A stretch of 64,000 nucleotides of DNA from Nitrospirota bacterium (GTDB taxonomy: Bacteria; Nitrospirota; UBA9217): positions 64,001 through 128,000 of the forward strand of contig CAVVUN010000015.1 of assembly GCA_963751455.1 (NCBI GenBank), given 5' to 3'. Shown here one piece after another: positions 1 through 64,000 of the stretch. The notes under the pieces are model-generated. The model worked only from the letters and a program-made list of their open reading frames with translations, had not been told where the DNA came from and did no database searches. Position 1 is the stretch's first letter. The number at the start of each line of letters is the position of its first letter. The position numbers and the translations under genes are program-made.

Positions 1-1446
1 CCGAATACTTCTACTACAACTATAAGACCGGTGAGTACGCGCCCTCGGAACGGCCCAAGTTCGCATCGGTAGAGGCGGCCAAGCCGATCGATGATCCGGG
101 GAAACGGCTCCAGGCGGTCATGTCCGGAACAGACAAGGCGGCCGTGTTCGCCTGGAAGAACCTTCGCGACACCCTTATCTATGCCTTCAACCGGATTCCC
201 GAGATCGCGGACGATATCGTGAATATCGACAACGCCATGAAGTGGGGATTCAACTGGGACCTCGGCCCCTTCGAAATGCTCGACGCCATCGAGCGTCAAG
301 AATTTCGTTATGCGGGCCGGAGCAGGACGGGGTAGAAGTGCCGCCGGGACTCAAGTCGATCGAACGATTCTACAAATTCGAGAGCGGCAAAGACTACTAC
401 CGTCTCCTTGACAAGGAATACCGGGAAGTACCGAGACCCGCGTGCAAGATCGGCCTTTCTCTCCTCAAGAGAAGCGGCGGTGATGGTGGAGAAGAACAGC
501 GGAGCCTCGGTGCTCGACCTGGGGGACGGAGTCTTCTGCCTCGAATTCCACGCCAAGATGAACGCCATCGGAAACGATATCCTTTCCATGGTCCACAAGG
601 CAATCAAGCGGGCGGAGCAGGACGGCGTGGGGCTCGTCATCGCGAACGAAGGGACGGTGTTTTCCGCGGGCGCCAACCTGATGCTCATTGCCATGGCCAT
701 CGCCGAAGGGGCCTATGACGAGATCGCGCTGACGGTCAAAAACTTCCAGAAGGCGATGATGGCGATCAAGTACTCGAAGATACCGGTGGTGGCCGCCCCC
801 CACAACGCTGGCCCTGGGAGGGGGCTGCGAGTTCTGCCTGCATGCGGACGCCATGAACCCTCATGCCGAGACCTACATGGGCCTGGTGGAGATCGGCGTC
901 GGGCTGCTCCCGGCGGGCGGGGGGACCAAGGAGATGGCGCTCCGGGCTATAAAACTGGCCGAGGAAAACGAGACGGATGTCAGCCCGTTCATCTTCAAAA
1001 ACTTCTCGAACATCGCCATGGCGAAAGTGAGCACGTCCGCGGCGGAGCTTTGCGGGATGGGCTTCATGCGCCACGGCGACACCATTACCATGGATACGGA
1101 CAGGCGAATTTTCGACGCCAAGCAGAAAGCGATCGCCCTGGCCGCAAACTACCGTCCTTCAAGGCCGCTCATCGACCTCAGGGCGCCGGGGCGGAGCGTT
1201 GCGGCGACCATCAAGTCCCAGCTCTGGAACATGAGGATGGGCGGACAGGTGACGGAGTTCGAGCAAGTCCTGGCCAACACGATTGCCGACGTCATCACCG
1301 GCGGCGATGTTCCCGCCGGCACTCTGATCACCGAGGAGTACCTGCTGGACCTGGAGCGGGAGGCATTCCTGAAACTCTGCGGCCAGAAAAAGACCCTGGA
1401 GCGGATCCAGCATATGCTGAAGAAGGGAAAACCGCTGAGGAATTAA
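1..1446 (+). CDS. fadN: 3-hydroxyacyl-CoA dehydrogenase/enoyl-CoA hydratase (FadN-like), 5'-partial, several apparent frameshifts
   Basis: Consecutive ORF fragments give [57 protein letters not shown] and the typical C-terminus [15 protein letters not shown]. Confidence 0.85.
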
Positions 1447-1482
1447 GAGCCCGGAACGTGAGCCCGGAACCAAAACTTTGGA

Positions 1483-1581
1483 ACCGCGAAGGCGCGAAGG
1501 ACGCGAAGGAAGGCAAAAGATTCTTCCCGGTTTAAAGCAGGGAATTAAAGATTTTCTTCGCGACCTTCGCGCCTTCGCGGT
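1483..1581. repeat. Periodic inverted-repeat element, CGCGAAGG family
   Basis: Perfect 18-bp IR ACCGCGAAGGCGCGAAGG / CCTTCGCGCCTTCGCGGT; arms built of 8-9-nt repeats. Confidence 0.85.
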
Positions 1582-1648
1582 AAATGGTTTTGCTTTTCAA
1601 GTTTGAGCTGAGTAGTTATGGAAATACAAACATCCAACGGAGGCTCTG

Positions 1649-2869
1649 ATGAGAAACGCATATATCCTGGCCGCCTACCGCACGCCCGGCTGCAAGGCGA
1701 AAAAGGGCAAATTAAAGGATGTCAGGCCCGACGATCTGGCCGCGGCTGCAATCAAAGGGCTGCTGGAGAGAACGGCTATCGACCCTCTGCTGGTGGAGGA
1801 TGTCATCATCGGGTGCGCTTTCCCCGAAGGGGAGCAGGGAATGAACATGGCCCGGATCGCGGCAATGAGGGCCGGGATTCCCTACCAGGTGCCGGCCCAG
1901 ACCGTCAACCGTTTCTGTTCTTCGGGGCTGCAGACTATAGCTTCGGCTGCGGAGCGGATCATGGCCGGGTTTGCCGACTGCATCATTGCGGGCGGCGCAG
2001 AGAGCATGACCATGATCCCGATGGGCGGAAACAAGTACAGCGTCGAATCCTTCTCTGGTCGGCTTCCTGGCCGGAATCATTCACCACATGGGGATTACCG
2101 CCGAGCTGGTGGCGGACAAGTACAAGGTTTCCCGTGAAGACCAGGATGTTTTTGCCGCAGCGAGCCACGTCAAGGCCGCGGCTGCCATCGAGCAGGGCAA
2201 ATTCAAAGAGGAGATCATCCCGGTCGAGGTTGAGAATTGCGCCCTGGTAAACGGCAAGATGAAAAAAGAGAAAGAGGTCGTGAGCATCGATGACGGCGTG
2301 CGGGGGGACACGACCGCCGGCAATCCTCGGAAAACTGAAGCCCGCCTTCAAGAGTGAACGGCACGGTCACGGCCGGCAACTGCGTCCCAGATGACCGACG
2401 GGGCCGCGGCGGCGCTGGTCGTCTCCGAGGAGTTCCTGAAAAAAAGCGGGAAATCACCTCTGGCCCGGTTCGTCTCCTTTGCCGTAAAAGGGGTGCCGCC
2501 CGAGATCATGGGCATCGGCCCGGTTGAGGCGATCCCGGCCGCGCTGCAAGCTGGCGGGGCTGAAGCAGGATGAGATCGGCCTTATCGAACTGAACGAGGC
2601 CTTTGCCGCCCAGTCTCTCGCCTGCATCCGGACCCTCGGGCTCGATCCTGGCCCGGGTCAATGTGAACGGCGGCGCGATCGCCCTGGGGCACCCCCTCGG
2701 ATGCACCGGCGCCAAGCTGACCGCCACCCTTCTCCACGAGATGCAGCGGAGAGGCGTCCGCTACGGCATGGTCTCCATGTGCATCGGCGGCGGCATGGGA
2801 GCGGCGGGGATATTCGAGAAGATGTACGATAAAATCGAATCCCGCGACTTGCAATCCCCCGGCATCTAA
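1649..2869 (+). CDS. fadA: Acetyl-CoA C-acyltransferase (thiolase), frameshifted
   Basis: Motifs [54 protein letters not shown] spread over several frames. Confidence 0.85.
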
Positions 2870-2952
2870 TGCCGGGGGTAATGCGCCGTAGTCACGCTGG
2901 GAAGTCGCGTTGTTCAATGGAGCTTCCTGGCTCCTGCCGGAGGGGGCTTCAC

Positions 2953-2984
2953 TTGCAAATTGTAAATTGCAAAGTGCAAAATTG
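2953..2984. repeat. 7-mer microrepeat (TTGCAAA)n
   Basis: TTGCAAA TTGTAAA TTGCAAA GTGCAAA ATTG just upstream of the fadE RBS. Confidence 0.6.
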
Positions 2985-2995
2985 AGGAGAATACC

Positions 2996-4775
2996 ATGAC
3001 CGCGAAAATATTCAAAGGGGCCGAGTACCTGATTACCGAGGTAACCAAGGACGATGTCTTCACGCCGGAGGACTTCACCGATGAGCAGAAACAGATCGGC
3101 GAGACAACCGATCAGTTCGTGCGGAACGAGGTCGTCCCCCACCGGGAGGAGATCGAGAACCACAAATTCGACGCTGGCCGTCCAGCTGATGAAAGTGCGG
3201 CGAACTGGGGCTTCTCATGATCGATGCCCCCGAGGAGTACGGCGGCCTCGAACTCGACAAGGCGACCAGCATGCTGGCAGCGGAGAAAATCGCCTCAGCC
3301 GGCTCTTTTTCCGTTACCTACTCGGCCCATACCGGCATCGGCACGCTCCCGCTCGTCTATTACGGCACGAAGGAGCAGAAGGAAAAATACCTGGAGAAGA
3401 TCATCAGCGGCGAATGGATCGCCGCCTACTGCCTGACCGAGCCGGACTCCGGCAGCGACGCGCTCGGGGCAAAGGCCACCGCCACCCTTTCCGCCGGACG
3501 GGAAATACTACCTCCTGAACGGCACGAAGCAGTTCATCACGAACGGCAGCTTTGCCAACCTCTATACCATCTTCGCCAAGATCGACAAGGAGCACTTCAC
3601 CGCGTTCCTCGTGGAAAGGAACACCGAGGGGCTGTCCGTCGGGGCCGAGGAGAAAAAGCTCGGGATCAGGGGTTCCTCCACGACGCCAGATCGTCCTCGA
3701 AAATGCCAAGGTGCCCGGTGGAAAACGTGCTCGGCAGATCGGCAAAGGGCACAAGATCGCGTTCAACGTCCTGAACGTCGGCCGCTTCAAGCTGGGCGCC
3801 GGAGTGACCGGGGCCGCCAAGCACGCGCTCGCCGAAGGGATCAAGTACGCCAACTGCAGGAAGCAGTTCGGCGTCCCGATCGCAACCTTCGGCGCGATCA
3901 AGGAGAAGATCGCCGACATGACGGCCGCGGTTTTCGCCTCGGAATCGCTCGTCTATCGCCTGGCGGGCATGATCGACAACAGGCTGGCGACGATTCCCAA
4001 GGACACGCCCAACTACTACGAGGTCTACCAGAAGGGGATCGAGGAGTATGCCATCGAGTGCGCCATCGCCAAGGTGTTCTGCAGCGAGGTCCTTGCCGAC
4101 GTGGTGGACGAGGTCGTGCAGATCTTCGGCGGTTACGGCTTCATCCAGGACTACCCGGCGGAGCGGTTCTACCGCGACGAGCGGATCAACAGGATTTTCG
4201 AGGGGACGAACGAGATCAACCGTCTGCTGATCCCCGGCATGATCCTCGGCGCGGCCATGAAAGGGGAGATCCCGCTCCAGCGCGAGGCGATGAAGGCGAT
4301 CGAGTCGCTGACGTCGCCCTCTCTCGATGAGTCCGGGGACACTGAGGCCTTTGCCGCGGAAAAGGCGCTGCTCGCAAGCCTGAAGAAGATATTCCTGGTG
4401 ATCGCCGGGAGCGGCGTTCAAAAATTCATGGCCGCAATAAAGGACGAGCAGGAGATCCTGATGGCCGTCGCGGACGTCGCCATCAACATCTTCGCCATAG
4501 AGAGTGCGGTCTTGCGCGCCGAAAAGATCCTGCCGACGCTGAGCGAAGCCAGGAAGGGGGCGGTCACGGCAGCGGTGAAGGTCTTTACGTTCAATGCCGC
4601 GGAGCGGACTGCCACGGCCGCGCGCAAGGCCGCCTTCTTCATCGAAGAGGGAGACAACCTGACCATGCTTCTTGCCGGGATCAGGCGCTTTACCAAATAC
4701 GATGCTACGGGTCTTCTCAAGGCGAAGCGGCAGTTGGCCGACGCCGCGATCGAGGCGGAGAAGTATATTTTTTAG
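2996..4775 (+). CDS. fadE: Acyl-CoA dehydrogenase (FadE-like, long C-terminal domain), frameshifted
   Basis: AYCLTEPDSGSDA, RKQFGVPIA, VQIFGGYGFIQDYPAERFYRDERINRIFEGTNEINR across several frames. Confidence 0.85.
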
Positions 4776-4793
4776 CAGAGAGTCAAAGTAGTG

Positions 4794-5014
4794 TCCGCAG
4801 ATTACGCTGATTTCACAGATTAAACGTAACTACTCAGGTAGCCGCTGTAGGGCAAGGCTTTAGCCTTGCATTCGCGCGGTCCGCGCATGTTCCAACGTCG
4901 TAGCAACCCTAAAGGGTTGCCCTACAAATGCTTTAGAAACGGACCTAGTAGTTACGATTAAACCAAATTTGGATTACAGGGGTTTAAATCCGCGCGATTT
5001 GCAAAATCTGCGGA
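4794..5014. repeat. Periodic IR element, CGCAGATT family, interrupted by a MITE
   Basis: Left arm TCCGCAGATTACGCTGATTTCACAGATT, right arm AATCCGCGCGATTTGCAAAATCTGCGGA. Confidence 0.75.
4826..4955. mobile_element. MITE-like element (130 bp) carrying a GTAG-type REP doublet
   Basis: Terminal IR GTAACTACT/AGTAGTTAC, flanking 8-bp direct repeat GATTAAAC (4818-4825, 4956-4963); internal GTAGGGCAAGGCTTTAGCCTTGC and GCAACCCTAAAGGGTTGCCCTAC. Confidence 0.75.
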
Positions 5015-5047
5015 TTAAAATCAGAAGTTTTTTGACAGGAGCACTTC

Positions 5048-7039
5048 ATGGAAGCAACGCGGGAAATTTACTGGAACGTCGGGCACGGCGTCATGCTGCC
5101 CATGTACTCCTTCGCTTTTCTTGCCGGAGCGGCGTTCCTGTACGGCTATTATCGCCGCCTGGCAATATACCGGCAGGGGAAGGCGCTGAACAGGTTTGAC
5201 CGCCTGTTCCTGCGCATCTTCCTGCTTCTGAAAAACATGTTTGCCCAGATACGCGTTCTTCGTGTCCCGGGCCCCGGCATTCTCCATGCCGTCTTTTTCT
5301 GGGGCTTCGGCCTCCTCTTCATCGGCACCCTTCTCATCATGGCCCAGGTCGATTTCACCCAACTCGTGTTCGGGTGGGTCTTCCTCAAAGGGACGTTTTA
5401 CAAGATCTTCTCCCTGGTCCTCGACGCGGCCGGCTTTGCAGCCCTGGTCATGCTCGGGGGGCTTCTCGTGCGCCGCTTCGTCGTCAAGCCCGAAGGGCTG
5501 GAAACCGTTCGCGACGATTATGTCGTGCACGGCCTGCTATTTGCCATCCTGTTGACCGGCTTCGTGGTTGAAGGCGTCCGGATGGCCGCTACGGAGCTGA
5601 GGAACAATCCCGGCCTGGCGATCTTCTCGCCCGTCGGCATGGTTGCCGGAAAAATTTTTCTCGATATGACGCCCGAAGCCTTGTCCCGCACTCATAAAAT
5701 TCTGTGGTGGGTCCACTTTTTCCTGAGCATGGGCTTCATCGTCATCATTCCGTTCACCAAGCTGCGCCATATCTTCACGACCTCCGCCAATTACCTTTTC
5801 ACGGACCTCGCGCCGAAAGGCAGCATCGCCACGATCAACCTGGAGGACGAAGGCGCCCAACAGTTCGGCGCGGCAAAAATCACGGAACTCGCATGGAAGG
5901 ATATTTTCGACGCGGATGCCTGCACCACGTGCAAGCGCTGCCAGGAGCGCTGCCCGGCATACGCAACGGGCAAACCCCTTTCGCCCATGAAAGTGGTAAA
6001 ACAGATAGGCGAGGTCGCGTTCACCAAACCGGAAGCGGGCCTGGTCGAGACTGTGAGCGAGGACGTGCTCTGGGCGTGCACCACCTGTTTCGCCTGCCAG
6101 CATATCTGCCCGGCGAACATCGAGCACGTGAACAAGATCCTCGAGATGCGCAGGAACCGCTCCCTCATGGAGGGGGTGTTCGCGGGAGACGAGGTGCGGA
6201 CCGCAGTGAACGATATCGAGGTGAACAGCAACCCCTTCGGCCTCGCCTACGCTGCCCGGGGGGAATGGGCCGACGGGCTCGACGTGAGGATCATGGAGCA
6301 GGACCGCGATGTCGATATCCTCTACTTCGCGGGCTGTTATGCTTCTTTTGACAAGAGAAACCGGGAAGTGGCCCGGAGCTTTATCAGGATCTGCAGCGCA
6401 GCCGGCATCCGGGTCGGCATACTCGGCAAAGAGGAGAAATGCTGCGGCGAGCCGCCGCGTAAGCTGGGGAACGAGTACCTTTACCAGATGACGGCTGCGC
6501 AGAACATCGAGCGGATCAAGGCGTACGGCGTCAAGAAGATCGTCACGACCTGCCCGCATTGTTTCAATACCCTCGGGAGAGATTACAAGGACCTGGGGCT
6601 CGATATCGATGTCGAGCACTACACTACTTTTATCAACGGACTTATCAATAACAACAGGCTTAAACTAAAACCCGCGACCTTTGAGTTTACCTACCACGAC
6701 TCCTGCTACCTGGGTCGGTACATGGACATAATCGCAGAGCCGCGGGCTGTGCTCAAGGCCGCCGGCGGCCGGATCGCGGAGATGAAAAAGTCCGGGTACG
6801 AGAGCTTCTGCTGCGGCGGGGGCGGCGGCAGGATCCTGGCCGAGGAGAAGCTCGGGACGAGGATCAACGCGGCGCGGGTAACCATGGCCGTGTCAACGGG
6901 CGCTTCCTTGCTTGTCTCCAACTGCCCGTTCTGCCTCACGATGCTCGAGGATGGAATAAAAACAAGTGAGGCCGATGGAAAGCTGAAGGTGGTTGACCTG
7001 GCTGAAATTGTGGCGGCAAGGATTGTAACTAAAACGTAA
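5048..7039 (+). CDS. fadF: Membrane-anchored Fe-S oxidoreductase (FadF / heterodisulfide reductase-like; ETF-linked)
   Basis: N-terminal TM helices, two CxxCxxCxxxCP motifs, two CCG domains (KCCGE, FCCGGGGG); adjacent to etfBA. Confidence 0.85.
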   Translation: MEATREIYWNVGHGVMLPMYSFAFLAGAAFLYGYYRRLAIYRQGKALNRFDRLFLRIFLLLKNMFAQIRVLRVPGPGILHAVFFWGFGLLFIGTLLIMAQVDFTQLVFGWVFLKGTFYKIFSLVLDAAGFAALVMLGGLLVRRFVVKPEGLETVRDDYVVHGLLFAILLTGFVVEGVRMAATELRNNPGLAIFSPVGMVAGKIFLDMTPEALSRTHKILWWVHFFLSMGFIVIIPFTKLRHIFTTSANYLFTDLAPKGSIATINLEDEGAQQFGAAKITELAWKDIFDADACTTCKRCQERCPAYATGKPLSPMKVVKQIGEVAFTKPEAGLVETVSEDVLWACTTCFACQHICPANIEHVNKILEMRRNRSLMEGVFAGDEVRTAVNDIEVNSNPFGLAYAARGEWADGLDVRIMEQDRDVDILYFAGCYASFDKRNREVARSFIRICSAAGIRVGILGKEEKCCGEPPRKLGNEYLYQMTAAQNIERIKAYGVKKIVTTCPHCFNTLGRDYKDLGLDIDVEHYTTFINGLINNNRLKLKPATFEFTYHDSCYLGRYMDIIAEPRAVLKAAGGRIAEMKKSGYESFCCGGGGGRILAEEKLGTRINAARVTMAVSTGASLLVSNCPFCLTMLEDGIKTSEADGKLKVVDLAEIVAARIVTKT

Positions 7040-7066
7040 CTGCTGACATCAAACAAAAAGAATTTT

Positions 7067-7163
7067 ACCGCGAAGGCGCGAAGGCCGCTAAGAAAATCTT
7101 TAATTCTTGTTTTAAACCAGGAGAATCTTTTGCCTTCCTTCGCGTTCCTCGCGCCTTTGCGGT
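7067..7163. repeat. Periodic IR element, inverted copy of 1483-1581
   Basis: Its reverse complement aligns with 1483-1581 across both arms and the loop (GAAGGCAAAAGATTCT..GGTTTAAA..GAATTAAAGATTTTCTT). Confidence 0.85.
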
Positions 7164-7203
7164 TCAATGATTTTGTTTCCCATTTATCCGGTTAGGAGGA
7201 GAA

Positions 7204-7980
7204 ATGAAAATTCTGGTCTGCATCAAGCAGGTGCCCGACATGGCATCGAGGTTCAAGGTCAACGGGGAAGGCATCTGGTACGACGAGACCGACCTGGCCT
7301 TCCGGATGAACGAGTATGACGAGTATGCCGTCGAACAGGCGGTGCAGGTCAAGGAGCAGCTCGGCAACACGCCCGACGTTACCGTCCTGTCCATCGGTCC
7401 CGACCGGGTCGTCGAAGTGATCAAGAAGGCGCTGGCCATGGGGTGCGACCGGGGAGTTCATATCCAGGACAATGCCTCCTATCGGAAGGATCCGTGGCAG
7501 ATCGCCTCCGTGATCGCAGGCTTCGCCCGGGACAAGAACTTCGACCTGATCTTCTTCGGGATGCAGTCCCAGGATAGGGGCTCGACGCAGGTCGGCGTTT
7601 TCGCTGCCGAAATCCTCGGCATTCCCTGCGTCACGACCCTGGTCGCTTTTGCCTTTGCGGACGGGGTCGTCACCGCCAAGCGGGAACTTGAAGGGGGCGT
7701 GAAAGCAGTGGTGAAGTTCAAACCGCCGGCAGTGGTGACGTGCCAGCTTGGATTGAATACGCCGCGCTATCCGACACTTCCTAATATCATGAAGGCCAAA
7801 AAAAAGGAACTCCTCGTATTTCCGGTCGCGAATTTCCTGAAGGAGAAGGAAATGATTGCCACAGCAAGAGCGTATCCGCCCGCGAAAAAGGGGAGCGGCA
7901 TCGTTCTTGAAGGGGATATAAATGAGATGGCCGCGAAGCTCGTCGGCATTCTGAAGGAGAAGACGAAGGTAGTGAAGTAG
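7204..7980 (+). CDS. etfB: Electron transfer flavoprotein beta subunit
   Basis: MKILVCIKQVPD, MNEYDEYAVEQA, PRYPTLPNIMKAKKK. Confidence 0.95.
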   Translation: MKILVCIKQVPDMASRFKVNGEGIWYDETDLAFRMNEYDEYAVEQAVQVKEQLGNTPDVTVLSIGPDRVVEVIKKALAMGCDRGVHIQDNASYRKDPWQIASVIAGFARDKNFDLIFFGMQSQDRGSTQVGVFAAEILGIPCVTTLVAFAFADGVVTAKRELEGGVKAVVKFKPPAVVTCQLGLNTPRYPTLPNIMKAKKKELLVFPVANFLKEKEMIATARAYPPAKKGSGIVLEGDINEMAAKLVGILKEKTKVVK

Positions 7981-8034
7981 TAATTCGTTATTTGAATTTG
8001 GTAAATGTGATGCATTCGTAAAAAGTCAAAATCT

Positions 8035-8156
8035 ACCACAGAGACACAGCCTGCACTCGCGCAGTGCACTCGTAGTCGCTGGCCGCAGGCGGAGACACAG
8101 AGAAAATCAAATTGGAAATTAAGCATTTTTCTCCGTGACCTCTGTGCCTCTGTGGT
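8035..8156. repeat. Periodic IR element, CACAGAGA family, containing a 43-bp insert
   Basis: ACCACAGAGACAC[insert]GGAGACACAGAG ... CTCCGTGACCTCTGTGCCTCTGTGGT. Confidence 0.75.
8048..8090. mobile_element. Small AGCCTGC...GCAGGC insertion element, copy 1
   Basis: Shares both ends with 33420-33554 and 37004-37042; removing it restores the host repeat period. Confidence 0.7.
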
Positions 8157-8230
8157 TAAACCCTATTTTTAGATTCTGTAATTTGATTTTTTGGAGATTT
8201 GATTTCTTTGTCTGATTTGGAGGATCGAAT

Positions 8231-9148
8231 ATGAAAGCACTGCTCGTTTGCGAATACCGGGATGGGAAACTGCTCGGTTCCACCTATGAACTTGCGACCT
8301 TTGCCGACAAGCTGGGCGCAGACAAGGCAATGGTCCTGATCGGAAAAGAGGCCGAAACCCCGAAGATCAACGCCAAAGTTTACCTGGCCGATGCCGCGAA
8401 ATACGGCGAATATAATCCAGACCTGCATAAAAAGATCGTGCTCGAAGCGGTCAAGAGGGAAAACGCGGACTGTATTGTCTTCTCCCACTCCTCCTATGGA
8501 TGGGACCTGGCGCCGCGGGTTGCCGCGGCCCTGAAGGCCGGCCAGATTTCCGAAATCACGGGCATCAACGAAGGAAAATTCGAAGTCGGACTGTGCAACG
8601 CCAAGCTGCGGCGGACCGTGATCCCGAACACGGGCAAGATGGTCCTAACGATCCAATCGGGCGCCTTCAATCCTGCCGGGGAGCCGCAGGGGAAGGCGGA
8701 GGTGGAAAAGATCGACCCGGCCGATGCTGTTTCGTCCGTCGAGTTCGTCGGGTATGAACCTGCCAGGGAAAAGGAAGTGGACCTGGCCCGGGCCGAGGTG
8801 ATTGTCAGCGCCGGGAGAGGCGTCGGCAAAAAAGAGAACGTGCAAACCATTGCCGCCCTGGCCAAGGCCCTCGGCGGCGAGTTGGGCGCGAGCCGGCCGG
8901 TTGTCGATGCAGGATGGGTCGAGCACAGCCGCCAGGTCGGGACCACGGGCCAGATCGTTGCCCCGAAACTCTACGTTGCGTGCGCGATTTCCGGGGCTAT
9001 TCAGCATATTGCAGGGATGAAGAACTCCGAGTTTGTCGTTGCCGTAAACAAGGATAAGGACGCCCCGATCGGCGAGGTCGCGGATGTGCTGGTAGTGGCT
9101 GATGTAATGCAGTTCGTTCCTGCCTTTATTGCAAAGCTCCAAAAATAA
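8231..9148 (+). CDS. etfA: Electron transfer flavoprotein alpha subunit
   Basis: VSAGRGVG, GASRPVVDAGW, QVGTTGQIVAPKLY, ISGAIQHIAGM, VNKDKDAPI. Confidence 0.95.
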   Translation: MKALLVCEYRDGKLLGSTYELATFADKLGADKAMVLIGKEAETPKINAKVYLADAAKYGEYNPDLHKKIVLEAVKRENADCIVFSHSSYGWDLAPRVAAALKAGQISEITGINEGKFEVGLCNAKLRRTVIPNTGKMVLTIQSGAFNPAGEPQGKAEVEKIDPADAVSSVEFVGYEPAREKEVDLARAEVIVSAGRGVGKKENVQTIAALAKALGGELGASRPVVDAGWVEHSRQVGTTGQIVAPKLYVACAISGAIQHIAGMKNSEFVVAVNKDKDAPIGEVADVLVVADVMQFVPAFIAKLQK

Positions 9149-9592
9149 TCCGGTCATTGCCGTGCTCTTATCCGGCGCCAGGTGCCCACCTGCCCACGGG
9201 CCCCGCCGATCTGTTCATTCGCCCCCTCGCCGTTCAAGCCGATATACGCATACGTCCGGGGATGATTGCCTCAGTACTCGAAAACAAGGTTGCAGCTTCG
9301 ATTACCGGGCAGGCAAGCTGTTCGACCACGAGCACCCGGAAGAGGACATCAAAAAAGCCCTCGCAAAACTTCCGAAAATATAAAAATTTTATCTGAAAGT
9401 GCTCCCTGCAGCTGCTGGCCGGGAGCACTCTTTTTTCGCCTCTCCCGCTGCTGCATCATGTCTTCTTTCGAACCGCCAAAGTAATATCAACCTCTTCCAT
9501 GCAGGCCCCCGGCGCCTTTGGTCGGATGATGTTACCCGCAGCATCCGATCGTCAGCCATGAAGGAGAAGGTAGCACGAAGCTCCTCCCTTAT

Positions 9593-9621
9593 TTGACAAT
9601 TTTTTCGGATCGATTGATAAT
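9593..9621 (+). promoter_or_regulatory. Putative sigma70 promoter
   Basis: TTGACA-17nt-GATAAT upstream of the AGGAGG RBS of 9647. Confidence 0.55.
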
Positions 9622-9646
9622 TGCTTTATAAGAAGGAGGTGCTTAT

Positions 9647-9880
9647 ATGCCGAAGCAAGAGAAAAAAAGCGAATCAGGGAAGCCCTCGGTAACAAGCATT
9701 ATGAAACATTTTCAGGGCATTGATTTCCCCGCAAGCAAACAGGATTTGATAAAGCACGCAGAAAAGAAGGGTGTAGACGATGCGGTCATGAACTTGCTTA
9801 ACGAAATGGCAGACCGCGAGTATAACAGCATTACCGATGTGATGAAAGAATACGGAAAAAAATACGAAAAAGCCGCATAA
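9647..9880 (+). CDS. DUF2795-like small protein
   Basis: GIDFPASKQDLIKHA...DREYNSITDV pattern; strong RBS. Confidence 0.75.
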   Translation: MPKQEKKSESGKPSVTSIMKHFQGIDFPASKQDLIKHAEKKGVDDAVMNLLNEMADREYNSITDVMKEYGKKYEKAA

Positions 9881-9889
9881 TAAAACGGA

Positions 9890-9918
9890 AAAAAGCCCCG
9901 GACGATTCGGGGCTTTTT
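9890..9918. terminator. Bidirectional intrinsic terminator
   Basis: AAAAAGCCCCG-GACGATT-CGGGGCTTTTT between convergent genes. Confidence 0.75.
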
Positions 9919-9953
9919 GTATATAGACGACGGAAACCGCAGCTTCGAACCTG

Positions 9954-10634
9954 TTATGTTTTTCCGCCCATCTTGACCATTTCAAGAGCATTGCATGCGA
10001 TAAGGACGTACCCTTCCGGTTCTTTAATAATTCCTTTCGTTGAGAGCAGCTTCATGCATTTCGAAACCGCCTCCCGGGAGGAGCCGATGCGGGCGGCAAG
10101 TTCCTTGTGCGTAACTTTTTCTGCTTTTAAATATCCCTTAACGGAAGGGTCCGCTTTTGCAGCATCCAGGAGCGACCGTATCAGCCTCTCGCCGACCTCA
10201 AGGAACGCAAGTGATTCTATCATGTCGTCGGCTTTTCTCAGTCGCTCCACGAGGGTCGCCATGAGCTCCACCGCAATCTTGGGTTCCTTGTACAAAAGCT
10301 CAAGGAAAACATCTTTGTGTAAAATGGACAGCTCCGTGTCCCCGTCCGCTATGATGGTCGCCGATCTCCCTTTACCGTCCAGAAGGCTGAGTTCTCCGAA
10401 GAAAGCGCCTTTTTCAAAATGGGCCAGCACAATCTCATCCCCTTCATCATCCTCAAGCACTGCCTTCAATGTTCCGGAATTTACGATATAAAGATCGGTG
10501 CTCAAGTCCGTTCTATGGAAGATAACGTCTCCCTTTTTGTAACGGCCGGTCCTGCAACGGGACGCGATTTCCTTTAGTTGCGCGCTCTTGAGCTGATCGA
10601 AAAGAGGAATGTTCTTTAGATATGAGATAAGCAT
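9954..10634 (-). CDS. Crp/Fnr family transcriptional regulator
   Basis: cNMP domain (FFGELSLLDGKGRSAT) and HTH (THKELAARIGSSREAVS); start placed at MLISYLKNIPLF. Confidence 0.9.
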   Translation of the reverse strand: MLISYLKNIPLFDQLKSAQLKEIASRCRTGRYKKGDVIFHRTDLSTDLYIVNSGTLKAVLEDDEGDEIVLAHFEKGAFFGELSLLDGKGRSATIIADGDTELSILHKDVFLELLYKEPKIAVELMATLVERLRKADDMIESLAFLEVGERLIRSLLDAAKADPSVKGYLKAEKVTHKELAARIGSSREAVSKCMKLLSTKGIIKEPEGYVLIACNALEMVKMGGKT

Positions 10635-10883
10635 GGATTTTCGGAGTATGAAATTGCTTGTTTCTCTATATGCAGCGAACCTTGTCCCGCTCGTTCGGGG
10701 CAACTACGACCAATTTTCCCGTCATTATTTCTATGGGCACTTAGGGAACGGCCCTAGGATAGCATCACCATGTACTAAAAGCAAGGAGTTTTGAACAATT
10801 ATTAGGGAAACAGGTGCGTTTTTCGACTGCGGCTTGCTATCCGGGTCTCATGCGGAACGAGAAATATGTGCCCTAAAAACGCC

Positions 10884-12488
10884 TTACCCTTGTGCGTTCT
10901 GCATTTCTCTCTTGAACTCGGAATTGAAATGAAACTTGATTTCGGGATTTGCTTCGATCATATTCCGGAGCACCCAATCCGACTCAGCCAGAAAGACGAT
11001 ATTGCCGTCCTTGTCCGTTGCGATGCGGTCCGATTTGAACCGGCAGAATTTTTCCATTTCAAGTTTGTCATCGGCAGTGATCCAGCACGCCTTGAAGACC
11101 TTCATTTCCTGGAAGCGGCATTTTGCGCCGTACTCATGTTCCAGCCGGTACTGAAGCACGTCGAACTGCAGCTGCCCGACCGTTCCTACTATCCTGCGGT
11201 TTCCCTGCTGCTGCGTAAACAGCTGTGCAACGCCTTCGTCCGTAAGCTGTTCGATGCCCTTCGCGAGCTGCTTCGATTTCGACGGGTCCAGGTTAACCAG
11301 TTCCTTGAACACCTCGGGTGAAAAAGTCGGCATTCCCTGGAACATCAGTTTCTCGCCTTCAGTCAGCGTATCGCCGATTTTGAAGTTTCCGGTATCGTAC
11401 AGGCCGATCACATCGCCGGGAAAGGCCTCATCAACAATGCTTTTTCTGGCCCCCAGGAAACTTGCGGGGCTGGTGAAGCGGATGTTCTTACCCGTGCGGA
11501 CATGGTGGAACATTTTGTTCCGTTCGAACCTGCCGGAGCAGACGCGAATAAAGGCTATTCGGTCCCGGTGGCGGGGGTCGAGGTTTGCGTGGATCTTGAA
11601 CACGAATCCCGTGAAATCCTTTTCGTCGGCGCTGACAACACGCCTGTCTGTTGGCCTGCCGCCCGGAATCGGAGCGATCTCCGTGAAGGTTTCGAGCAGC
11701 TCTTTTACGCCGAAGTTGTTGATGGCGCTGCCGAAGAACACCGGCGCAAGCTCGCCGCGGAGATATGCCTTGACATCAAAGGGGTCATGGGTGCCTGAAA
11801 TCAATGCCACGTCTTCCTTGAGCTGTGCGGCGTAATCACCGAGCTGCTGGTCGAGCACCGGGTCGTCAAGGCCCCTGATTGCGAGCACGTCGTCCGAAAC
11901 AGTCACGCCTCCCGGACGGAAGAGATAAAGACTGTTGTTGTAGAGGTTGTAGACACCTTTGAAGGAGGTGCCCATGCTGATCGGCCAGGACAGGGGCTGA
12001 ACCTTGATCGCGAGTTTGGTTTCAAGCTCGTCCAGGAGCTCAAAGGGATTTTTGCCCTCACGGTCGAGCTTGTTGACGAAGATGATGACCGGTGTATTTC
12101 GCATCCTGCAGACCTGCATCAGTTTCTCTGTCTGCTCTTCGACCCCTTTTACGCAGTCGACGACAAGAATGACGCTGTCGACGGCAGTAAGCGTTCGATA
12201 GGTGTCCTCGGCAAAGTCCTTGTGCCCGGGCGTGTCCAGGAGGTTGATCTTGAGGCCGTTGTAATCGAAGCCCATGACAGAGGTGGCAACGGAAATGCCG
12301 CGCTGGCGCTCTATATCCATAAAATCGGAAGCAGTGCTTTTTCTGATCTTGTTCGACTTGACCGCGCCGGCCACCTGGATGGCGCCGCCAAAGAGGAGGA
12401 ACTTTTCGGTCAGGGTCGTCTTGCCCGCGTCCGGGTGGCTGATGATCGCAAAGGTCCGCCGTTTCTGTATTTCGTCACTGTAGTCCAT
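10884..12488 (-). CDS. prfC: Peptide chain release factor 3
   Basis: [54 protein letters not shown]. Confidence 0.97.
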
Positions 12489-12597
12489 AATCAGATCGTC
12501 CTTAAACAAGCCTCATAAATTAACAAGTGAAGGCAGAAATGTCAAGGTTTTTCGGGCTGGGAGAATCTGCCTTGGAAAAATCGGGCAGCGGGATTCT

Positions 12598-13368
12598 CTA
12601 CGCATTGAACACTCTGCTGATCTCGTCGTGAGCGCGCACGGCGAGTTCCTTTCTTGACGCCTGCTCGCCAGGCTCGATAATCTTCAGCGCGGTTGCCTCG
12701 ACTCTAACGGATTTCAAAGACAGAAACTTCGGAAAATGTTTCAGGAAGCTTATTCCGCCATAATAAAAAATCGCGCTACTGTTGCGGCCTGAAACCGGCT
12801 CGCCGTTTACTGCGGTATATCGCAGGCAGAGAGGTAAAATATCGGCTTTTGCAGAGATAGCGGCATCGAACAGCGAATTCTTAAAAGGCCGCACCCCGGT
12901 CCCATCGGAGGTCGTACCTTCGGGAAAAAGCGCGACCGTAAATCCGTCTTCAAGAACGCGGGATATTTCAGAGATTTCGTTTTTCAGGCCTGACGGCTTT
13001 CTCCGTTCGATGAAAAGGCTGCCGCCGAACCGGGCGAGCGTTCCGAGCAGCGCCGTCTGCTTCAGCTCGATTGATGTAATGAAGACCGACGGCATGAGCG
13101 AAGCGATGACGAGCACGTCTACGTATGATAGATGGTTAGCGACGATAAGACGCGGTTTGCGGTTCGTCTCCAGGCGGGGTCCCTGCTTCAACTCCACCCG
13201 CACGCCGAATAAAGCGAGCGCAACTTTGCAGAAGAAAGAAGTGTTTCGCGTTCGCATCTTTCTCCGAAAGGCGCTGCCTGCGGGCAGAACCGTGATTACG
13301 GTCGAAGCAAAAATATAGCAGAGGAGAATAAAGACAATGCCGGCCTTCTTGATAAATTTTGTCGCCAT
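12598..13368 (-). CDS. 1-acyl-sn-glycerol-3-phosphate / lysophospholipid acyltransferase (PlsC-like)
   Basis: NHLSYVD and FPEGTTS motifs. Confidence 0.88.
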   Translation of the reverse strand: MATKFIKKAGIVFILLCYIFASTVITVLPAGSAFRRKMRTRNTSFFCKVALALFGVRVELKQGPRLETNRKPRLIVANHLSYVDVLVIASLMPSVFITSIELKQTALLGTLARFGGSLFIERRKPSGLKNEISEISRVLEDGFTVALFPEGTTSDGTGVRPFKNSLFDAAISAKADILPLCLRYTAVNGEPVSGRNSSAIFYYGGISFLKHFPKFLSLKSVRVEATALKIIEPGEQASRKELAVRAHDEISRVFNA

Positions 13369-13527
13369 TGTTTGCGGTTTTCACGACCTCCACGGTTGCA
13401 TCATGATTTCCAGCAATGATTATCTCACAGTGACTGTCTTATTTCAATCGGAACGGCCGGTTACTTCTTCTCTTTCCGGACAGCACGCATGCGTTCTGAA
13501 CTCAGATGACGTATGAAATCAACGGGG

Positions 13528-13556
13528 TTTACAGAAAAGTGAACAAAGGCTATACT
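13528..13556 (+). promoter_or_regulatory. Putative sigma70 promoter
   Basis: TTTACA-17nt-TATACT upstream of 13609. Confidence 0.5.
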
Positions 13557-13608
13557 TGAATTAGGAACACAAGCGAAAGTAACACGATACGAGGAGGCAT
13601 TTAGGAGT

Positions 13609-13914
13609 ATGATTGTTGAATTCAGCATCGTTCCTGTCGGTACGGGTGTAAGCGTAAGCCCGCAGGTAGCGCGGGTCCTTAAAATTGTAGTGGAAAGCGG
13701 TGTTCCTTACAAGGCGAACCCCATGGGGACCGTTCTGGAAGGCGAGTGGGAGACGGTTATGAAGATTATCCAAAAATGCCATGCCGAAGTAATGAAGGAC
13801 GCGGACCGGGCGATTACGTCGATAAAGATCGATGACCGCAAAGGAAAAAAAGAGTGGATGGAAGGGAAAATAGTTTCTGTAGAGCAGAAACTCGGGATGA
13901 AGCTTAACAAATGA
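13609..13914 (+). CDS. MTH1187 / thiamine-binding family protein
   Basis: EFSIVPVGTGVSVS, NPMGTVLEGEW, TSIKIDDR. Confidence 0.88.
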   Translation: MIVEFSIVPVGTGVSVSPQVARVLKIVVESGVPYKANPMGTVLEGEWETVMKIIQKCHAEVMKDADRAITSIKIDDRKGKKEWMEGKIVSVEQKLGMKLNK

Positions 13915-13930
13915 ACTAAAGGAGAGGCTG

Positions 13931-14152
13931 ATGGCCAATAAACTGGAAAGTGAACTCAGGGAGCGGGTGAAGATCCAGGAGAAGGCGCTTCAGAATCTCG
14001 CGGACACCCTGAGAAAGCGGGAAGTTATGCTCGATGATAAGATGCAGGACGTACTCGAAGAGCTTAAGGCCCTCAAAATGTTTCTCGCCAGAAGCGACCC
14101 GGATTTCAAAAAAGAATTTCCGGAGATTCGGAAAAAAGTGAAGGCTGCATGA
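13931..14152 (+). CDS. Small coiled-coil hypothetical protein
   Basis: Good RBS (AAGGAGAGG), operon position, charged heptad-like sequence. Confidence 0.65.
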   Translation: MANKLESELRERVKIQEKALQNLADTLRKREVMLDDKMQDVLEELKALKMFLARSDPDFKKEFPEIRKKVKAA

Positions 14153-14253
14153 TTACGATGTTTAATCCAAGGTCCTGTCGCAACTATTCCGCCTGTCATA
14201 ACAATATCCGAGAATAAAAAACCTCGGCGCTTCATTATTTTAAATCGAGGAGG

Positions 14254-14784
14254 ATGATTATGAAGATGGCAGCAAAAGGATCAAGGGGCTACAAACTGTC
14301 ATACAAAAAAAAGAGCGCTACAACCGACCCGTATCTCCCCAGAGGGGCAAGCCGGAAGATTACCGTATGCGGATCCTGTCATGCCGTTTACACCAACAAA
14401 CGGTGGAGTTTTGATTCCAATCTGTACGAGAATTCCGTCAAGGACCCGGCTACAACAGTCTCATTGTGCCCGGCAGATCAGAAGATCCGTGACGATTTCC
14501 CCGGCGGGCTCGTAACGGTCAAGGGAGGATTTTTCGTTGAGCACAGGAACGACTTGTTGAACCTAATTAAGAACGAGGAAGAGCGTGCTCAGGGATTTAA
14601 TCCGCTCGAACGCGTGATGTATGTGAGAGAGAACGGATCGGGTACAATCGTCATCGCGACTACGAACGAGAAAATGGCACAGCGGCTCGGAAGGGCGATC
14701 AAAAAGGCGTTTCACGGCGAGGTAACGTACAACTGGTCGCATGACACGAAACTGGTCAGAGTGGAGTGCGAGATGGCGGCGTAG
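14254..14784 (+). CDS. BCAM0308-like protein (Zn-ribbon-containing)
   Basis: DPY...VCGSCHAVY...RW...CPA..KIRDDFPGG...NPLER pattern. Confidence 0.75.
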   Translation: MIMKMAAKGSRGYKLSYKKKSATTDPYLPRGASRKITVCGSCHAVYTNKRWSFDSNLYENSVKDPATTVSLCPADQKIRDDFPGGLVTVKGGFFVEHRNDLLNLIKNEEERAQGFNPLERVMYVRENGSGTIVIATTNEKMAQRLGRAIKKAFHGEVTYNWSHDTKLVRVECEMAA

Positions 14785-14810
14785 AGGCGATTCAAAGAGG
14801 CAAAGAGGAA

Positions 14811-14842
14811 AGGGCTGATTTCGAAAGGAGTCGGCCTTTTTT
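14811..14842 (+). terminator. Intrinsic terminator
   Basis: GGGCTGATTTC-GAAA-GGAGTCGGCC followed by a T tract. Confidence 0.6.
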
Positions 14843-14858
14843 GTTGTAGATTAGAGTT

Positions 14859-14976
14859 GGACAAAAATCAGGACAAAAACATGGACAAAAATTGAGACAA
14901 ATTATTCTGCATAATAAAAATAAATATATTATTTCAATAAGTTATAGGACATCAAATAAGGACAAAAATCAAGACA
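14859..14976. repeat. 12-bp-period direct repeats (GGACAAAAA core) around an IHF-like site
   Basis: GGACAAAAATCA GGACAAAAACAT GGACAAAAATTG AGACAAA ... TTTCAATAAGTTA ... GGACATCAAATAA GGACAAAAATCA AGACA. Confidence 0.65.
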
Positions 14977-15129
14977 TTTAGGCTGCTATTTCTCAGTCAT
15001 ATGTGGATCTATCGCACATTTATTCGAAAATTTGAGTTAAAAACGGTAATAATTGTAATTAAGCTTTTGGCTTTTTGCACAAATTACGCAATAATTAACT
15101 TATAATTTAAAATTTATGGGGGTTTAACT

Positions 15130-16250
15130 ATGCTGATTGAATTCAGCGTAACAAATTACCGGTCCATACGCGAGAAACAAACGCTCAGCATGGCCGCCAG
15201 CAAATATTATGGCGAGCTGAAAGACCAGAATTGTTTTGACAGCGGCATTCCTGGCTTGCCTCAGCTTGTGCGGTCAGCAGTAATCTACGGCCCAAATGCG
15301 TCGGGCAAAAGTAATCTCCTTGTAGCGCTCTCGTTGATGCAGGATATGGTTCGGTCGTCGGCAAAAGAGATCCAGGCAGGCGAAAAACTTGACATCTATT
15401 CTTTTCAGCTTGACCGGGCAAGCAAGGACAAAGAGAGTGAGTTTGATCGTTGCGGCCGCCGTCCGGGATAGGCAATCAGCCATTCGCGCATCACCCGGGA
15501 TCTGTTGACGGCAAAACCGTACCGATAGCGGACCTCGCCTTCAATAGCGAACAGCTGATGCCGGTGTTCAACTGGTTCCAGAAACGTCTTCGCGTACTGT
15601 CGCCGAACTTCACCCTTGATCCCGGATACACAGCGAGCGCCTGCGAAACCGAAAAGGGAAAAAACAAAGTGATTAAATTTCTGAGCGCTGCAGACTTAAG
15701 CATCGCCGATATTCGCATTGTCAAAAGAAAATTTACACCCGACGAACTGCCAAAAGACTTGCCTGCGGAGCTCAAGGAACATCTGCGCAAAGAGATGGAG
15801 GGCAAAGAGGTAAGAGATATAAAATTCATGCATAAGAACACAGAAACAGGGGAACTTGTTCCCTTCGATCCCCGAGACGAATCGGACGGCACAAAGAACC
15901 TGTTCGCCTTCGCCGGCCCCTGGCTCGATGTGATAGGCCATGATAAGGTGCTTTTCGTCGATGAGATCGATTCCAGCCTGCACCCGCTAATCGTGCACGA
16001 GCTCGTACGCCTCATGCATCAGTCCGGCGGCAAGGCACAACTCGTATTCACCACCCATGATACAACGATCCTGAGCCAAAATATCATGCGCCGGGACCAG
16101 GTATGGTTCATCGAAAAGAATGATGCACAGGCTTCGAGACTGTATCCATTATCCGATTTCAAGGCCCGGGAGAAGGAGGCACTGGAGCGAGGATATCTAC
16201 GCGGACGTTACGGGGCCATACCGTTTATCCAAGAGACGCTCAAGTTATGA
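15130..16250 (+). pseudogene. AAA_21 (RloA/AbiEii-like) ATPase, split with internal disruption
   Basis: N-part with GPNASGKS (15130-~15449); C-part with ESDGT, LFVDEIDSSLHP, FTTHD, YLRGRYGAIP; frame break at the junction. Confidence 0.8.
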
Positions 16251-16425
16251 GAAAGCAACAGAAACGGATAACGGCCTCGCTGGAACGATTAAGGGCATTT
16301 CGGAAAATAGCAATTTCCAAGTTGAAGCTCGGCGATCCCTCGTTCATCCCAAAATGTTCATATTCGGGGCTGTAAAATACTGTTAACCTTTTGGGTTATT
16401 ATTTTATTGACATTATGGATGTTCC

Positions 16426-16764
16426 ATGTTAATGTCTTTCAAGAGCGAGAAGTTCGAAAAAGAATGTAATGACTTGAAGCTCCTCACGCGAGTGTGGGGG
16501 GCTGAGCAGGCCCGGCTGATCGCCCGCCGGCTGACGGAGTTTGCCGCGGCGGAGAATCTCGAAACCATGCGGACCTTGCCGCAGGCGCGCGCGCACGAAT
16601 TAAAGGGAAACCGCGAAGAGCAAATATCGCTCGACGTGAAGCACCCGTACCGTTTGATCGCCATCCCCGACTACGACACGCCGCCGCGCAGGAAAGACGG
16701 CGGTCTTGACTGGCAAAAAATAACAAAAATAAAAATACTGGAAGTGACGGACACTCATGAGTAA
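16426..16764 (+). CDS. HigB/RelE-like toxin (killer protein)
   Basis: RAHELKGNREEQISLDVKHPYRLI pattern; overlaps the antitoxin gene; palindrome TAACCTTTTGGGTTA upstream at ~16384-16398. Confidence 0.8.
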   Translation: MLMSFKSEKFEKECNDLKLLTRVWGAEQARLIARRLTEFAAAENLETMRTLPQARAHELKGNREEQISLDVKHPYRLIAIPDYDTPPRRKDGGLDWQKITKIKILEVTDTHE

Positions 16765-17848
16765 GAAAAACCAGAGTGCATTCAAGCCTAATTACGCCAT
16801 CGCGCCGGGAGAGACTCTGCGGGAAACCCTGGAAACGCTTGGCATGAGTCAGACGGAATTTGCCGACCGGACCGGCAGGCCGAAAAAAACCATCAACGAA
16901 ATCATGACGGGCAAGGCGGCCATCACCGCGGAGACGGCCCTTCAGTTCGAGCGGGTTCTCGGCGTTCCCGCTTCTTTCTGGAACAACCTGGAGAGGAACT
17001 ACCAGGAGGCGCGTGCCAGGTTAAAAGAAGAAGAGCGTCTTCAGACCAACGTGAAATGGTTGAAAAACTTCCCGATCGCGCACCTTGTGAAAATCGGATG
17101 GATGCCCCGGGAAGACGATCCGCTCAGGCAGCTCCAGGCCCTCCTTAACTTCTTCGGCGTCGCCGGGATCGACGAGTGGAACACTTTCTGGAAAAGTCCC
17201 GAGGCGGCATATCGAAAATCAGCGGCGTTCCAGAGCAGTCCCTATGCCACGGCTGCGTGGCTGCGAAAGGGTGAGATTCAAGCCGCGTCCATTCAGTGCA
17301 AACCGCACGATAAAACCGCATTTCAAAGCACTCTCGAAAAGATCCGCGCCATGACGACCAAACCTCCCGAAACCTTTGAGCCGGAGATGGTAAAACTCTG
17401 CGCCGAAACCGGCGTTGCGGTAACATTCGTTCCCGAGCTGCCCGGCACGCGCGTATACGGCGCAACGAGATGGATCAATCCGAACAAGGCCCTGATCCAG
17501 CTTAGCCTCCGGGGCAAGAGCGACGATCATCTCTGGTTCGCGTTCTTCCATGAAGCGGGACACATTCTGTACCATGGGAAGAAAGAGGTTTTCATCGAGG
17601 AGAAGGACAAACCCGGCAATAAGGCGGAGCAGGAAGCCGACCGTTTTGCGCAGGACTTTTTAATACCGCCGGGTGAATACAAGGCTTTTCGAAGCGGCGG
17701 CAGCTTCGATATAGCGGCTATACGGCGGTTTGCGGGCAAGATGGGCATTGCACCCGGCGTAGTCGTCGGCAGACTTCAGCACGACAAAGCCATTCATTTC
17801 AGCAAGGCCAACAGCCTTAAGACGAGCTTTCAGTTTGCGAAACGATAA
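16757..17848 (+). CDS. HigA-family antitoxin with ImmA/IrrE-type metallopeptidase domain
   Basis: PGETLRE..HTH..FWNNLE N-terminus; WFAFFHEAGH (HExxH) and EQEADRFA C-terminus. Confidence 0.85.
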   Translation: MSKKNQSAFKPNYAIAPGETLRETLETLGMSQTEFADRTGRPKKTINEIMTGKAAITAETALQFERVLGVPASFWNNLERNYQEARARLKEEERLQTNVKWLKNFPIAHLVKIGWMPREDDPLRQLQALLNFFGVAGIDEWNTFWKSPEAAYRKSAAFQSSPYATAAWLRKGEIQAASIQCKPHDKTAFQSTLEKIRAMTTKPPETFEPEMVKLCAETGVAVTFVPELPGTRVYGATRWINPNKALIQLSLRGKSDDHLWFAFFHEAGHILYHGKKEVFIEEKDKPGNKAEQEADRFAQDFLIPPGEYKAFRSGGSFDIAAIRRFAGKMGIAPGVVVGRLQHDKAIHFSKANSLKTSFQFAKR

Positions 17849-17877
17849 ACGTTGTTAACTTTACCCATAATAAAAAT

Positions 17878-18045
17878 ATGAAGAAGGCAAAATCCGCAAT
17901 AGATATTATAAGACTGCCGAAACAGGAACGAAATGCAATACCGCGAACAGCAGCGAAAAAAGCCGAAAAGGAGTATTTGGAGAATTCCGCACTGATTTCT
18001 TTCGGCGCGTTTGCAGAGGACGATCTTTATGATGGGACCAAGTAG
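17878..18045 (+). CDS. Small putative antitoxin (55 aa), copy 1; missed by the ORF track
   Basis: MKKAKSAIDIIRLPKQERNAIPRTAAKKAEKEYLENSALISFGAFAEDDLYDGTK*; paralog of the IS-split gene at 19718; overlaps a PemK-like stub MMGPSRGKV*. Confidence 0.65.
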   Translation: MKKAKSAIDIIRLPKQERNAIPRTAAKKAEKEYLENSALISFGAFAEDDLYDGTK

Positions 18046-18183
18046 GGGGAAAGTGTAAGGGCAACTTCGCAACGGATGCAAGGCACGGTCCTAAAGGCGC
18101 TCGTGTGGACTGGGAGCGGGCGGCATAACTAGTTAAAAATGCTGACCTTTTGTAAAAGGCCGGCATTTTATATACAAATATTG

Positions 18184-18234
18184 TTTATCAATTGATAAAT
18201 TTATGTTGACAATTATATTAATAGGTATTATAAT
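18184..18234 (+). promoter_or_regulatory. Consensus sigma70 promoter with upstream palindromic operator
   Basis: TTGACA (18206)-17nt-TATAAT (18229); perfect 16-bp palindrome TTTATCAATTGATAAA (18184-18199). Confidence 0.7.
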
Positions 18235-18274
18235 TTACTCGAACGGTAAGATTGGAAAGGAGGTGGCGGCATGA

Positions 18275-18631
18275 ATGGATAGTATAAAACGGGCGGTAGT
18301 TGCTGCATTTTTGAAGGGATTCAAGATGTTGGCGGAAAGAGATAAAGGAATCTACACTGTAAATCGTCGGGAACACGCAGATGCCCTCGCAGAACTTGAA
18401 ATAACAGAACAAGACAGACTAAACGAAATATTGACCTTATCAATAGAAAATTATATCAGCGGCCCAGAGCCTGATAGAGACCAGCCCGGAGAGGTCTGGA
18501 AATTTGGAAAAGAAATCAACGGACACGAAGTCCATATAAAACTCAAAATAGCCGAAACCGGCGACAAAAAAATTGCGAAGTGCATATCATTTCATAAAGC
18601 CAAACATGCGCAAAAATACCCGCTTAGATGA
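18275..18631 (+). CDS. MqsR-like type II toxin
   Basis: NYISGPEPD..VWKFGKEING.EV.IKLKI...CISFH pattern; directly upstream of an MqsA-like gene. Confidence 0.75.
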   Translation: MDSIKRAVVAAFLKGFKMLAERDKGIYTVNRREHADALAELEITEQDRLNEILTLSIENYISGPEPDRDQPGEVWKFGKEINGHEVHIKLKIAETGDKKIAKCISFHKAKHAQKYPLR

Positions 18632-18646
18632 AAAATATAGACGGGG

Positions 18647-19660
18647 GTGATAGTTATGAAGAAGAAAGATATTTGTCCGAATTGTGAAAAGATAACTGAA
18701 ATTGAATTCGTAAGAACGACGGAACCTTTTAAGGTGCGTGGCGAAGAGATCGATGTCGATGTAGAATACTACAAGTGCCTGGAATGCGGAGGAGAATTCA
18801 CTCCTCCGCATTCCGGCGCCGATCCTCTGGACACGGCATATCGGGAATATCGCAAGCGTCATAGCATGCTTCAACCTGGAGAGATTCGTGAACATCGGGA
18901 AAGGTACGGACTCACCCAGCAGGAGATGAGCAAGCTCCTCGGATGGGGACTCGCCACGCTGAGCCGCTACGAAAACGGCGCGCTCCAGGCCGACGCGCAC
19001 GAAAAGGCCCTTCGGCTCACCATGGAACCGCACAATCTCTTAAAGCTGCTTCAACAAAATCCGGATGCGATAAGCTCCGACGACAAGCGAGAGCGAATCA
19101 TCAAGGAACTCAAGATAATCGACGCGGAAAGCTGCACCTTTGAAAAGATTTATCTCGATCGATTTGGAAATTATCCTCCCGATGAATTGAGCGGCTTTAA
19201 GAAGCTTGATCTCGCCAAATTGTTCAATGCAATCCTTTTTTTCTGCAAGGATGACGGAACATTCAAGACAAGGCTCAACAAGTTTCTCTTTTATGCCGAC
19301 TTCAAGAATTATAAGGATACTAGCGTATCGATAACGGGTCTGCGTTACGTGCATTTACAACTTGGCCCGGTACCGGATAACTATGAGTACTATTTCGCTT
19401 CACTGGTTAATGAGCATGCCATTAGAATAGAAGAGGTATGCTTTACTGACCATTGCGGAGAGAAACTCATTTCTGAAAGAAAGCCGGATCTTGCAATCTT
19501 TTCTGACAGCGAATTAAAGACGCTCCTGTTTGTCAAAGAGCATTTTCAGAAAATGAGCTCTAGGGACATTAGCGAATATTCCCATAAGGAAAAAGCGTAT
19601 TCGCAAACATCGAGCGGAGATTTTATTTCGTATCAATACGCGGAGGAGCTAAGCATTTAG
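18647..19660 (+). CDS. MqsA-like antitoxin (Zn finger + HTH) fused to a DUF4065/Panacea domain
   Basis: CPNC...CLECG, LTQQEMSKLLGWGLATLSRYENG, KTRLNKFLFYADF...SITG.RY.HLQLGPVP...SEYSHKE. Confidence 0.8.
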   Translation: MIVMKKKDICPNCEKITEIEFVRTTEPFKVRGEEIDVDVEYYKCLECGGEFTPPHSGADPLDTAYREYRKRHSMLQPGEIREHRERYGLTQQEMSKLLGWGLATLSRYENGALQADAHEKALRLTMEPHNLLKLLQQNPDAISSDDKRERIIKELKIIDAESCTFEKIYLDRFGNYPPDELSGFKKLDLAKLFNAILFFCKDDGTFKTRLNKFLFYADFKNYKDTSVSITGLRYVHLQLGPVPDNYEYYFASLVNEHAIRIEEVCFTDHCGEKLISERKPDLAIFSDSELKTLLFVKEHFQKMSSRDISEYSHKEKAYSQTSSGDFISYQYAEELSI

Positions 19661-19782
19661 CTGCGGGAACAAGGAAAATAAGAGATTCTCGCATAGTATG
19701 GGCCTAATGAGAACAAAATGAAAAAAGCAAAATCAGCCGTAGATATCATAAAACTTCCGAAAGAGGAGCGGGCTAAAATATT

Positions 19783-21171
19783 GGTAGCGTTGTCAAGTGG
19801 AGACCTGACAAAAGCCCCCCATTTTACGCGCATTATGCATCAAATCCGTTATAGTAATAAGCCAGCCGGACTTTCATGACATTCAGCGCTCCGGCCTCGG
19901 TCCACTTGCTCACGTTTACCCGCATATTGACCGTGCGCATGAGTCGCTCCACCTTGCTCGTGGTCTTACCGTCTAATCTCTTCTTGATCGCCGTAAACAT
20001 ATCCGGGCGGGCATTTTCAAGATAAGCGGCTGTGTGAGTATATTCTCTCTCAGCGCACCGCTTTATCAGTTCATCCAGCCGGGCCTTCTTCGAAGCGATC
20101 ATCGCGGCTATCGTCTGCTTGTCGTCTACAAACGGCCGTATCGCGCAGATTTCCATCAGCTCCACGATCACATACAACCAGTCCTCGCTCTTACGCTTCA
20201 CTTTGTCCTGCCACAACACATACTTCGCTTGATAGGGAATATGCCACAAGCAGCGCTGAACAATTATCTTCACCTTCCCCTTAAGAGCATCCAGGATGGA
20301 GGTGTCGCCGTCGGTGATTAAGGAAAACGGACGGGTGAAGCTCCCCAGAGCCTTGAGACTCTTCTTGAAAAGGTTGTCCCAGGACCCGTTATAATTCCCG
20401 ATATCAAGGCCCGCCACCCGCACGCCGCCACCCTTCTTGTACTGTATGAACGCCTTCAATTCCTTCCCGCGCTTCTTGATTCCCTTGATGCCGATCCCGG
20501 TCCCGTCAGCCTCGCCCTGGGGAAGCTCCTTTTCATCAACCTTGAACTCTATTTCCGACCCCGTCTTTTGGACAGCGCTCCAGACCGTCATCTTGTCCAC
20601 GGCCCAGCCGAACATCTTGCCGATCTTCTCCGCCACACGAAAGGTTGTCAAGGAACCCAGAAGCCCAAGCTTTCGATAAATTTCTGCCGCTATTCGCTTT
20701 TTCGGCTTCATTCCGAGCAGCTTTCGGGTGATGTAGAGCTTACTCCCACAGCGTTTGCAAACAACCTGGAGCTGCTGTAACCAGACCCATTGGTAAAAGG
20801 CATGAATCTTAGTCTTTTTCCCGTGCCGCGTCTTCCATGTGAATTCCCGATCATTGCCGCACCCGCAGGCAAAAGGCTTTTTCTTAAGAGCCATCACATG
20901 CTCGCCAAAGCCTACAAGCACTTTCTGAATGAAGTCCGTCAAAATCTGCGGCAAAAGCTCGGCAAAGGCGGCGAGTATTGATGAAAGAGAGCTGTCCTTC
21001 AAATGCACTTCAAATTGACAATCAAAACTGATGGTGATACCTTTCCTTTGTGGGGTAACACCCATATTGCCCTCCTGTTTTATGGTTAGTTTCGTCCAAA
21101 ACTATTATCCATAAAATGGAGGGCAATTTGTTGTTACTTCATGTCCAAAGTCTCTCCTTTTCTACACTACC
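19783..21171 (-). mobile_element. Insertion sequence, 1389 bp (ISH6/ISLre2-like, IS256/Mutator-type DDE)
   Basis: Ends GGTAGCGT.../...ACACTACC (imperfect IR); 8-bp target duplication AAAATATT (19775-19782, 21172-21179); single transposase ORF. Family assignment is from memory of termini and motifs. Confidence 0.85.
19833..21065 (-). CDS. DDE transposase
   Basis: EADGT, ITDGD, QRCLWH, TTSKVERLMRTVN motifs; IR ATTGCCCTCC/GGAGGGCAAT overlaps its RBS. Confidence 0.85.
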   Translation of the reverse strand: MGVTPQRKGITISFDCQFEVHLKDSSLSSILAAFAELLPQILTDFIQKVLVGFGEHVMALKKKPFACGCGNDREFTWKTRHGKKTKIHAFYQWVWLQQLQVVCKRCGSKLYITRKLLGMKPKKRIAAEIYRKLGLLGSLTTFRVAEKIGKMFGWAVDKMTVWSAVQKTGSEIEFKVDEKELPQGEADGTGIGIKGIKKRGKELKAFIQYKKGGGVRVAGLDIGNYNGSWDNLFKKSLKALGSFTRPFSLITDGDTSILDALKGKVKIIVQRCLWHIPYQAKYVLWQDKVKRKSEDWLYVIVELMEICAIRPFVDDKQTIAAMIASKKARLDELIKRCAEREYTHTAAYLENARPDMFTAIKKRLDGKTTSKVERLMRTVNMRVNVSKWTEAGALNVMKVRLAYYYNGFDA

Positions 21172-21364
21172 AAAATATTGGCTACGGCGGCTAAGAAAGC
21201 CGAGAAAGAATATAGAAGCAATACGGCCCTGACCTCCTTCGAAGCCTTCGCCGGGGACGATTTCATGACGAGACCAAGTAGGGGGGAGGTATGGGATATC
21301 CATTTCGACCCTTCCATAGGGTCTGAGATCAAGAAAAAGAGACCGGCGGTCGTCATAAGCGCGG

Positions 21365-21845
21365 CCCCATCGGTGCCGCTTGTTCAAGAGTCACTCGCAT
21401 CATGTCCGCGTCATCGGCTGTAATGAACCAAGGATAGTAGCCTGGGCTCATGTTTCTGAAGATCGGATACGCATTCTTACCGCGGAGTTTGAGGTTGAGA
21501 TTTTTGAAAATTTTCCGGTCATCCGGTTCCGTCTCTTCCCGATCGTTGAACGTGAGCTTTAGACAGTCCTGGGACAGAAAAACGTTAAAATTGTTCCCGG
21601 GGTGTTTCCGCCTCGTACAGCTTCGAATAACAGGTCAGTCCCTTCGTGCCTTTGTATACGATCAGGCCGAAAACCTCGCCGAGATTGCCGATCACGCAGC
21701 AGTAACCGATCTTGCCGGTTTTCGGATTCTGAACGCCGAAGATCAAATCATCGGTCATCCACTCCCAGGGCGCAATCTGCTTAAACTTGAAAGCAAGACC
21801 GTAAAGTTGCTTCCACTGTTCATGATCAGGTTTAGCTTCAGTCAT
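21365..21845 (-). pseudogene. Frameshifted, 3'-truncated conserved hypothetical protein
   Basis: ORF ...APWEWM...GYCCVIGNLGE continues in another frame (QDCLKLTFNDRE...FRNMSPGYYPWFIT) and ends abruptly against the PemK remnant. Confidence 0.6.
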
Positions 21846-22156
21846 TCATTTTTTCCTTTATCATCCTTCAACGATTCCAGATACTCCTCCCATTCCATGG
21901 GCAGCAGATATTTTTTTTTGTTGTTGCAATCCTTGCACGCGGGCACGAGGTTAGCCTGTACCGACATCCCTCCTCGCGTCACCGGGACCAAATGGTCCAT
22001 GGTAAGTTCCGCAGGCTTGAATATCTGTTCGCAGTAATAGCATTTCCCCGTAGAACGTTTTCGCTTCCACCACTGCGAAACGCGCATCTCGCGCGCCTTT
22101 GCTTTTTCGCGTTTGATGTGGGCTTCATCCACTGTAATGAAAAAATCGTCAACCAC
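21842..22156 (-). CDS. Small HNH endonuclease domain protein
   Basis: CYYC...LTMDHLVPVTRGG....NLVPACKDCNNKK. Confidence 0.88.
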   Translation of the reverse strand: MVDDFFITVDEAHIKREKAKAREMRVSQWWKRKRSTGKCYYCEQIFKPAELTMDHLVPVTRGGMSVQANLVPACKDCNNKKKYLLPMEWEEYLESLKDDKGKNE

Positions 22157-22252
22157 AATTTATTGTACTTTTTCCAGCCCGCCTTGTCACGCGAAAAATA
22201 TCATGGGCTGGTTCCTACCCACCCCGTAAGCACCGAAAAATTAATATTTTTC

Positions 22253-22317
22253 TTGACATTGATACACGCCAAATATATACTTTGCCCAGCAGGTGGTATG
22301 AAGTGGGAAATGGTGGG
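22253..22317 (+). promoter_or_regulatory. dcw promoter with MraZ-binding repeats
   Basis: TTGACA (22253)-17nt-TATACT (22276); GTGG(T/G) boxes at 22293, 22303, 22313 with exact 10-bp spacing. Confidence 0.8.
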
Positions 22318-22335
22318 TAGCAGTCAGGGAGAAGC

Positions 22336-22770
22336 ATGTTCCGAGGGAGTTTTGAACATACGGTTGATGCCAAGGGCCGAGTCAGCGTGCCGTCCAGGTT
22401 CCGGGAGATCATCTCCGATCGTTATGACGGCAGGCTCGTTCTTGCGATGGACTTTGACAAGTGCCTCACGGTGTATCCGCTCGAGGAATGGGAAAGGCTC
22501 GAAGAAAAAATCAAAGGCCTGCCGATGATGAAACAAGAAGTGAAGGACTTCATGCGGTTTTTCTTCTCTTCAGCGACTGAATGCGAGCTCGACAAACAGG
22601 GCAGGATCCTGATCCCGCCGTCGCATCGCGAACGTTCCGGCATCCATAAAAACGTACTGCTCGTTGGAATCATGAACAAAATAGAGATATGGGACGCAAA
22701 GGCGTGGGAGGCGCGGAATTCTCAGAACGGCGACAAAATCGGAGAGGCGCTCGCTGAGCTGGGCCTTTAA
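22336..22770 (+). CDS. mraZ: Division/cell wall cluster transcriptional repressor MraZ
   Basis: MFRGSFEHTVDAKGRVSVP, LDKQGRILIP, KIEIWD. Confidence 0.97.
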   Translation: MFRGSFEHTVDAKGRVSVPSRFREIISDRYDGRLVLAMDFDKCLTVYPLEEWERLEEKIKGLPMMKQEVKDFMRFFFSSATECELDKQGRILIPPSHRERSGIHKNVLLVGIMNKIEIWDAKAWEARNSQNGDKIGEALAELGL

Positions 22771-22771
22771 G

Positions 22772-23131
22772 ATGGAATCGAAACTGAAAGTATATCAGAT
22801 GAACCTGGAAGGCGAAATCGACGCGGCCAAGATGGCGGAGATAGACCGCGTGATAGGCCAGCTGATCAAGGGCGAGATGTACGGCCTCATCCTCAACTTC
22901 GAGACCGTCGAGCACATCCAGTTCACTATTCTTCCGATGCTCGTTGAGGAAAGGAAGCGGCTGCAGTCCTTCGGAGGCGACATACGGCTTTCCGGCATGT
23001 CGGATTATATCAAGAACATCTTCAGGACGACCGGCGTGCTCGAACAATTTCAGGTATTCGACAAGGCTCAGCAGGCAGTCAAGAGCTTCGGGGTTTCCAA
23101 GGCTGCGACCAACCTGCCGCTGGGACTGTAG
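22772..23131 (+). CDS. STAS-domain protein (anti-sigma factor antagonist-like)
   Basis: LEGEID, LILNFETVEHI, GGDIRLSGMSDYIKNIFRTTG. Confidence 0.8.
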   Translation: MESKLKVYQMNLEGEIDAAKMAEIDRVIGQLIKGEMYGLILNFETVEHIQFTILPMLVEERKRLQSFGGDIRLSGMSDYIKNIFRTTGVLEQFQVFDKAQQAVKSFGVSKAATNLPLGL

Positions 23132-23229
23132 CAATTGCAGATTGCGGAATGCGGATTGAGAAACGAAATCATTCTCTGAGGTTTATGTATGGAACCTGAT
23201 CCGAAATCCGAAATCCGAAATCCGCAATT
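23132..23229. repeat. 7-mer periodic IR element overlapping the rsmH start
   Basis: CAATTGCAGATTGCGGAATGCGGATTG ... ATCCGAAATCCGAAATCCGAAATCCGCAATT. Confidence 0.75.
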
Positions 23230-24154
23230 AGAACACGTTCCGGTTCTTCTGAGCGAGGCTGTTGACCTGCTTTCGCCTGGGCCGGGCGGTGTTTACGTGG
23301 ATGGTACGGTCGGCGCGGGCGGCCACGCCGCCGAAATACTAAAACGTTCTGCACCCGACGGCATCGTTATCGCTCTTGACCGCGATTCAGAGGCGGTCGA
23401 ACGAAGTAAAAAAAAGCTTGCTCCTTTCGGCGGCCGTGCTCTGGTGCAGCAGGCCAATTACCGGGATATCCCCGCGGTTCTTTCTGCCCTGGGGTATGAT
23501 CGTGTGGACGGCGTTCTGCTTGATCTCGGCGTATCCTGGTTTCACGTCAAATCTCCGGACCGCGGATTCAGCTTCATGCTTGAAGGGCCGCTCGATATGC
23601 GTATGGATAGAAATATCACGCAGACGGCCGCAGATCTCGTAAATACGCTCCCTGTGTATGATCTCGCGAGAATTATTCGTGAGTACGGGGAAGAGAGAAG
23701 AGCAGGCGCAATAGCAAAGGCTATAGAAAAAGCGAGGGCCCGGGAGCCTATTACAAGCACCGTCCGGCTTGCAGAAATCATTGCAAGTGTATTTCCTCCG
23801 TACCCTCCCCGGCGCATGCATCCCGCCACGCTCACATTCCAGGCCTTGCGAATTGCTATTAACGATGAAATCGAGGCCCTTCGCGAGGGACTCCGGGACA
23901 TAATTCCTGCTCTTAAAACAGGCGGCCGGATTGCGGTCATCTCGTTCCACTCACTTGAAGACCGTGTTGTAAAACAGTCGTTCGCTTTCGGGGCAAAGGG
24001 CTGCATCTGCCCGCCGAAAATGCCGATGTGCAGCTGCGGTAAAAAACCGGAGTTAAGGATTCTTACCAAGAGGCCGATTGTGGCCGGGGCTGAGGAAGTG
24101 AACAGAAATGTCGCAGCCAGGAGCGCGAAACTAAGAGCTGCCGAAAGGCTTTAG
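23189..24154 (+). CDS. rsmH: 16S rRNA m4C1402 methyltransferase RsmH
   Basis: HVPVLL, DGTVGAGGHA, LLDLGVS, PLDMRMD, SFHSLEDR, ARSAKLR. Confidence 0.97.
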   Translation: MEPDPKSEIRNPQLEHVPVLLSEAVDLLSPGPGGVYVDGTVGAGGHAAEILKRSAPDGIVIALDRDSEAVERSKKKLAPFGGRALVQQANYRDIPAVLSALGYDRVDGVLLDLGVSWFHVKSPDRGFSFMLEGPLDMRMDRNITQTAADLVNTLPVYDLARIIREYGEERRAGAIAKAIEKARAREPITSTVRLAEIIASVFPPYPPRRMHPATLTFQALRIAINDEIEALREGLRDIIPALKTGGRIAVISFHSLEDRVVKQSFAFGAKGCICPPKMPMCSCGKKPELRILTKRPIVAGAEEVNRNVAARSAKLRAAERL

Positions 24155-24235
24155 AATACTAAAACTTAATTTCAGCGTGAAAAAGTATTTGAATAACAAT
24201 TACAACTTTCCTTTTTCTGAAAGAAGAGTTATCGT

Positions 24236-24583
24236 ATGATGTCTAGAGTGGGCCATATGGGGTCTTTTGTACTAAACCGCACAAGGCAGGGAAATGTGCG
24301 CAAGATTTTCGCAACCCTTTTTATGGTGACCGTACTGATGCTGTACGTGGCTGGCAAGGTGAAAATCGTTCGGCTGGGCTATCAAATCGAGGCCATGGAG
24401 AGCGAGAAAAAGGAATTAGAGCGTGAGAACCGATCGCTTCGAATAGAGGCATCGAGCCTGACGGCCTCAGCGCGTATAGAAGAGATTGCTATCAACCGAC
24501 TAGGGATGATACGGCCCGCGAAAGACAATATTGTTGTTGTAAAAAGAAAAGGTGACAGGGGGAATTCAAAAACAATAAAGTGA
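24236..24583 (+). CDS. ftsL: Cell division protein FtsL
   Basis: Single TM, coiled coil, RIEEIAINRLGM; located between rsmH and ftsI. Confidence 0.85.
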   Translation: MMSRVGHMGSFVLNRTRQGNVRKIFATLFMVTVLMLYVAGKVKIVRLGYQIEAMESEKKELERENRSLRIEASSLTASARIEEIAINRLGMIRPAKDNIVVVKRKGDRGNSKTIK

Positions 24584-24611
24584 TTTTTGCCACTGATGTA
24601 GGGAGAGGACT

Positions 24612-24727
24612 CGATGGACCAGGGACCAAGGAGGACGGACGAAAAGACAGGGGATGAGAGACAAGGGACAAGATTTATGAAGGACTTTCGTCCAATCATC
24701 TTGGCGAGTCCCGATTTTCATCGGGAT
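24612..24727. repeat. 7-mer GGAC-type microrepeat plus TCCCGATTTTCATCGGGA palindrome
   Basis: GGACCAG GGACCAA GGA GGAC GGACGAA ... GGGACAAG in the ftsL-ftsI spacer. Confidence 0.5.
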
Positions 24728-24770
24728 AAATTCCGCGGACGCTCCTTATGGCAGGGGAGATGGCTGACAG

Positions 24771-26501
24771 ATGGATAAACGGGGAAGAATACTCGCCGTA
24801 TTCCTGGTGATCGGTCTTGGGTTTGGATGTGTGGCCCTGAAGCTTGTTTATCTCCAGCTCTTCCAGCGGACGGAACTGACGGAACGCGCAGAGCGGCAAC
24901 AGGAGCAGCTGGTAAAGCTCGAAGCCAAGCGGGGGACCATCTACGACCGCATGGGAAGAGAGCTTGCAGTCAGTCTTGATGTAGATTCGGTCTACGGCGT
25001 ACCTTCCCAGGTTGACAATCCCCGCGAAACAGCACAGCAGCTTTCCCGCATCCTGAATGAGAACCCGCACGTGCTTGAACGCAAGCTCGAGGGCGGTAAA
25101 CACTTTGTCTGGTTGAGCCGTAAGGTCGAACCCGCACGCGCCAGAAAAGTAAAGGAGCTCGATTCGAGCGAGATCGGCCTCAGATCGGAATCAAAACGTT
25201 TTTACCCGAAAAAGAACCTCGCCGGTCCGGTACTTGGCTTTACCGGTCTGGATAACGAAGGACTGGAAGGGCTTGAGCTCGAGTACGACAAGGAGCTCAG
25301 GGGTCTACGGGGCTGGGTGCTGGCCGAGAAGGACGCAATGGGCAGGACTGTTTTCCCGGGCGGTCCCGGGTTACAGTACAAGCTTCCGAAGCCGGGTCAT
25401 GACATTGTTTTGACGCTGGACGAAGTTATCCAGCACATCGTTGAGAAAGAGCTGAATTCGGCGATCGGGTCGGCGCGCGCGAAGGGCGGCGTCTGCATCG
25501 TGATGAATCCGAAGACAGGCGAAGTGCTTGCGCTGGCGGTCCGCGAGAACGGCCGCTCCAGCCAGGTCTTTAACCCGAATGAGCCCCGGCGCTCAAAGCC
25601 CGAAGAATGGAGAAACCGCACGGTCACGGATGCCTTTGAGCCCGGCTCGATTTTCAAGCCGATCCTGGCAGCGGCAGCGCTCGAAGAAAGGGTCGTGCAT
25701 CCTCTCGAACGGTTCGACTGCAGCGCCGGCAAGATAGAAGTCGCGGACCGGGTCATCAATGATGCCCACACGCACGGGGTGCTTTCTTTTACCGACGTCA
25801 TTGCCCAGTCGAGCAATGTGGGTACTATCAAGGTCGCGCTTCGCCTGGGCAAGGAACGCTTCTCCAGGCATATAAAGGCATTCGGCTTTGGACGCAAGAC
25901 CGGCGTGGATCTTCCGGGAGAGATTTCCGGCCTTGTGAAAGACCAGCGCCTGTGGTCGGGCGTCTCGATCGGATCAATTGCAATCGGGCAGGAGATCGGC
26001 GTCACACCGATTCAGATGGCAGCCGCATATAGCGCTCTTGCGAACGGCGGGATGCTCATGAGACCATACCTTGTCGCCGAGATCGTGGACCGCGACGGGC
26101 GAGAAGGCAGGAAATTTCAACCCCAGCCGGTCGGCAGGGCCGCAAGCGAACAGACCTGCGGCAAGCTCAACGGGATACTCCGGCGGGTAGTGGAGGCGGG
26201 AACCGGAGAAAAGGCGCGTCCCGCGGGGTATACTGCGGCCGGCAAGACCGGCACGGCGCAGAAGATAGATCAAAAGACGGGCCTGTATTCTAAAAAGGAT
26301 TATGTGAGCTCCTTTGTCGGCTTTACACCGGTACACGACCCTAAACTCGTAATTCTCGTTATGGTTGACAGTCCCGAAGGCGTCATCTATGGAGGAAGCG
26401 TGGCTGCTCCGGTTTTCAAGGCGGTGGCGGAGCAGAGTCTCGCCTACCTTCAGGTGCCGCCCGATGACGCAGGAGGCAGGATGCTCCTGGTAACACGATG
26501 A
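24771..26501 (+). CDS. ftsI: Penicillin-binding protein FtsI (PBP3)
   Basis: RGTIYDR, FEPGSIFK (SxxK), SSN, KTGTAQK. Confidence 0.93.
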   Translation: MDKRGRILAVFLVIGLGFGCVALKLVYLQLFQRTELTERAERQQEQLVKLEAKRGTIYDRMGRELAVSLDVDSVYGVPSQVDNPRETAQQLSRILNENPHVLERKLEGGKHFVWLSRKVEPARARKVKELDSSEIGLRSESKRFYPKKNLAGPVLGFTGLDNEGLEGLELEYDKELRGLRGWVLAEKDAMGRTVFPGGPGLQYKLPKPGHDIVLTLDEVIQHIVEKELNSAIGSARAKGGVCIVMNPKTGEVLALAVRENGRSSQVFNPNEPRRSKPEEWRNRTVTDAFEPGSIFKPILAAAALEERVVHPLERFDCSAGKIEVADRVINDAHTHGVLSFTDVIAQSSNVGTIKVALRLGKERFSRHIKAFGFGRKTGVDLPGEISGLVKDQRLWSGVSIGSIAIGQEIGVTPIQMAAAYSALANGGMLMRPYLVAEIVDRDGREGRKFQPQPVGRAASEQTCGKLNGILRRVVEAGTGEKARPAGYTAAGKTGTAQKIDQKTGLYSKKDYVSSFVGFTPVHDPKLVILVMVDSPEGVIYGGSVAAPVFKAVAEQSLAYLQVPPDDAGGRMLLVTR

Positions 26502-28048
26502 AACTAGGTGATTTACTATGTACACTCAAGAAACCGCCGACAGCTTCGGCCGCGGACCGGGAGGTGCTCGATATCACCCATGATTCACGAAAGGTTAAAC
26601 CCGGTTCTCTCTTCGTGGCCGTGCGAGGTTTCAACTCGGACGGCCATCTATTTGTTCCTCAGGCGGTAGAGCGGGGAGCGGTCGGCGTCGTGGCCGAGCA
26701 TGAGAGCGGCGCGGCTGAATCGGTCCCCGAGATCATCGTTGAAGATTCGCGTCGGGCGCTTGCGCTTCTCGCAAACCGGTTCTACGGCTATCCCTCGACG
26801 AAGCTTTCGCTCATCGGCGTTACCGGCACAAACGGCAAGACCACCACAACGTACCTCGTAAAATCGATCGTGCAGGCGGCCGGGCGGCTTGCGGGGCTGA
26901 TCGGGACCATCGATTACCGCATCGGGGACACGGTGTACCCGTCCCCCAATACCACGCCCGAGTCGCTGGAGCTTCAGCGTTTTTTGTCCGAGGCGGTCGG
27001 GCTTGGAGCCGAGTACTGCGTGATGGAAGTTTCGTCGCATGCCCTGGAACTCGGCAGAACGCGGGGATGTGAATTCGCGGTTGCCGCTTTTACGAACCTG
27101 ACCCAGGACCATCTGGATTTTCACGGGACAATGGACGCCTATTTCGGTTCAAAGCTCCGCCTTTTTTCAGGGCTTTCGTCGAAGGGCCGGGCTGTAGTCA
27201 ATCTCGATGACAAACGGGCGGCGGAGATCATCAACGCAACCCCGGCTTCCGTCCTCACCACCGGAATGACCAGCCGCGCCGATGTGCATCCGGACGGAGG
27301 CATTCAGCATGGCATCGAAGGCCTTCGTTTTAACGTGTCGACACCCGTCGGCATGCTGTCGGTGCAATCGCCGCTGGTGGGCCGGCATAATGTTTACAAC
27401 ATGCTGACCGCAATCGGGATCGGCATTGCCCTCGGTTTTCCGGCGGACGCGATCGCGCTCGGCATCAGGGAAATGAAGGCCGTTCCCGGCCGGATGGAAA
27501 AAGTGGACGAGGGTCAGGGTTTCGGGGTCGTGGTGGACTATGCACATACCGAAGACGCGCTCCAGCGGCTGCTTCAGGCAGCCCGCGAGATCACCGCTTC
27601 CAGAATCATCACGGTCTTCGGCTGCGGCGGCGACCGTGACCGCACAAAGCGTCCGAAAATGGGCGCCGCCGCGCTGAACGGGAGCGACATTGTCATTGTG
27701 ACGTCCGACAATCCGAGGTCCGAGGACGCGATGAGCATTATCCGGGAAATCGAGGTCGGTATGGCCAGCGATATGAAAGCGGCGTCAACCGGTCATGCAG
27801 CGAAGCATCGTGAGAAACCGTATTTTGTTATCGCTGACCGTCGCAGCGCCATAGCGGAGGCTGTTCGCATCGCGAAACCAGGGGATGTGGTGGTGCTTGC
27901 GGGAAAAGGTCATGAGGATTACCAGATAATCGGGAGCTTAAAGCTCCATTTTGACGACCGGGAAGTGGCGCGGGAAGAAATACGGAGACGCACTGCGGAA
28001 TGCGGAGTTCCCTCAACCGGTCCCTCTCCCGGGAGGGAGAGGGGCTAG
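26498..28048 (+). CDS. murE: UDP-MurNAc-tripeptide synthetase MurE
   Basis: GVTGTNGKTT, MEVSSH, DYAHT, FGCGGDRD, DNPR (meso-DAP type), AGKGHE. Confidence 0.96.
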   Translation: MKLGDLLCTLKKPPTASAADREVLDITHDSRKVKPGSLFVAVRGFNSDGHLFVPQAVERGAVGVVAEHESGAAESVPEIIVEDSRRALALLANRFYGYPSTKLSLIGVTGTNGKTTTTYLVKSIVQAAGRLAGLIGTIDYRIGDTVYPSPNTTPESLELQRFLSEAVGLGAEYCVMEVSSHALELGRTRGCEFAVAAFTNLTQDHLDFHGTMDAYFGSKLRLFSGLSSKGRAVVNLDDKRAAEIINATPASVLTTGMTSRADVHPDGGIQHGIEGLRFNVSTPVGMLSVQSPLVGRHNVYNMLTAIGIGIALGFPADAIALGIREMKAVPGRMEKVDEGQGFGVVVDYAHTEDALQRLLQAAREITASRIITVFGCGGDRDRTKRPKMGAAALNGSDIVIVTSDNPRSEDAMSIIREIEVGMASDMKAASTGHAAKHREKPYFVIADRRSAIAEAVRIAKPGDVVVLAGKGHEDYQIIGSLKLHFDDREVAREEIRRRTAECGVPSTGPSPGRERG

Positions 28049-28199
28049 TGGACACTCTGCACTCGCGTAGACACACTCGTCATCGCTGGGTGCAGGCAAG
28101 GATAATTCTATCTCGGATTGCGCATTGCGGAGTAGAACCTGGAAAGGCGGCATCGAAGCCTTTTCATAATCCGCATTCCGAAATTCGAAATCCGAAATT
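27993..28199. repeat. Composite repeat region: 7-mer IR arms, CCCTCTCCC/GGGAGAGGG palindrome, degenerate GCAGGC insert
   Basis: CTGCGGAATGCGGAGT; CCCTCTCCCGGGAGGGAGAGGG; CTGCACTCGCG...CGCTGGGTGCAGGC (28054-28097); CGGATTGCGCATTGCGGAGT...ATCCGCATTCCGAAATTCGAAATCCGAAATT. Confidence 0.65.
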
Positions 28200-28202
28200 G
28201 AT

Positions 28203-29570
28203 ATGAACTACTCTGATACAAAACTGCTGCAGGAGATTTTGGGGAGGTTGCAGGGGATGGAAATAAAAGGAGTATCAATAGACTCCAGGAACATAAAAGA
28301 AGGAGAGCTTTTCATCGCTATAAAAGGCGACCGGTTCGACGGCCACGATTTTGTTCCGGACGCAATTAAAAAAGGCGCCTGGGGCGCGCTGGTCGAACGC
28401 ACAGCGCTCGAACTCAAATATGAACACATCGGCGGCCTCAAAAATATTCTTCCGGTGGAAGACACGCTCGTGGCGCTTCAAGAGATGTCCCAAAAGCACA
28501 GGAAAAAATATTCGATTCCGGTTGTCGGGATAACAGGCAGCAACGGGAAAACAACAACCAAGGAAATGGTCGCGGGCATCATGAAGCAGAAGGGGCCTGT
28601 GCTGAAGAACGAAGGCAATTTGAACAATCATATCGGCGTTCCGCTTACGCTGCTCAAGATCGAAGCAAGGCACCGGAGCGCCGTGGTCGAGATGGGCATG
28701 AGCGCAATCGGCGAGATCGACCTGCTTGCCCGGCTTGCTGCCCCGGACGTCGGTGTGATCACGAATATCGGGCCTGCACATCTGGAATTCCTGGGAACCA
28801 TGGACGGGGTAGCCGAAGCCAAGGCGGAGCTTCTCGGGAACCTTGCCGCCACGGGGACCGCGGTTCTCAATGCGGATGATCCCTATTTCGAGACGCTCAG
28901 GAAAAAATGCCCCGGCCGGGTGAAGAGCTTTGGGATAGAGAACAAGGCGGATGTGACCGCCCGCGATATAGAACAGGGCAGGGACTTCACGGATTTTACG
29001 CTGACAAGCGACGGTGCAAAGGTGAAGGTGCGGCTTCGCGCATTGGGCAGGCATAATATCTATAACGCGCTGGCGGCCGCCGCAGCCGCAACGGCGGCAG
29101 GTATGCCGATCGAGGCAGTGAAGTACGGTCTTGACGATTTTGCACCCATAGCGATGCGCTCCGAGGTCCGAATCATGAACGGCAGGACCGTGCTAGCCGA
29201 TTGTTATAATGCGAACCCGGGCTCGGTCAAGGCCGCGCTCGAAACGCTGGTTTCCGTAAGAAAGAACAAAAAAGCGGTCGCGGTGCTCGGCGATATGCTT
29301 GAATTGGGCGAGTTGTCGGCGGCCGAACACCGCGCGATCGGAGCGGCTGCCGCCAGGCTGGGGGTCGACGTTCTCATAACGCTGGGCCCGATGGCAAAGC
29401 ACATCCTGGACGGCGCGCATGACGGCGGCATGCCGAAGGCCAAACTCTTCGCTGCCGCAACGCATGCCGAGGCGGCCGAGCTGGCGACCAGGAATTCCGA
29501 AAACGGAGATGCGGTGTTGATCAAAGGGTCGCGCGGCATGAAGATGGAAAAGATTCTGGAGGAGTTCTGA
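28203..29570 (+). CDS. murF: UDP-MurNAc-pentapeptide synthetase MurF
   Basis: [42 protein letters not shown]. Confidence 0.96.
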
Positions 29571-30649
29571 TGCTGTATCATCTGCTTTATCCGCTTCGAA
29601 ATGTATTCAGCGGCTTCAACGTTTTCAAGTACATAACCTTTCGGAGCGCGGGTGCGGTGCTGACGGCGCTCCTCGTGACGTTCCTGCTCGGTAAAATGAT
29701 GATTGCCTGGCTCAGAAGGCTCAAGGTAGGCCAGCACGTGCGCAACGACGGCCCGCAGACCCATTTATCAAAACAGGGCACGCCGACCATGGGCGGCATT
29801 CTCATTATCACAGCGCTCGCCGTGTCGGTGCTTCTCTGGTCCGATCTTACTAATAAATACGTGTGGGTCGTGCTCTTCGCTACGCTTGCCTTCGGCGCCA
29901 TAGGATTCTGGGATGATTATCTGAAGGTCGTGAAGAAGCGGTCCAAGGGGCTGAGCGCCAAACAGAAATTCGGACTCCAGATTCTGGCAGCCGTTCTGAT
30001 CGCCGTTTTTCTGTATCATCCCGCCGACCGTTACAGTACGCACCTGTCAGTGCCGTTCATGAAGCAGCTCTTCATTAATCTCGGCTGGTTCTACATTCCG
30101 TTTGTGGCCGTCGTTGTTATCGGCTCATCGAATGCAGTGAACCTCACGGATGGTCTCGACGGTCTGGCCATCGGCCTTGTGGGAATTGCGTCAATGGCAA
30201 ACGCGGTGATCGTGTATCTCGGCGGAAACCGGGTAATCGCCAATTACCTGAAGATCCTGTACATTCCGGGCAGCGGAGAGCTGGTCATTTTTTGCGGCGC
30301 CATGCTCGGCGCCAGCCTCGGTTTTCTCTGGTATAATGCGCACCCCGCGGAGGTGTTTATGGGCGATGTCGGGTCCCTTTCGCTCGGCGGGGCGCTCGGC
30401 ACGATAGCCGTGGTCACGAAGCACGAGCTCATCCTCGTTATCGTGGGCGGAATTTTCGTGATCGAAACAGTCTCCGTCGCGCTGCAGGTGGCCTCGTACA
30501 AACTCACGGGCAAGCGCATCTTCAGGATGGCGCCCATCCACCATCATTTTGAACAGATCGGCTGGCCCGAGTCAAAGGTGATCGTGCGGTTCTGGATCAT
30601 AGGTATTATCCTGGCGCTGGTGTCGCTGAGTTCGTTAAAGTTGAGATGA
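29570..30649 (+). CDS. mraY: Phospho-MurNAc-pentapeptide transferase MraY
   Basis: [38 protein letters not shown]. Confidence 0.97.
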
Positions 30650-30660
30650 AATGCATTTGG

Positions 30661-30787
30661 CCGCAGATTGCGCAGATTTAACGCAGATTAAGAAAATAGA
30701 GAAAACGTCTAAATGGCAGAATTTAATAACGGCCTAATTAAAAAAAATTCTTGAAATTAAAATCTGTGAAATCTGCGTAATCTGCGG
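30661..30787. repeat. Periodic IR element, CGCAGATT family
   Basis: CCGCAGATTGCGCAGATTTAACGCAGATT ... AATCTGTGAAATCTGCGTAATCTGCGG. Confidence 0.8.
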
Positions 30788-30816
30788 ATCAAGGAGTTAA
30801 CGTTTTTGGAGGCAAG

Positions 30817-32154
30817 GTGAAACCGAACTTTAAAGGCAAGCGGGTGACGGTCGTCGGTATGGCTCGGAGCGGCATAGGCGCCGCACGGGCGCTCCACGCC
30901 CTCGGCGCCCGTGTAACTATCACCGAAAAAAAACCTGTTGATCAGCTGCAGGAGCAGATAAAAGCGCTGGGCAGCGGTGACATCCTCGTCGAAGCGGGAG
31001 GCCACCCTGAGCGCATTTTCACGCAAGCCGACCTGATCGTGCTCTCTCCCGGAGTTCCGAAGATACCGCAGGTTCTGACCGCCAGCCGGCACGGCGTAAA
31101 AGTCATCAGCGAACTCGAGCTTGCCTGGCTTCTGTCAAAGTCTCCGTATATCGGCATTACCGGCACGAACGGCAAATCTACGGTCACAACGCTCACCGGG
31201 CTCATGCTGGAGCGGGCAAAAAAGAAGGTGCTTGTAGCGGGGAACATCGGCAACGCGCTTACCGAGCAACCGCGCCTGTTGACCGGGCAGGACTGGATCG
31301 TGGCGGAGCTCTCGAGCTTTCAACTCGAGGACATCGAGACCTTCAGGCCGCGCGTGGCAGCGATCCTGAATGTCACGCAGGACCATCTTGACCGGTACCA
31401 TGACATTTCGGAATACGCCGCAGCCAAGGCGCGGGTTTGCATGAACCAGAGGAAGGAAGATTTTCTCTTGTTGAATTTCGATGATCCGCTGGTAAAGCCC
31501 ATGGCGCTGAGGGTGGGGGCGACAGTCATTCCTTTTTCCCGCATGCACCGGTTCAACCCGGGCGCCTGCGTGCTCGATGGTTACCTGCTCTATAACGGAA
31601 AGAGAATCATTCGCGCGGATGAAATAAAAATTAAGGGTGTGCATAACCTTGAAAACGCATTGGCCGCGGCTGCCTTGTCGCTTGCCGCAGGGGCCGATGC
31701 GGAATCGGTTGCCGCTGTGCTCAGGGAATTCCCGGGTCTCGAACACCGGCTTGAGTTTGTGCGCGAAAAGGACGGGGTAGCCTATATAAACGATTCAAAG
31801 GGTACGAACGTCGGCGCTGTGGTTAAGTCCGTAGAAGGCTTCACGCAGCCGGTCATCCTCATCGCCGGCGGGCTTGACAAGGGCAGCGACTTCAGTCCCC
31901 TCTTCGACTTGTTCAAGAAGAAAGTGAAGCTCCTGATCCTGATCGGCAAGGCCGCGGACAAAATGATGACAGCACTGGGTGCATCTACCGAGACGGTTCT
32001 CATGAGGACGCTTCAGGACGCGGTGCAGTTTGCTTCGTCGCGGGCTTCTCAGGGGGACGTTGTGCTTCTTTCGCCTGCCTGCGCGAGCTTTGACATGTTC
32101 AAAGACTTCGAGGACCGGGGGAGGCAGTTCAAAGAAGCGGTGCGCGCGCTCTAG
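30817..32154 (+). CDS. murD: UDP-MurNAc-Ala:D-Glu ligase MurD
   Basis: GITGTNGKST, ELSSFQL, DHLDRY, NDSKGTN, LLSPACASFDMF. Confidence 0.97.
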   Translation: MKPNFKGKRVTVVGMARSGIGAARALHALGARVTITEKKPVDQLQEQIKALGSGDILVEAGGHPERIFTQADLIVLSPGVPKIPQVLTASRHGVKVISELELAWLLSKSPYIGITGTNGKSTVTTLTGLMLERAKKKVLVAGNIGNALTEQPRLLTGQDWIVAELSSFQLEDIETFRPRVAAILNVTQDHLDRYHDISEYAAAKARVCMNQRKEDFLLLNFDDPLVKPMALRVGATVIPFSRMHRFNPGACVLDGYLLYNGKRIIRADEIKIKGVHNLENALAAAALSLAAGADAESVAAVLREFPGLEHRLEFVREKDGVAYINDSKGTNVGAVVKSVEGFTQPVILIAGGLDKGSDFSPLFDLFKKKVKLLILIGKAADKMMTALGASTETVLMRTLQDAVQFASSRASQGDVVLLSPACASFDMFKDFEDRGRQFKEAVRAL

Positions 32155-32176
32155 CGCAAGTGCGGAGTGGGAAGTA

Positions 32177-32261
32177 TTCGTTTGTTTGGTTTGTCTGGTT
32201 AATTTGGTTTGTCGGGTTAGAACCAAACAAACTAAACAAGCACAATAACCAAGTAAACCGA
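32177..32261. repeat. 9-mer periodic IR element (TTGGTTTGT / AACCAAACA)
   Basis: TTCGTTTGT TTGGTTTGT CTGGTTAAT TTGGTTTGT ... AACCAAACA AACTAAACA ... AACCGAA. Confidence 0.75.
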
Positions 32262-32287
32262 AATGGAATGTGGAGTTCAGAGTGCAA

Positions 32288-33394
32288 ATGAGACTGGACC
32301 ACAAGGGACACTATGACGCGACACTTCTCTTCACGATCCTGTCGCTGCTCGTAATCAGCGTCGTCATGGTGTACAGTTCAAGCAGCGTCGTAGCGCTCAC
32401 CGCCTATGATGACCCGGCTTTTTTCATGAAGCGCCAACTTCTGTGGGCGGTGCTCGGGCTCGGCGCCATGGCCGTGAGCATGCGCATAGACCATAGGGTG
32501 CTTGCCGACCAGCGGCTCGTGATCGCGCTCGTTGTCGTCTGCCTGCTGCTGCTCGGGATGACCCTCATTCCCGGAGTCGGCAGAATGGCGAACGGGTCAA
32601 GGCGCTGGCTTCGCCTGGGGATCCTTTCATTTCAGCCCTCGGAATTAGCAAAGCTCGGGCTTGTGGTCTATATGAGCTACTTCATAGCGAAAAAGGGAGA
32701 GCGCATTCGTGACTTCATGAACGGACTGGTGCCGGCTTACGTGGTTTCGGCCGTCTTCCTCGGAGTCGTTATACTTCAGCCTGATTTCGGCGCCGGCATG
32801 ACGCTTGCCGCGGTCGTAGGAATCATGCTGTTCGCAGGAGGCGCGAACCTGCTGCATCTCGCGGGGACAGCTCTTGCGGCGCTGCCAATCGTTTTTTTTG
32901 CTGTTGCGGGAAGCGCCTACCGGCTCCGCAGAATATTCGCGTTCCTCGACCCGTGGGGGGACCCGCATGGCTCGGGGCATCAGATCATCCAGTCGTTTCT
33001 GGCTTTCGGCAGCGGCGGTCTTCTCGGCCGCGGGCTTGGCGAAGGCAGGCAGAAGCTCCTGTTTTTGCCGGAACGGCATTCCGACTTTATCTACGCAGTG
33101 ATCGGCGAGGAACTGGGCCTTCTCGGTGCGCTTTCGGTGCTGGCGCTTTTTCTGATCCTTTTATGGCGCGGCGTTCGCACTGCACTGGCGAGCGGCGAGA
33201 CGTTCAGCCGAATGCTAGCACTCGGCATAACGCTCCTCGCCTGCATGCAAGGTATGATCAATATGGCTGTTGTGACCGGACTTTTGCCGACCAAGGGCAT
33301 TGCACTGCCGCTGGTCAGTTACGGCGGCTCATCGCTGATGGTCACGATGGCCGCGCTGGGCGTGCTGCTGAATATTTCGCGGGAAACGGCGTGA
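32288..33394 (+). CDS. ftsW: SEDS peptidoglycan polymerase FtsW
   Basis: NGSRRWL, FQPSELAK, QPDFG, LPERHSDFI, LPLVSYGGSS. Confidence 0.96.
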   Translation: MRLDHKGHYDATLLFTILSLLVISVVMVYSSSSVVALTAYDDPAFFMKRQLLWAVLGLGAMAVSMRIDHRVLADQRLVIALVVVCLLLLGMTLIPGVGRMANGSRRWLRLGILSFQPSELAKLGLVVYMSYFIAKKGERIRDFMNGLVPAYVVSAVFLGVVILQPDFGAGMTLAAVVGIMLFAGGANLLHLAGTALAALPIVFFAVAGSAYRLRRIFAFLDPWGDPHGSGHQIIQSFLAFGSGGLLGRGLGEGRQKLLFLPERHSDFIYAVIGEELGLLGALSVLALFLILLWRGVRTALASGETFSRMLALGITLLACMQGMINMAVVTGLLPTKGIALPLVSYGGSSLMVTMAALGVLLNISRETA

Positions 33395-33419
33395 AAAGAT
33401 ATTGCGGAGTGCGGATTGC

Positions 33420-33554
33420 AGCCTGCACTCGCGCGAGCACTGCTTAGACTCATTGTCGTACCATCTCGCTGAGTAAGGCTTAGACCCTTTGTCGACCATC
33501 GCACTGAGAAACGTGTGACGGGAATCAAGGACCTCATAAGCGCTGGCCGCAGGC
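33420..33554. mobile_element. AGCCTGC...GCAGGC insertion element, long 135-bp copy, inside a 7-mer array
   Basis: GCGGATTGC|AGCCTGCACTCGCGC...CATAAGCGCTGGCCGCAGGC|GGATTGCGG; internal ~36-nt tandem duplication. Confidence 0.7.
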
Positions 33555-33602
33555 GGATTGCGGAATGAAAAACGAATTCAAAGAAGCAAAATCGGAAACA
33601 TC

Positions 33603-34679
33603 ATGAAGATTATTATCGCCGCCGGAGGAACGGGAGGGCATTTGTACCCGGGAATCGCCATAGCGCGCGAACTGCTTCGGGCACCGGGAAATGAAGTGCT
33701 TTTCGTGGGCACTCAGCAGGGAATCGAGGCAAAGGTGCTGCCTAAGGAGGCGCTTCCGGTTCGTTTCATAACGGTCGGAAAGATCAAGGGCATGAACATC
33801 GGATCGATAACAAAGACGCTGGTTACGCTGCCGCGAAGCATTGTTCAGTCGGTCAGCCTGCTGCGCGAAACACGGCCGGACGCGGTCATAGGCGTCGGCG
33901 GCTACTCGTCGGGTCCCGTAGCGCTTGCGGCGCTGCTGCGGAGAACACCGCTTTTCATTGTTGAGCCCAATTCATATGCCGGGCTCGCAAACAGGGTGCT
34001 GGGGAAGGTCGCGAACAGGATAATCCTCTGCTTTCCGGGCACTGACCGTCATAATTTTTTTCCCAAAAAGAAGACGATAACCATGGGGCCGCTGGTACGA
34101 CAAGGAATCGAGCTCGGCAACCGCGATAAAGCGTTCAAGGACTTCGACCTCGATCCCGGGAAGTTTACAGTCTTTATCATGGGAGGTAGCGGAGGGGCCC
34201 ATGCCATTAACCTGGCGATGAAGCAGGCGGCCGCGCTCCTGACGGACCGCCCGGATCTGCAGGTCCTTCACCAGACCGGAGAAATGGATGCGGCCGATAT
34301 AAGGGCCGGGTACCGCACGGCACGCGTGAAGGCCACAGTGCTTCCCTTCATCCACGATATGGCGGGCGCGTATGCGGCAGCGGACCTCGTCGTCTCCCGG
34401 TCGGGCGCCACCACAGTGGCGGAGCTCGCGGTCTGCGGCAAGCGTGCGGTGCTTGTTCCCTATCCTTTTGCAGCGGACAATCATCAGGAATATAATGCGA
34501 GGACCCTTGCGGCGAGGGGCGCGGCCGAAGTAATTGTACAAAAGGAGCTGACTCCGAAAAGACTGGCGGAATTGATTCTGAAATATGCGGGGGCCCGTGC
34601 GGAAGCTGCGGCTCCGCAGGCAAATACAGCAGCGAAGGAGATCGCAGAGATCTGCAAGAACTATGTTCAAGAAAATTAA
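33603..34679 (+). CDS. murG: MurG glycosyltransferase
   Basis: [30 protein letters not shown]. Confidence 0.96.
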
Positions 34680-36045
34680 ACACATTCATTTCGTCGGTAT
34701 CGGCGGCATCGGCATGAGCGGCATCGCCGAGGTGCTGCTGAATCTGGGATATAAAGTTTCCGGGTCGGACATGAGGGAGTCGGAGATTACCGAGCGGCTC
34801 AAAAAGCTGGGTGCTGATATTTTCATCGGCCACCGGGCAGAGAACATCGCTGAACCGCATGTCGTTGTGATCTCGTCGGCGGTGAAGGCTGACAATCTCG
34901 AAGTTATTGCTGCGCGGGAAAAGCAGATTCCGGTCATCCCGCGCGCCGAGATGCTCGCAGAGCTGATGCGGCTCAAATACGGCGTGGCGATCGCGGGCGC
35001 CCACGGGAAAACAACGACGACATCGATGGTCGCGACGGTCCTTGCGGCCGGCGGCATCGACCCAACCGTGGTTATCGGCGGAAAGCTGAACAGCATCGGC
35101 ACGAACGCAAAGCTTGGGCAGGGCGAGTTCCTGGTGGCGGAGGCGGACGAGAGCGACGGGAGTTTTCTGAAGCTTTCGCCTACAATAGCGGTAGTAACGA
35201 CGATCGACGCCGAGCATCTGGATTATTACAAGGACATTGACGAGATCAAGAGCGCGTTTCTGGCTTTTATAAATAAGGTGCCTTTCTACGGCGTTTCTGT
35301 GCTGTGCCTGGACCAGCCCCATATTCAATCGCTCATTCCTTCGCTGCAGAAGCGGTACCAGACATACGGCATGACCTCGCAGGCCGATTACCAGGCAAAA
35401 GAAGTTTCCCTGAAGCCGCTCGGCTCCCGGTTCAAAGTGATTCATCACGACCAGGATCTCGGGTGGTTCGAGCTCTCGGTGCCCGGTGTTCATAATATCA
35501 ATAACAGTCTGGCGGCAATAGCGGTGGCACGGGAACTGGATATGGATGTCGAGGTTATCAGGAAAGCCATCAAGGAGTTCAGCGGGGTGCAGCGGCGTTT
35601 CCAGATCAAGGGAGAGGCAAAGGGGATCATCGTGGTGGACGATTACGGGCATCATCCCACGGAGGTGAAGGCGACGCTTGCCGCAGCGGCATCGGGCCTC
35701 GAACGCCGGGTAGTGGTTGTGTTCCAGCCTCACCGGTACACCAGGACACAGCATCTTCTTGAGGAATTCTTTACCGCCTTTAATCAGGCGGACAAGCTTA
35801 TCATGATGGACATCTACGCCGCAGGAGAAAAACCGATACCGGGCGTCTCCGGAGAGGCGCTGTACGAGGGAATAAAAAAACACGGACATCGGGACGTGAC
35901 CTACATTGCAGACAAGGAAAAGATCGCAGACCACATGGCTGAGGTTCTCAGGCGCGGCGATTTGATGATCACGCTGGGAGCGGGCGACGTTTGGAAAATC
36001 GGCGAGCAGGTACTGGAAAGGCTGAATTCGCAGCAGAAAGCGTAG
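34663..36045 (+). CDS. murC: UDP-MurNAc:L-Ala ligase MurC
   Basis: [46 protein letters not shown]. Confidence 0.97.
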
Positions 36046-36079
36046 TGTCGGAGTAAAAAAACTGAATACGGAGCATACC

Positions 36080-36988
36080 ATGCAAATCGCAAACTTTAAG
36101 GGAGAGATTAAAAAGAACGAGCCGTTGAGCATGCACACCTCATTTGCGGTCGGCGGTCCTGCCGATATTGTGGCGTATCCGACCGACCGGGAGGACCTGG
36201 TCTCGCTTTTAAAAGAGATCAAAAAGCGCGGAATGAAATATTTCATTCTGGGCGGCGGCACCAACCTGCTTGTCCGCGACGGCGGTTTTCGCGGGGCTGT
36301 GATAAAGCTCGAGCGCCTTGCTGCGGTCAGGATCGAACGTGAATATCGGTCGGTAGGCGGCGCCTTCGCCGCTGTGTATGCGCAGGCGGGTGTGCCCCTG
36401 CCGAAGCTCCATTTTTTCGCGGCCGAACAGGGGCTTACCGGGCTCGAATTCGCAACAGGCATACCGGGAACCGTAGGCGGGGCCATCTGCATGAACGCGG
36501 GAACCGCGGCGGGAGAGACAGGTGACGTTATCGAATCAGTTACGCTGCTGTCTCCTGAAGGAGAGGTCATCACCAGACTGAGGGATGAGATGTCCTTCGG
36601 TTATCGCAGTTCTCGTATTCCGGACGGGCATCTGGTTGTCGATGCCATATTCATTCTGCGGCGGGACGATAAGGAGAAAATCAAGGCGCGTATCAGGGAG
36701 CTGCTGGAAAAGCGGAAGCAGGGCCAGCCGCTGAATTTCCCGAATGCGGGCTCCATCTTCAAAAATCCGCAGGAGGTGCCCGCCGGCCGGCTTATCGAGA
36801 CTGCGAAGCTGAAGGGAAAAAGGGTCGGAGACGCTGAGGTTTCCGACAAGCATGCAAACTTCATCGTAAATACGGGAAAGGCGACAGCCAGGGACGTGCT
36901 CGCGCTCATGGAGATTGTAAAGCAGACCGTGCTTGATGTGCATGGTGTGCGGCTCGAACCGGAAATAAAAATAATCGGAGAAGACTAA
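36080..36988 (+). CDS. murB: UDP-N-acetylenolpyruvoylglucosamine reductase MurB
   Basis: LGGGTNLL, GIPGTVGGA, NAGSIFKNP, KHANFIVN, LEPE. Confidence 0.96.
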   Translation: MQIANFKGEIKKNEPLSMHTSFAVGGPADIVAYPTDREDLVSLLKEIKKRGMKYFILGGGTNLLVRDGGFRGAVIKLERLAAVRIEREYRSVGGAFAAVYAQAGVPLPKLHFFAAEQGLTGLEFATGIPGTVGGAICMNAGTAAGETGDVIESVTLLSPEGEVITRLRDEMSFGYRSSRIPDGHLVVDAIFILRRDDKEKIKARIRELLEKRKQGQPLNFPNAGSIFKNPQEVPAGRLIETAKLKGKRVGDAEVSDKHANFIVNTGKATARDVLALMEIVKQTVLDVHGVRLEPEIKIIGED

Positions 36989-37003
36989 CTGATTGCGGAT
37001 TGC

Positions 37004-37042
37004 AGCCTGCACTCGCGCTTCGCATAAGCGCTGGCCGCAGGC
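37004..37042. mobile_element. AGCCTGC...GCAGGC insertion element, 39-bp copy, inside a 7-mer array
   Basis: GATTGCGGATTGC|AGCCTGCACTCGCGCTTCGCATAAGCGCTGGCCGCAGGC|GGAATGTGGATTGCGGAATG. Confidence 0.72.
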
Positions 37043-37117
37043 GGAATGTGGATTGCGGAATGTTTCGGACCGACGAACCGCAGTTCGTCTTCACCCAACT
37101 CAGCTTAAAGGAGCAGT

Positions 37118-38041
37118 ATGAGTTTAGTTACCGATAAAAAAATAGGGGTTCTTCTGGGAGGACTGTCATCGGAGCGCGAGGTGTCTCTCGCGAGCGGGAA
37201 TGCAATCCTGAAGGCGCTGAAGGAAAAGGGCTACCACCCGGTTGCGATTGATGTAAACAAGGACATTGCGCAAAAGCTCCATGAAGCCCGGATCGAAATT
37301 GCCTTTATCGCGCTTCACGGCAGGTTCGGCGAGGATGGGGCGATTCAGGGACTGCTCGAGGTCATGGGCATTCCCTACACCGGCTCCGGGATATTGGCCA
37401 GCGCCATAGGCATGAACAAATCAGTATCAAAGCAGGTGTTCCGGGCGCATGGGCTGCTTGTAGGCCCGTATGAAATTGTCTACACCGGAGACCGGCACAG
37501 CATACAGCAGATTCTCGATACAATCCGGTTTCCTGCTGTTATCAAGCCGCATGCTGAGGGATCAAGCGTCGGGGTGAGTCTTGTCTTCAAGAAGGAAGAC
37601 GTGGCGCCTGCCGTGGAGCTGGCATTCAGGTACGGCAATGAGATCCTGATCGAAAAATTCATAAAAGGCAAGGAAGTCCAGGTGGGCATTCTCGGCAACC
37701 GCGCGCTCGGCGCAATCGAGATCGTTCCGAAGCGGGCATTTTACGACTACGAAGCGAAATATGAAGCCGGCATGTCAGATCATTTTTTCCCGGCCCGCAT
37801 CCCGGATGACATATACAAAAGAACACTCGATGCGGGGCTGGCTGCTCATCGCGCCATCGGCTGCCGGGGCTACAGCAGGGTCGATTTTATCATTGACGAA
37901 GTAGGTCTGCCCTATATCCTGGAAGTCAACACGCTTCCGGGAATGACAGCGACCAGCCTGCTTCCCGAAATAGCGAAAGGGGTCGGAATATCGTTCCCGG
38001 ACCTGGTTGAGGAAATATTGAGGCTGGCGGTTATGGAATGA
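37118..38041 (+). CDS. ddl: D-alanine--D-alanine ligase
   Basis: GGLSSEREVSL, LHGRFGEDG, EGSSVG, YDYEAKY, LEVNTLPGMT. Confidence 0.97.
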   Translation: MSLVTDKKIGVLLGGLSSEREVSLASGNAILKALKEKGYHPVAIDVNKDIAQKLHEARIEIAFIALHGRFGEDGAIQGLLEVMGIPYTGSGILASAIGMNKSVSKQVFRAHGLLVGPYEIVYTGDRHSIQQILDTIRFPAVIKPHAEGSSVGVSLVFKKEDVAPAVELAFRYGNEILIEKFIKGKEVQVGILGNRALGAIEIVPKRAFYDYEAKYEAGMSDHFFPARIPDDIYKRTLDAGLAAHRAIGCRGYSRVDFIIDEVGLPYILEVNTLPGMTATSLLPEIAKGVGISFPDLVEEILRLAVME

Positions 38042-38097
38042 GCCGACCATGTCGGCGTTAATAGATAACGGCAACACGGTTGCCTTGGTCCAAAAAC

Positions 38098-38937
38098 ATG
38101 CGTGACTATAAAAATGTAAAAGTGCCAAGGGCCTATCGAACCACCGCGAAGCGGACGACCGTGAAGCGAGTTAATCGGATTTCGACCGGACCGGAGAAAA
38201 GTACAGGCCTGAAAGGAATTTTTCCGCAGGTACTCGTATTCTTTGTCATAGCAGGCGGGATCTGGCTGGGGTGGCAGGCATATATGCTGCTGACTAATGC
38301 CGAAATGTTCCAGATATCAGGCGTCGATGTGAAGGGCGTACAGCAGCTGGGCGAAGCGGACTTAAAGAAGATTGCCGGCGTATTCACCGGTCAGAACATA
38401 TTCCAAGCAGACATCGATGCGGCGGCCCGGCGTGCCCAGGCCAGTCCGTGGGTAAAGGAGGTCAGGATCCATCGAAGCCTCCCGAACAGGATTACGATGA
38501 CGTTCTTGGAGAGGGTTCCGCATGCGGTTCTCGATACAGGAACCGGCCGCTACCTCATGGACCGTGAGGGAGTGGTTATTGTCGGCTTGAAGGAAGCGGG
38601 CCGGGCCTGGGAGCTTCCGGTCATTGCGATCAAAGATTATAGCGCTACGCCAGGTCAGCCCGTAAGCCATGAATCCCTGGTCGAGGCGTTCACCCTTCTT
38701 GATGAAATAGCCGCGCGGGGAGGATGGAACGCCGCCGGTCTCACGGTCAAGGCCAACTCGCTGGAAACGCTGGCCCTCGTATATGCTGATCACGAGTTCA
38801 GAATCGGGAGCGGAAACTACAGTGAGAAGCTTCGCAGGCTTGCCGAGGTCATGGCCGATGCGAAAGAGCGTGGGTTGCAGGTGGCGTCTGTGGATGTGCG
38901 TGCGGAACGCCAGGCAGCAGTGATGGTGAGGAAATAA
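38098..38937 (+). CDS. ftsQ: Cell division protein FtsQ/DivIB
   Basis: TM plus POTRA (PWVKEVRIHRSLPN...ER); located between ddl and ftsA. Confidence 0.88.
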   Translation: MRDYKNVKVPRAYRTTAKRTTVKRVNRISTGPEKSTGLKGIFPQVLVFFVIAGGIWLGWQAYMLLTNAEMFQISGVDVKGVQQLGEADLKKIAGVFTGQNIFQADIDAAARRAQASPWVKEVRIHRSLPNRITMTFLERVPHAVLDTGTGRYLMDREGVVIVGLKEAGRAWELPVIAIKDYSATPGQPVSHESLVEAFTLLDEIAARGGWNAAGLTVKANSLETLALVYADHEFRIGSGNYSEKLRRLAEVMADAKERGLQVASVDVRAERQAAVMVRK

Positions 38938-39080
38938 CGGGTTAGCGTTGATTGGCAACGAGGCCCGTATCGTATTGAATGGCAACGGTAACGTGATCTG
39001 CCTGACACGAACGACGTGACCGTCTGACGGAACGGGCATCGTGACCGTCACCGATTTGATGTGAGAACCGGAGGTGCGAC

Positions 39081-40304
39081 TTGGTAAAAAAACCGGACAA
39101 CGTGCTCGTGGGCCTGGACCTGGGAACCACGAAAGTCTGCGCGATTGTGGGCGAGGTGAAAGACGGCGGCCAGGTGGATATCATCGGGATCGGCATCAGT
39201 CCCTCTCACGGCCTGAAAAAAGGCGTGGTCGTCAACATCGACAGCACCGTGGAGTCCATAAAAAAGGCCGTCCAGGAGGCCGAACTCATGGCCGGAGTGG
39301 AGATAAACTCGGTCTATGTAGGCATCTCCGGGAGCCACATCAAGGGCATCAACTCGAGGGGTGTTGTTGCAATCAAGAATAAAGAGGTCGGCCCCTCGGA
39401 CATTGCACGCGTGATTGATGCGGCCCGGGCTGTGAACATCCCGATGGACCAGCAGGTCCTTCACGTGCTCCCCCAGGAATTTATCATAGACGACCAGGAC
39501 GGCATCAAGGACCCGCTCGGGATGTTCGGTGTCAGGCTGGAGGCAAAAGTCCATATCATAACCGGCGCCCTCACGTCCATCCAGAACATCGTGAAAAGCT
39601 GCTCCCGCGCAGGCCTGCACGTGAACGACCTGGTCCTTCAGCCGCTTGCATCGAGCCGCGCCGTTCTGACCGCCGAGGAGCAAAGCCTCGGTGTGGTCGT
39701 CGTGGATATCGGCGGCGGAACCACCGACGTGGCCCTCTTTCTAGAAGGAAGTCTCTGGCACAGCGAGGTGCTCCCGCTCGGCGGCAACCACCTGACAAAC
39801 GATATCGCGATCGGGCTTCGCACTCCCGCGTCGGAGGCGGAAAAGATCAAGATCAAATACGGGTGCGCCCTGTCGTCACTCGTAAAAAATGAGGAGACCC
39901 TTGACGTGCCGAGCGTGGGGGGGAGGCCTCCGCGCCTCCTTTCACGCCAGATCCTTTCCGAGATCATCGAACCCCGGGTTGAGGAGCTTTTCGGCATGGT
40001 TCAGCAGCGGCTCAAGAAGACCGGGTTCGAGGACATGTTTGCGTCGGGCCTCGTCATCACCGGGGGTGTAGCCCTGATGGAAGGCGTACAGGAGGCGGCT
40101 GAGCGATTTCTCGGTATGCCTATCCGAAGGGGAACGCCGAGAAACATCGGCGGACTCATGGATGTTGTCAACAGCCCGATCTACGCCACCGGCGTAGGGC
40201 TCGTGCTCCATGGCGCTGAAAATCAGCAGGCCTCTCCCCGAAAATTCAGGGCCGGCGGCGGAGCATTCAACAAGTTCTGGAAGTGGCTGGGAGAATACGT
40301 ATAG
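39081..40304 (+). CDS. ftsA: Cell division protein FtsA
   Basis: GLDLGTTKV, VDIGGGTTD, amphipathic C-terminus FNKFWKWLGEYV; TTG start. Confidence 0.96.
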   Translation: MVKKPDNVLVGLDLGTTKVCAIVGEVKDGGQVDIIGIGISPSHGLKKGVVVNIDSTVESIKKAVQEAELMAGVEINSVYVGISGSHIKGINSRGVVAIKNKEVGPSDIARVIDAARAVNIPMDQQVLHVLPQEFIIDDQDGIKDPLGMFGVRLEAKVHIITGALTSIQNIVKSCSRAGLHVNDLVLQPLASSRAVLTAEEQSLGVVVVDIGGGTTDVALFLEGSLWHSEVLPLGGNHLTNDIAIGLRTPASEAEKIKIKYGCALSSLVKNEETLDVPSVGGRPPRLLSRQILSEIIEPRVEELFGMVQQRLKKTGFEDMFASGLVITGGVALMEGVQEAAERFLGMPIRRGTPRNIGGLMDVVNSPIYATGVGLVLHGAENQQASPRKFRAGGGAFNKFWKWLGEYV

Positions 40305-40315
40305 CTAAAAGCGCT

Positions 40316-40416
40316 ATTGAAAAATGCAAATTGAAAATTGGAAATTGCAAAGCGAAGTGTTGAAAACATACAGCAAAGCGCGCGATTTCCAATCAACAAT
40401 TTCCAATGTTTTTGCA
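40316..40416. repeat. 7-mer periodic IR element (AAATTG-type)
   Basis: ATTGAAAAATGCAAATTGAAAATTGGAAATTGCAAAG ... TTTCCAATCAACAATTTCCAAT. Confidence 0.65.
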
Positions 40417-40552
40417 GTAACCGGAGGGGACGATGGACGATAATCTCGATTTTGGTTTCCAGGACATCATGGAATTTGTTGCGAACACGGGCAGCGGGGC
40501 GTCGGGAGATGCCCCATTACAGGAAACAGGCGAGGAGAGGAGGACTAACGGA

Positions 40553-41671
40553 ATGTTCCAGTTTGCAGAAGAAAGGCTGCCTGCGGTCATCAAGGTGATC
40601 GGCGTGGGCGGCGGCGGGAGCAATGCCGTCAGCAGCATGGTTCAATCCGACATCAGGGGCGTGCAGTTCATCATTGTGAATACCGATATGCAGGCTCTGG
40701 AGCTTGCCCGGGCGCCGATCAAACTGCAGATCGGATCCAAGCTTACCTGCGGCAGGGGCGCCGGAGCAAATCCCGATATCGGCAGATCAGCTGCACTCGA
40801 GGACGCGGAAAAGATCAAGGCTGCCATGGCCGGCGCGGATATGGTATTCATTACAGCGGGGATGGGCGGCGGCACCGGAACAGGCGCGGCTCCTGTGATC
40901 GCAGGACTGGCGAGAGAGGTTGGGGCCCTCGCCGTCGGCGTTGTGACCAAACCGTTCAGTTTCGAGGGGATGACCAGGATGCATAAGGCGGAAGAGGGTA
41001 TCGCCGAACTCAAGAAGAGCGTGGACGCTCTCATCGTGATCCCGAATGAACGACTTCTTAATCTTGCTGAAAAGAAAACGACGCTCCTCGAATCCTTCAA
41101 GCTTGCCGACGACGTGCTCGGACAGGCTGTAAAAGGAATTTCAGATGTGGTGATGGTTCCCGGTTATGTGAACGTCGACTTTGCCGACGTCAAAACGGTA
41201 ATGTCCAGCCGCGGTCGCGCAGTCATGGGCACCGGCGTGGCCAAGGGCGAAAACCGCGCCATGGAGGCGGCCCAGAAGGCAATCGCAAGTCCGCTGCTGG
41301 AAGACGGTTCCATCAAAGGCGCCCGCGCCGTGCTTATCAACATAACCGGCGGGAACGACATGGGGATCTACGAGCTGAATGAGGCGTCGGCGATCATCAA
41401 GGAAGAAGTGGACCCGGGAGCGAACATTATTTTCGGCGCAGTGATCAACCCGGTCATGAGCGAGGAGGTAATGGTGACCGTGATTGCTACGGGGTTCGAC
41501 GAAGCGGGCGTCCATGAACGTCTGAAACGGCCGGTCAATCTGAAGGAATACATGAAGGTGGTGGAGAAGCCGAGGCGCAGGCAGGAGACCTTTGAGTTCA
41601 AGAATGACGCTCTCGGCATAGACCATGAAGACCTTGATAAGCCGACCTTTCTCAGGCGGCAGGCGGATTAG
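40553..41671 (+). CDS. ftsZ: Cell division protein FtsZ
   Basis: IKVIGVGGGGSNAV, GGGTGTG, NVDFADV, C-terminal LDKPTFLRRQAD; GGAGGA RBS before 40553. Confidence 0.98.
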   Translation: MFQFAEERLPAVIKVIGVGGGGSNAVSSMVQSDIRGVQFIIVNTDMQALELARAPIKLQIGSKLTCGRGAGANPDIGRSAALEDAEKIKAAMAGADMVFITAGMGGGTGTGAAPVIAGLAREVGALAVGVVTKPFSFEGMTRMHKAEEGIAELKKSVDALIVIPNERLLNLAEKKTTLLESFKLADDVLGQAVKGISDVVMVPGYVNVDFADVKTVMSSRGRAVMGTGVAKGENRAMEAAQKAIASPLLEDGSIKGARAVLINITGGNDMGIYELNEASAIIKEEVDPGANIIFGAVINPVMSEEVMVTVIATGFDEAGVHERLKRPVNLKEYMKVVEKPRRRQETFEFKNDALGIDHEDLDKPTFLRRQAD

Positions 41672-41770
41672 GGCAAAAAAAAACCACAGTAAGCAGGGCC
41701 AGGAGAGGTTCTGCAAAATGTGGTTCGAATAGTTAGAATAAGTGCATCCCGTGGGACGCACACTGTGGTA

Positions 41771-42151
41771 TTAATGGGAGTTGCTGTGTTTATCGGCGCC
41801 GGCCGTTACCGCGGATGTACCCAGTATCGCCATTTTTTCCTTTTCCAGGGACCTGTCCATTCCGAGTCGCGTGTGAGAAAAACCGAGAGGAGTAGGCTCT
41901 TCTTCCCGCTTTACCGAGTTCATGAAGTCGCAGCGCCAGCAGTTGTTCAGTTTCTTTGCATACGTTCCCTGAATCTTTCCGCCGCAAAGCGATCCCGCGA
42001 TTACCCAGCATGCCCGCCCCGCGTTTGTTCCGCCGTGAGAGCCATTTAAATCGCTGTAAACCGTGACCGGGCAAATTCCGAGATCGGCCACCTTATTTCC
42101 GCCCGGCTGACGGCCGCATTTCTTATGCTCCCAACAGTTCGTTTTCGGCAT
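41771..42151 (-). CDS. Cys-rich two-CW-domain-like protein
   Basis: NCWEHKKCGR...CPV...HGGTNAGRACWVIAGSLC...CWRCDF. Confidence 0.7.
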   Translation of the reverse strand: MPKTNCWEHKKCGRQPGGNKVADLGICPVTVYSDLNGSHGGTNAGRACWVIAGSLCGGKIQGTYAKKLNNCWRCDFMNSVKREEEPTPLGFSHTRLGMDRSLEKEKMAILGTSAVTAGADKHSNSH

Positions 42152-42336
42152 ATTCAAATCCCCTTTCGTCGACCTGTTACATCCGTCTCAGATCAGTATA
42201 GCGTTCCTTCTCTAATGTTGCATATCTTTATACCTATCCGGCAAATCGTACGGATACTATACCGATAAAAAAAGCAGGTTGTCAACGAAATAGTTTGAAT
42301 GAAGATCATATTGTAATTAAAAGTTGATAATGTTTT

Positions 42337-43071
42337 TTATATTTCGTTCTTATTGCGCGCCCGCTCGACTTCCGTCATTATTCCCCTGAAAATGCTTAGC
42401 TCTCTCGGATCGATCCGTGACCTGCCGAAGACCTGCCGCAAAGAAGACATCATGAGGTCCGGATGAGCACGATCAAGAAATCCTATATTTTCCAGCGTCC
42501 GCTGCAGCTGTACGTAAAACGCCTCAAGCTGGTCTTCCCGGGCAAGTTCCCGGACTTGAACCAGCCGGCTGTTTCCGGAAGCGAGAAACAGTTCATAAAT
42601 AATGATCAAGACGGCATGTGAAAGATTCAGCGAAGGAAAATCGGGAGAGGACGGAATGTAGACCTGTTCATGGCAAAGGGCCAGATGGTCCTGCTCGAGC
42701 CCGTTCACTTCATTTCCGAACACGAAGCATACCCTGTTCCGGTCGAGCAGGGGAATCACCTCTTCAGCCGTTTCGCGCGGTGTACGGACGTTCCTGCGCC
42801 GCCTGTTCTGATGACGCGACGTTCCTATAACCATGTTCTGGTCGGCCACTGCCTGCCGGAGCGAGTCGAAGACGGCGGCCTTGTCCAGAATTGCCTCCGC
42901 ACCCGCAGCAAGTCTCCGGGCGTCTCCGTTCCTGTCCTTTGGCGGATCAACAAGCACGAGGCGGGATAGTCCCATATTCATCATGCATCGGGCGACCGCG
43001 CCGATGTTTGCCGGAGTTTTCGTGTCAACGAGTACGATGCTGACATGTTCAAGTCGATTGCCTGCTGGCAT
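42337..43071 (-). CDS. SPOUT RNA methyltransferase, TrmJ/LasT family
   Basis: PANIGAVAR.M.NMG, VFGNEVNGL, PSLNLSHAV. Confidence 0.88.
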   Translation of the reverse strand: MPAGNRLEHVSIVLVDTKTPANIGAVARCMMNMGLSRLVLVDPPKDRNGDARRLAAGAEAILDKAAVFDSLRQAVADQNMVIGTSRHQNRRRRNVRTPRETAEEVIPLLDRNRVCFVFGNEVNGLEQDHLALCHEQVYIPSSPDFPSLNLSHAVLIIIYELFLASGNSRLVQVRELAREDQLEAFYVQLQRTLENIGFLDRAHPDLMMSSLRQVFGRSRIDPRELSIFRGIMTEVERARNKNEI

Positions 43072-43296
43072 GATGTCCCCCGTGGAGTAATTTATTCCGG
43101 CTGTTTCCATCCAGCCGTTGTCTATTATAAAGGATGCGGAGCAGAACCCTCAAGCATAATCTTTGTCTAATTCCTGCAATCTCTCTTTAACTATTTCAAC
43201 AATTGTGAAATGAATCAATCCGCAGTTGAATCTTTTCCAGTCACGTATTCATTCCGATTGACAATCACCATATGTACTGCTAAAGTGTTCAGAATT

Positions 43297-44070
43297 ATGA
43301 GCATCCTGGCGATATCGCTCCAGTCCGGCAGCAACGGCAACTGCATTTATGTGGAGTCCTGCGGCGTGAAACTCCTGTTCGACGCGGGCATTTCCGGGGT
43401 GCAGGCTGAAGAGCGGCTGGCAGCGCACGGCCGCGATATCCGGAAAGTGGATGCTGTCATTATTTCTCATGACCACGGAGATCATATTCGGCATGCAGGC
43501 ATCTTCCAGCGCAAATATGGCCTTCCCCTTTATGTTACACCCGCCACGCTCGCGGCAGCTTCGAGCCGGACCACCCTGGGGAAGCTCAAAGACGTGCGCC
43601 ATTTTCGCTCGAGCGACAAACTGAAGTTCGGCGATGTTCTCGTCCATGCCGTTCCCACGCCCCATGACGGCGTTGATGGAGCAGTGTTTATCATTGAAGC
43701 AGGTTCAAAGCGGCTCGGAATCCTGACCGACCTCGGCCATGTCTTTCAGGGACTGATACATCTCGTATCCTCACTCGATGCGGTGTTCCTCGAGAGTAAT
43801 TACGACGAAGATATGCTCGCCGCTGGACCGTATCCCCATTATTTGAAGCAGCGAATCAGGGGACCGAAAGGACACCTCTCCAACAAGGAGGCGGCCGAGC
43901 TTCTCCGCCGGGCAATCGAATCGAAGCGCCTTAAGTGGGCCTGCCTTTCGCACCTTTCGGAGCAGAACAACCATCCCGACCTGGCTCTCAAGACCCACCG
44001 TGCGGTCGTGACCGACATGACGCTCTATACCGCGGACCGCTACAGGGTCTCCAACATTTTTACGGTATAA
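43297..44070 (+). CDS. MBL-fold metallohydrolase (YycJ/WalJ-like)
   Basis: SGSNGNC, SHDHGDH, LESNYD, GHLSN, HLSEQNN. Confidence 0.9.
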   Translation: MSILAISLQSGSNGNCIYVESCGVKLLFDAGISGVQAEERLAAHGRDIRKVDAVIISHDHGDHIRHAGIFQRKYGLPLYVTPATLAAASSRTTLGKLKDVRHFRSSDKLKFGDVLVHAVPTPHDGVDGAVFIIEAGSKRLGILTDLGHVFQGLIHLVSSLDAVFLESNYDEDMLAAGPYPHYLKQRIRGPKGHLSNKEAAELLRRAIESKRLKWACLSHLSEQNNHPDLALKTHRAVVTDMTLYTADRYRVSNIFTV

Positions 44071-44128
44071 TAGGCCGGTCACTGTGCAGATGGACCAGAA
44101 GTTATTCTCTTTTTGAAAGGAAGGACGC

Positions 44129-45037
44129 ATGGGAGTTCTTGACAGTATCGGAAATACGCCGCTCGTGAAACTCGAAAGGCTGAACACGAATCCGTCGGTC
44201 AATATCTTTGCGAAACTCGAAGGCAATAATCCCGGGGGATCGGTCAAAGACCGTATCGCCCATTTCATGATCAAAGAAGCTGAAAAGACGGGACGGATAA
44301 AAAAGGGAGACACGGTACTCGAAGCGACCTCCGGGAACACCGGAATCGGTCTGGCCATGGTCAGCGCTGCTCTCGGATACAAGGTCATACTCGTAATGCC
44401 GGCATGCGTCAGCCTCGAACGCCGGAAGATCCTCGAAGCCTTCGGCGCCGAATTGATTCTCAGTCCGGGCGAGCAGGGTACGGACGGTGCGATCAAGCTT
44501 TGCCGCAAAATGCATGAAGACGCGCCAGATAAATACTTCATGCCGAACCAGTTCGACAATCCCGCAAATATTCTCGCGCACTATGAGACCACCGGACCGG
44601 AAATCATAGAGCAGACGAAGGGCACGATCACCGCCTTTGTCGCCGGAATGGGCACGACCGGAACGCTGATGGGCGCCGGAAAACGCCTGAAGGAATTCAA
44701 CGCAAATATCAGGATCATAGGGATAGAGCCCCCTCTCGGGCACAAAATCCAGGGCCTCAAGAACATGCAGGAATCGATCGTTCCAAGAATTTACAATCCC
44801 TCCTTCCCTGACGAGATTGTTAATGTGAACGACAATGATGCCTTTGCCACAACGCGCCGGCTCGCTCTCGAGGAAGGCATTTTCGCGGGGATGAGCAGCG
44901 GCGCAGCGGTCTTCGGAGCTCTCGTCGTTGCCGCACGGCTCCGGCAGGGAACTGTAGTTGTTATTCTTCCCGACCGGGGGGACCGGTACCTGAGCACCGC
45001 CCTGTTTACCTCTGTCTGCGCAAAATGTCCGCCGTGA
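44129..45037 (+). CDS. cysM: Cysteine synthase (CysM/CysK family)
   Basis: IGNTPLV, NPGGSVKDR, EATSGNTG, GMGTTGT, GMSSGA, PDRGDRYLS. Confidence 0.9.
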   Translation: MGVLDSIGNTPLVKLERLNTNPSVNIFAKLEGNNPGGSVKDRIAHFMIKEAEKTGRIKKGDTVLEATSGNTGIGLAMVSAALGYKVILVMPACVSLERRKILEAFGAELILSPGEQGTDGAIKLCRKMHEDAPDKYFMPNQFDNPANILAHYETTGPEIIEQTKGTITAFVAGMGTTGTLMGAGKRLKEFNANIRIIGIEPPLGHKIQGLKNMQESIVPRIYNPSFPDEIVNVNDNDAFATTRRLALEEGIFAGMSSGAAVFGALVVAARLRQGTVVVILPDRGDRYLSTALFTSVCAKCPP

Positions 45038-45080
45038 TAAGCGAATGTCACTCCGCACGTCATTGAAGTCAAAAGCGGTC

Positions 45081-45168
45081 ACCGCGAAGGCGCTAAGGTC
45101 GCAAAGGGAAAACCTTAATTCGAATTTTTAGATCAATAAAAACTTCGCGTCCTTTGCGGCTTAGCGGT
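45081..45168. repeat. Periodic IR element, CGCGAAGG family
   Basis: ACCGCGAAGGCGCTAAGGTCGCAAAG ... CTTCGCGTCCTTTGCGGCTTAGCGGT. Confidence 0.78.
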
Positions 45169-45266
45169 TCAAGATTTTGGCTTTACCTCTTGGTCTGAGC
45201 CTGCCTTGGTCATACTTAACCCCTAAATTGCTTTGCGCAACTCTTTCCAGAATAGTATAATCACGT

Positions 45267-46989
45267 ATGTCTCGGAAACTGAAAGAAAAAGCTGATGCCG
45301 TGCTTGCTACCGAGCGCGGTACTATTCATAAAGCGCGCGGGGCCGACGTCAGCATCGCGCTTGCCTACCCGAATACCTATCACGTCGGCATGTCGAATCT
45401 CGGAGTCCATCAGATATACTCGGTTCTGAACGCCCGGCCGGACACGGTCTGCGAACGGGTTTTTTTGCCTGATGATGAAGATATCGAGGAATATCGAAAG
45501 ACGGGTACAAAACTCTTCACGCTTGAGAGCAAGCGGCCCGTAAAGGACTTTGACGTACTCGCCTTTTCGGTCTCTTTTGAACAGGATTACCTGAATATTC
45601 TTCAGATACTCGACCTCTCCGGCATTCCCATCGATAAAAAAGACAGGACAGAGGACGATCCGCTTGTTATGCTCGGGGGCATCTGCTCCTTCTTTAACCC
45701 GGAGCCGCTCGCGGACTTCTTCGACGTGATTCTTGTCGGCGAGGGTGAAGAGATGGCTGGAGAATTCGTCGATGTTTATAGAAAGACCGACTCAAAAAAC
45801 CGGGAGGACGTGCTGCGGGCTGCAAGCATTGTTCCTGGTGTTTATGTTCCGGATTTTTATGATGTCATCTACGAAGGAAATATAATCAGAGCGGAAGAAA
45901 CGTGAAGCTTCGGCCCCTGACAGCATCACAAAACGCACTGTCAAGGACTTCAACCGGACGCCGGCGGCCAGCGTGATCCTGACTCCTGACACCGAATTCA
46001 GCGACATGTATCTTTCTGAGATAACGCGCGGATGCGGACGGCATTGCCGTTTTTGCATGGCAGGATACATCTATCTTCCTCCCCGGAATCTGAATATTGA
46101 GAGAGCAAAAGAACAAGCGGGAAAGGCAGACGATATTTGCGGGAAAATCGGCCTTGTTGGCGCGGCGCTGTCGGATTATCCAGACATAGTCGAGATGTGC
46201 GCCGCGATAGAGGGAGGGGTTTCAGTTTCGTCGCTCAGGGCGGATTCCGTGGGCGAGGCGTTGATTGACCGGCTGGCAAAGAGCGGTCATAAGACCATCT
46301 CCATAGCGCCGGAGGCGGGATCGGAACGGCTCAGGAAAGTGATCAACAAGGGAGTAACCGAGGAAGATATTCTTCGGGCTGCGGACATGATCTTCAGACA
46401 CGGCATACCAAACTTGAAGCTCTATTTCATTCTGGGCCTGCCCACCGAGACGCAGGAAGACGTAGAGGCAATCGGTTCGCTGGCCCGTAAAGTTAGGGAA
46501 GTTCAGCTCAAGCATGCAAGAGCCGCAGGGAAGATCGGCAGGATTACGCTCTCGGTTAATTCATTCGTTCCAAAGCCGTTTACGCCGTTCCAGTGGGAGC
46601 CCATGGAAGCCGTGGATCTTCTCAACAGGAAGATGCGCTTCCTCAAAAAGCAGGTCCGGAACATAGGCAATATGAATCTGATCCACGATCTTCCAAAATG
46701 GGCATATATCCAGGCGCTGCTTTCCCGCGGCGACCGCCGCGTTGGAGCGCTGATCCGCGTTGCTTTCGAGAAGCAAGGTGACTGGAAAGCAGCCGCTCGC
46801 GAGTTGGGCCTTGACATGGACGCTTACGTTCTGAGACGCCGCGATTTCAGCGAGGCGCTGCCCTGGGATTTTATTGACATCGGTGTGAGGAAAGATTATC
46901 TTAGAAACGAATACGAGCGGGCGCTGGAAGGCAAATTCACGCCGGTCTGCAGAGTAGGCTCGTGCAAGACGTGCGGAGTGTGTAAATAA
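45267..46989 (+). CDS. Radical SAM protein (B12-binding-like N-terminus), one frameshift at ~45890
   Basis: YPNTYHVGMSNLG...CERVF; EITRGCGRHCRFC; APEAGSERLR; FVPKPFTPFQW. Confidence 0.85.
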
Positions 46990-47031
46990 AATGGTTCTTA
47001 ATGAGCCCGATTTTGATAGATTCGTAAATGA

Positions 47032-47121
47032 TCTCTGTCTCACACAAAGACACGAAGGCACGAAGAAAAAATGAATTTCAGGTCTGTTCTCTGTGGCTTT
47101 GTGACTTCGTGTGAAAACAGA
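47032..47121. repeat. Periodic IR element, CACGAAG family
   Basis: TCTGTCTCACACAAAGACACGAAGGCACGAAG ... CTTTGTGACTTCGTGTGAAAACAGA. Confidence 0.78.
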
Positions 47122-47172
47122 TTTCTTAAGATTTTTTATCAAAATTGAAATCAGCATCGATGGGTCATATAC

Positions 47173-47928
47173 ATGAAAGAGGATGCACATCAGGTTGGAA
47201 TAAGCATAGCGATTCCCGCGCTCGACAAACTGGGCATGATACAATATGCCTTTACGACCCGGCAGAACGGCCTTGGAGCACGGATCCACGGGATAAAACA
47301 GGCTGACGATTGGAAGCCGGTTGCGGAGCAGTTCGGCATCAATTCGGACCGGCTGGTTACCGTAAACCAGGTTCACGGAGAGACGGTCGTTCACGTTGAA
47401 GGCTCCAACTATAAAAGCATGCGGTCCACGGAAGCAGATGCGATTATCACCGGTGAACGTGGACTTGCGATCGGCATTGAAACAGCCGACTGTGTACCGG
47501 TCCTGCTCGTCGATCCGGTAAAACCGGCGGTCGGCGCTGTTCATGCCGGCTGGCGAAGCACTGTCGGGAAGATCGTGCAGAAGGCCGTCGTAAAGATGCA
47601 GAACGAGTTCGGCTCCGATCCTGAGCGGATCATTGCGGCAATCGGACCGGCAATTTGTCCCGAGTGCTATGAGGTGGATGAGCCAGTGATGGGGCCGTTA
47701 AGGGAAACCTTTTCATTTTGGGAAGAAATCGCGTCATCTCGCTGGAATGGCCGTTGGAGTCTGGATTTAGCTAAATTAAACCGGATTGAGCTTATACAAG
47801 CAGGGCTCTCCGAAATCAACGTTTATTCCTTCGGATTGTGCACCTGCTGCATGTCGGACTTGTTTTATTCATTCAGGCGCGAAGGCCGGACCGGCAGGAT
47901 GCTGTCGGTGGTGATGATAAAATCTTAA
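47173..47928 (+). CDS. pgeF: Peptidoglycan editing factor / purine nucleoside phosphorylase PgeF (YfiH)
   Basis: QVHG, TADCVPVL, HAGWR, IGPAI, FYSFRRE. Confidence 0.92.
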   Translation: MKEDAHQVGISIAIPALDKLGMIQYAFTTRQNGLGARIHGIKQADDWKPVAEQFGINSDRLVTVNQVHGETVVHVEGSNYKSMRSTEADAIITGERGLAIGIETADCVPVLLVDPVKPAVGAVHAGWRSTVGKIVQKAVVKMQNEFGSDPERIIAAIGPAICPECYEVDEPVMGPLRETFSFWEEIASSRWNGRWSLDLAKLNRIELIQAGLSEINVYSFGLCTCCMSDLFYSFRREGRTGRMLSVVMIKS

Positions 47929-47937
47929 AGCCTCTTT

Positions 47938-48038
47938 TCTCGCAAAGGCGCAATGGTCGCAAAGAAAAGCAAAAGAAATGGATCTTTATAAAATATCTTT
48001 AAAAGTCTTTCTTGACGTTCTTTGCGAGCTTTGCGAGA
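47938..48038. repeat. Periodic IR element, CGCAAAG family
   Basis: TCTCGCAAAGGCGCAATGGTCGCAAAG ... CTTTGCGAGCTTTGCGAGA. Confidence 0.72.
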
Positions 48039-48049
48039 GATGAATTTTT

Positions 48050-48763
48050 ATGTCGATAGCGGACAACCTCAAGACGGTAACAGACAGGATCGCATCGGCA
48101 GCCAGGCGCTCAGGCCGGGACCCCTCGTCCGTGAAGCTGGTTGTGGTTACCAAGACTGTTGATGTTGACAGGATCCGCGAGGCAGTAGCAGCAGGTGGCA
48201 TGCTCCTGGGTGAAAACCGTGTCCAGGAAGCAAAGGACAAGATCGAAAAACTCGGACGGCTTGCCTCCTGGCACCTGATCGGGCATCTCCAGACGAACAA
48301 GGCAAAGTATGCGGTAAAGCTCTTTGACGTGATTCATTCCGTTGACAATATCGGCCTGGCTAAGGAAATAGACGTGCAAGCGGCCAGGATAAACAAGGTC
48401 CAGGATGTCCTGATCGAGATAAGCATTGCCGGAGAGGCGAGTAAGGCGGGGGTGGCGGCAGACCAGGCGCTGTACCTGGTGGCAGAAGCCGCAAAACTGA
48501 AGCACATTTCTATCAAGGGCTTAATGACCATGCCGCCCTTTTCGGACAACCCGGAAAACTCGCGTCCGTATTTCAGGAAATTGAAAGAATTGACAAGGCA
48601 GATCGGGAAAGAGAATCTCCCGGGTGTTTCCATGGATGAGCTTTCAATGGGAATGAGCGGCGATTTCGAGGTCGCCATAGAAGAAGGGGCGACCTTGGTG
48701 CGCGTGGGTACGGCGATATTTGGGGAGAGGTCAGGACATATGCAAAGTGAAAATTGCATCTAA
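48050..48763 (+). CDS. yggS: PLP homeostasis protein YggS
   Basis: VVVTK, GENRVQE, WHLIGHLQTNK, LSMGMSGDF, VRVGTAIFG. Confidence 0.96.
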   Translation: MSIADNLKTVTDRIASAARRSGRDPSSVKLVVVTKTVDVDRIREAVAAGGMLLGENRVQEAKDKIEKLGRLASWHLIGHLQTNKAKYAVKLFDVIHSVDNIGLAKEIDVQAARINKVQDVLIEISIAGEASKAGVAADQALYLVAEAAKLKHISIKGLMTMPPFSDNPENSRPYFRKLKELTRQIGKENLPGVSMDELSMGMSGDFEVAIEEGATLVRVGTAIFGERSGHMQSENCI

Positions 48764-48907
48764 AACCGTCTCTGTCTCACACAAAGACACTAAGGCACGA
48801 AGGGATGCCAGAAACAAATTATTTTCTTTGTGTCTTCGTGGCTCCGTGTGAATACCATATTTTGATTCATCTTTTCAATTTGCACTTTGCGATCTGCTAT
48901 TTGCAAT
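48740..48907. repeat. 7-mer IR element with a nested CACGAAG-family element (48769-48851)
   Basis: Outer ATGCAAAGTGAAAATTGCA / TTTTCAATTTGCACTTTGC..TTTGCAAT; inner element starts almost identically to 47032. Confidence 0.7.
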
Positions 48908-48931
48908 AAAAATGATCTCCGTGGAGGACCT

Positions 48932-49744
48932 ATGTCGTTAGATAAAAAGATCGCATTCCTTGGCGGCGGCAACATGGCGGAAGCCTTGCTTAAAGGCCTG
49001 ATCGCCGCGGGTACGGCCAAACCTGATCAGGTTCTCGTGTCCGATATCTTTCCCGACCGGCTGGAGCATCTGCGGAAGACGTATGGTATTATAATACAAC
49101 GGAACAATATTGATGCTGCCCGCGAGGCCGGGATAGTGCTTCTGAGCGTTAAGCCCCAGGTCATCGAAAAAGTGATGACCGAGATAGCGCCGGCAATGGA
49201 CGATACAAAGCTCGTGATCTCGATTGCCGCCGGAGTAACGATCGGCCGGATGGAAAAGGCGCTTGGGGAGAAAACGCGCGTAGTCCGCGTTATGCCGAAC
49301 ACTCCGGCGCTCGTAATGGCAGGAGCAGCGGGTATCGCAGCGGGAAAGAACGCAAACTCTGACGATATCTCCCTGGTCCAGCTGATATTCAGCTCGGTCG
49401 GGCGGTCCGTGGTCGTAGACGAAAAGCTGATGGATGCGGTTACCGGGCTTTCAGGCAGCGGGCCTGCCTACGTATTTATGATCATTGATGCGCTTTCGGA
49501 TGCCGGGGTAAAGGAAGGGCTCCCTCGCGCCCTGGCTTTAGAACTTGCCGCGCAGACTGTATACGGTTCCGCGAAGATGGTGCTCGAGACGAAAGAGCAT
49601 CCCGGAAAACTGAGGGACATGGTTACCTCACCCGGCGGAACGACCATTGAAGGTTTGCATGCGCTCGAAAAAGGGAAACTGCGCGCCACGCTTATGAACG
49701 CAGTTGAGGCGGCTACGGCAAGGAGCAAGGAACTGGGAAAGTAA
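48932..49744 (+). CDS. proC: Pyrroline-5-carboxylate reductase
   Basis: FLGGGNMA, VKPQ, RVMPNTP, SGSGPAY, VTSPGGTT. Confidence 0.97.
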   Translation: MSLDKKIAFLGGGNMAEALLKGLIAAGTAKPDQVLVSDIFPDRLEHLRKTYGIIIQRNNIDAAREAGIVLLSVKPQVIEKVMTEIAPAMDDTKLVISIAAGVTIGRMEKALGEKTRVVRVMPNTPALVMAGAAGIAAGKNANSDDISLVQLIFSSVGRSVVVDEKLMDAVTGLSGSGPAYVFMIIDALSDAGVKEGLPRALALELAAQTVYGSAKMVLETKEHPGKLRDMVTSPGGTTIEGLHALEKGKLRATLMNAVEAATARSKELGK

Positions 49745-49746
49745 GA

Positions 49747-50293
49747 AACCGACAGACAAGCGACGTGAAGCGACGGAACCGACGTGTAACAGAGAGGCGA
49801 GCATTGGGGAACATTCAGAGCCATAAAGATCTGCACGTATGGCAGGATGCAATGGATGGAGCCATGGAGATTTATGCCATTACCAAAGCATTTCCCCCTG
49901 ACGAGAAGTATTCTCTTGTGGACCAAATCCGGAGATCGTCTCGGTCGGTTGCTGCGAATCTTGCCGAAGCGTGGAGAAAGCGAAGATATGAGGCAGCATT
50001 TAAGAGCAAGTTGAATGATGCAGAAGCAGAAGCGTCCGAAACGCAAACATGGATAGAAGTAGCGCTTCGGTGTTCTTATATTGACAAGCAAACTGCAGAT
50101 AAACTGGATCAGAAATACGAGCATATTCTGACGAGGTTAGTTTCCATGAGTCGGGATGTCGGGAATTGGACGCTGTAATGAAAATCGACAAGTATCGAGT
50201 TGAAGCGACGAAGATTCGACGTAAAGGCGACTGGCTCGCGGCATGTCGTTGTCAGGTCGGTGCAAGTCATCTCTAGTCGATTTTACGTCGGCT
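49747..50293. repeat. CGAC/GTCG periodic IR element enclosing the four-helix-bundle gene
   Basis: CGAC at 49750, 49761, 49771, 49780; CGAC/CGAG at 50186, 50196, 50206, 50217, 50228; GTCG/GTCA at 50245, 50256, 50266, 50276, 50287. Confidence 0.7.
49804..50178 (+). CDS. Four-helix-bundle protein (TIGR02436 / 23S rRNA IVP family, Avd-like)
   Basis: KDLHVWQ.AM...IY.ITK.FP.DEKYSL.DQIRRSSRSVAANLAEA...EASETQTW; TTG start inferred from GAGAGG. Confidence 0.9.
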   Translation: MGNIQSHKDLHVWQDAMDGAMEIYAITKAFPPDEKYSLVDQIRRSSRSVAANLAEAWRKRRYEAAFKSKLNDAEAEASETQTWIEVALRCSYIDKQTADKLDQKYEHILTRLVSMSRDVGNWTL

Positions 50294-50310
50294 TTACAAA
50301 GGGAGGATCA

Positions 50311-50610
50311 ATGTTTGTCTTCGGAAATATAATTTTGGGAATTGCAAAGGTTCTTGATGTTGCATTGAACATCTATCTTTGGGTCATTATTATTCGGGCC
50401 CTTATCTCATGGGTGAATCCTGATCAATTTAATCCCATCGTGCAGTTTCTTCAGCGGTCAACTGAACCGGTGCTTCGTCCGATCAGAAAGCTTGCGCCGC
50501 CTTATAAGGTCGGAATAGATCTATCACCGCTGATCGCGATTCTTATCATTTACTTTTTACAATATGCAGTCGTGAACACACTGTATCGTATTGGCCGCTC
50601 GATGGGGTAG
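50311..50610 (+). CDS. yggT: YggT family membrane protein
   Basis: ALISWVNPD..NPIV.FL...TEPVL.PIR...IDLSPLI. Confidence 0.93.
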   Translation: MFVFGNIILGIAKVLDVALNIYLWVIIIRALISWVNPDQFNPIVQFLQRSTEPVLRPIRKLAPPYKVGIDLSPLIAILIIYFLQYAVVNTLYRIGRSMG

Positions 50611-50667
50611 GCCAGGCATAATGGCCGCAAAGGGGCACAAAAAACGCCAGAAAAAGACGAACGGTAG

Positions 50668-50801
50668 TTGGACGCAGATAAAGGCGGAAAAGGCGGATCA
50701 AACGGATTATTGATGAAACAAGTATCCACCTGATTTTTCATAAGGAAAGTTTGATTTGTTATCTGTTTCTATCCGATGTTAACAGATTCTTCCGCGTCCA
50801 A
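50668..50801. repeat. 9-mer periodic IR element (GCGGA/GCAGA type)
   Basis: TTGGACGCAGATAAAGGCGGAAAAGGCGGATCAAACGGAT ... ATCTGTTTCTATCCG...TTCCGCGTCCAA. Confidence 0.6.
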
Positions 50802-50860
50802 ATGCTCTCGATAGGTTTTTTGAGGCTCAAAATAATTGGTTTTTTGCGGGAGGCATAAAT

Positions 50861-51340
50861 ATGAACATTACTCCGCTCGATATACAGCAGAAGCGGTTTC
50901 ATATGGGCTTTCGAGGTTACGAACGAAGCGAGGTGGATTCCTTTCTCGATATGGTACGCGAGGAAATGGAGGCTCTGCTTCGCGAAGTCACGGAGCTGCG
51001 CGAGTTCCAGCAGACCTATGAAACACGAATGCAAGAGCTGAACCAGCGGGAAGAGACGGTCAAGAACACAATGATCATGACTCAAAAGCTTGCGGAAGAC
51101 CTCAAGGAAAACGCTCGCAAGGAAGCGGCTCTGATCGTAAAAGATTCGGAACTCCGCAGCCAGCACATAACAGGCAACGCGCAGCAGGAGAAGGTGAAGC
51201 TGGAGTTCGAGATACAGGAGCTGAAGCGGCGGAAGCATCATTTTCTGCAGGACATCAAAAAAGTCATCGAGATGCACCTTGAGATGACGAAGTTTGAGGA
51301 AGGCGGCGATGAGACCCGCGAAGAAACCGCCAAGGGGTAA
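50861..51340 (+). CDS. divIVA: DivIVA domain protein
   Basis: ITPLDIQQKRF...FRGY...EVDSFL followed by a coiled coil. Confidence 0.92.
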   Translation: MNITPLDIQQKRFHMGFRGYERSEVDSFLDMVREEMEALLREVTELREFQQTYETRMQELNQREETVKNTMIMTQKLAEDLKENARKEAALIVKDSELRSQHITGNAQQEKVKLEFEIQELKRRKHHFLQDIKKVIEMHLEMTKFEEGGDETREETAKG

Positions 51341-51620
51341 GGCAAAAGCGGCAGCAGCCACTTTGTCGGTACGCATACAGCCGCGGGCGTCGAAGAACGA
51401 GGTCGTCAGCAGGGAAGGCGGCGTCAAGATCAGGCTCACTGCTCCGCCCGTTGACGGCGCGGCAAACGAGGCTTTGGTCCGGTTTTTGGCTGATACTCTT
51501 TGCGTATCAAAATCCCAGGTCGAGATCGTCTCGGGGCACACGGCGAGGGACAAAGTTGTCAAAATCAGCGGTATCGACAAGACCGCTGCGGAAACGATCT
51601 TGAATAAGGCAGCGAAATAG
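51309..51620 (+). CDS. DUF167 / YggU family protein
   Basis: VRIQPRAS, APPVDGAAN, VSGHTARDK. Confidence 0.9.
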   Translation: MRPAKKPPRGKAKAAAATLSVRIQPRASKNEVVSREGGVKIRLTAPPVDGAANEALVRFLADTLCVSKSQVEIVSGHTARDKVVKISGIDKTAAETILNKAAK

Positions 51621-51676
51621 GTTATTATAAATTGTATTTTACAATGGCTATGAGCAGAGGGCTAGAAAGAATGTTC

Positions 51677-51790
51677 ACCGCTAAGAACGCAAAGGACGCG
51701 AAGGAAGGCAAAGGGCTTTGATCCTGGGTTTTGAAACCCAAAGAAAAGATTCTGATTCTGGTTTCCTGGCGACCTTCGCGCCTTCGCGGT
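51677..51790. repeat. Periodic IR element, CGCGAAGG family
   Basis: ACCGCTAAGAACGCAAAGGACGCGAAGGAAGGCAAA ... GCGACCTTCGCGCCTTCGCGGT; right arm matches 1560-1581. Confidence 0.8.
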
Positions 51791-51844
51791 AATCACGTTA
51801 GGTTTTAGCTGTTTTCTCTGTTTTAATTTAATACTTCTTCAAAA

Positions 51845-52199
51845 GGGGGCGACAGGCTTCGACGGGGACACAGAGGTCAGGAGTTGCATGCCGAGGTGCC
51901 ATGGGGTCTCGTTAAACACATGGCAAAATAGAACTGCCAATAACGAACTGGCATACGCAGCCTAATTAACTAGGTCGCGCGTCTCCCGGCTGCCGCCTGA
52001 GCGGCCGAAGGGATGTCACAATTCGGGCTGGTCTTCCTGTTATGTCCGGGGCTGGAAGATAAGATAATCCGGGCTGGCCGATTCCGGAGCTTTCCCCGAG
52101 GCGACTGAAAAGGCGAGAGCTTTAAACGAGGGGAAAAGCATGTATGAGCTTCTGTCTGACGGTTTTCGGACGTGGGTTCGAATCCCACCGCCTCCACCA
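51845..52199 (+). ncRNA. ssrA: tmRNA
   Basis: 5' GGGGGCG..TTCGAC; T-arm GGTTCGAATCC; CGCCTCC-ACCA 3' end; tag reading frame ANNELAYAA* at 51936-51965. Confidence 0.96.
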
Positions 52200-52239
52200 A
52201 TTATAATCCAGTAAAATCCAGCAAAGTCGAATGTACTGC

Positions 52240-52277
52240 AAAAGCCCCTCTAAACAACAGGGGGGCTTTTTCTTTTT
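52240..52277 (+). terminator. Intrinsic terminator after ssrA
   Basis: AAAAGCCCC...GGGGCTTTT followed by T-rich tail. Confidence 0.65.
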
Positions 52278-52413
52278 CCGTTGTTCCACCTATCCATGGA
52301 TAGGCTCCTTCTTGACGCAGTCTCATCTCCCTAATACTGCTTGCAAAGAACATAAAGTAAGATATAGCTGACCTGCAGAATATCCCCTGTTTCTTTTCGA
52401 CAGCGGATACGCG

Positions 52414-53511
52414 CTATCTTCCAGAATTCAAACGCAAAATTTGATCAAGAAAAATTGCAGCCGACTTGTTCCAGGAATATCGCTCAACCTGCCTTTTTCC
52501 TTTAACAATCAGCTCTTCTCTCAATGAGCCATTATCGGACAGAGCAACAATTGCATCTGCAAATTCCTTTTCATTATCGGGATTAATATAGAGAACCCCG
52601 TCACCGCAGACTTCTGGAATTGAGGAATAAGGTGTTGTAATTACCGGGCATCCAACATTCATTGCCTCTACGGGAGGCAGACCGAATCCTTCATAATATG
52701 AAGGATAGATCAGTCCCTTTGCATTTCTCATCAATGAGATCATTTCCTGATCGGTTACATAGTCGAGTTCTCGTACAATCCCGAGGGCTACCGCCGGAGC
52801 CGTCATTTTTTTAAATTCTTCACGAATATCCGATTTTACTCCAGTTAAATATAATTTACTGGTAATCTTCTTTTCACGATGAAGTTCCAAAAAGACCTTA
52901 ATTAGCGGGGCGAGCCCTTTGCGTCGATCATACCCGCCCGGGTATAGAAAATAATCTTCAACCCTGCCAATGTCGTATATCGGATCATATTTCTCAGGTA
53001 CCAGGGTGGGTGCGTTGTAAATAACTATGGGTTCTGAATGGACCTTGAAATACTTGATAATGTCTTTTTTTGAATATTCAGAAACGGTAAAAACTATATT
53101 CGAACGGTCTATATCGTTTTGACGCCTTTTTTTGTATCGGTTCAATTTGGCGGAGGTCTTGATTAAATTCGGAACAATCATGGGCAATACATCATGCAAC
53201 GTCATTACTATATTATGGTTGGTATAAATTTTCGGTATCATCCCGTTTGCGGGAAAGTGAACGGGGGAACTGGAATGGGCATTTAAATATACGTTATATA
53301 GAATAAATCGCCATACATTTCTATGCAACTTCGGCTTCCAGGTTACAAGATCAAAATTCTCAGGCAATATGGTCGCTAAGGGTTTCCTCGCAATACCGAC
53401 AAATTTTAAGTCAGGCATCGCCTCCTGGCATGCTTTATAAAGACAAAGAGTTGTCTTTACCATTCCTCTCGGTGCATTTTTAAAATCTTCTGCATCGAAA
53501 ATTATTTTCAT
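52414..53511 (-). CDS. Glycosyltransferase family 4 (GT-B)
   Basis: TLHDVLP, TVSEYSK, YPSYYEGFGLPPVEAM, YSWNKSA. Confidence 0.92.
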   Translation of the reverse strand: MKIIFDAEDFKNAPRGMVKTTLCLYKACQEAMPDLKFVGIARKPLATILPENFDLVTWKPKLHRNVWRFILYNVYLNAHSSSPVHFPANGMIPKIYTNHNIVMTLHDVLPMIVPNLIKTSAKLNRYKKRRQNDIDRSNIVFTVSEYSKKDIIKYFKVHSEPIVIYNAPTLVPEKYDPIYDIGRVEDYFLYPGGYDRRKGLAPLIKVFLELHREKKITSKLYLTGVKSDIREEFKKMTAPAVALGIVRELDYVTDQEMISLMRNAKGLIYPSYYEGFGLPPVEAMNVGCPVITTPYSSIPEVCGDGVLYINPDNEKEFADAIVALSDNGSLREELIVKGKRQVERYSWNKSAAIFLDQILRLNSGR

Positions 53512-53731
53512 TTTACATTAATTCTCCTGGCGCGGGAATTGTGGAGTTTTAGATAATTTCTATCTAGGCGTACCTTGATTGAGCAGAAAGATCTTCATGT
53601 CGTCCAGATTTAATACTAGCCTGAATGTCAGTGAACGTCAACTGAAAGAATGCGTTAAGGATTGAAAGCAGAGAGAAGGCATCGGGCATCGGCCTCGGGG
53701 ACATTGATGTGAGAGCCAGTTTGAGCGCGAT

Positions 53732-53765
53732 AAAAAAGCCCTCCTTTCTTAACAAAAGAGGGCTT
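53732..53765 (-). terminator. Intrinsic terminator downstream of the Rhs gene
   Basis: Minus strand AAGCCCTC...GAGGGCTTTTTT. Confidence 0.6.
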
Positions 53766-53785
53766 CCAAATTTTTATTAACTTGT

Positions 53786-53912
53786 AATTCCCTGTAGCTT
53801 GCTACAGGGTCACCTCGTAGAGGGAAGAGTTTGAGAAACCGCAGGTTGCTCAAATGATCATCGTCTTCCTCTTTATAGATACCCCGTCAGCTTGCTGCGG
53901 GGGTGGTTCATT
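53786..53912. mobile_element. Two-hairpin non-autonomous element (IS200/IS605- or REP-like)
   Basis: Related hairpins CCCTGTAGCTTGCTACAGGG and CCCCGTCAGCTTGCTGCGGGG in the same orientation, ~70 bp apart. Confidence 0.55.
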
Positions 53913-53917
53913 AATGA

Positions 53918-56900
53918 TCAATGGTGATCAGATTGATCCACTGCTAAAGAGACAGAAGCTGTGCCATGTAATAATGCAGAATAAGTAACAACACCTGATA
54001 ATGGCATGCTTCCTATAAACCAGGGCCATTTTGACCAACCGTCGGTCAATCCCACCCACCATCTCCCATTTATATTGTGATTCCATATATCATGTAAAAC
54101 AGCTAGGGCATTTTGACCAGGAATGAAATTCGCAAGAAAACTAACAGGACCTCCTTCTTTTAAAGGCCACAGATAAAAAGGTACTCCACTTCCTCTATTT
54201 GAAAATCCCCAATTCATCATTGTGGTCCAGGTTACTGCCTCATCGTTCAGTTTAGGAGAAGCCCCGAGACCTGGAAGTGGATTTGGACCCTGCCCATTGC
54301 AATCATTACAGCCTGGCACATCAGTTAATGAGTTCTGATAAATCAATTCAGCGCCACTACTCAGGGCAGACATATAGAAACCATTCCAGAATTTGCCGCC
54401 CTGCGCGTGAGCAGATGCGCCACCAACAAGACCTGACGCAGCAACCTGTCCTGTATAACCTGCAATACTGTCAGTTTCCCAGTCCATGATATATGAACTT
54501 GCCATAGATGTTCCCCATGAAATTGCTGCAGATTTCAGCATATCATTGAAATGTCCTCCATAAGCGTATGCTTCATACGCACCAATTACTGCTGAACCAG
54601 CGCCATAGTACTCATCTCCTATATAACTAGCAGCTATATGTATCGCAGCATTATAATATCGATTATTGAAGTACTTCGCGTGTTTATTCTGCCTCCTATG
54701 CCCGGTTGGATCCGCATAGTTGACTGGATTGTTCCCCACATAAGAGTATCTGTTAAGTGATTGCGGATTAGTGAAATTAGGTACAATTGTATCCGCGGTG
54801 ATAAATCTACCGAGAACAGGATTATAGTACCGCGCATTGTAGTAGTACAACCCTGTATCTGCATCGAGTTCTTGTGACGTGTACTTGTGCGCCATTGATA
54901 CCGATCCAGTGTCCATACTGGTTGCCCCGAATGGCATGTATTGTATTTCTTCCATTTTATTGCCATTTCCGTTGGTTATCACCCTGTTGCTTCCCAGATG
55001 GTCTTGGTGGTAGTACATGACCTCAGAGCTCACCTTGTTAGCTACAAGGACTCCTCCTGCAAAAATATATTTCGAGCAAATGCCTGCTTTGCACTCGTAG
55101 TGCTTGCCGATATAAATATTTGTCCCGGTTGGTGCGGCCTTTTTTACTCGCTGGCCGTTGTAGTCGTATGTAAAGTTAATTGTCTTTCCATAGGCAGTGA
55201 CGCTCTTAGGCATGTTGTCTTCGTTATATACAATCATGCGGGTGCCGTCCGTGAGCATGTTGCCGTTGGGGTCGTAGTTGTAGGTCTTGCCATCGGGAAG
55301 TGTGGTTCTTACCGCATGAGGCTTGAGGCCGGTCTGGTCGTAGGTGTACGTTAGGCCCTCTTTTGAAGTGATGTTTCCGATTTGATCGTAATCATACGAC
55401 AGCGTTCCGTAGCTCGTGCTCTGGGCCTGCCACAAACGGTTCAGCTCGTCATACAGGAAAGCCTGAGAGCGACTTGAATCTATCGCATCAGTCATGGTTG
55501 AGATGTTGCCTAAATTGTCATATACATACGTCAGGTTCAAAAGCTGAGGCTCCGATGGCTTTCCAACCTGGATTGATTTAAGTCGATTGTTTCCGGGATA
55601 GTACTCAAAGGTTGTGTTAACGCCGTTGCCATAACTTAATATTCGTGCCTGTCCGAGGGGGTTATACTCATAATATTGCGCATAGGGAGTAGCATTGCTA
55701 CCTGTCACCACAGAAAGGACTTCCGCATCGTAAATATACGAAACAATCTCCTGATCTGGATATTTTATACTTGTTACTCTGTCAAGGCTATCGTAGCCGT
55801 ACTCCGTGGTATAGTTCACAGCAGTAATCGTCTTGACGGTCTTTTTTGGCCTTCCTTTAATGTCATAATGGTACACTATCTGGCCGGAACCGTCCGTAAC
55901 CTTTGAAAGCCTGCCCTTGCTGTAAGTGGACGTCGGCAGATCATAGTAATATGTGACCGGGACTGGGGCGAGCTTGTTCGTCACTCTGTTCAGCTTGTCG
56001 TAAATGAAACTGATAGTCTGCCCCTTGGCGTCTTTTTGGGATATTACATTGCCGTTAGCGTCATATTGATAGGTCCAGTTGCCGGCCTCGCCGTCATCCG
56101 TCGCGCTGCTCATGTCGGGATCATGCATAAAGGTTTTCCTGCTGAGTGTGTCATAGCGCATTCGGGTCTCATTCCCTGCGGCATCGGTCACCTTCAAAAG
56201 GTTTCCGAGCACATCGTACTGATAAGTAGTCGTGGCATAAGGGCTCTCTATGCCTGTTGTGCAGTCGTTGAAAGTGCCTAAATATTCTTCGACCTTGGCT
56301 AACCGACCGAGGGTGTCCCTAGTTTCCCGCCTTCGGTGACCGTTTGCATCGATAGATACAGTTACACCGTCATTATAGCAGCCAAGGGTCACCGTTCCAT
56401 CCGGCTCGCTGACCCGAACATTACGGCCAAGGGCATCATAAGTGAATGTTTTCCAGCTAACAATATCGTCGATTCCCTCGAAATAGGGCAGAGAAGTTTG
56501 CAAAACAGTTCCCGTGGCATTATATTTCGTCACGGATCTAATAGTTTTTGTATCAGGACCGGTCTTTTCCACTGCGGCTGTTCTACCCATGCCGTCGAAG
56601 TATGACCAGGAAAAGAGCCCGGTTGATGTGTCTATCCTGACATGCTGCTCCCCGACAATGCCAAAATCAATATACGACCGGTTGATCCATCCTCCATCCG
56701 GCGTTGTGGTTTTTGTTGGACGTCCGAATACATCGTATTGTGACGTGGTCACAGCGCCGTTCGGATCGGTAATTTTCCTTACTTGCCCGTAAAGGCCGTT
56801 ATCCGAAGCAACCCCGTCTATGCCATAGTACTGGGTCAGGGTAGTATGCCCGAGCGGATTTTTCGCAGTCGTGGAAAATGTGTACGAATTGTCGTACATA

Positions 56901-59900
56901 AAGGTTGAAATATTTCCCTTCGGGTCCCGTGTGCAGGCGAGATTTCCGTAGGCGTCGTACGCCATGCGCACTGCCGGGTTCGTTCCTCCATCGAGCCAGC
57001 GTACAATACGAGTGAGATTGCCTTTCGTGGGCGGCTGGTTTTCGGGAGTCATTGCAGCAAACGTGCAGTCCACAGGCTCGTCATAATAGAATGTAGTTTC
57101 AGCCGTTTTGATGGTAGCGGTCGTTCCGCTATATATGGTCTCACTCGCAGGCAGGCTAAGAATCCATTTATCTGTATTCGGGAAATAGGTCCTTTCAACT
57201 CTACGGTCGTCAGTTGCATCGGTCACATCACCATAATGCTCTTCGCGCGTCACGTTGCCGTATGCATCGTAGGCGTAAATGCTCTTTGTCTCTCTGGTAC
57301 AAGCGTCGCCGTCGCAAAGATATGAATGGACCTCCTCCGGCGGATTGAAATAGGGCGTTCCGCTGCCGGCACTATATAGCGTTGTTGTTTTAGAATATTC
57401 CCGGCCTTGTGCATCGGTCAGGCGAGAATAGTAAGGCTTGCCTTTCATATAACCGTCATTGCCGGAAGGGTTGTCTACATAAAGCGATGGGTTTGCTATA
57501 TCGACTGTACCGGTTACATTGCCGCGGTGGAACCATGTCTCTGTTACGAGTTGCTCGCCGTCCGGCCCGGCTGGCCCGGTGACCGTCACGTGATTAAAGC
57601 CACGGAATTCACGTTCGCCGATATGATAGTACCCGCCGGAATAATTATACAGAGTGGTCGATTCTATCCCCATACATAGAGACGTTGTAGAATCATAATT
57701 TTCGCAGTTTTTAATGACGCTGAGCGTCTGTATGGGAAAGGGGAGCTGTGTGTTATTATATTGTGAAGAAGGCTTATATGTTATATTTGTATTCCCACCT
57801 ATACCGTTCAGAATATCTGAGACCATATTTACTGCATTACCTGACCCTACAGCTACAGATAGACTCGTATCTATGTTTATATGACCGACGTCGATTTTAC
57901 CGTCGCCGTTAAAATCTCCAAAATTGTACCTGCTTGCATCACCCCACCCCATGCTCCCCCACGGATAGCGGGCAGTAAATCGAGAACCCTTGGAAAAAAT
58001 AACCGATAACGTGCCGTCATTGATGTTAATGTTGAGCACATCACTCCTGCCATCTCCGTTGAAATCCCCCAATTTTATACGCCATGGGTCACCCCATCCA
58101 ACACCACCCCACTCAGCCGCCGGCTCAAACCCCGTTCCGTTCGATACGGCCACCAACAACGATCCGTTCACCTCGTCGATGTTAATAAATAGCACGTCCG
58201 TTTTGCCATCGCCATTAAAATCGCCCAACATGTGCCGTTCCGGATCGCCCCAGCCAGCATGTCCCCATGGTTGAGACGTTGATGAAGTTGTGAAACCGGT
58301 ACCCGTGGACAGAGCTACTGTCAAGGGACCATTCATTGACGGCTCGTCCAGATTTATGAAGAGCACATCTGTCTTACCATCCCCGTTGAAATCGCCCAGC
58401 ATGTGCCGTTCCGGATCGCCCCAGCCAGCATGCCCCCATGGTTGAGGTGTTGATGAAGTGGTAAAACTGGTCCCTGTCGACAGAGCCACTGTTAACGTGC
58501 CATCCATATTGATGAAGAGCACATCGGTCTTCCCGTCTCCGTTAAAGTCGCCCAGCATATGCCGTATCGGATCGCCCCAGCCGGCATGCCCCCACGGTTG
58601 AGATGTTGACGAAGTGGTAAAATTAGCGCCTGTGGAAAGAGCCACTGTTAAGGGACCATTCATTGACGGCTCATCCAGATTTATAAAGAGCACATCAGTT
58701 TTCCCGTCCCCGTCAAAGTCGCCCAGCATATGCCGTATCGGATCGCCCCAGCCGGCATGCCCCCACGGTTGAGATGTTGACGAAGTGGTAAAATTAGCGC
58801 CTGTGGAAAGAGCCACGGTTAAGGGACCATTCATTGACGGCTCATCCAGATTTATAAAGAGCACATCAGTTTTCCCGTCCCCGTCAAAGTCGCCCAGCAT
58901 ATGCCGTATCGGATCGCCCCAGCCTATTTCTCCCCAAGAGGTGGCCGGATCGAAGGAAGTATTTTCATCTGAATATTTTATGTTGATGGCGGGTAGAGCA
59001 CTGCCTTCGGTAATAGTCCCATTATCAAGAGAGGCATCTTTCCCATATTGCTGCACGGCTGACAGGATAGAGCGTTCGGTCGATGTACTAGGGGAATACG
59101 CTAATTTATACGCCCGGACGCGATTGCCACTGGCAATAACATCTATTGTTTTCAACCTGAAGGCAGTTCTTACCCGAAAATTAACGGTGTACATATCCGG
59201 AGCGTCGGTACGGGATTCAAGATGGAATTTGACGTAATTCGTAGTCGGTGTTCCATCCGTATTGGCTGTATAAGATATTTGATTAAGATAAATTTGTCCT
59301 TCATAAGCATGGCCCTGTACTTCCTTTGCATATGAGAACGTCATATAGTTGCCGTTTGTGTCTTCGACCGTATCCAAGCACCATTTGAAGACTCTGTTCC
59401 CGTTCGAAGGGTCATCTTGTTTAGGCGTAGCAGTTCCATACGCAGTTTTTCCAAAAGTAAACTTTGTTCCTTTTTTATCAAATACCTCCCAGTAATTCGG
59501 GCTGCCGTCTAGATTGACAATTTTCATTACTTTAAAAAAGACCCCCTCTATTTTTGCCCGATATTCGTTTTCGTTTACATTTACCAAATCCATGGTCGCG
59601 CCGGCGACGTTCAAGATATATCCATCAGTTTCGGTGTAAGACAAGCCATGTTTAGCGCTTCGCTCAATGGACCCTACTTCAAGTTCCCATCCGAACCCAA
59701 CCCAACTGTCTCCATTATTGCTTCTATATGTCAATGCAAGACCCGGATCCATGCCTTTTCGGCCGAAGGGCACCTCAATCGGGATCGAGTAAGACATGGT
59801 TCCGGTCGAAAGATCGGGCATAACTGTTCCACTGCCCGCGCCTCCGCTTAATCCAACTTTATATTTTGGTGCAGACTGGCTGCTGCCCGTATCATTGGCA

Positions 59901-59995
59901 AAAGCAGGTCTAAATAAGACTGCGATCAGAGAACACAAGCAGATTGAAAGAAAGACTTTAATCCAATCATTTACGTGAAAGAAAATGCGCCACAT
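53918..59995 (-). CDS. Secreted SpvB + FG-GAP + YD/Rhs-repeat protein (TcB/TcC-like shell), 2025 aa
   Basis: Signal peptide ending AFA; YSIPIEVP.GR.G..P.LAL.Y SpvB start; seven GDF(D/N)GDG repeats; YD repeats; Rhs core GLYYYNARYYNPVLGRF...NPVNYADPTGH; GGAGGA RBS before 59995. Confidence 0.92.
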   Translation of the reverse strand: MWRIFFHVNDWIKVFLSICLCSLIAVLFRPAFANDTGSSQSAPKYKVGLSGGAGSGTVMPDLSTGTMSYSIPIEVPFGRKGMDPGLALTYRSNNGDSWVGFGWELEVGSIERSAKHGLSYTETDGYILNVAGATMDLVNVNENEYRAKIEGVFFKVMKIVNLDGSPNYWEVFDKKGTKFTFGKTAYGTATPKQDDPSNGNRVFKWCLDTVEDTNGNYMTFSYAKEVQGHAYEGQIYLNQISYTANTDGTPTTNYVKFHLESRTDAPDMYTVNFRVRTAFRLKTIDVIASGNRVRAYKLAYSPSTSTERSILSAVQQYGKDASLDNGTITEGSALPAINIKYSDENTSFDPATSWGEIGWGDPIRHMLGDFDGDGKTDVLFINLDEPSMNGPLTVALSTGANFTTSSTSQPWGHAGWGDPIRHMLGDFDGDGKTDVLFINLDEPSMNGPLTVALSTGANFTTSSTSQPWGHAGWGDPIRHMLGDFNGDGKTDVLFINMDGTLTVALSTGTSFTTSSTPQPWGHAGWGDPERHMLGDFNGDGKTDVLFINLDEPSMNGPLTVALSTGTGFTTSSTSQPWGHAGWGDPERHMLGDFNGDGKTDVLFINIDEVNGSLLVAVSNGTGFEPAAEWGGVGWGDPWRIKLGDFNGDGRSDVLNININDGTLSVIFSKGSRFTARYPWGSMGWGDASRYNFGDFNGDGKIDVGHINIDTSLSVAVGSGNAVNMVSDILNGIGGNTNITYKPSSQYNNTQLPFPIQTLSVIKNCENYDSTTSLCMGIESTTLYNYSGGYYHIGEREFRGFNHVTVTGPAGPDGEQLVTETWFHRGNVTGTVDIANPSLYVDNPSGNDGYMKGKPYYSRLTDAQGREYSKTTTLYSAGSGTPYFNPPEEVHSYLCDGDACTRETKSIYAYDAYGNVTREEHYGDVTDATDDRRVERTYFPNTDKWILSLPASETIYSGTTATIKTAETTFYYDEPVDCTFAAMTPENQPPTKGNLTRIVRWLDGGTNPAVRMAYDAYGNLACTRDPKGNISTFMYDNSYTFSTTAKNPLGHTTLTQYYGIDGVASDNGLYGQVRKITDPNGAVTTSQYDVFGRPTKTTTPDGGWINRSYIDFGIVGEQHVRIDTSTGLFSWSYFDGMGRTAAVEKTGPDTKTIRSVTKYNATGTVLQTSLPYFEGIDDIVSWKTFTYDALGRNVRVSEPDGTVTLGCYNDGVTVSIDANGHRRRETRDTLGRLAKVEEYLGTFNDCTTGIESPYATTTYQYDVLGNLLKVTDAAGNETRMRYDTLSRKTFMHDPDMSSATDDGEAGNWTYQYDANGNVISQKDAKGQTISFIYDKLNRVTNKLAPVPVTYYYDLPTSTYSKGRLSKVTDGSGQIVYHYDIKGRPKKTVKTITAVNYTTEYGYDSLDRVTSIKYPDQEIVSYIYDAEVLSVVTGSNATPYAQYYEYNPLGQARILSYGNGVNTTFEYYPGNNRLKSIQVGKPSEPQLLNLTYVYDNLGNISTMTDAIDSSRSQAFLYDELNRLWQAQSTSYGTLSYDYDQIGNITSKEGLTYTYDQTGLKPHAVRTTLPDGKTYNYDPNGNMLTDGTRMIVYNEDNMPKSVTAYGKTINFTYDYNGQRVKKAAPTGTNIYIGKHYECKAGICSKYIFAGGVLVANKVSSEVMYYHQDHLGSNRVITNGNGNKMEEIQYMPFGATSMDTGSVSMAHKYTSQELDADTGLYYYNARYYNPVLGRFITADTIVPNFTNPQSLNRYSYVGNNPVNYADPTGHRRQNKHAKYFNNRYYNAAIHIAASYIGDEYYGAGSAVIGAYEAYAYGGHFNDMLKSAAISWGTSMASSYIMDWETDSIAGYTGQVAASGLVGGASAHAQGGKFWNGFYMSALSSGAELIYQNSLTDVPGCNDCNGQGPNPLPGLGASPKLNDEAVTWTTMMNWGFSNRGSGVPFYLWPLKEGGPVSFLANFIPGQNALAVLHDIWNHNINGRWWVGLTDGWSKWPWFIGSMPLSGVVTYSALLHGTASVSLAVDQSDHH
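58545..58923. repeat. Near-identical 171-bp tandem repeat within the FG-GAP region
   Basis: GCCGTATCGGATCGCCCCAGCC recurs at 58561, 58732, 58903. Confidence 0.9.
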
Positions 59996-60328
59996 ATTAG
60001 TCCTCCCCAAAAATATAAAGTTGTAAACAAAAGCGAAAATATCGGCGAAAGATAGGAATGGTACCAAGATTGAAAACTTCTAAACTCGGCTAGCTGTTTT
60101 ACCTTGATATGGCAAGAAAGAGATACAAGATACTTTAGTTCGAAAAAAGATAACAAAATAAAAAATGCGTGTCAATGAATATTTATGCATAAATTAATAA
60201 TTGAGTGCAACTATGCGCAACTTACTGCGATTCGTTTATGAATTTTTCGGCTTGACTATATTATTAGTATGTAATACTATTTTCGTAGAAAAAATTCTAA
60301 CGCGCTTCACTGATGCAGGAGGTGCACT

Positions 60329-62716
60329 ATGAATTGCTCAAAATTAACGGCATCGCTGTCTACTCTTGTTCTCGCTGTCTTTTCCTTTACTCTCTATTCA
60401 TGCTCATCTTCTTCATCTTCTACAATCGCGCCCCAATTCTCGAATTCTTCTCTCACGCAGGGAAGCCTCTTCGCCGCTACGTCTAATCCGGGTAAAATCT
60501 ACAGCTATGTCAGCGGCGCCAATTGGGAAGCCGTCTCTGAAGAAATGGGCGCTTCCGTAGATGCAATTGCTTTTTACGGCGGGCAGCTTTACGCCGCTGC
60601 GAGCCTGAACGAGCTTACCGGACCTTCGGTAATATCCCGCTACACGGGGGGCAAGTCATGGGTACCGGTGTCCAATCACGTTACAGCAAAAATTACTTCG
60701 CTGTCGGTCTTCAAGGGGCAGCTCTATGCCGCAGCTATAAATTCCTCTGCTAATAACGGACAGCTTTTCAGGTTCGACAGCGATAAGAACTGGACCCTGG
60801 TTGCCGACTCCAAGGCACTTTCCGACGAGTGGCAGGGTTTTAAAACTCTTTATCCGACAAACGACCATTTATACATAGGCGCTTCCAATACCGACTATCT
60901 AGCCCGTTTCGACGGTACCAGCCTTGAACAAGTGAGCTTTTATTCCGGAGCTGGCATCAAGGCTATGGATGTCTTCCAAAACGAACTTTTTGCAGGAGCA
61001 GCGGATGGTTGGATATATCAGACTACGGACGGGAATACGTTTACTCAGAATCATTCAGGGATATATCCCTCGAACATCTGGTCCATAAAAGCATTTAATG
61101 ACCAGCTTTATATAGGCATGGACAGCTCGGCCGATGGACCCGGCAAGGAACAGCTTTATCGATGGAAGGATGGAAGCCCGGAACTCATTTGGGAAAATGA
61201 GGCGTCCGGCATGGGCGACGGCGTTATTTCTATGACCACAAACGGTGATGTGCTCTATTTCGGCACAGGCATGGCAACAGGTTATTTTGAGCAACCGGGC
61301 AATGGCGTTGTATACGCTTTCGATGGAGAGGCCACGACGGCCATTTCGGGAAGGCTGGGAAACGGAATAAATCAGCTTCTCATAAATGAAATCTCTCTTC
61401 CGACTCTCGAGATCACGAATGCTCTGGCAAGCCCTACGCCAATGCTGGCAGGTGGAACTTTCTTAGCGTACATTACGCTCCGAAATGCCGGAAATGCGGA
61501 TGCATTCTTATATGAGGGTGGTTTTAAGTCGATCTCCGGGCTGCCGGAGGGATGGTATGGGGAATTCATAGATACCGGATCGTACAACGCATCATGGGAA
61601 GCAACAACATTGATACAGGCCGGTGGAACAGCGAGTGTGGTGGTGGCCATAACGGTCCCTTGCGGAATTGCCCCCGGAACCTACTCATTTATACCGAAAC
61701 TGTCATATGGTTTTGGAGACGCAAATGTTGTAATTTCATCCTCACAGGATTATTCTCCGAACGCAATTGAGATCAAAGACATGCTGCAGGATGGCGAGAT
61801 GTCCTTCTATCGGCATGCACAAGGCGCAGTAAGACAAATAAGGGCCTTTGATCGGAACATAGAAAGCGGGGTCATAACAACGGCCATCAACCTGACCTTC
61901 ATCGGTATCGACGGTGTTCAGAAGACTGTGACTCTTTATGCTGCGGGTGGTCGCGCTTACCGTTCTGTCTATGACTACGGCTACGCAGGAGAGGTATATC
62001 ATCAGGATGATTATTATAAGGAAACGACAGCATATGCCTACGCGGAAAAAAGCGAGACGCGATATCAGAGCAAAATCGACGACTACAATTACTATAGCCT
62101 GGTTGACTCCCGGCCGTATTACACCTTTGACTTCTCAGCCATCCCCGGCGGATCTTCAATTGTGAGCGCAGAACTCATGATTTATACAGGGTATGGAGCT
62201 CTTTATGACGGTGATTTCTATGTAGATGTCTACTCGATGGAAAATGATCCCGCATCCGCTTCCGCACAAGCGGTATTTGAGGACACGGGCAACGGCACTC
62301 TTTACATAGACAACATGCGGCTGCAACCGAATTCTACGATCATAATAAGTTTAGGACAGGACTTCCTGTCGAAATTTGGAAATATAGCCAGCGGCGCATC
62401 TTCGATCGGCATAAAGCTTGACAAAGCAGCCAGCTCCACTGACACCTACGAAGACGATAACGCTTACTATCACTATACATATTCGAGCAGTTCCATCTTC
62501 ACAAGTTATGGAACGAATCCTGCTGTAACAACTGATACCATTCAATACACAAGCCCGGAAGAGGCATTGCACATTATGCTGAATTGGTACCTTGAGGGCA
62601 GAACTACCGAGGCCGGTGAGCTCGCTAATTACATCAACGAAAAATATTATTCCATCGGGTTCTGGGGTTTAGCTCCAGGTCGGGATGAGTGTAGCGAAGG
62701 CAATGGTATAAATTGA
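60329..62716 (+). CDS. Large predicted lipoprotein (beta-propeller-like repeats, Ig-like and DNRLRE-like domains)
   Basis: Lipobox-like LYSC plus Ser run; repeated F.G.LYA / F..QLY.G units; C-terminal TFDFSAIP.GS.IVSAEL.IY; AGGAGG RBS. Confidence 0.7.
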   Translation: MNCSKLTASLSTLVLAVFSFTLYSCSSSSSSTIAPQFSNSSLTQGSLFAATSNPGKIYSYVSGANWEAVSEEMGASVDAIAFYGGQLYAAASLNELTGPSVISRYTGGKSWVPVSNHVTAKITSLSVFKGQLYAAAINSSANNGQLFRFDSDKNWTLVADSKALSDEWQGFKTLYPTNDHLYIGASNTDYLARFDGTSLEQVSFYSGAGIKAMDVFQNELFAGAADGWIYQTTDGNTFTQNHSGIYPSNIWSIKAFNDQLYIGMDSSADGPGKEQLYRWKDGSPELIWENEASGMGDGVISMTTNGDVLYFGTGMATGYFEQPGNGVVYAFDGEATTAISGRLGNGINQLLINEISLPTLEITNALASPTPMLAGGTFLAYITLRNAGNADAFLYEGGFKSISGLPEGWYGEFIDTGSYNASWEATTLIQAGGTASVVVAITVPCGIAPGTYSFIPKLSYGFGDANVVISSSQDYSPNAIEIKDMLQDGEMSFYRHAQGAVRQIRAFDRNIESGVITTAINLTFIGIDGVQKTVTLYAAGGRAYRSVYDYGYAGEVYHQDDYYKETTAYAYAEKSETRYQSKIDDYNYYSLVDSRPYYTFDFSAIPGGSSIVSAELMIYTGYGALYDGDFYVDVYSMENDPASASAQAVFEDTGNGTLYIDNMRLQPNSTIIISLGQDFLSKFGNIASGASSIGIKLDKAASSTDTYEDDNAYYHYTYSSSSIFTSYGTNPAVTTDTIQYTSPEEALHIMLNWYLEGRTTEAGELANYINEKYYSIGFWGLAPGRDECSEGNGIN

Positions 62717-62859
62717 GGGCAACGGTTCGGTTGATGATTTTTCCGAAACGAAAAAACAGTAAGAGGTTCCATCTGGTCGAATCGGGTCCGTAAAAAGCGC
62801 AATCGATTTCATACCTATCTCGCATATTAAACGTCGTCATTTCTTTATTCACCATGACT

Positions 62860-63126
62860 ATGACGTCCTGTCGACCAGGCTGCGGCGCATGCTGTATCGC
62901 CCCTTCAATATCCTCACCTATTCCCGGCATGCCGCAGGGAAAGCCGGCTGGGCTACGGTGTCCTCACCTTTCAAATGATAATCTCTGCCTCTTGTTCGGA
63001 GCCGTTGACCGTCCGCACGTATGCAGTTCATACCAGCCGAACAGGCAGTTCTGCGGCGACACTAATGATGCGGCACTTGAGATCCTGTACAAACTGGAAG
63101 CCTCGACCTTGCCCGCCGATAAATAA
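62860..63126 (+). CDS. YkgJ family cysteine-cluster protein
   Basis: CRPGCGACCIAPSISSPIPGMP.GKPAG.RC...RP.VC. Confidence 0.9.
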   Translation: MTSCRPGCGACCIAPSISSPIPGMPQGKPAGLRCPHLSNDNLCLLFGAVDRPHVCSSYQPNRQFCGDTNDAALEILYKLEASTLPADK

Positions 63127-63252
63127 ATAAAACCCTGTCGCATCATCACGGGTTAGCAATCACAGGGACTCCGTTCTGAACCGACTGCATGATATACTAG
63201 ATGTAGAAAAGCGTCGGCATTCCTCCTCCGAATCGCGAATAATGAAGGGAAT

Positions 63253-64000
63253 ATGGCATCTCCTCGATTGGTCGATAATACTCTGAAAGAGGTCGTCCGC
63301 CTGCGGGAGGAGGTCAGGCAGCTTCGATCCGTCCTAAGACGCCTCACCCCCGGCCTTGAAACGCTGCTGCAGAGACGCGGTTTTCATATCTACAAAAAAG
63401 AGCCAGTGCAGGACCTCCTGATTCCTGCAAAAGAGTTCGAAGAGCATTATTACAGGATGCTGGGTAAATATTCGTTCCGGCTTTTTTTGCGTGACGTTAT
63501 CAAGCACCAGGACTTCTTTACAGTCGATCAAGTGACGCGGTATGCAACACCGAAGGTCACACGTTCGTATATCACTTACGCGTCCGGGGCTGGACTGCTT
63601 GAACCTGTGCCTTCGGGCTACCGGCTGGCAAAAAGGCCGATCATGAGCTTCGGCACAACGCTCGAGTGGTACCTGGCCGAGGTGTTTAAAAGGGAATTCA
63701 GCGCGGAAGCGGTATGGGGCGTCAAGTTCAAGCGGCCCCGGGTAGGCGGAGATTACGATGTAATTGCGAAGATAGATGGGAACCTGTTGTATGTGGAAGT
63801 CAAGTCGTCTCCTCCGAAACAAATCTACGACAGCGAGATTGCGGCTTTTCTAGACCGAATCAGGGACCTTTCTCCGGAAATCTCTATCTTTTTTATGGAC
63901 ACCGAGCTGCGAATGAAGGACAAGATCGTGCCGATGTTCGAGAAGGCGTTTGCGGCCCGCTTAACCGAGGCGCCCCCGATCGTGCGGATTGAACGCGAGC
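63253..64000 (+). CDS. Hypothetical protein with PD-(D/E)xK-like motif, 3'-partial; absent from the ORF track
   Basis: Open frame MASPRLVDN... runs to the window end; LEWYLAE...GGDYDVIA.....LYVEVKSS. Confidence 0.7.
   Translation, partial: MASPRLVDNTLKEVVRLREEVRQLRSVLRRLTPGLETLLQRRGFHIYKKEPVQDLLIPAKEFEEHYYRMLGKYSFRLFLRDVIKHQDFFTVDQVTRYATPKVTRSYITYASGAGLLEPVPSGYRLAKRPIMSFGTTLEWYLAEVFKREFSAEAVWGVKFKRPRVGGDYDVIAKIDGNLLYVEVKSSPPKQIYDSEIAAFLDRIRDLSPEISIFFMDTELRMKDKIVPMFEKAFAARLTEAPPIVRIERE

Follow-up and report, generated by a model that had tools for sequence, protein, structure and literature searches.

Periodic hairpins at operon junctions of a Nitrospirota bacterium: probable gene-less versions of selfish cassettes that travel by natural transformation

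Several described systems pair small genes with intergenic repeats or exchange the content of intergenic sites. In the Ssn/NTS (SRM) system of Neisseria meningitidis, as described in the accessible text of PMC11893778, the tiny single-domain GIY-YIG nuclease gene of SsnA is flanked by 28-nt hairpin repeats, hundreds of gene-less intergenic repeats exist, repeat variants pair with protein variants, and the system is tied to natural transformation. In minimal mobile elements of Neisseria, the content between two conserved genes varies and is exchanged through recombination within these genes, and NIME/dRS3 arrays are IR-spacer-IR units that are dynamic at syntenic sites (available text of PMC3787668, PMC1797815). 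Switched intergenic regions (horizontal regulatory transfer) are non-homologous intergenic alleles, located at promoters, that occupy a single locus and disagree with the gene trees (accessible part of PMC5890482). REP/RAYT and CGTC repeats lie on either side of the gene for a small dedicated enzyme and are many times more numerous than that gene (accessible part of PMC3733652), and the ORF-bearing 23S rRNA IVS of Coxiella holds a PF05635 gene in terminal inverted repeats with tandem heptamers (accessible part of PMC4990558). TAACTGA (PMC4679880) and GGGAATC (PMC4692102) heptamers occur as arrays, frequently in inverted pairs, within essential operons and between genes of the same orientation; the accessible parts of these papers propose regulatory or structural roles and name no partner gene, and that of PMC4679880 describes no transfer mechanism.

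The elements analyzed here, in a window of 64,000 nucleotides and in related genomes, share the traits just listed and depart from each system in others. Unlike in Ssn/NTS, the partner genes that we call cargo encode PD-(D/E)XK (PF13366) or four-helix-bundle (PF05635) proteins instead of GIY-YIG enzymes, the repeats consist of periodically repeated words on both sides of a long AT-rich loop, and the sites are core-operon junctions whose signal is wholesale replacement. Unlike minimal mobile elements and NIME, these are mostly gene-less 100–150-nt cassettes with two small gene families and tracts that end within 5–20 nt of gene ends. In contrast to switched intergenic regions, they lie inside operons, fall into defined repeat classes, and turn over at a rate that follows lineage gene content. 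They differ from REP/RAYT in their far longer, periodic stems and in a partner that is not a Y1 transposase. As in the Coxiella IVS, a PF05635 ORF lies inside inverted repeats, but here between protein genes and not in an rRNA helix, with no RNA-pairing signature and many gene-less copies; unlike the heptamers as the papers above describe them, they have partner genes. Our best reading is that the cassettes work like Ssn/NTS and minimal mobile elements, with different proteins.

An earlier note had listed 19 starts of one periodic-arm family in the window. Its words are present at all 19; by arm-versus-arm alignment with 60 shuffles per site, 15 are significant inverted repeats (p 0.016–0.033), whereas at 2953, 24612, 33401 and 36990 one periodic arm stands alone, with a small palindrome nested in three of the four. 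The elements do not form one family: their words fall into six or more classes, REP-like palindromes are nested among them, and window spacers had no full-length copy more than 90% identical. Overlooked were a filled four-helix-bundle cassette (49745–50310), a hairpin (38958–39042) and a MITE inside the 4794 element. The features follow, with the strand in brackets (a dot where none is assigned).

1483..1581 (.) CGCGAAG-word hairpin with GxxExxY-type arms; MITE-A-like end at 1608; 87% identity with the 7067 copy
2953..2990 (+) AAATTGC 7-mer single arm, without partner arm
4794..5020 (.) CGCAGAT-word hairpin; a later insertion sits in its loop
4826..4955 (.) MITE-A-type insertion; TIR GTAACTACTCAG, exact 8-bp target duplication; carries a GTAG-tagged REP-like doublet, 4847–4925
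7051..7178 (.) CGCGAAG-word hairpin; transposon-like ends at 7036 and 7184
8035..8156 (.) CACAGAG-word hairpin; left arm holds a small palindrome (8050)
23133..23229 (.) GCGGATT 7-mer hairpin, STAS-rsmH; right arm within the rsmH open frame
24612..24745 (+) GGACNAG single arm and small palindrome, ftsL-ftsI
27993..28201 (.) GCGGART 7-mer hairpin; nested palindromes at 28022 and 28055; overlaps the murE end
30661..30787 (.) CGCAGAT-word hairpin, mraY-murD; junction swapped between conspecific strains in relatives
32177..32260 (.) AACCAAACA-word hairpin of opposite polarity, murD-ftsW; word also flanks a four-helix-bundle gene at C9:376678
33401..33615 (+) GCGGATT single arm, ftsW-murG; split by a nested palindromic insert
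36990..37065 (+) GCGGATT single arm, murB-ddl; split by a nested palindrome
38958..39042 (.) ACGGTAAC/GTGACCGT-word hairpin, ftsQ-ftsA; similar words upstream of a broken four-helix-bundle gene at C9:369518
40316..40410 (.) AAATTG 7-mer hairpin, ftsA-ftsZ
45066..45183 (.) CGCGAAG/CGCAAAG-word hairpin, 3' of cysM
47022..47131 (.) CACGAAG-word hairpin, before pgeF
47933..48043 (.) CGCAAAG-word hairpin, pgeF-yggS
48741..48884 (.) CACGAAG-word hairpin inside an AAATTGC 7-mer hairpin, yggS-proC
49745..50310 (+) filled cassette, proC-yggT; CGAC-word left arm 49745–49803, four-helix-bundle gene, CGAC-word right region 50179–50300
49804..50178 (+) four-helix-bundle gene (TIGR02436/PF05635), 124 aa; weak bAvd-like match; 2GSC, E 2e-12
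50668..50801 (.) CGCAGAT/GGCGGA-word hairpin, yggT-divIVA
51672..51795 (.) CGCGAAG-word hairpin, before the tmRNA gene (51845–52199)

The proC-yggT junction is also filled in G014 and L131; the other listed relatives have other word classes or no element there.

A genome-wide scan found both kinds of element far above shuffled DNA. Intergenic periodic segments numbered 219, 60, 169 and 118 at periods 7, 8, 9 and 10, against 0–7 in two dinucleotide shuffles, and hairpins of the word CRCNRAK numbered 230 against 0 in two shuffles. The latter have fixed polarity (230 versus 13 reversed) and a loop of 67% A+T, and none of the 230 lies inside a called gene. The dcw cluster is mostly occupied, as the earlier note had claimed, with arms at 9 of 12 non-overlapping junctions above 30 bp, and a strict periodicity test likewise flagged no junction in the TA islet or the post-tmRNA region. 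Enrichment in co-directional spacers, which that note had suggested examining, is pronounced: 342/1417 gaps of 45–300 nt are occupied, versus 25/169 convergent, 11/154 divergent and 6/1740 shuffled. Occupancy climbs from 34/374 to 138/372 with native-like codon usage of the flanking genes.

This strong preference for co-directional gaps between native genes would suit host RNA structures that tune mRNA processing, stability or translation ratios in operons, the second reading offered by the earlier note. So would the STAS-rsmH 7-mer hairpin, which is recognisable by eye in 11/13 loci and overlaps the rsmH start, and the Coxiella IVS with its heptamers and PF05635 gene, which is cut by RNase III (accessible part of PMC4990558). 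However, the ratio of sense-strand G·U to A·C in the hairpins is 424:389, against 42:20 for rRNA in the same alignment routine (rRNA replaced a first positive control, terminators at 10:7, that was too small). Arms complement their own partner (21–22/38) barely better than a foreign one (20–21/38), a comparison with Rfam gave no match, orthologous junctions in relatives hold unrelated classes or nothing, and hairpins vanish after cargo loss (below). Given the lack of G·U bias, Rfam match and conservation, we consider an RNA role very unlikely.

The earlier note had also allowed that a known REP or MITE family might explain the whole pattern, that is, ordinary families moved by insertion-sequence transposases. 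Part of it they do explain: ~105 hairpin copies are carried by two ordinary MITEs (~52 MITE-A, ~54 MITE-B) with exact target duplications (24/32 and 49/53, respectively), some spacers contain nested GTAG and CGTC palindromes, and the genome has 33 matches to Y1 transposase (PF01797). Yet MITEs account for 50/230 CRCNRAK hairpins. The 180 outside MITE-A/B show no excess of target duplications (k 5–8 at null level), and loops outside these MITEs are mostly unique, with a close sibling in 24/176. The hairpins lack the GTAG/CGTC tag, 5–13-bp stem and 2–20-nt loop of REP; in the window, the GTAG tag occurs only at the nested doublet 4847–4925. Because our search found no autonomous insertion sequence with MITE-A or MITE-B ends, we leave their transposase families unnamed. 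As a full explanation, MITE/REP transposition is refuted by this missing target-duplication excess and by junctions that show replacement rather than insertion (L116/L117, G009/L115), and we hold it to be highly improbable; it stands as a route to new sites for the subset of hairpins that hitch-hike in MITEs.

The suspected link to TIGR02436 or GxxExxY-type genes was borne out, as the same inverted word arms bracket both gene types. CRCNRAK arms surround the GxxExxY genes of G000 and its relatives, with the strict pattern on both sides in 19/28, and the arm word tracks the GxxExxY protein clade. Four-helix-bundle genes have significant inverted arms at 62/71 cross-phylum loci and 35/40 family loci, and the window words GCGGATT, AAATTGC and GGACGAG occur among the family-locus arms. 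We assigned GxxExxY proteins to PF13366 (PD-(D/E)XK) and the four-helix bundles to PF05635/TIGR02436. In a Foldseek comparison, the GxxExxY fold matches Cas4, LHK-Exo and Hjc; among the predicted catalytic residues, E27, E77 and K79 are invariant and D67 nearly so. A PDB sequence search with GxxExxY gave no match, an Atlas search gave nothing beyond the family itself, and a scan of viral contigs with two patterns gave one locus. The accessible text of PMC3424549 lists PF13366 as of unknown function, and those of PMC10053308 and PMC4990558 give PF05635 no known function apart from Avd relatives. The genome also contains six reverse-transcriptase matches. A literature search that covered mainly openly accessible main texts turned up no report in which GxxExxY or TIGR02436 genes are connected with inverted periodic arms.

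Here, as in Ssn/SRM, a partner gene is flanked by its own repeat and gene-less repeats are abundant. Where relatives have a filled junction, G000 has an empty one or an element of another class. Our own profiles, which represented a single four-helix-bundle clade with three additional seeds and, for GxxExxY, five seeds, detected no filled cassette at dcw junctions of the fetched loci, and on this ground a model of in-situ relics at these junctions was rejected.

Comparison between strains, another check that the earlier note proposed, revealed that junction content differs and is replaced between close relatives, as 100–150-nt tracts between strains 99.3–99.9% identical in flanking genes. In L116/L117 (0.1% coding divergence), the replaced tract takes in all of mraY-murD, starting 5 nt ahead of the stop and ending ~12 nt into murD; in G009/L115 (0.7%), ftsW-murG is replaced and the first murG codons have synonymous changes, metagenome chimeras being possible in both conspecific pairs. 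Replacement reaches a few bases into both flanking genes. Same-site junction alleles are common to distant genera: the L117 mraY-murD junction shares ~79% identity with that of L062 across 78 nt that take in the loop and the ribosome site, at a murD distance of 0.62. As in minimal mobile elements, variable content sits between conserved flanking genes among the closest relatives, and the pattern of synonymous changes and shared alleles suggests exchange by recombination in those genes. As a control, sibling segments duplicated within G000 were compared (2/6 versus 4/24); the difference was not significant with a strict classifier that missed degenerate hairpins.

Turnover and intact hairpins are restricted to cargo lineages. 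Non-homologous junctions made up 28/47 comparisons with cargo genes versus 4/64 without, in pairs that share genomes and are kin, the swap-group pairs being on average more divergent; below 5% divergence, 7/15 were swapped versus 0/17 in two cargo-free pairs. Cargo status of metagenome contigs (L-numbers) was assigned from murD tree position. Seven genomes predicted in advance to be cargo-free had 0 GxxExxY and 0 TIGR02436, and nine predicted active had 2–10 GxxExxY each and, in 8/9, 3–7 TIGR02436, the GxxExxY status of G019, G024, G009 and G007 being known before prediction. Intact hairpins occupy 69/243 dcw junctions in cargo lineages versus 3/143 in cargo-free ones. Among 64 family genomes, comEC and GxxExxY are both present in 46, both absent in 10 and discordant in 4 + 4; all five comEC-less genomes at least 90% complete lack GxxExxY, and dprA follows comEC. 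G003, g3 and a subclade of g19 have each lost cargo along with comEC. This co-loss with comEC/dprA is a correlation, not an assay of action on transformation.

The joint losses are what one would expect if ordinary transformation with intergenic exchange does all the swapping, cargo genes being passengers that persist only where re-imported and words being relics of their own (e.g. autoregulatory) binding sites. Switched intergenic regions are known without a dedicated enzyme (accessible part of PMC5890482), and intact GxxExxY genes occur alongside empty hairpins in the hundreds, which means that the proteins are not potent cutters of cognate sites. This passive account fits less well with G024/G077, which keep comEC and dprA but lack cargo, have 0/8 swaps at 4.2% divergence and are nearly hairpin-free; G071/G074, at 4.6% and with similar coding patchiness, have 5/9 swaps. 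Since cargo and competence losses coincide in 2/3 frozen lineages, only G024/G077 speaks for a cargo role beyond transformation. Also against passive exchange are the pairing of word with protein clade and the excess of substitutions in the 30 nt that lead up to swapped junctions (233 versus 78 expected; cargo-free pairs, 188 versus 113). We judge it unlikely, though the most probable of the rival readings.

The arm match, together with wholesale swapping and turnover in lineages that have cargo and DNA-uptake machinery, leads us to favor selfish transformation-borne cassettes over regulatory RNAs. The hairpins are probably gene-less forms of such cassettes, and the earlier note's selfish family tolerated in polycistronic mRNA is thereby supported, albeit as several word families. 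Incoming single-stranded DNA from a relative would pair via conserved gene ends, and the paired donor junction would replace the resident one by the minimal-mobile-element route. MITEs and chance insertions would seed new sites, and filled and empty forms would interconvert at a site. Least certain is the step in which cargo proteins would bind their own word arrays on the incoming strand and trim or favor it; single-strand trimming would yield very short tracts and keep words under selection. The predicted players are a Cas4/lambda-exonuclease-like nuclease with intact catalytic residues and an Avd-like pentamer. We infer that cargo proteins do the swapping. Very short tracts can, on the other side, arise from later within-species trimming of ordinary import, and for SsnA, the nearest analogue to have been tested, the effect on integration of NTS-bearing DNA is a decrease and not an increase (accessible text of PMC11893778). 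We propose only tentatively that natural transformation is hijacked by GxxExxY nucleases and four-helix-bundle pentamers acting as word-specific factors on single-stranded DNA. They would mark and trim incoming DNA at arm arrays, and a junction cassette would thereby home into the orthologous operon junction in a different species, few bases being co-converted.

These results tie both protein families and the intergenic repeats to natural transformation, and lineages that lost cargo genes serve as natural knock-outs, with frozen junctions and decaying hairpins. Should the proteins be word-specific single-strand nucleases or short-patch recombination aids, they would add a large group of new enzyme-target pairs, and selfish DNA would be rewriting the ribosome-binding regions of essential operons at strain time scales. 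Were the hijacking reading true, rival selfish families would compete for every core-operon gap, and a single mechanism would cover long-unexplained bacterial 7–10-mer repeats as well as two very large orphan protein families.

The repeat words that the earlier note had reported in operon gaps of the window were present where it had placed them, and its claim that they form inverted repeats held in part: 15 of 19 sites exceeded 60 shuffles when arm was compared with arm, while the other four are single arms. In the window's own assembly (G000), a scan of intergenic segments for periods of 7–10 returned 566 segments versus 5 and 13 in two shuffles. The class of 8–10-nt words collapses to a single unit, CRCNRAK, which forms 230 left–right pairs genome-wide. 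Shuffles gave no such pair, the reverse order occurs 13 times, and no pair falls within a called gene. The suspected preference for co-directional spacers was likewise observed: with genes called by a purpose-built hexamer model, and gene borders therefore approximate, elements occupied 342/1417 co-directional gaps versus 25/169 convergent and 11/154 divergent ones. Occupancy climbed from 34/374 to 138/372 with increasingly native-like codon usage of the flanking genes.

Several window sites show further detail. A small palindromic insert recurs inside the arms of other hairpins (8050, 28055, 33422 and 37006), and its 12-mer has 85 genome copies. Hairpin arms enter the start of the rsmH open frame (23189–23231) and the end of that of murE (27993–28048), adding element-derived codons. 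The 56-bp ddl–ftsQ spacer (38042–38097) holds another dispersed repeat, non-periodic, with 15 near full-length matches.

The window carries a fad/etf cluster, a toxin-antitoxin islet, the dcw cluster, a pgeF-yggS-proC-yggT-divIVA-yggU run and tmRNA. A STAS (anti-sigma antagonist) gene lies between mraZ and rsmH (22772–23131), the same place as in the family loci examined (74–87% identity). At higher coordinates lie a 2049-aa ORF (53918–60067) and a 795-aa ORF (60329–62716), the latter matching no NCBIfam or Pfam family. The assembly comprises 15 contigs (5.72 Mb) with many frameshifts; those splitting fadB, thiolase, acyl-CoA dehydrogenase and radical SAM genes (408–4775 and 45267–46989) are probably read errors. 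Long duplicated segments (contig pairs C1/C7, C10/C15, C12/C2 and C15/C3) are 77–96% identical and converge to near identity toward contig ends, which points to a sibling lineage mixed into the assembly. The genome also has six reverse-transcriptase matches and two repeats of high copy number (about 165 and 87) that superficially resemble those of CRISPR arrays.

Co-occurrence with small-protein genes, raised beforehand as a possibility, was borne out. The genome has nine TIGR02436 (four-helix-bundle) and ten GxxExxY matches, several of them broken; one four-helix-bundle gene (C2:320604–321052) is interrupted by a copy of MITE-A, a repeat family described below, and another (C9:369518) by an insertion sequence. 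The GxxExxY genes sit within CRCNRAK arms, with a word identical to that of the window's empty hairpins, and the four-helix-bundle genes within 7-mer, CGAC or AACCAAACA arms. The window itself contains one such filled cassette:

49745–50310, filled cassette with a four-helix-bundle gene

The metagenome locus L131 has the same yggS-proC-cassette-yggT order, with proteins 72–81% identical. Of 80 relatives of the window protein, drawn from a wide range of phyla, complete flanks were available for 71, and 62 of those carried significant inverted arms. Arms were also significant in 35 of the 40 family loci fetched from a larger set of matches, including the window's GCGGATT, AAATTGC and GGACGAG words. 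For GxxExxY, 28 of 30 loci had full flanks and 19 of the 28 showed the strict pattern on both sides. The arm word tracks GxxExxY protein clade, and proteins from the same junction cluster together at four of five sites. Across 41 genomes, at least five hairpin matches were found in 19/21 genomes with GxxExxY versus 2/20 without. Neighbors of filled cassettes were co-oriented in 43/63 cases by a rough frame test.

The GxxExxY structure model, a high-confidence one (pLDDT 94), is similar in fold to LHK exonuclease, Cas4 and Hjc, with a best E of 4e-4 and a TM of about 0.5; of its predicted catalytic residues, E27, E77 and K79 are invariant and D67 nearly so. The four-helix-bundle protein matched the 2GSC pentamer and, weakly, bAvd.

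Could known mobile repeats account for the hairpins? Known MITEs explain only a part. MITE-A (about 52 copies with such hairpins; exact 8-bp duplication in 24/32 pairs) and MITE-B (about 54 copies; 5-bp duplication in 49/53) are recent families, and a MITE-A-type insert bearing a GTAG doublet occupies the loop of the window hairpin at 4794. The remaining 180 CRCNRAK hairpins showed no excess of target duplications, and their loops are mostly unique.

The earlier note's alternative, RNA structure, fared worse. Sense-strand G·U:A·C mismatches were only 290:267 and 134:122, compared with 42:20 in an rRNA control (Fisher p 0.018) run with the same alignment routine but shorter windows and a lower score cut-off. 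Arms matched their own partners at 21–22/38 positions and foreign partners at 20–21/38, so what persists is the arm word and not the pairing. An Rfam search returned tmRNA only, with no hairpin match. Judged from these sequence patterns, the hairpins do not appear to be RNA structures under selection.

Comparison of relatives showed that each dcw junction holds differing classes or nothing. The proC–yggT junction is filled in G000, in the related genome G014 and in L131, carries at least six further classes in other relatives, and spans 9 bp in genome G003. Where a relative's junction is filled with GxxExxY, its G000 counterpart is empty, has collapsed or belongs to another class; at dcw junctions, no filled cassette was seen in the fetched loci. 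With the mraY–murD junction set aside, the conspecific loci L116 and L117 show three differences across about 3 kb; the junction itself is fully replaced, in a tract that starts 5 nt ahead of the stop and reaches about 12 nt into murD. The L117 allele resembles the same junction of a distant genus, a sign of import from other species. In the conspecific pair G009/L115 (0.7% divergence), ftsW–murG is replaced, the first murG codons carry synonymous changes, and mraY–murD is about 20–25% diverged. No swap was found in three other near-identical pairs (G014/L066, L075/L076 and L053/G045), and a sibling-segment control within G000 was not significant. Contig chimeras are a possible source of the swaps in the two conspecific pairs, and the short replacement tracts may stem from later trimming. 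In more distant relatives (L085, L094, L097, L072 and L077), murD/murE loops contain in-frame word arrays and small palindromes; these arrays and palindromes differ between 94–99% identical strains, with substitution clusters nearby.

Close pairs split into lineages without swaps (frozen) and with them (swapping). A prediction set before the search, although GxxExxY status was already known for four genomes, was that cargo would follow this split: 7/7 frozen genomes lack both families, whereas 9/9 swapping genomes have GxxExxY and 8/9 also TIGR02436. Non-homologous junctions made up 4/64 comparisons in frozen versus 28/47 in swapping lineages, in pairs that overlap and are on average more divergent when swapping; below 5% divergence the counts were 0/17 versus 7/15. 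Intact hairpins at dcw junctions numbered 3/143 in GxxExxY-free genomes versus 69/243 in the others.

Loss of competence could be a common cause, and comEC and dprA are missing from two of three frozen lineages. comEC and GxxExxY status agree in 56/64 family genomes, a concordance that represents about three independent losses and not 64 tests; the four comEC-less genomes bearing GxxExxY are all <90% complete. The pair G024/G077 retains comEC and dprA, lacks cargo and has frozen junctions, and is the single pair separating cargo from competence. The comEC losses (where tested, also with intact dprA lost) occur in genera g3 and g4 and a g19 subclade, including genomes 96–100% complete. By their gene content, these are apparently independent, natural competence knock-outs within one family.

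We propose that natural transformation would bring in one strand, that conserved gene ends would supply homology, and that the junction between them would be replaced, a minimal-mobile-element route as described in PMC3787668 and PMC1797815. Such a route would explain why hairpins favor conserved co-directional core junctions and are absent from islets, why target duplications are lacking and why hairpins decay without competence. Lying after the stop and before the ribosome site, a hairpin would leave the operon intact, and a filled cassette could be read from the host promoter. In SsnA/NTS, according to PMC11893778, a tiny nuclease flanked by its own hairpins cuts transforming single strands. 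From this analogy, the word–clade matching and the frozen competent pair, we infer that cargo proteins may act on their own words during transformation. SsnA restricts integration (PMC11893778), whereas the direction of effect here may differ. A search of the accessible literature found no description of the gene-plus-arm system; individual components have been published, namely Coxiella IVS heptamers (PMC4990558), a TAACTGA repeat (PMC4679880) and a GGGAATC repeat (PMC4692102). We class the hairpins and their cargo as a system of the repeat-plus-small-enzyme kind, standing outside Ssn, REP/RAYT, MITE and IVS.

Follow-up and report, generated by a model that had tools for sequence, protein, structure and literature searches.

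The window, i.e., the whole 64-kb stretch of Nitrospirota DNA that was analyzed, contains four copies of a short repeat, termed here element A, located beside etfB, etfA, murE, ftsW, murG, murB and ddl (Table 1). All four copies had been claimed in an earlier sequence-only reading and all are present, with boundaries 1 nt further to the left. Removal of the three clean copies restores the period of the host run as proposed, with a unit of 8 nt around the copy at 8047 and of 7 nt around those at 33419 and 37003. The copy following murE, previously considered degenerate, is actually a full-length member with one substitution in the terminal stem, and its target is not C^GGA; its surroundings are a composite of heptamer and C-run/G-run hairpin repeats. 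The 135-bp copy consists of 42 bp of A and a 93-bp nested insert of another element, B. This B is devoid of its right part, which was found in a 158-bp copy elsewhere in the genome. In 11 relatives, the murB–ddl spacer contains other repeat types, is short or does not exist.

Table 1. Element A, nested elements and host repeats in the 64-kb window
Feature	Position	Strand	Remarks
Element A, 43 bp	8047..8089	-	Between etfB and etfA; strand is the better-folding one of the covariation-supported hairpin (5' CCTG tail, then stem)
Host 8-mer run split by A at CA^CGG	8036..8103	+	Inverted arm of the run at 8130-8155
Element A, 44 bp, full length	28053..28096	-	Directly after murE stop; target GA^CAA
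Element A with nested insert, 135 bp	33419..33553	-	Between ftsW and murG; A arms 33419-33439 and 33533-33553 (42 bp summed)
Element B, left 34 bp	33440..33473	-	Inserted in A at GCA^CTC
Complete 59-bp B-type variant	33474..33532	-	Nested in the loop of B
Host ATTGCGG-type heptamer run split by A at TG^CGG	33401..33566	+	
Element A, 39 bp (short inner stem)	37003..37041	-	Between murB and ddl
Host ATTGCGG-type heptamer run split by A at TG^CGG	36992..37060	+	

Family A occupies about 180 sites in the genome, with a member length of 39–46 nt. Left and right ends formed 118 pairs in the genome versus none in the reversed genome, and 231 structured copies were revealed versus none in the control. 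Copies were found in 18 of 36 relatives of the same family and in none of 24 others, and presence or absence differs even within genera. The number of copies was at least 105 in relative G018, 76 in G025, 35 in G014 and seven in G032, whose genome is a single contig (98% complete). In a genome scan with A, 76 of the 80 matches listed were from Nitrospirota. The family is mostly non-coding, with some copies of 42–45 bp lying in frame inside genes. Its orientation is weakly biased relative to replication (98:68, p = 0.024; 95:71, p = 0.07) and not clearly biased relative to flanking genes (43 versus 30). Rfam matched only tmRNA in the window and gave no match at E<=1 in six loci. No published description of the family was found among the records listed in literature searches.

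In the best-supported register, A begins with the YR that precedes S-CCTG and has CARG at its end; the next C is part of the target. Excision in this register recreates, for 46 of 152 copies, a 16-mer that also occurs elsewhere in the genome, compared with 37 in the register proposed earlier, 27 for the opposite shift and 3.1 ± 1.6 for shuffled flanks. The ambiguity of the register is broken by 25 of 231 copies that start with T while the target retains its C. Since a single excision length restores sequence known elsewhere in the genome, there is no target duplication. The proposal of a non-autonomous element residing in repeats without such duplication was supported. Empty sites, which had been suggested as a check, were found as near-identical empty and filled paralogues (97.5% and 95.3% identity) and as single filled repeat units among near-identical empty ones. 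In eight congeneric comparisons no clean orthologous empty sites were found, the whole host repeat being replaced or missing; the genome under study had no congener in the comparison set. Two kinds of variation were observed at the junctions: CAAG-ended copies have one extra base on the right in 23 of 52 cases, and in 10 of 59 hosts the commonest base of the empty site is unlike that of the filled site.

The target can be written as (Y)(R)^C. The base after the element is C in 221 of 231 copies (one extra base allowed), in 81 of 86 copies from other genomes and viral contigs and, directly, at 114 of 123 metagenome loci; at host sites C is found in 33 of 211 when empty versus 4 of 4 when filled. 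The proposed target C^GGA proved too narrow, with CGG after the cut in only about 105 of 371 copies and C as the sole near-invariant base. Nor is a C or GC core supported: G precedes the cut in only 59 of 371 copies, and T-start copies share no base with the target. Instead of the single host repeat family assumed at first, the 180 sites fall into 65 classes. Of these, at least 18 recur (18 with three or more members), three of them inside A itself; together the classes set a high floor on the number of independent insertions. The flanks are neither random nor all co-duplicated, two outcomes that had been named as speaking against a mobile element. In some classes, those with 8, 7, 4 and 3 members, all copies are of a single A subtype, while the largest (23) mixes subtypes. 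Mutual information between element and target did not exceed 0.16 bits and showed no complementary pattern expected of guide pairing between loop and target. In orthologous spacers and in a CbiH loop, each relative has a different repeat type; host repeats turn over fast.

The hairpin of A is irregular, has conserved mismatches and is kept by compensatory changes. When all column pairs were ranked by corrected mutual information, the top eight were predicted Watson-Crick pairs; two-sided changes were seen in 8 of 13 pairs, and pairing reached 94.5% versus at most 51% in slid controls. The strictness of these changes implies continuing selection on the fold, which also contains wobbles of G.U type and tandem G.A pairs. 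On the reverse strand this fold has the higher stability in 219 of 231 copies (RNA parameters) or 195 of 231 (DNA parameters). Free energy minimization did not reproduce it and mostly yielded another register with no strand preference; the alternative helix favored in this way was rejected, none of its pairs being among the top covarying ones.

At one end of the folded strand lies an unpaired 4-nt tail (CCTG, CTTG or TTTA). In 329 of 330 copies chosen blind to the tail, its first base is complementary to its last (C-G in 313 and T-A in 16); the T-A tails may stem from few events. These three tetranucleotides are described as forming type II DNA tetraloops, in which L1 pairs with L4 (PMC9975016). 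On circular folding, the form with the tail as a loop was obtained in just 31 of 330 copies.

The same ends occur in a sister family of 27 short copies, 24 of them 31 nt long, with C as the next base in 27 of 27 and an excision peak at 13 of 27. Element B (58 nt) nests in A and forms head-to-tail arrays of 3–6 units; for A itself, one head-to-tail junction was found (locus L177), at a target resembling the start of the element. A also nests in itself and hosts other elements, and the span between the shared ends ranges from 31 to 339 bp.

Genes of the IS110, Y1 and reverse transcriptase (RT) families do not flank A, and their distribution among genomes does not follow that of A. In this genome, no Y1 gene out of 33 is flanked by A, and one lies within 1 kb of it, as an insert in a broken copy (5% expected at random); Y1 genes were detected in 14 of the 18 relatives with A and in 17 of the 18 without. 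Of the enzymes suggested in the sequence-only reading, HUH/Y1 enzymes still offer the best analogy for the chemistry, but no Y1 gene is flanked by A, enzyme-carrying full-length copies are absent, and Y1 genes were not found in four A-positive relatives. Four IS110 matches were found in the genome, with the nearest A more than 10 kb from any IS110 gene, and IS110 was found in six of the relatives with A and in ten of those without (18 each). Together with the lack of a conserved dinucleotide core and of a long target, these counts disfavor the other suggestion, IS110. RT genes number six, one of them with an A just upstream, and were detected in seven of the 18 carrier relatives against 13 of the 18 non-carriers, with none in G018, G025 and G014. 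G032 has no Y1, IS110 or RT match despite its A copies.

A search for full-length copies revealed no enzyme-carrying copy with A ends in the genome. Unpaired A ends were resolved to degenerate or nested copies. Among 339 long end-pairs, six had a restored junction; these were explained by chance, by a nested copy or by two independent copies on either side of housekeeping genes. No mobilome neighbor recurred among 609 ORFs beside 263 A copies, and ten loci beside B arrays encoded housekeeping or unrelated genes, as judged from inspected translations. Multi-copy small proteins formed 75 families, in which mobility genes were Y1 and ordinary IS types only; four families looked GxxExxY-like by eye. 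PF04986 (IS91-type Y2 transposase) had no match in this genome, nor in control genomes.

Elhai et al. reportedly described, in Genome Research in 2008 (18:1484), small dispersed repeats (SDRs, e.g., SDR5) of 21–27 nt in Nostocaceae. SDR5 is described as inserting between bases 3 and 4 of HIP1 (PMC4390886). Like A, SDRs are minute hairpin-forming repeats, placed exactly at one set position within another repeat, and have no known enzyme. Compared by description, however, A is 39–46 nt long, belongs to Nitrospirota, follows a one-base rule over many hosts instead of one octamer, and has self-nesting and hosting of other elements as features of its own. In terms of the SDR definition, A is shorter than 100 nt, dispersed, hairpin-forming and precisely positioned in other repeats, and has empty sites.

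The REP/BIME/REPIN repeats mobilized by TnpA-REP (RAYT) resemble A in their 20–65-nt hairpin, the tetranucleotide at its 5' foot, stem irregularities, strand-specific fold, intergenic clusters and some in-frame copies, as described in PMC8266576, PMC6006769 and PMC3733652. TnpA-REP is stated to recognize the 5' tetranucleotide and an irregular, strand-specific stem (PMC8266576). In these accounts, the REP foot is GTAG (or GTGG/CGTC) and the cut is C^T, whereas A has CCTG/CTTG/TTTA and G^Y on the folded strand; REPs form inverted pairs and REPtrons (a Y1 gene flanked by the repeat), whereas A has single units with exact ends and no REPtron counterpart. Peel-and-paste transposition of IS200/IS605, as outlined in PMC6006769, similarly involves no duplication, recognition of a single-strand hairpin and a circular intermediate, which is presumed for A. 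However, as presented there, it relies on separate left and right end hairpins, a 4–5-nt target, guide-target covariation and a transposase, while A has one hairpin and none of these. Rickettsia palindromic elements (named in PMC3733652 and PMC3184786) are also hairpin repeats read in frame inside housekeeping genes, but measure about 105–146 bp, versus 42–45 bp for A in genes, and A is mostly non-coding and lies inside pre-existing short-period repeats. ISPpu9 and ISPpu10 (IS110/IS1111) insert into REPs without duplication, as A does in its own hosts, but are described with a conserved core (AG or CT), a target that is long and conserved, and a bridge RNA (PMC12288879), none of which was seen for A. 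A classical MITE was rejected, as A has no target duplication and has a 4-nt unpaired tail at one end; likeness to kink-turns and integron attC sites was dropped on geometry and core sequence.

A is best read as an ultra-small, non-autonomous mobile hairpin of the same kind as SDRs and REPs. We propose, with a probability of roughly 0.45, that this precise, duplication-free repeat before C is mobilized in trans, in the form of a folded circle of single-stranded DNA, by a putative HUH-like nick-and-join enzyme. One strand of A would be the substrate; joining of its ends would turn the 4-nt tail into a tetraloop closing the terminal 5-bp stem, and the whole would form a dumbbell. The recognition signal would be the terminal stem plus tail, as suggested by the variable span between the ends. 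Cleavage would occur 3' of G on the folded strand, in donor and target alike, and repeats might be preferred as targets since single-stranded or hairpin DNA is accessible in them and inserts are tolerated. It should be mentioned that two further points count against this explanation: the junction variation is less exact than usual HUH chemistry, and a cut at the hairpin foot would differ from REP/IS200 systems, where the cut lies away from it.

It is unlikely that A is moved by a host housekeeping activity, such as replication restart, repair or an unrecognized core enzyme capturing short folded DNA at nicks, with no dedicated mobility gene. This would agree with the failure of the three mobility families to track A, with its persistence in the one-contig genome devoid of all three, and with the differing repeats filling orthologous spacers and the CbiH loop, as if one route were common to many families. 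However, the strict ends, the compensatory evolution and the ^C rule speak for specific recognition of A, and a core enzyme alone falls short of explaining why half of the 36 relatives are free of A, though loss or non-arrival of the element could explain this.

Quite unlikely is copying through RNA, with a structured transcript serving as template for reverse transcription at a nick or break in a repeat, e.g., by template jumping of a group II intron RT or a similar enzyme. Such a route predicts absent duplication and occasional extra bases at one junction, as seen in the CAAG-ended copies; the G.U-type wobbles and the tandem G.A pairs would fit RNA well, the two strands differ more when RNA parameters are used, and RT genes are present, one of them next to an A. 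Nevertheless, RT is rarer in A-positive than in A-negative relatives and missing from the three with the high copy numbers given above, gene-orientation bias is unclear, Rfam gives no match, and the ends are otherwise exact.

Improbable as an account of the family is a small number of ancient insertions that hitch-hiked with host repeats by recombination or gene conversion. The uniform subtypes of some site classes and the fast turnover of host repeats are consistent with it, but the 65 site classes, the mixed largest class, the single filled units among empty ones and the strict compensatory changes are not; hitch-hiking accounts for part of the copy number, not for the family. The reading of A as an IS110/IS1111-derived MITE that recombines through a short core with the guidance of a bridge RNA is very improbable and largely refuted: although duplication is absent, IS110 genes are present and IS110 elements are described as targeting REPs (PMC12288879), A shares no dinucleotide core with its targets (T-start copies lack even the shared C), its 65 site classes contrast with the conserved REP-like target of ISPpu9, and IS110 genes are distant from A and infrequent in A-positive relatives.

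The preferred reading, a folded circle moved by an HUH-like enzyme, can be taken further, although the extension is unlikely: A and its 31-nt sister could be the smallest circular mobile DNAs, covalently closed dumbbells with a type II YYYR tetraloop junction, inserted before C by an enzyme outside the IS110, Y1 and RT families, with the ends alone carrying the signal and folded cargo (up to 339 bp seen) riding along.

How repeats of 20–45 bases spread in bacterial genomes has been a standing question since REPs and SDRs were described. Family A offers an unusually sharp handle on it, with exact ends, a target rule of one base, a fold defined by covariation, two size classes that have their ends in common, and 18 carrier versus 18 non-carrier relatives; these features make the 31/43-nt dumbbell intermediate and its enzyme directly testable. 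An enzyme able to join short folded DNA in front of any accessible C, with no duplication, would represent a new recombination chemistry and a possible tool. Family A also writes new loops into enzymes.

All four copies of element A (a hairpin repeat of 39–46 nt with a YR start and a CARG end) listed in the sequence-only reading were present at the places it named. In the 5.7 Mb genome containing the window (15 contigs), bracket matching revealed 152 A copies, 116 of 30–49 bp and 36 of 84–339 bp holding nested units, and its union with a structured parse comprised 180 sites. Of 220 matches to a loose left motif, 118 have the right motif no more than 40 nt away (reversed genome, 0 of 34), and a covariance model found at least 148 copies among 150 candidates scored. 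This model matched 18 of 36 same-family relatives (16 with the exact pattern) and none of 24 genomes from other families. Among 80 listed loci with the A pattern (at least 106 matched), 76 were of Nitrospirota origin. The distribution is patchy inside genera, from at least 105 copies in one relative (G018) to zero in two (G027 and G034). In viral contigs, A matched five stretches on three contigs, one of them chance-looking. Rfam held no match to A.

When A was excised with YR as its first and CARG as its last bases, a 16-mer found elsewhere in the genome was recreated for 46 of 152 copies, compared with 3.1 ± 1.6 for shuffled flanks. Same-length shifts restored 37 (the boundary proposed earlier) and 27, and other lengths no more than five, save where one more base was taken on the right (11 and 10). 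Since the peak lies at one register and length, A inserts without target duplication, as had been proposed, and the earlier boundary was off by one base. The claim that excision restores the host period also stood, for one 8-mer and two 7-mer runs. Paralogues confirm the register and the lack of duplication: three tandem units on contig C15 are 97.5% identical, two filled by A and one empty, and locus L313 holds a filled/empty pair with 95.3% identity. In our view, A is very probably a real, precisely inserted and repeatedly mobile element.

With one extra base permitted, C followed A in 221 of 231 copies. It was the next base in 292 of 300 CAGG-ended copies and 25 of 52 CAAG-ended ones, a further 23 of which had one extra base before C. 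Beyond this C, the consensus (Y)(R)^C(G)(R), where ^ is the insertion point, is weak, and the target C^GGA suggested earlier was too narrow, CGG following the cut in only about 105 of 371 copies. Random flanks, named by the sequence-only reading as evidence against a site-specific element, were not observed: the 180 sites fell into 65 classes (18 with at least three members), compared with 177 for random sites. These classes comprise 7-, 8- and 9-mer runs, several hairpin repeats, the 58-nt element B and three positions within A. Empty paralogues carried C at the target position in 405 of 547 cases, and C was their majority base at 49 of the 59 sites with paralogues (180 examined). At the remaining ten, empties had A or T and filled copies mostly C; thus, C is either selected or written.

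The fold was studied in 231 copies (142 own and 89 other), where each of the eight strongest covarying column pairs is a Watson-Crick pair in a single hairpin. Its terminal stem of 5 bp is followed by a conserved pyrimidine-pyrimidine mismatch; then come two pairs, a bulge, two further pairs, a tandem mismatch, four more pairs and the variable loop. The final four bases are unpaired. In a 60-sequence alignment, two-sided changes affected 8 of 13 pairs, and pairing cells reached 94.5%, against 88.8% in shuffles and at most 50.6% for slid partners, the copies being related and cells not independent events. Read on the reverse strand, the mismatches are A.A, tandem G.A/A.G and G.T, and there the covariation fold is more stable in 219 of 231 copies by RNA and 195 by DNA parameters. 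Unconstrained folding gave no strand preference and usually a different register. The orientation of A is weakly biased relative to replication (98:68) and not clearly biased relative to genes (43:30).

The 135-bp window copy is a 42-bp A enclosing 34 bp of B and a 59-bp B variant. The right motif of B occurs 106 times (control 1), 34 of them inside A; B excises along one diagonal in about 20 of 85 cases and, like A, has its more stable fold on the reverse strand (67 of 85). One B array lies in the ribosomal protein operon, after rplN. In total, 31 A copies are within crude ORFs, most of these ORFs apparently spurious. In six genes with Pfam support (a CbiX-CbiC fusion, three tetrapyrrole methylases, a radical SAM protein and a deacetylase), every A copy keeps the frame, with lengths of 42, 42, 42, 42, 45 and 84 bp; for such copies Rickettsia palindromic elements (RPEs) are closest in kind. 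The CbiH-type loop motif has 79 residues here and 33–60 in 12 related proteins, and the loop DNA of five relatives held other repeats or none, with A not seen. As the murE frame runs through repeats before its stop, repeat DNA encodes the murE C-terminus.

A search with the terminal stem only revealed 27 short copies (control 1), 24 of exactly 31 nt (family E) and two being deletion forms of A. They share the ends of A, all 27 are followed by C, and their excision peaks at A's register (13 of 27); E is present in 24 of 64 family genomes. The tail, four nucleotides at the hairpin foot left free in the search, has complementary first and last bases in 329 of 330 A and E copies. Its common forms on the folded (reverse) strand, CCTG, CTTG and TTTA, are listed in NMR work as type II DNA tetraloops with an L1-L4 pair (PMC9975016). 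A YYYR-type tail would close the terminal stem as a tetraloop only with the element's ends joined, which is our main reason for suggesting that A forms a single-stranded DNA dumbbell. Against this, circular folding gave the tail-as-loop form in 31 of 330 copies, a head-to-tail junction of A was seen just once (L177), and T-A tails may originate from few events. The energy model is not known to include these special tetraloops.

Features of the window and the genome (G000; positions as contig:coordinates)
Feature	Location	Observation
A	window 8047-8089	etfB/etfA spacer
A	window 28053-28096	3' of murE
A	window 33419-33553	ftsW/murG spacer
A	window 37003-37041	murB/ddl spacer
murE 3' end	window 28011-28048	frame enters C-run/G-run hairpin and heptamers ahead of stop
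murB-ddl spacer	window 36989-37117	compared in loci L052-L062
B arrays	C14:28104-28518; C15:1354270-1354527; C15:1572030-1572319; C15:1002591-1002709	head-to-tail, 3-6 units of 58-59 bp, between ordinary genes
Family E	e.g. C3:7720-7750; C15:1671322-1671352	24 sites, none in window; also inserts into A
Cobalamin operon (L073)	C9:85000-102000	many in-frame heptamer runs, at least 7 A copies; one CbiH loop with two in opposite orientation
MITE-like repeat, ~200 bp	e.g. C15:234802; C1:312274	about 16 sites; hosts A at two positions; base A in empties where filled copies have C
Palindromic insert, 24 bp	C12:49754	within 9-mer run; further mini-element type
A near RT gene	C2:443057-443098	351 bp upstream; apparently within group II intron RNA, judged by its motif
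RAYT-like Y1 family, ~290 aa	C1:546104; C15:1291667; C1:184811; about 15 more	expanded, with short terminal inverted repeats (TAGGGTCA/TGACCCTA); several nested in one another
tmRNA gene	window 51845-52199	
ORF, 2049 aa	window 53918-60067	minus strand
Tandem repeats, 171 bp	window 58185-58924	inside the 2049-aa ORF

It can be hypothesized, with a probability of roughly 45%, that A is a non-autonomous hairpin which would fold on one strand and travel as a single-stranded circle, moved in trans by HUH-like chemistry cutting and joining at G^Y. REPs share with A a 5' tetranucleotide and an irregular strand-specific stem (PMC8266576, PMC6006769), but A has another tag and no REPtron. By this analogy, A appears to work like a REP without being one. 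Cyanobacterial small dispersed repeats (SDRs) are closest in kind to A.

The genome has 33 Y1 (HUH), 4 IS110 (DEDD) and 6 reverse transcriptase (RT) matches, of which 1, 0 and 1 lie within 1 kb of A (random expectation 5%). No recurring mobility gene was found beside 263 copies, and the full-length copies enclosing a transposase that had been proposed for search did not appear, no A copy enclosing a mobility gene. Y1, with subfamilies pooled, was found in 14 of 18 A-positive and 17 of 18 A-negative relatives, many of these genomes being fragmented. One relative (G032; one contig, 98% complete) has 7 A copies and no Y1, IS110 or RT match, and its copies could be relics. That a host enzyme captures and moves folded A seems unlikely. 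Copying through RNA by an RT is unlikely, RT being matched in 7 of 18 A-positive vs. 13 of 18 A-negative relatives. Spread mainly by hitch-hiking on other repeats is quite improbable. The IS110 origin considered earlier can hardly be maintained: the AG core and the target of ISPpu9 are conserved (PMC12288879), unlike those of A, and IS110 was found in 6 of 18 A-positive vs. 10 of 18 A-negative relatives.

A description of the A family was not found in the literature covered. The new points are an end architecture common to different sizes, the fold defined by covariation, the tetraloop clue and an enzyme profile that came out negative.

In 11 relatives the murB-ddl spacer contained other repeat types, was short or held nothing, and it was absent in G010; its short-period repeat, beginning at the stop codon, differs in almost every relative. 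In congeners with 70–88% identity the entire host repeat is replaced at A-bearing sites, spacers other than murB-ddl included. Therefore, the search for empty sites in related genomes yielded no orthologous ones, and the evidence for empties comes from paralogues plus one 86% pair. The host repeats turn over faster than genes diverge.

Follow-up and report, generated by a model that had tools for sequence, protein, structure and literature searches.

A probable transposase-free cassette: a four-helix-bundle gene within periodic repeat arms between proC and yggT of a Nitrospirota bacterium

To our knowledge, no function has been assigned to the protein family PF05635 since 1993, and we know of no accepted origin for the short periodic repeats of bacteria. 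Homing endonuclease elements persist by a cycle in which one site is invaded, the element decays and is lost, and the site is then invaded anew. The described systems nearest to the locus reported here are the ORF-bearing intervening sequences (IVS) of 23S rRNA in Coxiella burnetii and Leptospira, in which a gene of the same protein family lies in the loop of an inverted repeat, spread is patchy and probably horizontal, and the ORF decays; the S23p IVS of Coxiella burnetii has a terminal stem, is cleaved by RNase III and carries short heptamer repeats (GACAGAT) in tandem directly ahead of the start codon (PMC4990558, cited in part). IVP genes are also reported in cas loci (PMC3936711, in part), and the rRNA inserts of CPR (bioRxiv 2024.02.27.582315, in part) are relevant to a comparison with homing elements. 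RAYT/REPIN systems combine a small gene with inverted repeats and many gene-less inverted elements in spacers, RAYT being a single vertical copy (PMC3337134 and PMC3116915, both in part). The heptamer arrays of Xanthomonas and Nostoc (PMC4692102) and of Beggiatoaceae (PMC4679880) are likewise intergenic, of short period and often paired in inverted orientation shortly after a stop codon; neither "helix bundle" nor "S23" occurs in either of these two main texts. Finally, the Avd protein of DGRs is also a four-helix bundle, with a fold akin to that of the pentameric 2GSC/2RLD structures (bioRxiv 2023.10.23.563531, PMC10053308; both in part).

We analysed a window of 64,000 nucleotides (positions 64,001 to 128,000 of contig CAVVUN010000015.1, assembly GCA_963751455.1), from contig C15 of the source genome, G000; other G-numbers denote genomes of the host family (n=64), and L-numbers denote cassette loci. 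The gene order on the + strand of the window is pgeF-yggS-proC-[four-helix-bundle gene]-yggT-divIVA, and the cassette consists of an upstream arm (U), the gene, a direct block (D) and an inverted arm (A'):

48932..49744, + strand: proC, left neighbour (TIGR00112, 310 bits); the cassette begins directly after its stop
49745..49800, + strand: upstream arm U, four CGAC units of period 9-11, purine-rich; predicted to pair with A'
49791..49797, + strand: AGAGAGG at the end of U, by its sequence a probable ribosome-binding site
49804..50178, + strand: four-helix-bundle gene, 124 aa, TIGR02436 / PF05635, E-A-W-R-K-R clade; TTG start, TAA stop
50179..50240, + strand: direct block D, five CGAC-type units oriented as in U; an optional part, seen as a gap against L289
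50242..50298, + strand: inverted arm A', five GTCG-type units of period 10-11; stops short of the yggT ribosome-binding site
50311..50610, + strand: yggT, right neighbour (PF02325, 85 bits), with GGGAGG at 50301-50306

HMM matches to the gene and both neighbours bear out the original prediction of a TIGR02436-type gene between proC and yggT. Its four CGAC units before the gene, five after it and five inverted units are also placed correctly, each five being four exact copies and one variant: CGAC starts at 49750, 49761, 49771 and 49780 in U (spacing 11, 10, 9) and at 50186, 50206, 50217 and 50228 in D, with CGAG at 50196, and GTCG starts at 50245, 50256, 50276 and 50287 in A', with GTCA at 50266. 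The start codon is TTG, with ATG at the matching position in the orthologs L289 and G014. A strict 4-mer chain scan misses this locus, and we used a chain statistic scan instead: the locus scores 12, a value of 10 is reached in 0/2000 dinucleotide shuffles, and the top score is shared with a single other locus among 2743 G000 genes with both flanks of at least 50 nt. No Rfam family matched the cassette, no rRNA was matched within 46000-53000 of the window, and scans for promoters and terminators around the cassette stayed near chance level. The cassette resembles the ORF-bearing 23S IVS in its protein family, its inverted-repeat loop, the tandem repeats ahead of the start codon, its patchy and probably horizontal spread and the decay of its ORF, yet it lies between protein-coding genes, has a period of 10 and carries the extra direct block; the two 23S rRNA matches in G000 hold no ORF-sized insert. 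Further along the window, a tmRNA gene (51845-52199; RF00023, 190 bits) is followed by a glycosyltransferase gene and a large RHS gene on the - strand, which is possibly an island integrated at tmRNA; the protein encoded at 53918-60067 (2049 aa) has SpvB, FG-GAP, TcdB-midN and RHS repeats and is polymorphic-toxin-like.

The protein scores far above the cut-offs of its family (TIGR02436, 107 bits against 24; PF05635, 114 bits against 33.8) and below that of the Avd model (NF033474, 30 bits against 80). Its predicted structure has four long helices (pLDDT 82) and is best matched in Foldseek by the five-chain structures 2rld and 2gsc (TM 0.70-0.76), the match to Avd being much weaker (8ub7, E 0.14, TM 0.70). 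The predicted family assignment and relatedness to Avd therefore stand, the latter as the more distant of the two likenesses; with a pI of 6.3 the protein is not basic as Avd is, and no reverse transcriptase lies nearby. The five-chain homologs suggest that the protein may be a homopentamer. The motif RxxxSxxxNxxE is present (R44, S48, N52, E55), and Q41, R44, S48, N52, E55 and E79 are near-invariant (92-100% of 205 family proteins), a set that might constitute an active site or a binding site; in the published IVP motif, G stands first where this set has Q (PMC3936711, in part). A profile search of the protein recognised no catalytic domain; its matches were PF05635 and, weakly, bAvd. The gene is under strong purifying selection, with dN/dS of 0.06-0.08 and an upper 95% bound of at most 0.15. 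Its closest named relatives are from Nitrospirota genomes, and of five pattern matches to the query in viral contigs none was confirmed as a relative.

Periodic flanks are a trait of the whole family. Inverted flanks were found at 78/98 family loci, against 3/178 shifted controls and 31/150 mismatched pairs, a signal that the latter owe to the G-rich unit common to the clade; the query itself gives z 2.9 for inverted and 6.9 for direct repeats. The period is 8 in 65/93 members of the query clade and 7 in 78/100 other family members, under uneven sampling in which clade members are the best matches to the query and the "other" set comes from one host family only; the query has 10, and 84/107 shifted controls are weak. 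In trees of the 193 proteins (FastTree, plus IQ-TREE on a 69-row subset) the query clade is set apart by a branch with support 91 in that subset, the decamer lineage is nested within the octamer clade, and the period changes 20 times, compared with at least 58 in 500 shuffles. The suspected tie between protein lineage and repeat unit is thus supported. Among distant proteins, arms are as similar within a genome (0.178) as between genomes (0.182), and the G-rich octamer recurs in 53/68 clade members outside the host family, across 13 named phyla and at about 55-65% protein identity; host therefore does not explain the period, which follows protein lineage. This tracking could be plain co-inheritance. 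Among 180 upstream arms, four units are most frequent (55 arms) and five occur in 35, giving no support to the five-unit reading that a pentamer might suggest. In these respects the cassettes differ from the heptamer arrays mentioned above: the arrays of this family accompany cargo genes, and the lineage sets the period.

The original prediction placed the gene inside one arm of its element, which holds for the sequence layout but is not favoured for the structure: in the predicted transcript context, U forms about 19 base pairs with A' and D forms none, so that the gene is looped out. The U:A' duplex has z -2.7, while the local hairpin (z -1.65) and the whole cassette (z -1.27, with -0.90 and -0.71 in two further orthologs) fold weakly. 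Against L289, a metagenomic ortholog at the same site (92% identical), the cassette shows one clean 51-column gap, 50190-50240, corresponding to D; A' aligns with the L289 arm free of gaps, with 9 mismatches in about 56 nt, while the silent sites of proC are saturated. D is also missing in G069 (89% identical) and kept in G014 and G066. Since G014 and then G000 branch first in the gene tree, with L289 and G069 as the starred pair, D is probably ancestral here and was lost once. D is collinear with U (unit-shuffle p 0.07), and the best pairwise match over 16 loci is D-U in 7, U-A' in 5 and D-A' in 4. Of the 237 distinct loci whose flanks are complete, 139 have the gene in the loop, 17 a direct block ahead of an inverted arm, 9 more (the query included) direct blocks only and 8 mirror forms, the rest being one-armed, mixed or unscored. 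The gene-in-arm layout is hence real and recurrent, yet a minority of these loci show it, about 1 in 10. The decamer lineage itself has several placements of the gene: in the loop, within the left arm at another site (L304), and after or between hairpins (L290, L291).

Several loci deserve a separate description. An automatic A-g-A-a layout call for L049 looked false on inspection. In L006 (G014), a palindrome-like GGCGGGA...TCCCGC insert lies between D and A', downstream of the pseudogene. The same direct-block layout is present in L039, L052, L056, L320 and L324 of the octamer clade, whose neighbouring ORFs resemble cas1/cas2 by eye, in line with the IVP genes of cas loci. Tandem same-strand copies occur at 1/298 loci and the two differ in their arms: L309:1212-2134 is a pair of four-helix-bundle cassettes, one octamer-armed and one heptamer-armed.

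We then compared this junction across the host family. The proC gene was present in 57/64 genomes and 52 proC-yggT junctions were readable, three having been left out for lack of an adjacent yggT or because the contig ended, and two as partial. The cassette is intact in G000 and G069, a TGA pseudogene in G014, and reduced in G066 by an internal deletion that keeps both ends of the gene; G075, sister of G014, holds a clean gene-less CGAC/GTCG decamer hairpin, the kind of empty site that had been proposed as a search target. Octamer hairpins are found in G046 and G047, and the remaining junctions contain half arms of the octamer clade, unrelated periodic hairpins, other motifs or short spacers. 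The spacer is 0-2 nt in 4/5 outgroup junctions used. A loose "periodic" flag, which carries no control, was raised at 28/51 junctions. The best reading of the series G014, G066 and G075 is that the empty CGAC hairpin at proC-yggT would derive from a cassette whose gene was lost on the spot.

The gene has young silent sites. Four-fold differences between G000 and L289 amount to 15/46 in the gene and 95/142 in proC and yggT (p 6e-5), and those between G000 and G069 to 20/45 and 151/237 (p 0.02); among G000, L289 and G069, the silent sites of the gene are about half as diverged as those of its neighbours (p 6e-5, 0.02, 0.008). The contrast is not significant between G000 and G014 (p 0.12). General constraint on silent sites is not the explanation, because same-site pairs show the reverse trend family-wide: of 90 such pairs, which are not independent of one another, 65 have a gene more diverged than its neighbours and 22 a less diverged one (at p<0.01, 21 and 3). 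Differences in host codon bias can inflate neighbour divergence. In favour of sideways entry, GC3 of the gene keeps to 0.47-0.54 across hosts, against 0.45-0.89 in the neighbouring genes. The sisters G066 and G069 (99/96; neighbours 91-98% identical) share only short patches in this spacer, while their next spacer aligns gap-free. A cheap-gap global alignment of the G066 relic broke into 37 gap blocks and carried no information. Co-conversion of flanks was not found in the one pair compared, G000-L289: silent differences extend as far as the proC stop and begin again at the start of yggT, which would confine the exchange to the spacer. Gene and host trees of four taxa show no conflict of topology, and the case for re-entry therefore rests on branch lengths and the sister pairs. 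The 128 family loci occupy 76 sites, with five same-site pairs elsewhere whose proteins are less than 45% identical. Taken together, these comparisons make repeated sideways entry into the same junctions likely. No target-site duplication was evident by eye in the junction comparisons, the site being old and overwritten, and neither transposition events nor circles were seen.

Gene-less elements were the other half of the original prediction, which took them to be the same kind of element as that around this gene. They are indeed common (321/2776 G000 spacers carry periodic inverted gene-less elements, nine of them in the window, against 0/500 shuffled), but 1/321 is of the CGAC type and 188/321 carry motifs of the arms of another gene family, the nuclease-like GxxExxY genes (PF13366, PD-(D/E)XK family); the motif classes were drawn from the flanks of these genes, each of which sits between periodic inverted arms of its own with units of 8-10 bases (e.g. 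L370, L371, L372). As 6/9 gene-less elements in the window match GxxExxY arms, the four-helix-bundle gene is not the partner of most nearby hairpins, contrary to what had been proposed. Among the 64 genomes, 44 have both families, 13 neither, and 1 and 6 a single one, in a set of related and partly incomplete genomes; this co-occurrence may reflect a permissive host only.

Nested elements were also observed. Between yggS and proC (window 48741-48910), a CACAAAGACAC-type hairpin with GxxExxY-like arms sits inside an older TTGCA heptamer-type pair, the left part of which overlaps the yggS 3' end. At G000:C2:320604-321052, a gene-less CGCAGATT hairpin interrupts a paralog whose arms are of the GGGTCAG type, an element inside an element, and at G000:C9:376666-377001 a paralog lies between two direct arrays of the AACCAAAC type, its ORF running into the repeat at the 3' end.

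The locus is best read as a mobile cassette without a transposase, akin to the intervening sequences of rRNA that carry an ORF. That it behaves selfishly, re-entering junctions and decaying to hairpins, seems to us very probable from the intact, broken and empty forms at one site and the young silent sites, which uphold the proposal of a mobile system. The fuller account, a selfish transposase-free cassette that enters the same junction sideways and whose local decay likely leaves a gene-less hairpin, is favoured by a modest distance. In such a scheme, a four-helix-bundle gene with short-repeat arms would settle at a gene junction, spread sideways between species into the same junction with re-entry limited to the spacer, and decay to leave an empty hairpin. 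Relic hairpins may in addition be targets for a new landing; the various positions of the gene (loop, left arm, right arm, between two hairpins) would then be accounted for. As for the mechanism, it is an even call whether the oligomer reads the units of its own repeat and thereby drives exchange inside the arms; it would bind DNA more likely than RNA, and catalysis could fall to the invariant Q41/R44/S48/N52/E55/E79 set or to a nuclease supplied in trans, for which the GxxExxY protein, often found in the same genomes, is a candidate.

A broader version, which we hold only tentatively, would make the cassettes a bacterial class of homing elements devoid of transposase, intron and known nuclease, in which each lineage reads its own period (7, 8 or 10), the empty periodic hairpins found in gene spacers of many phyla are relics and landing pads, and GxxExxY is a sister cargo or catalytic partner. 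The cassette resembles homing endonuclease elements in going through such a cycle of entry, decay, loss and renewed entry at a single site, in selection maintained despite frequent loss, in ORF-bearing and ORF-less forms sharing a site, and in being younger than its hosts at that site (not significantly for the G014 copy). It differs from them in having no nuclease domain, intron, intein or flank co-conversion, and in using many junctions.

Alternatively, the protein could move gene-less hairpins in trans, as the autonomous member of a pair like RAYT/REPIN. Gene-less CGAC-type elements do occur at unrelated G000 sites (one full hairpin at C11:44707 and about four partial copies in 2776 spacers), where tblastn and blastn detected no gene remnant, and the gene-less hairpin at C2:320604 interrupts a paralog. 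Nevertheless, these CGAC-type copies are few and divergent, most gene-less elements match GxxExxY arms instead, and decay in place is seen directly at proC-yggT and at C3:251780, where half a gene is left between CGAC arms. Nor does the protein contain an HUH domain, the tyrosine transposase of RAYTs, and the arms here are tandem periodic arrays, in several lineages per genome that are replaced sideways. The likeness to RAYT/REPIN that had been drawn is thus not sustained, both an HUH partner and a large gene-less population with this gene's motif being absent, and we consider mobilisation in trans unlikely.

Just as improbable, in our estimation, is an mRNA element, whose arms would pair in the transcript and be cut by RNase III while the protein binds the repeats and tunes the operon, spread being due to ordinary recombination. 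The predicted pairing of U with A', the RNase III gene rnc of G000, the cleaved Coxiella IVS of the same layout (PMC4990558, in part), the rarity of gene-less elements between divergent genes (9/306 vs 283/2161) and the binding of RNA by Avd (bioRxiv 2023.10.23.563531, in part) all fit such a role. However, G-U mismatches on the sense strand are not in excess over A-C mismatches (495 vs 464 in 158 cassettes; 521 vs 482 in gene-less elements), giving no support to the earlier idea that the protein reads repeats at the RNA level. The weak folding of three orthologs, the loss of the gene in most lineages and the lack of a co-converted flank also speak against it. The missing G-U excess and weak folding lean toward DNA as the target, with RNA the less probable one.

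Still less probable is that the arms are by-products of slippage with a passenger gene, the protein ignoring them and unrelated host processes moving the cassette. Arms are degenerate, vary in unit number and grade from decamer into octamer (L116, L117, L135), as slippage would have it, but the G-rich octamer persists with this clade across the 13 named phyla, purines prevail on the strand of the gene in 92% of the 180 upstream arms, and a passenger lost so often would not hold a dN/dS of 0.06. We give slightly less credit yet to an Avd-like action of the protein with a host reverse transcriptase in trans: despite the likeness to the Avd fold and six reverse-transcriptase matches in G000, such enzymes occur in 24/45 genomes with the family and 10/19 without it (p 1.0, in MAGs that often lose such genes), RVT_1 has no match on C15, and the pI is unlike that of Avd.

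The transposase-free cassette, for which we found no description outside rRNA in the literature covered, belongs to a widespread and apparently unpublished type nearest to the ORF-bearing intervening sequences. The locus links PF05635, a family lacking a function, with the short periodic repeats of bacteria. Its single junction offers a natural test set, comprising intact donors of two layouts, a pseudogene, a deletion relic, an empty hairpin and a shift of period from 8 to 10, so that period-specific binding and homing into the empty hairpin are directly testable. If the cassette reading is true, it would be a minimal insertion system of about 550 bases that lands between genes; if the broader homing-class reading also is, it would account for both the long-unexplained heptamer and octamer repeats and the orphan IVS protein.
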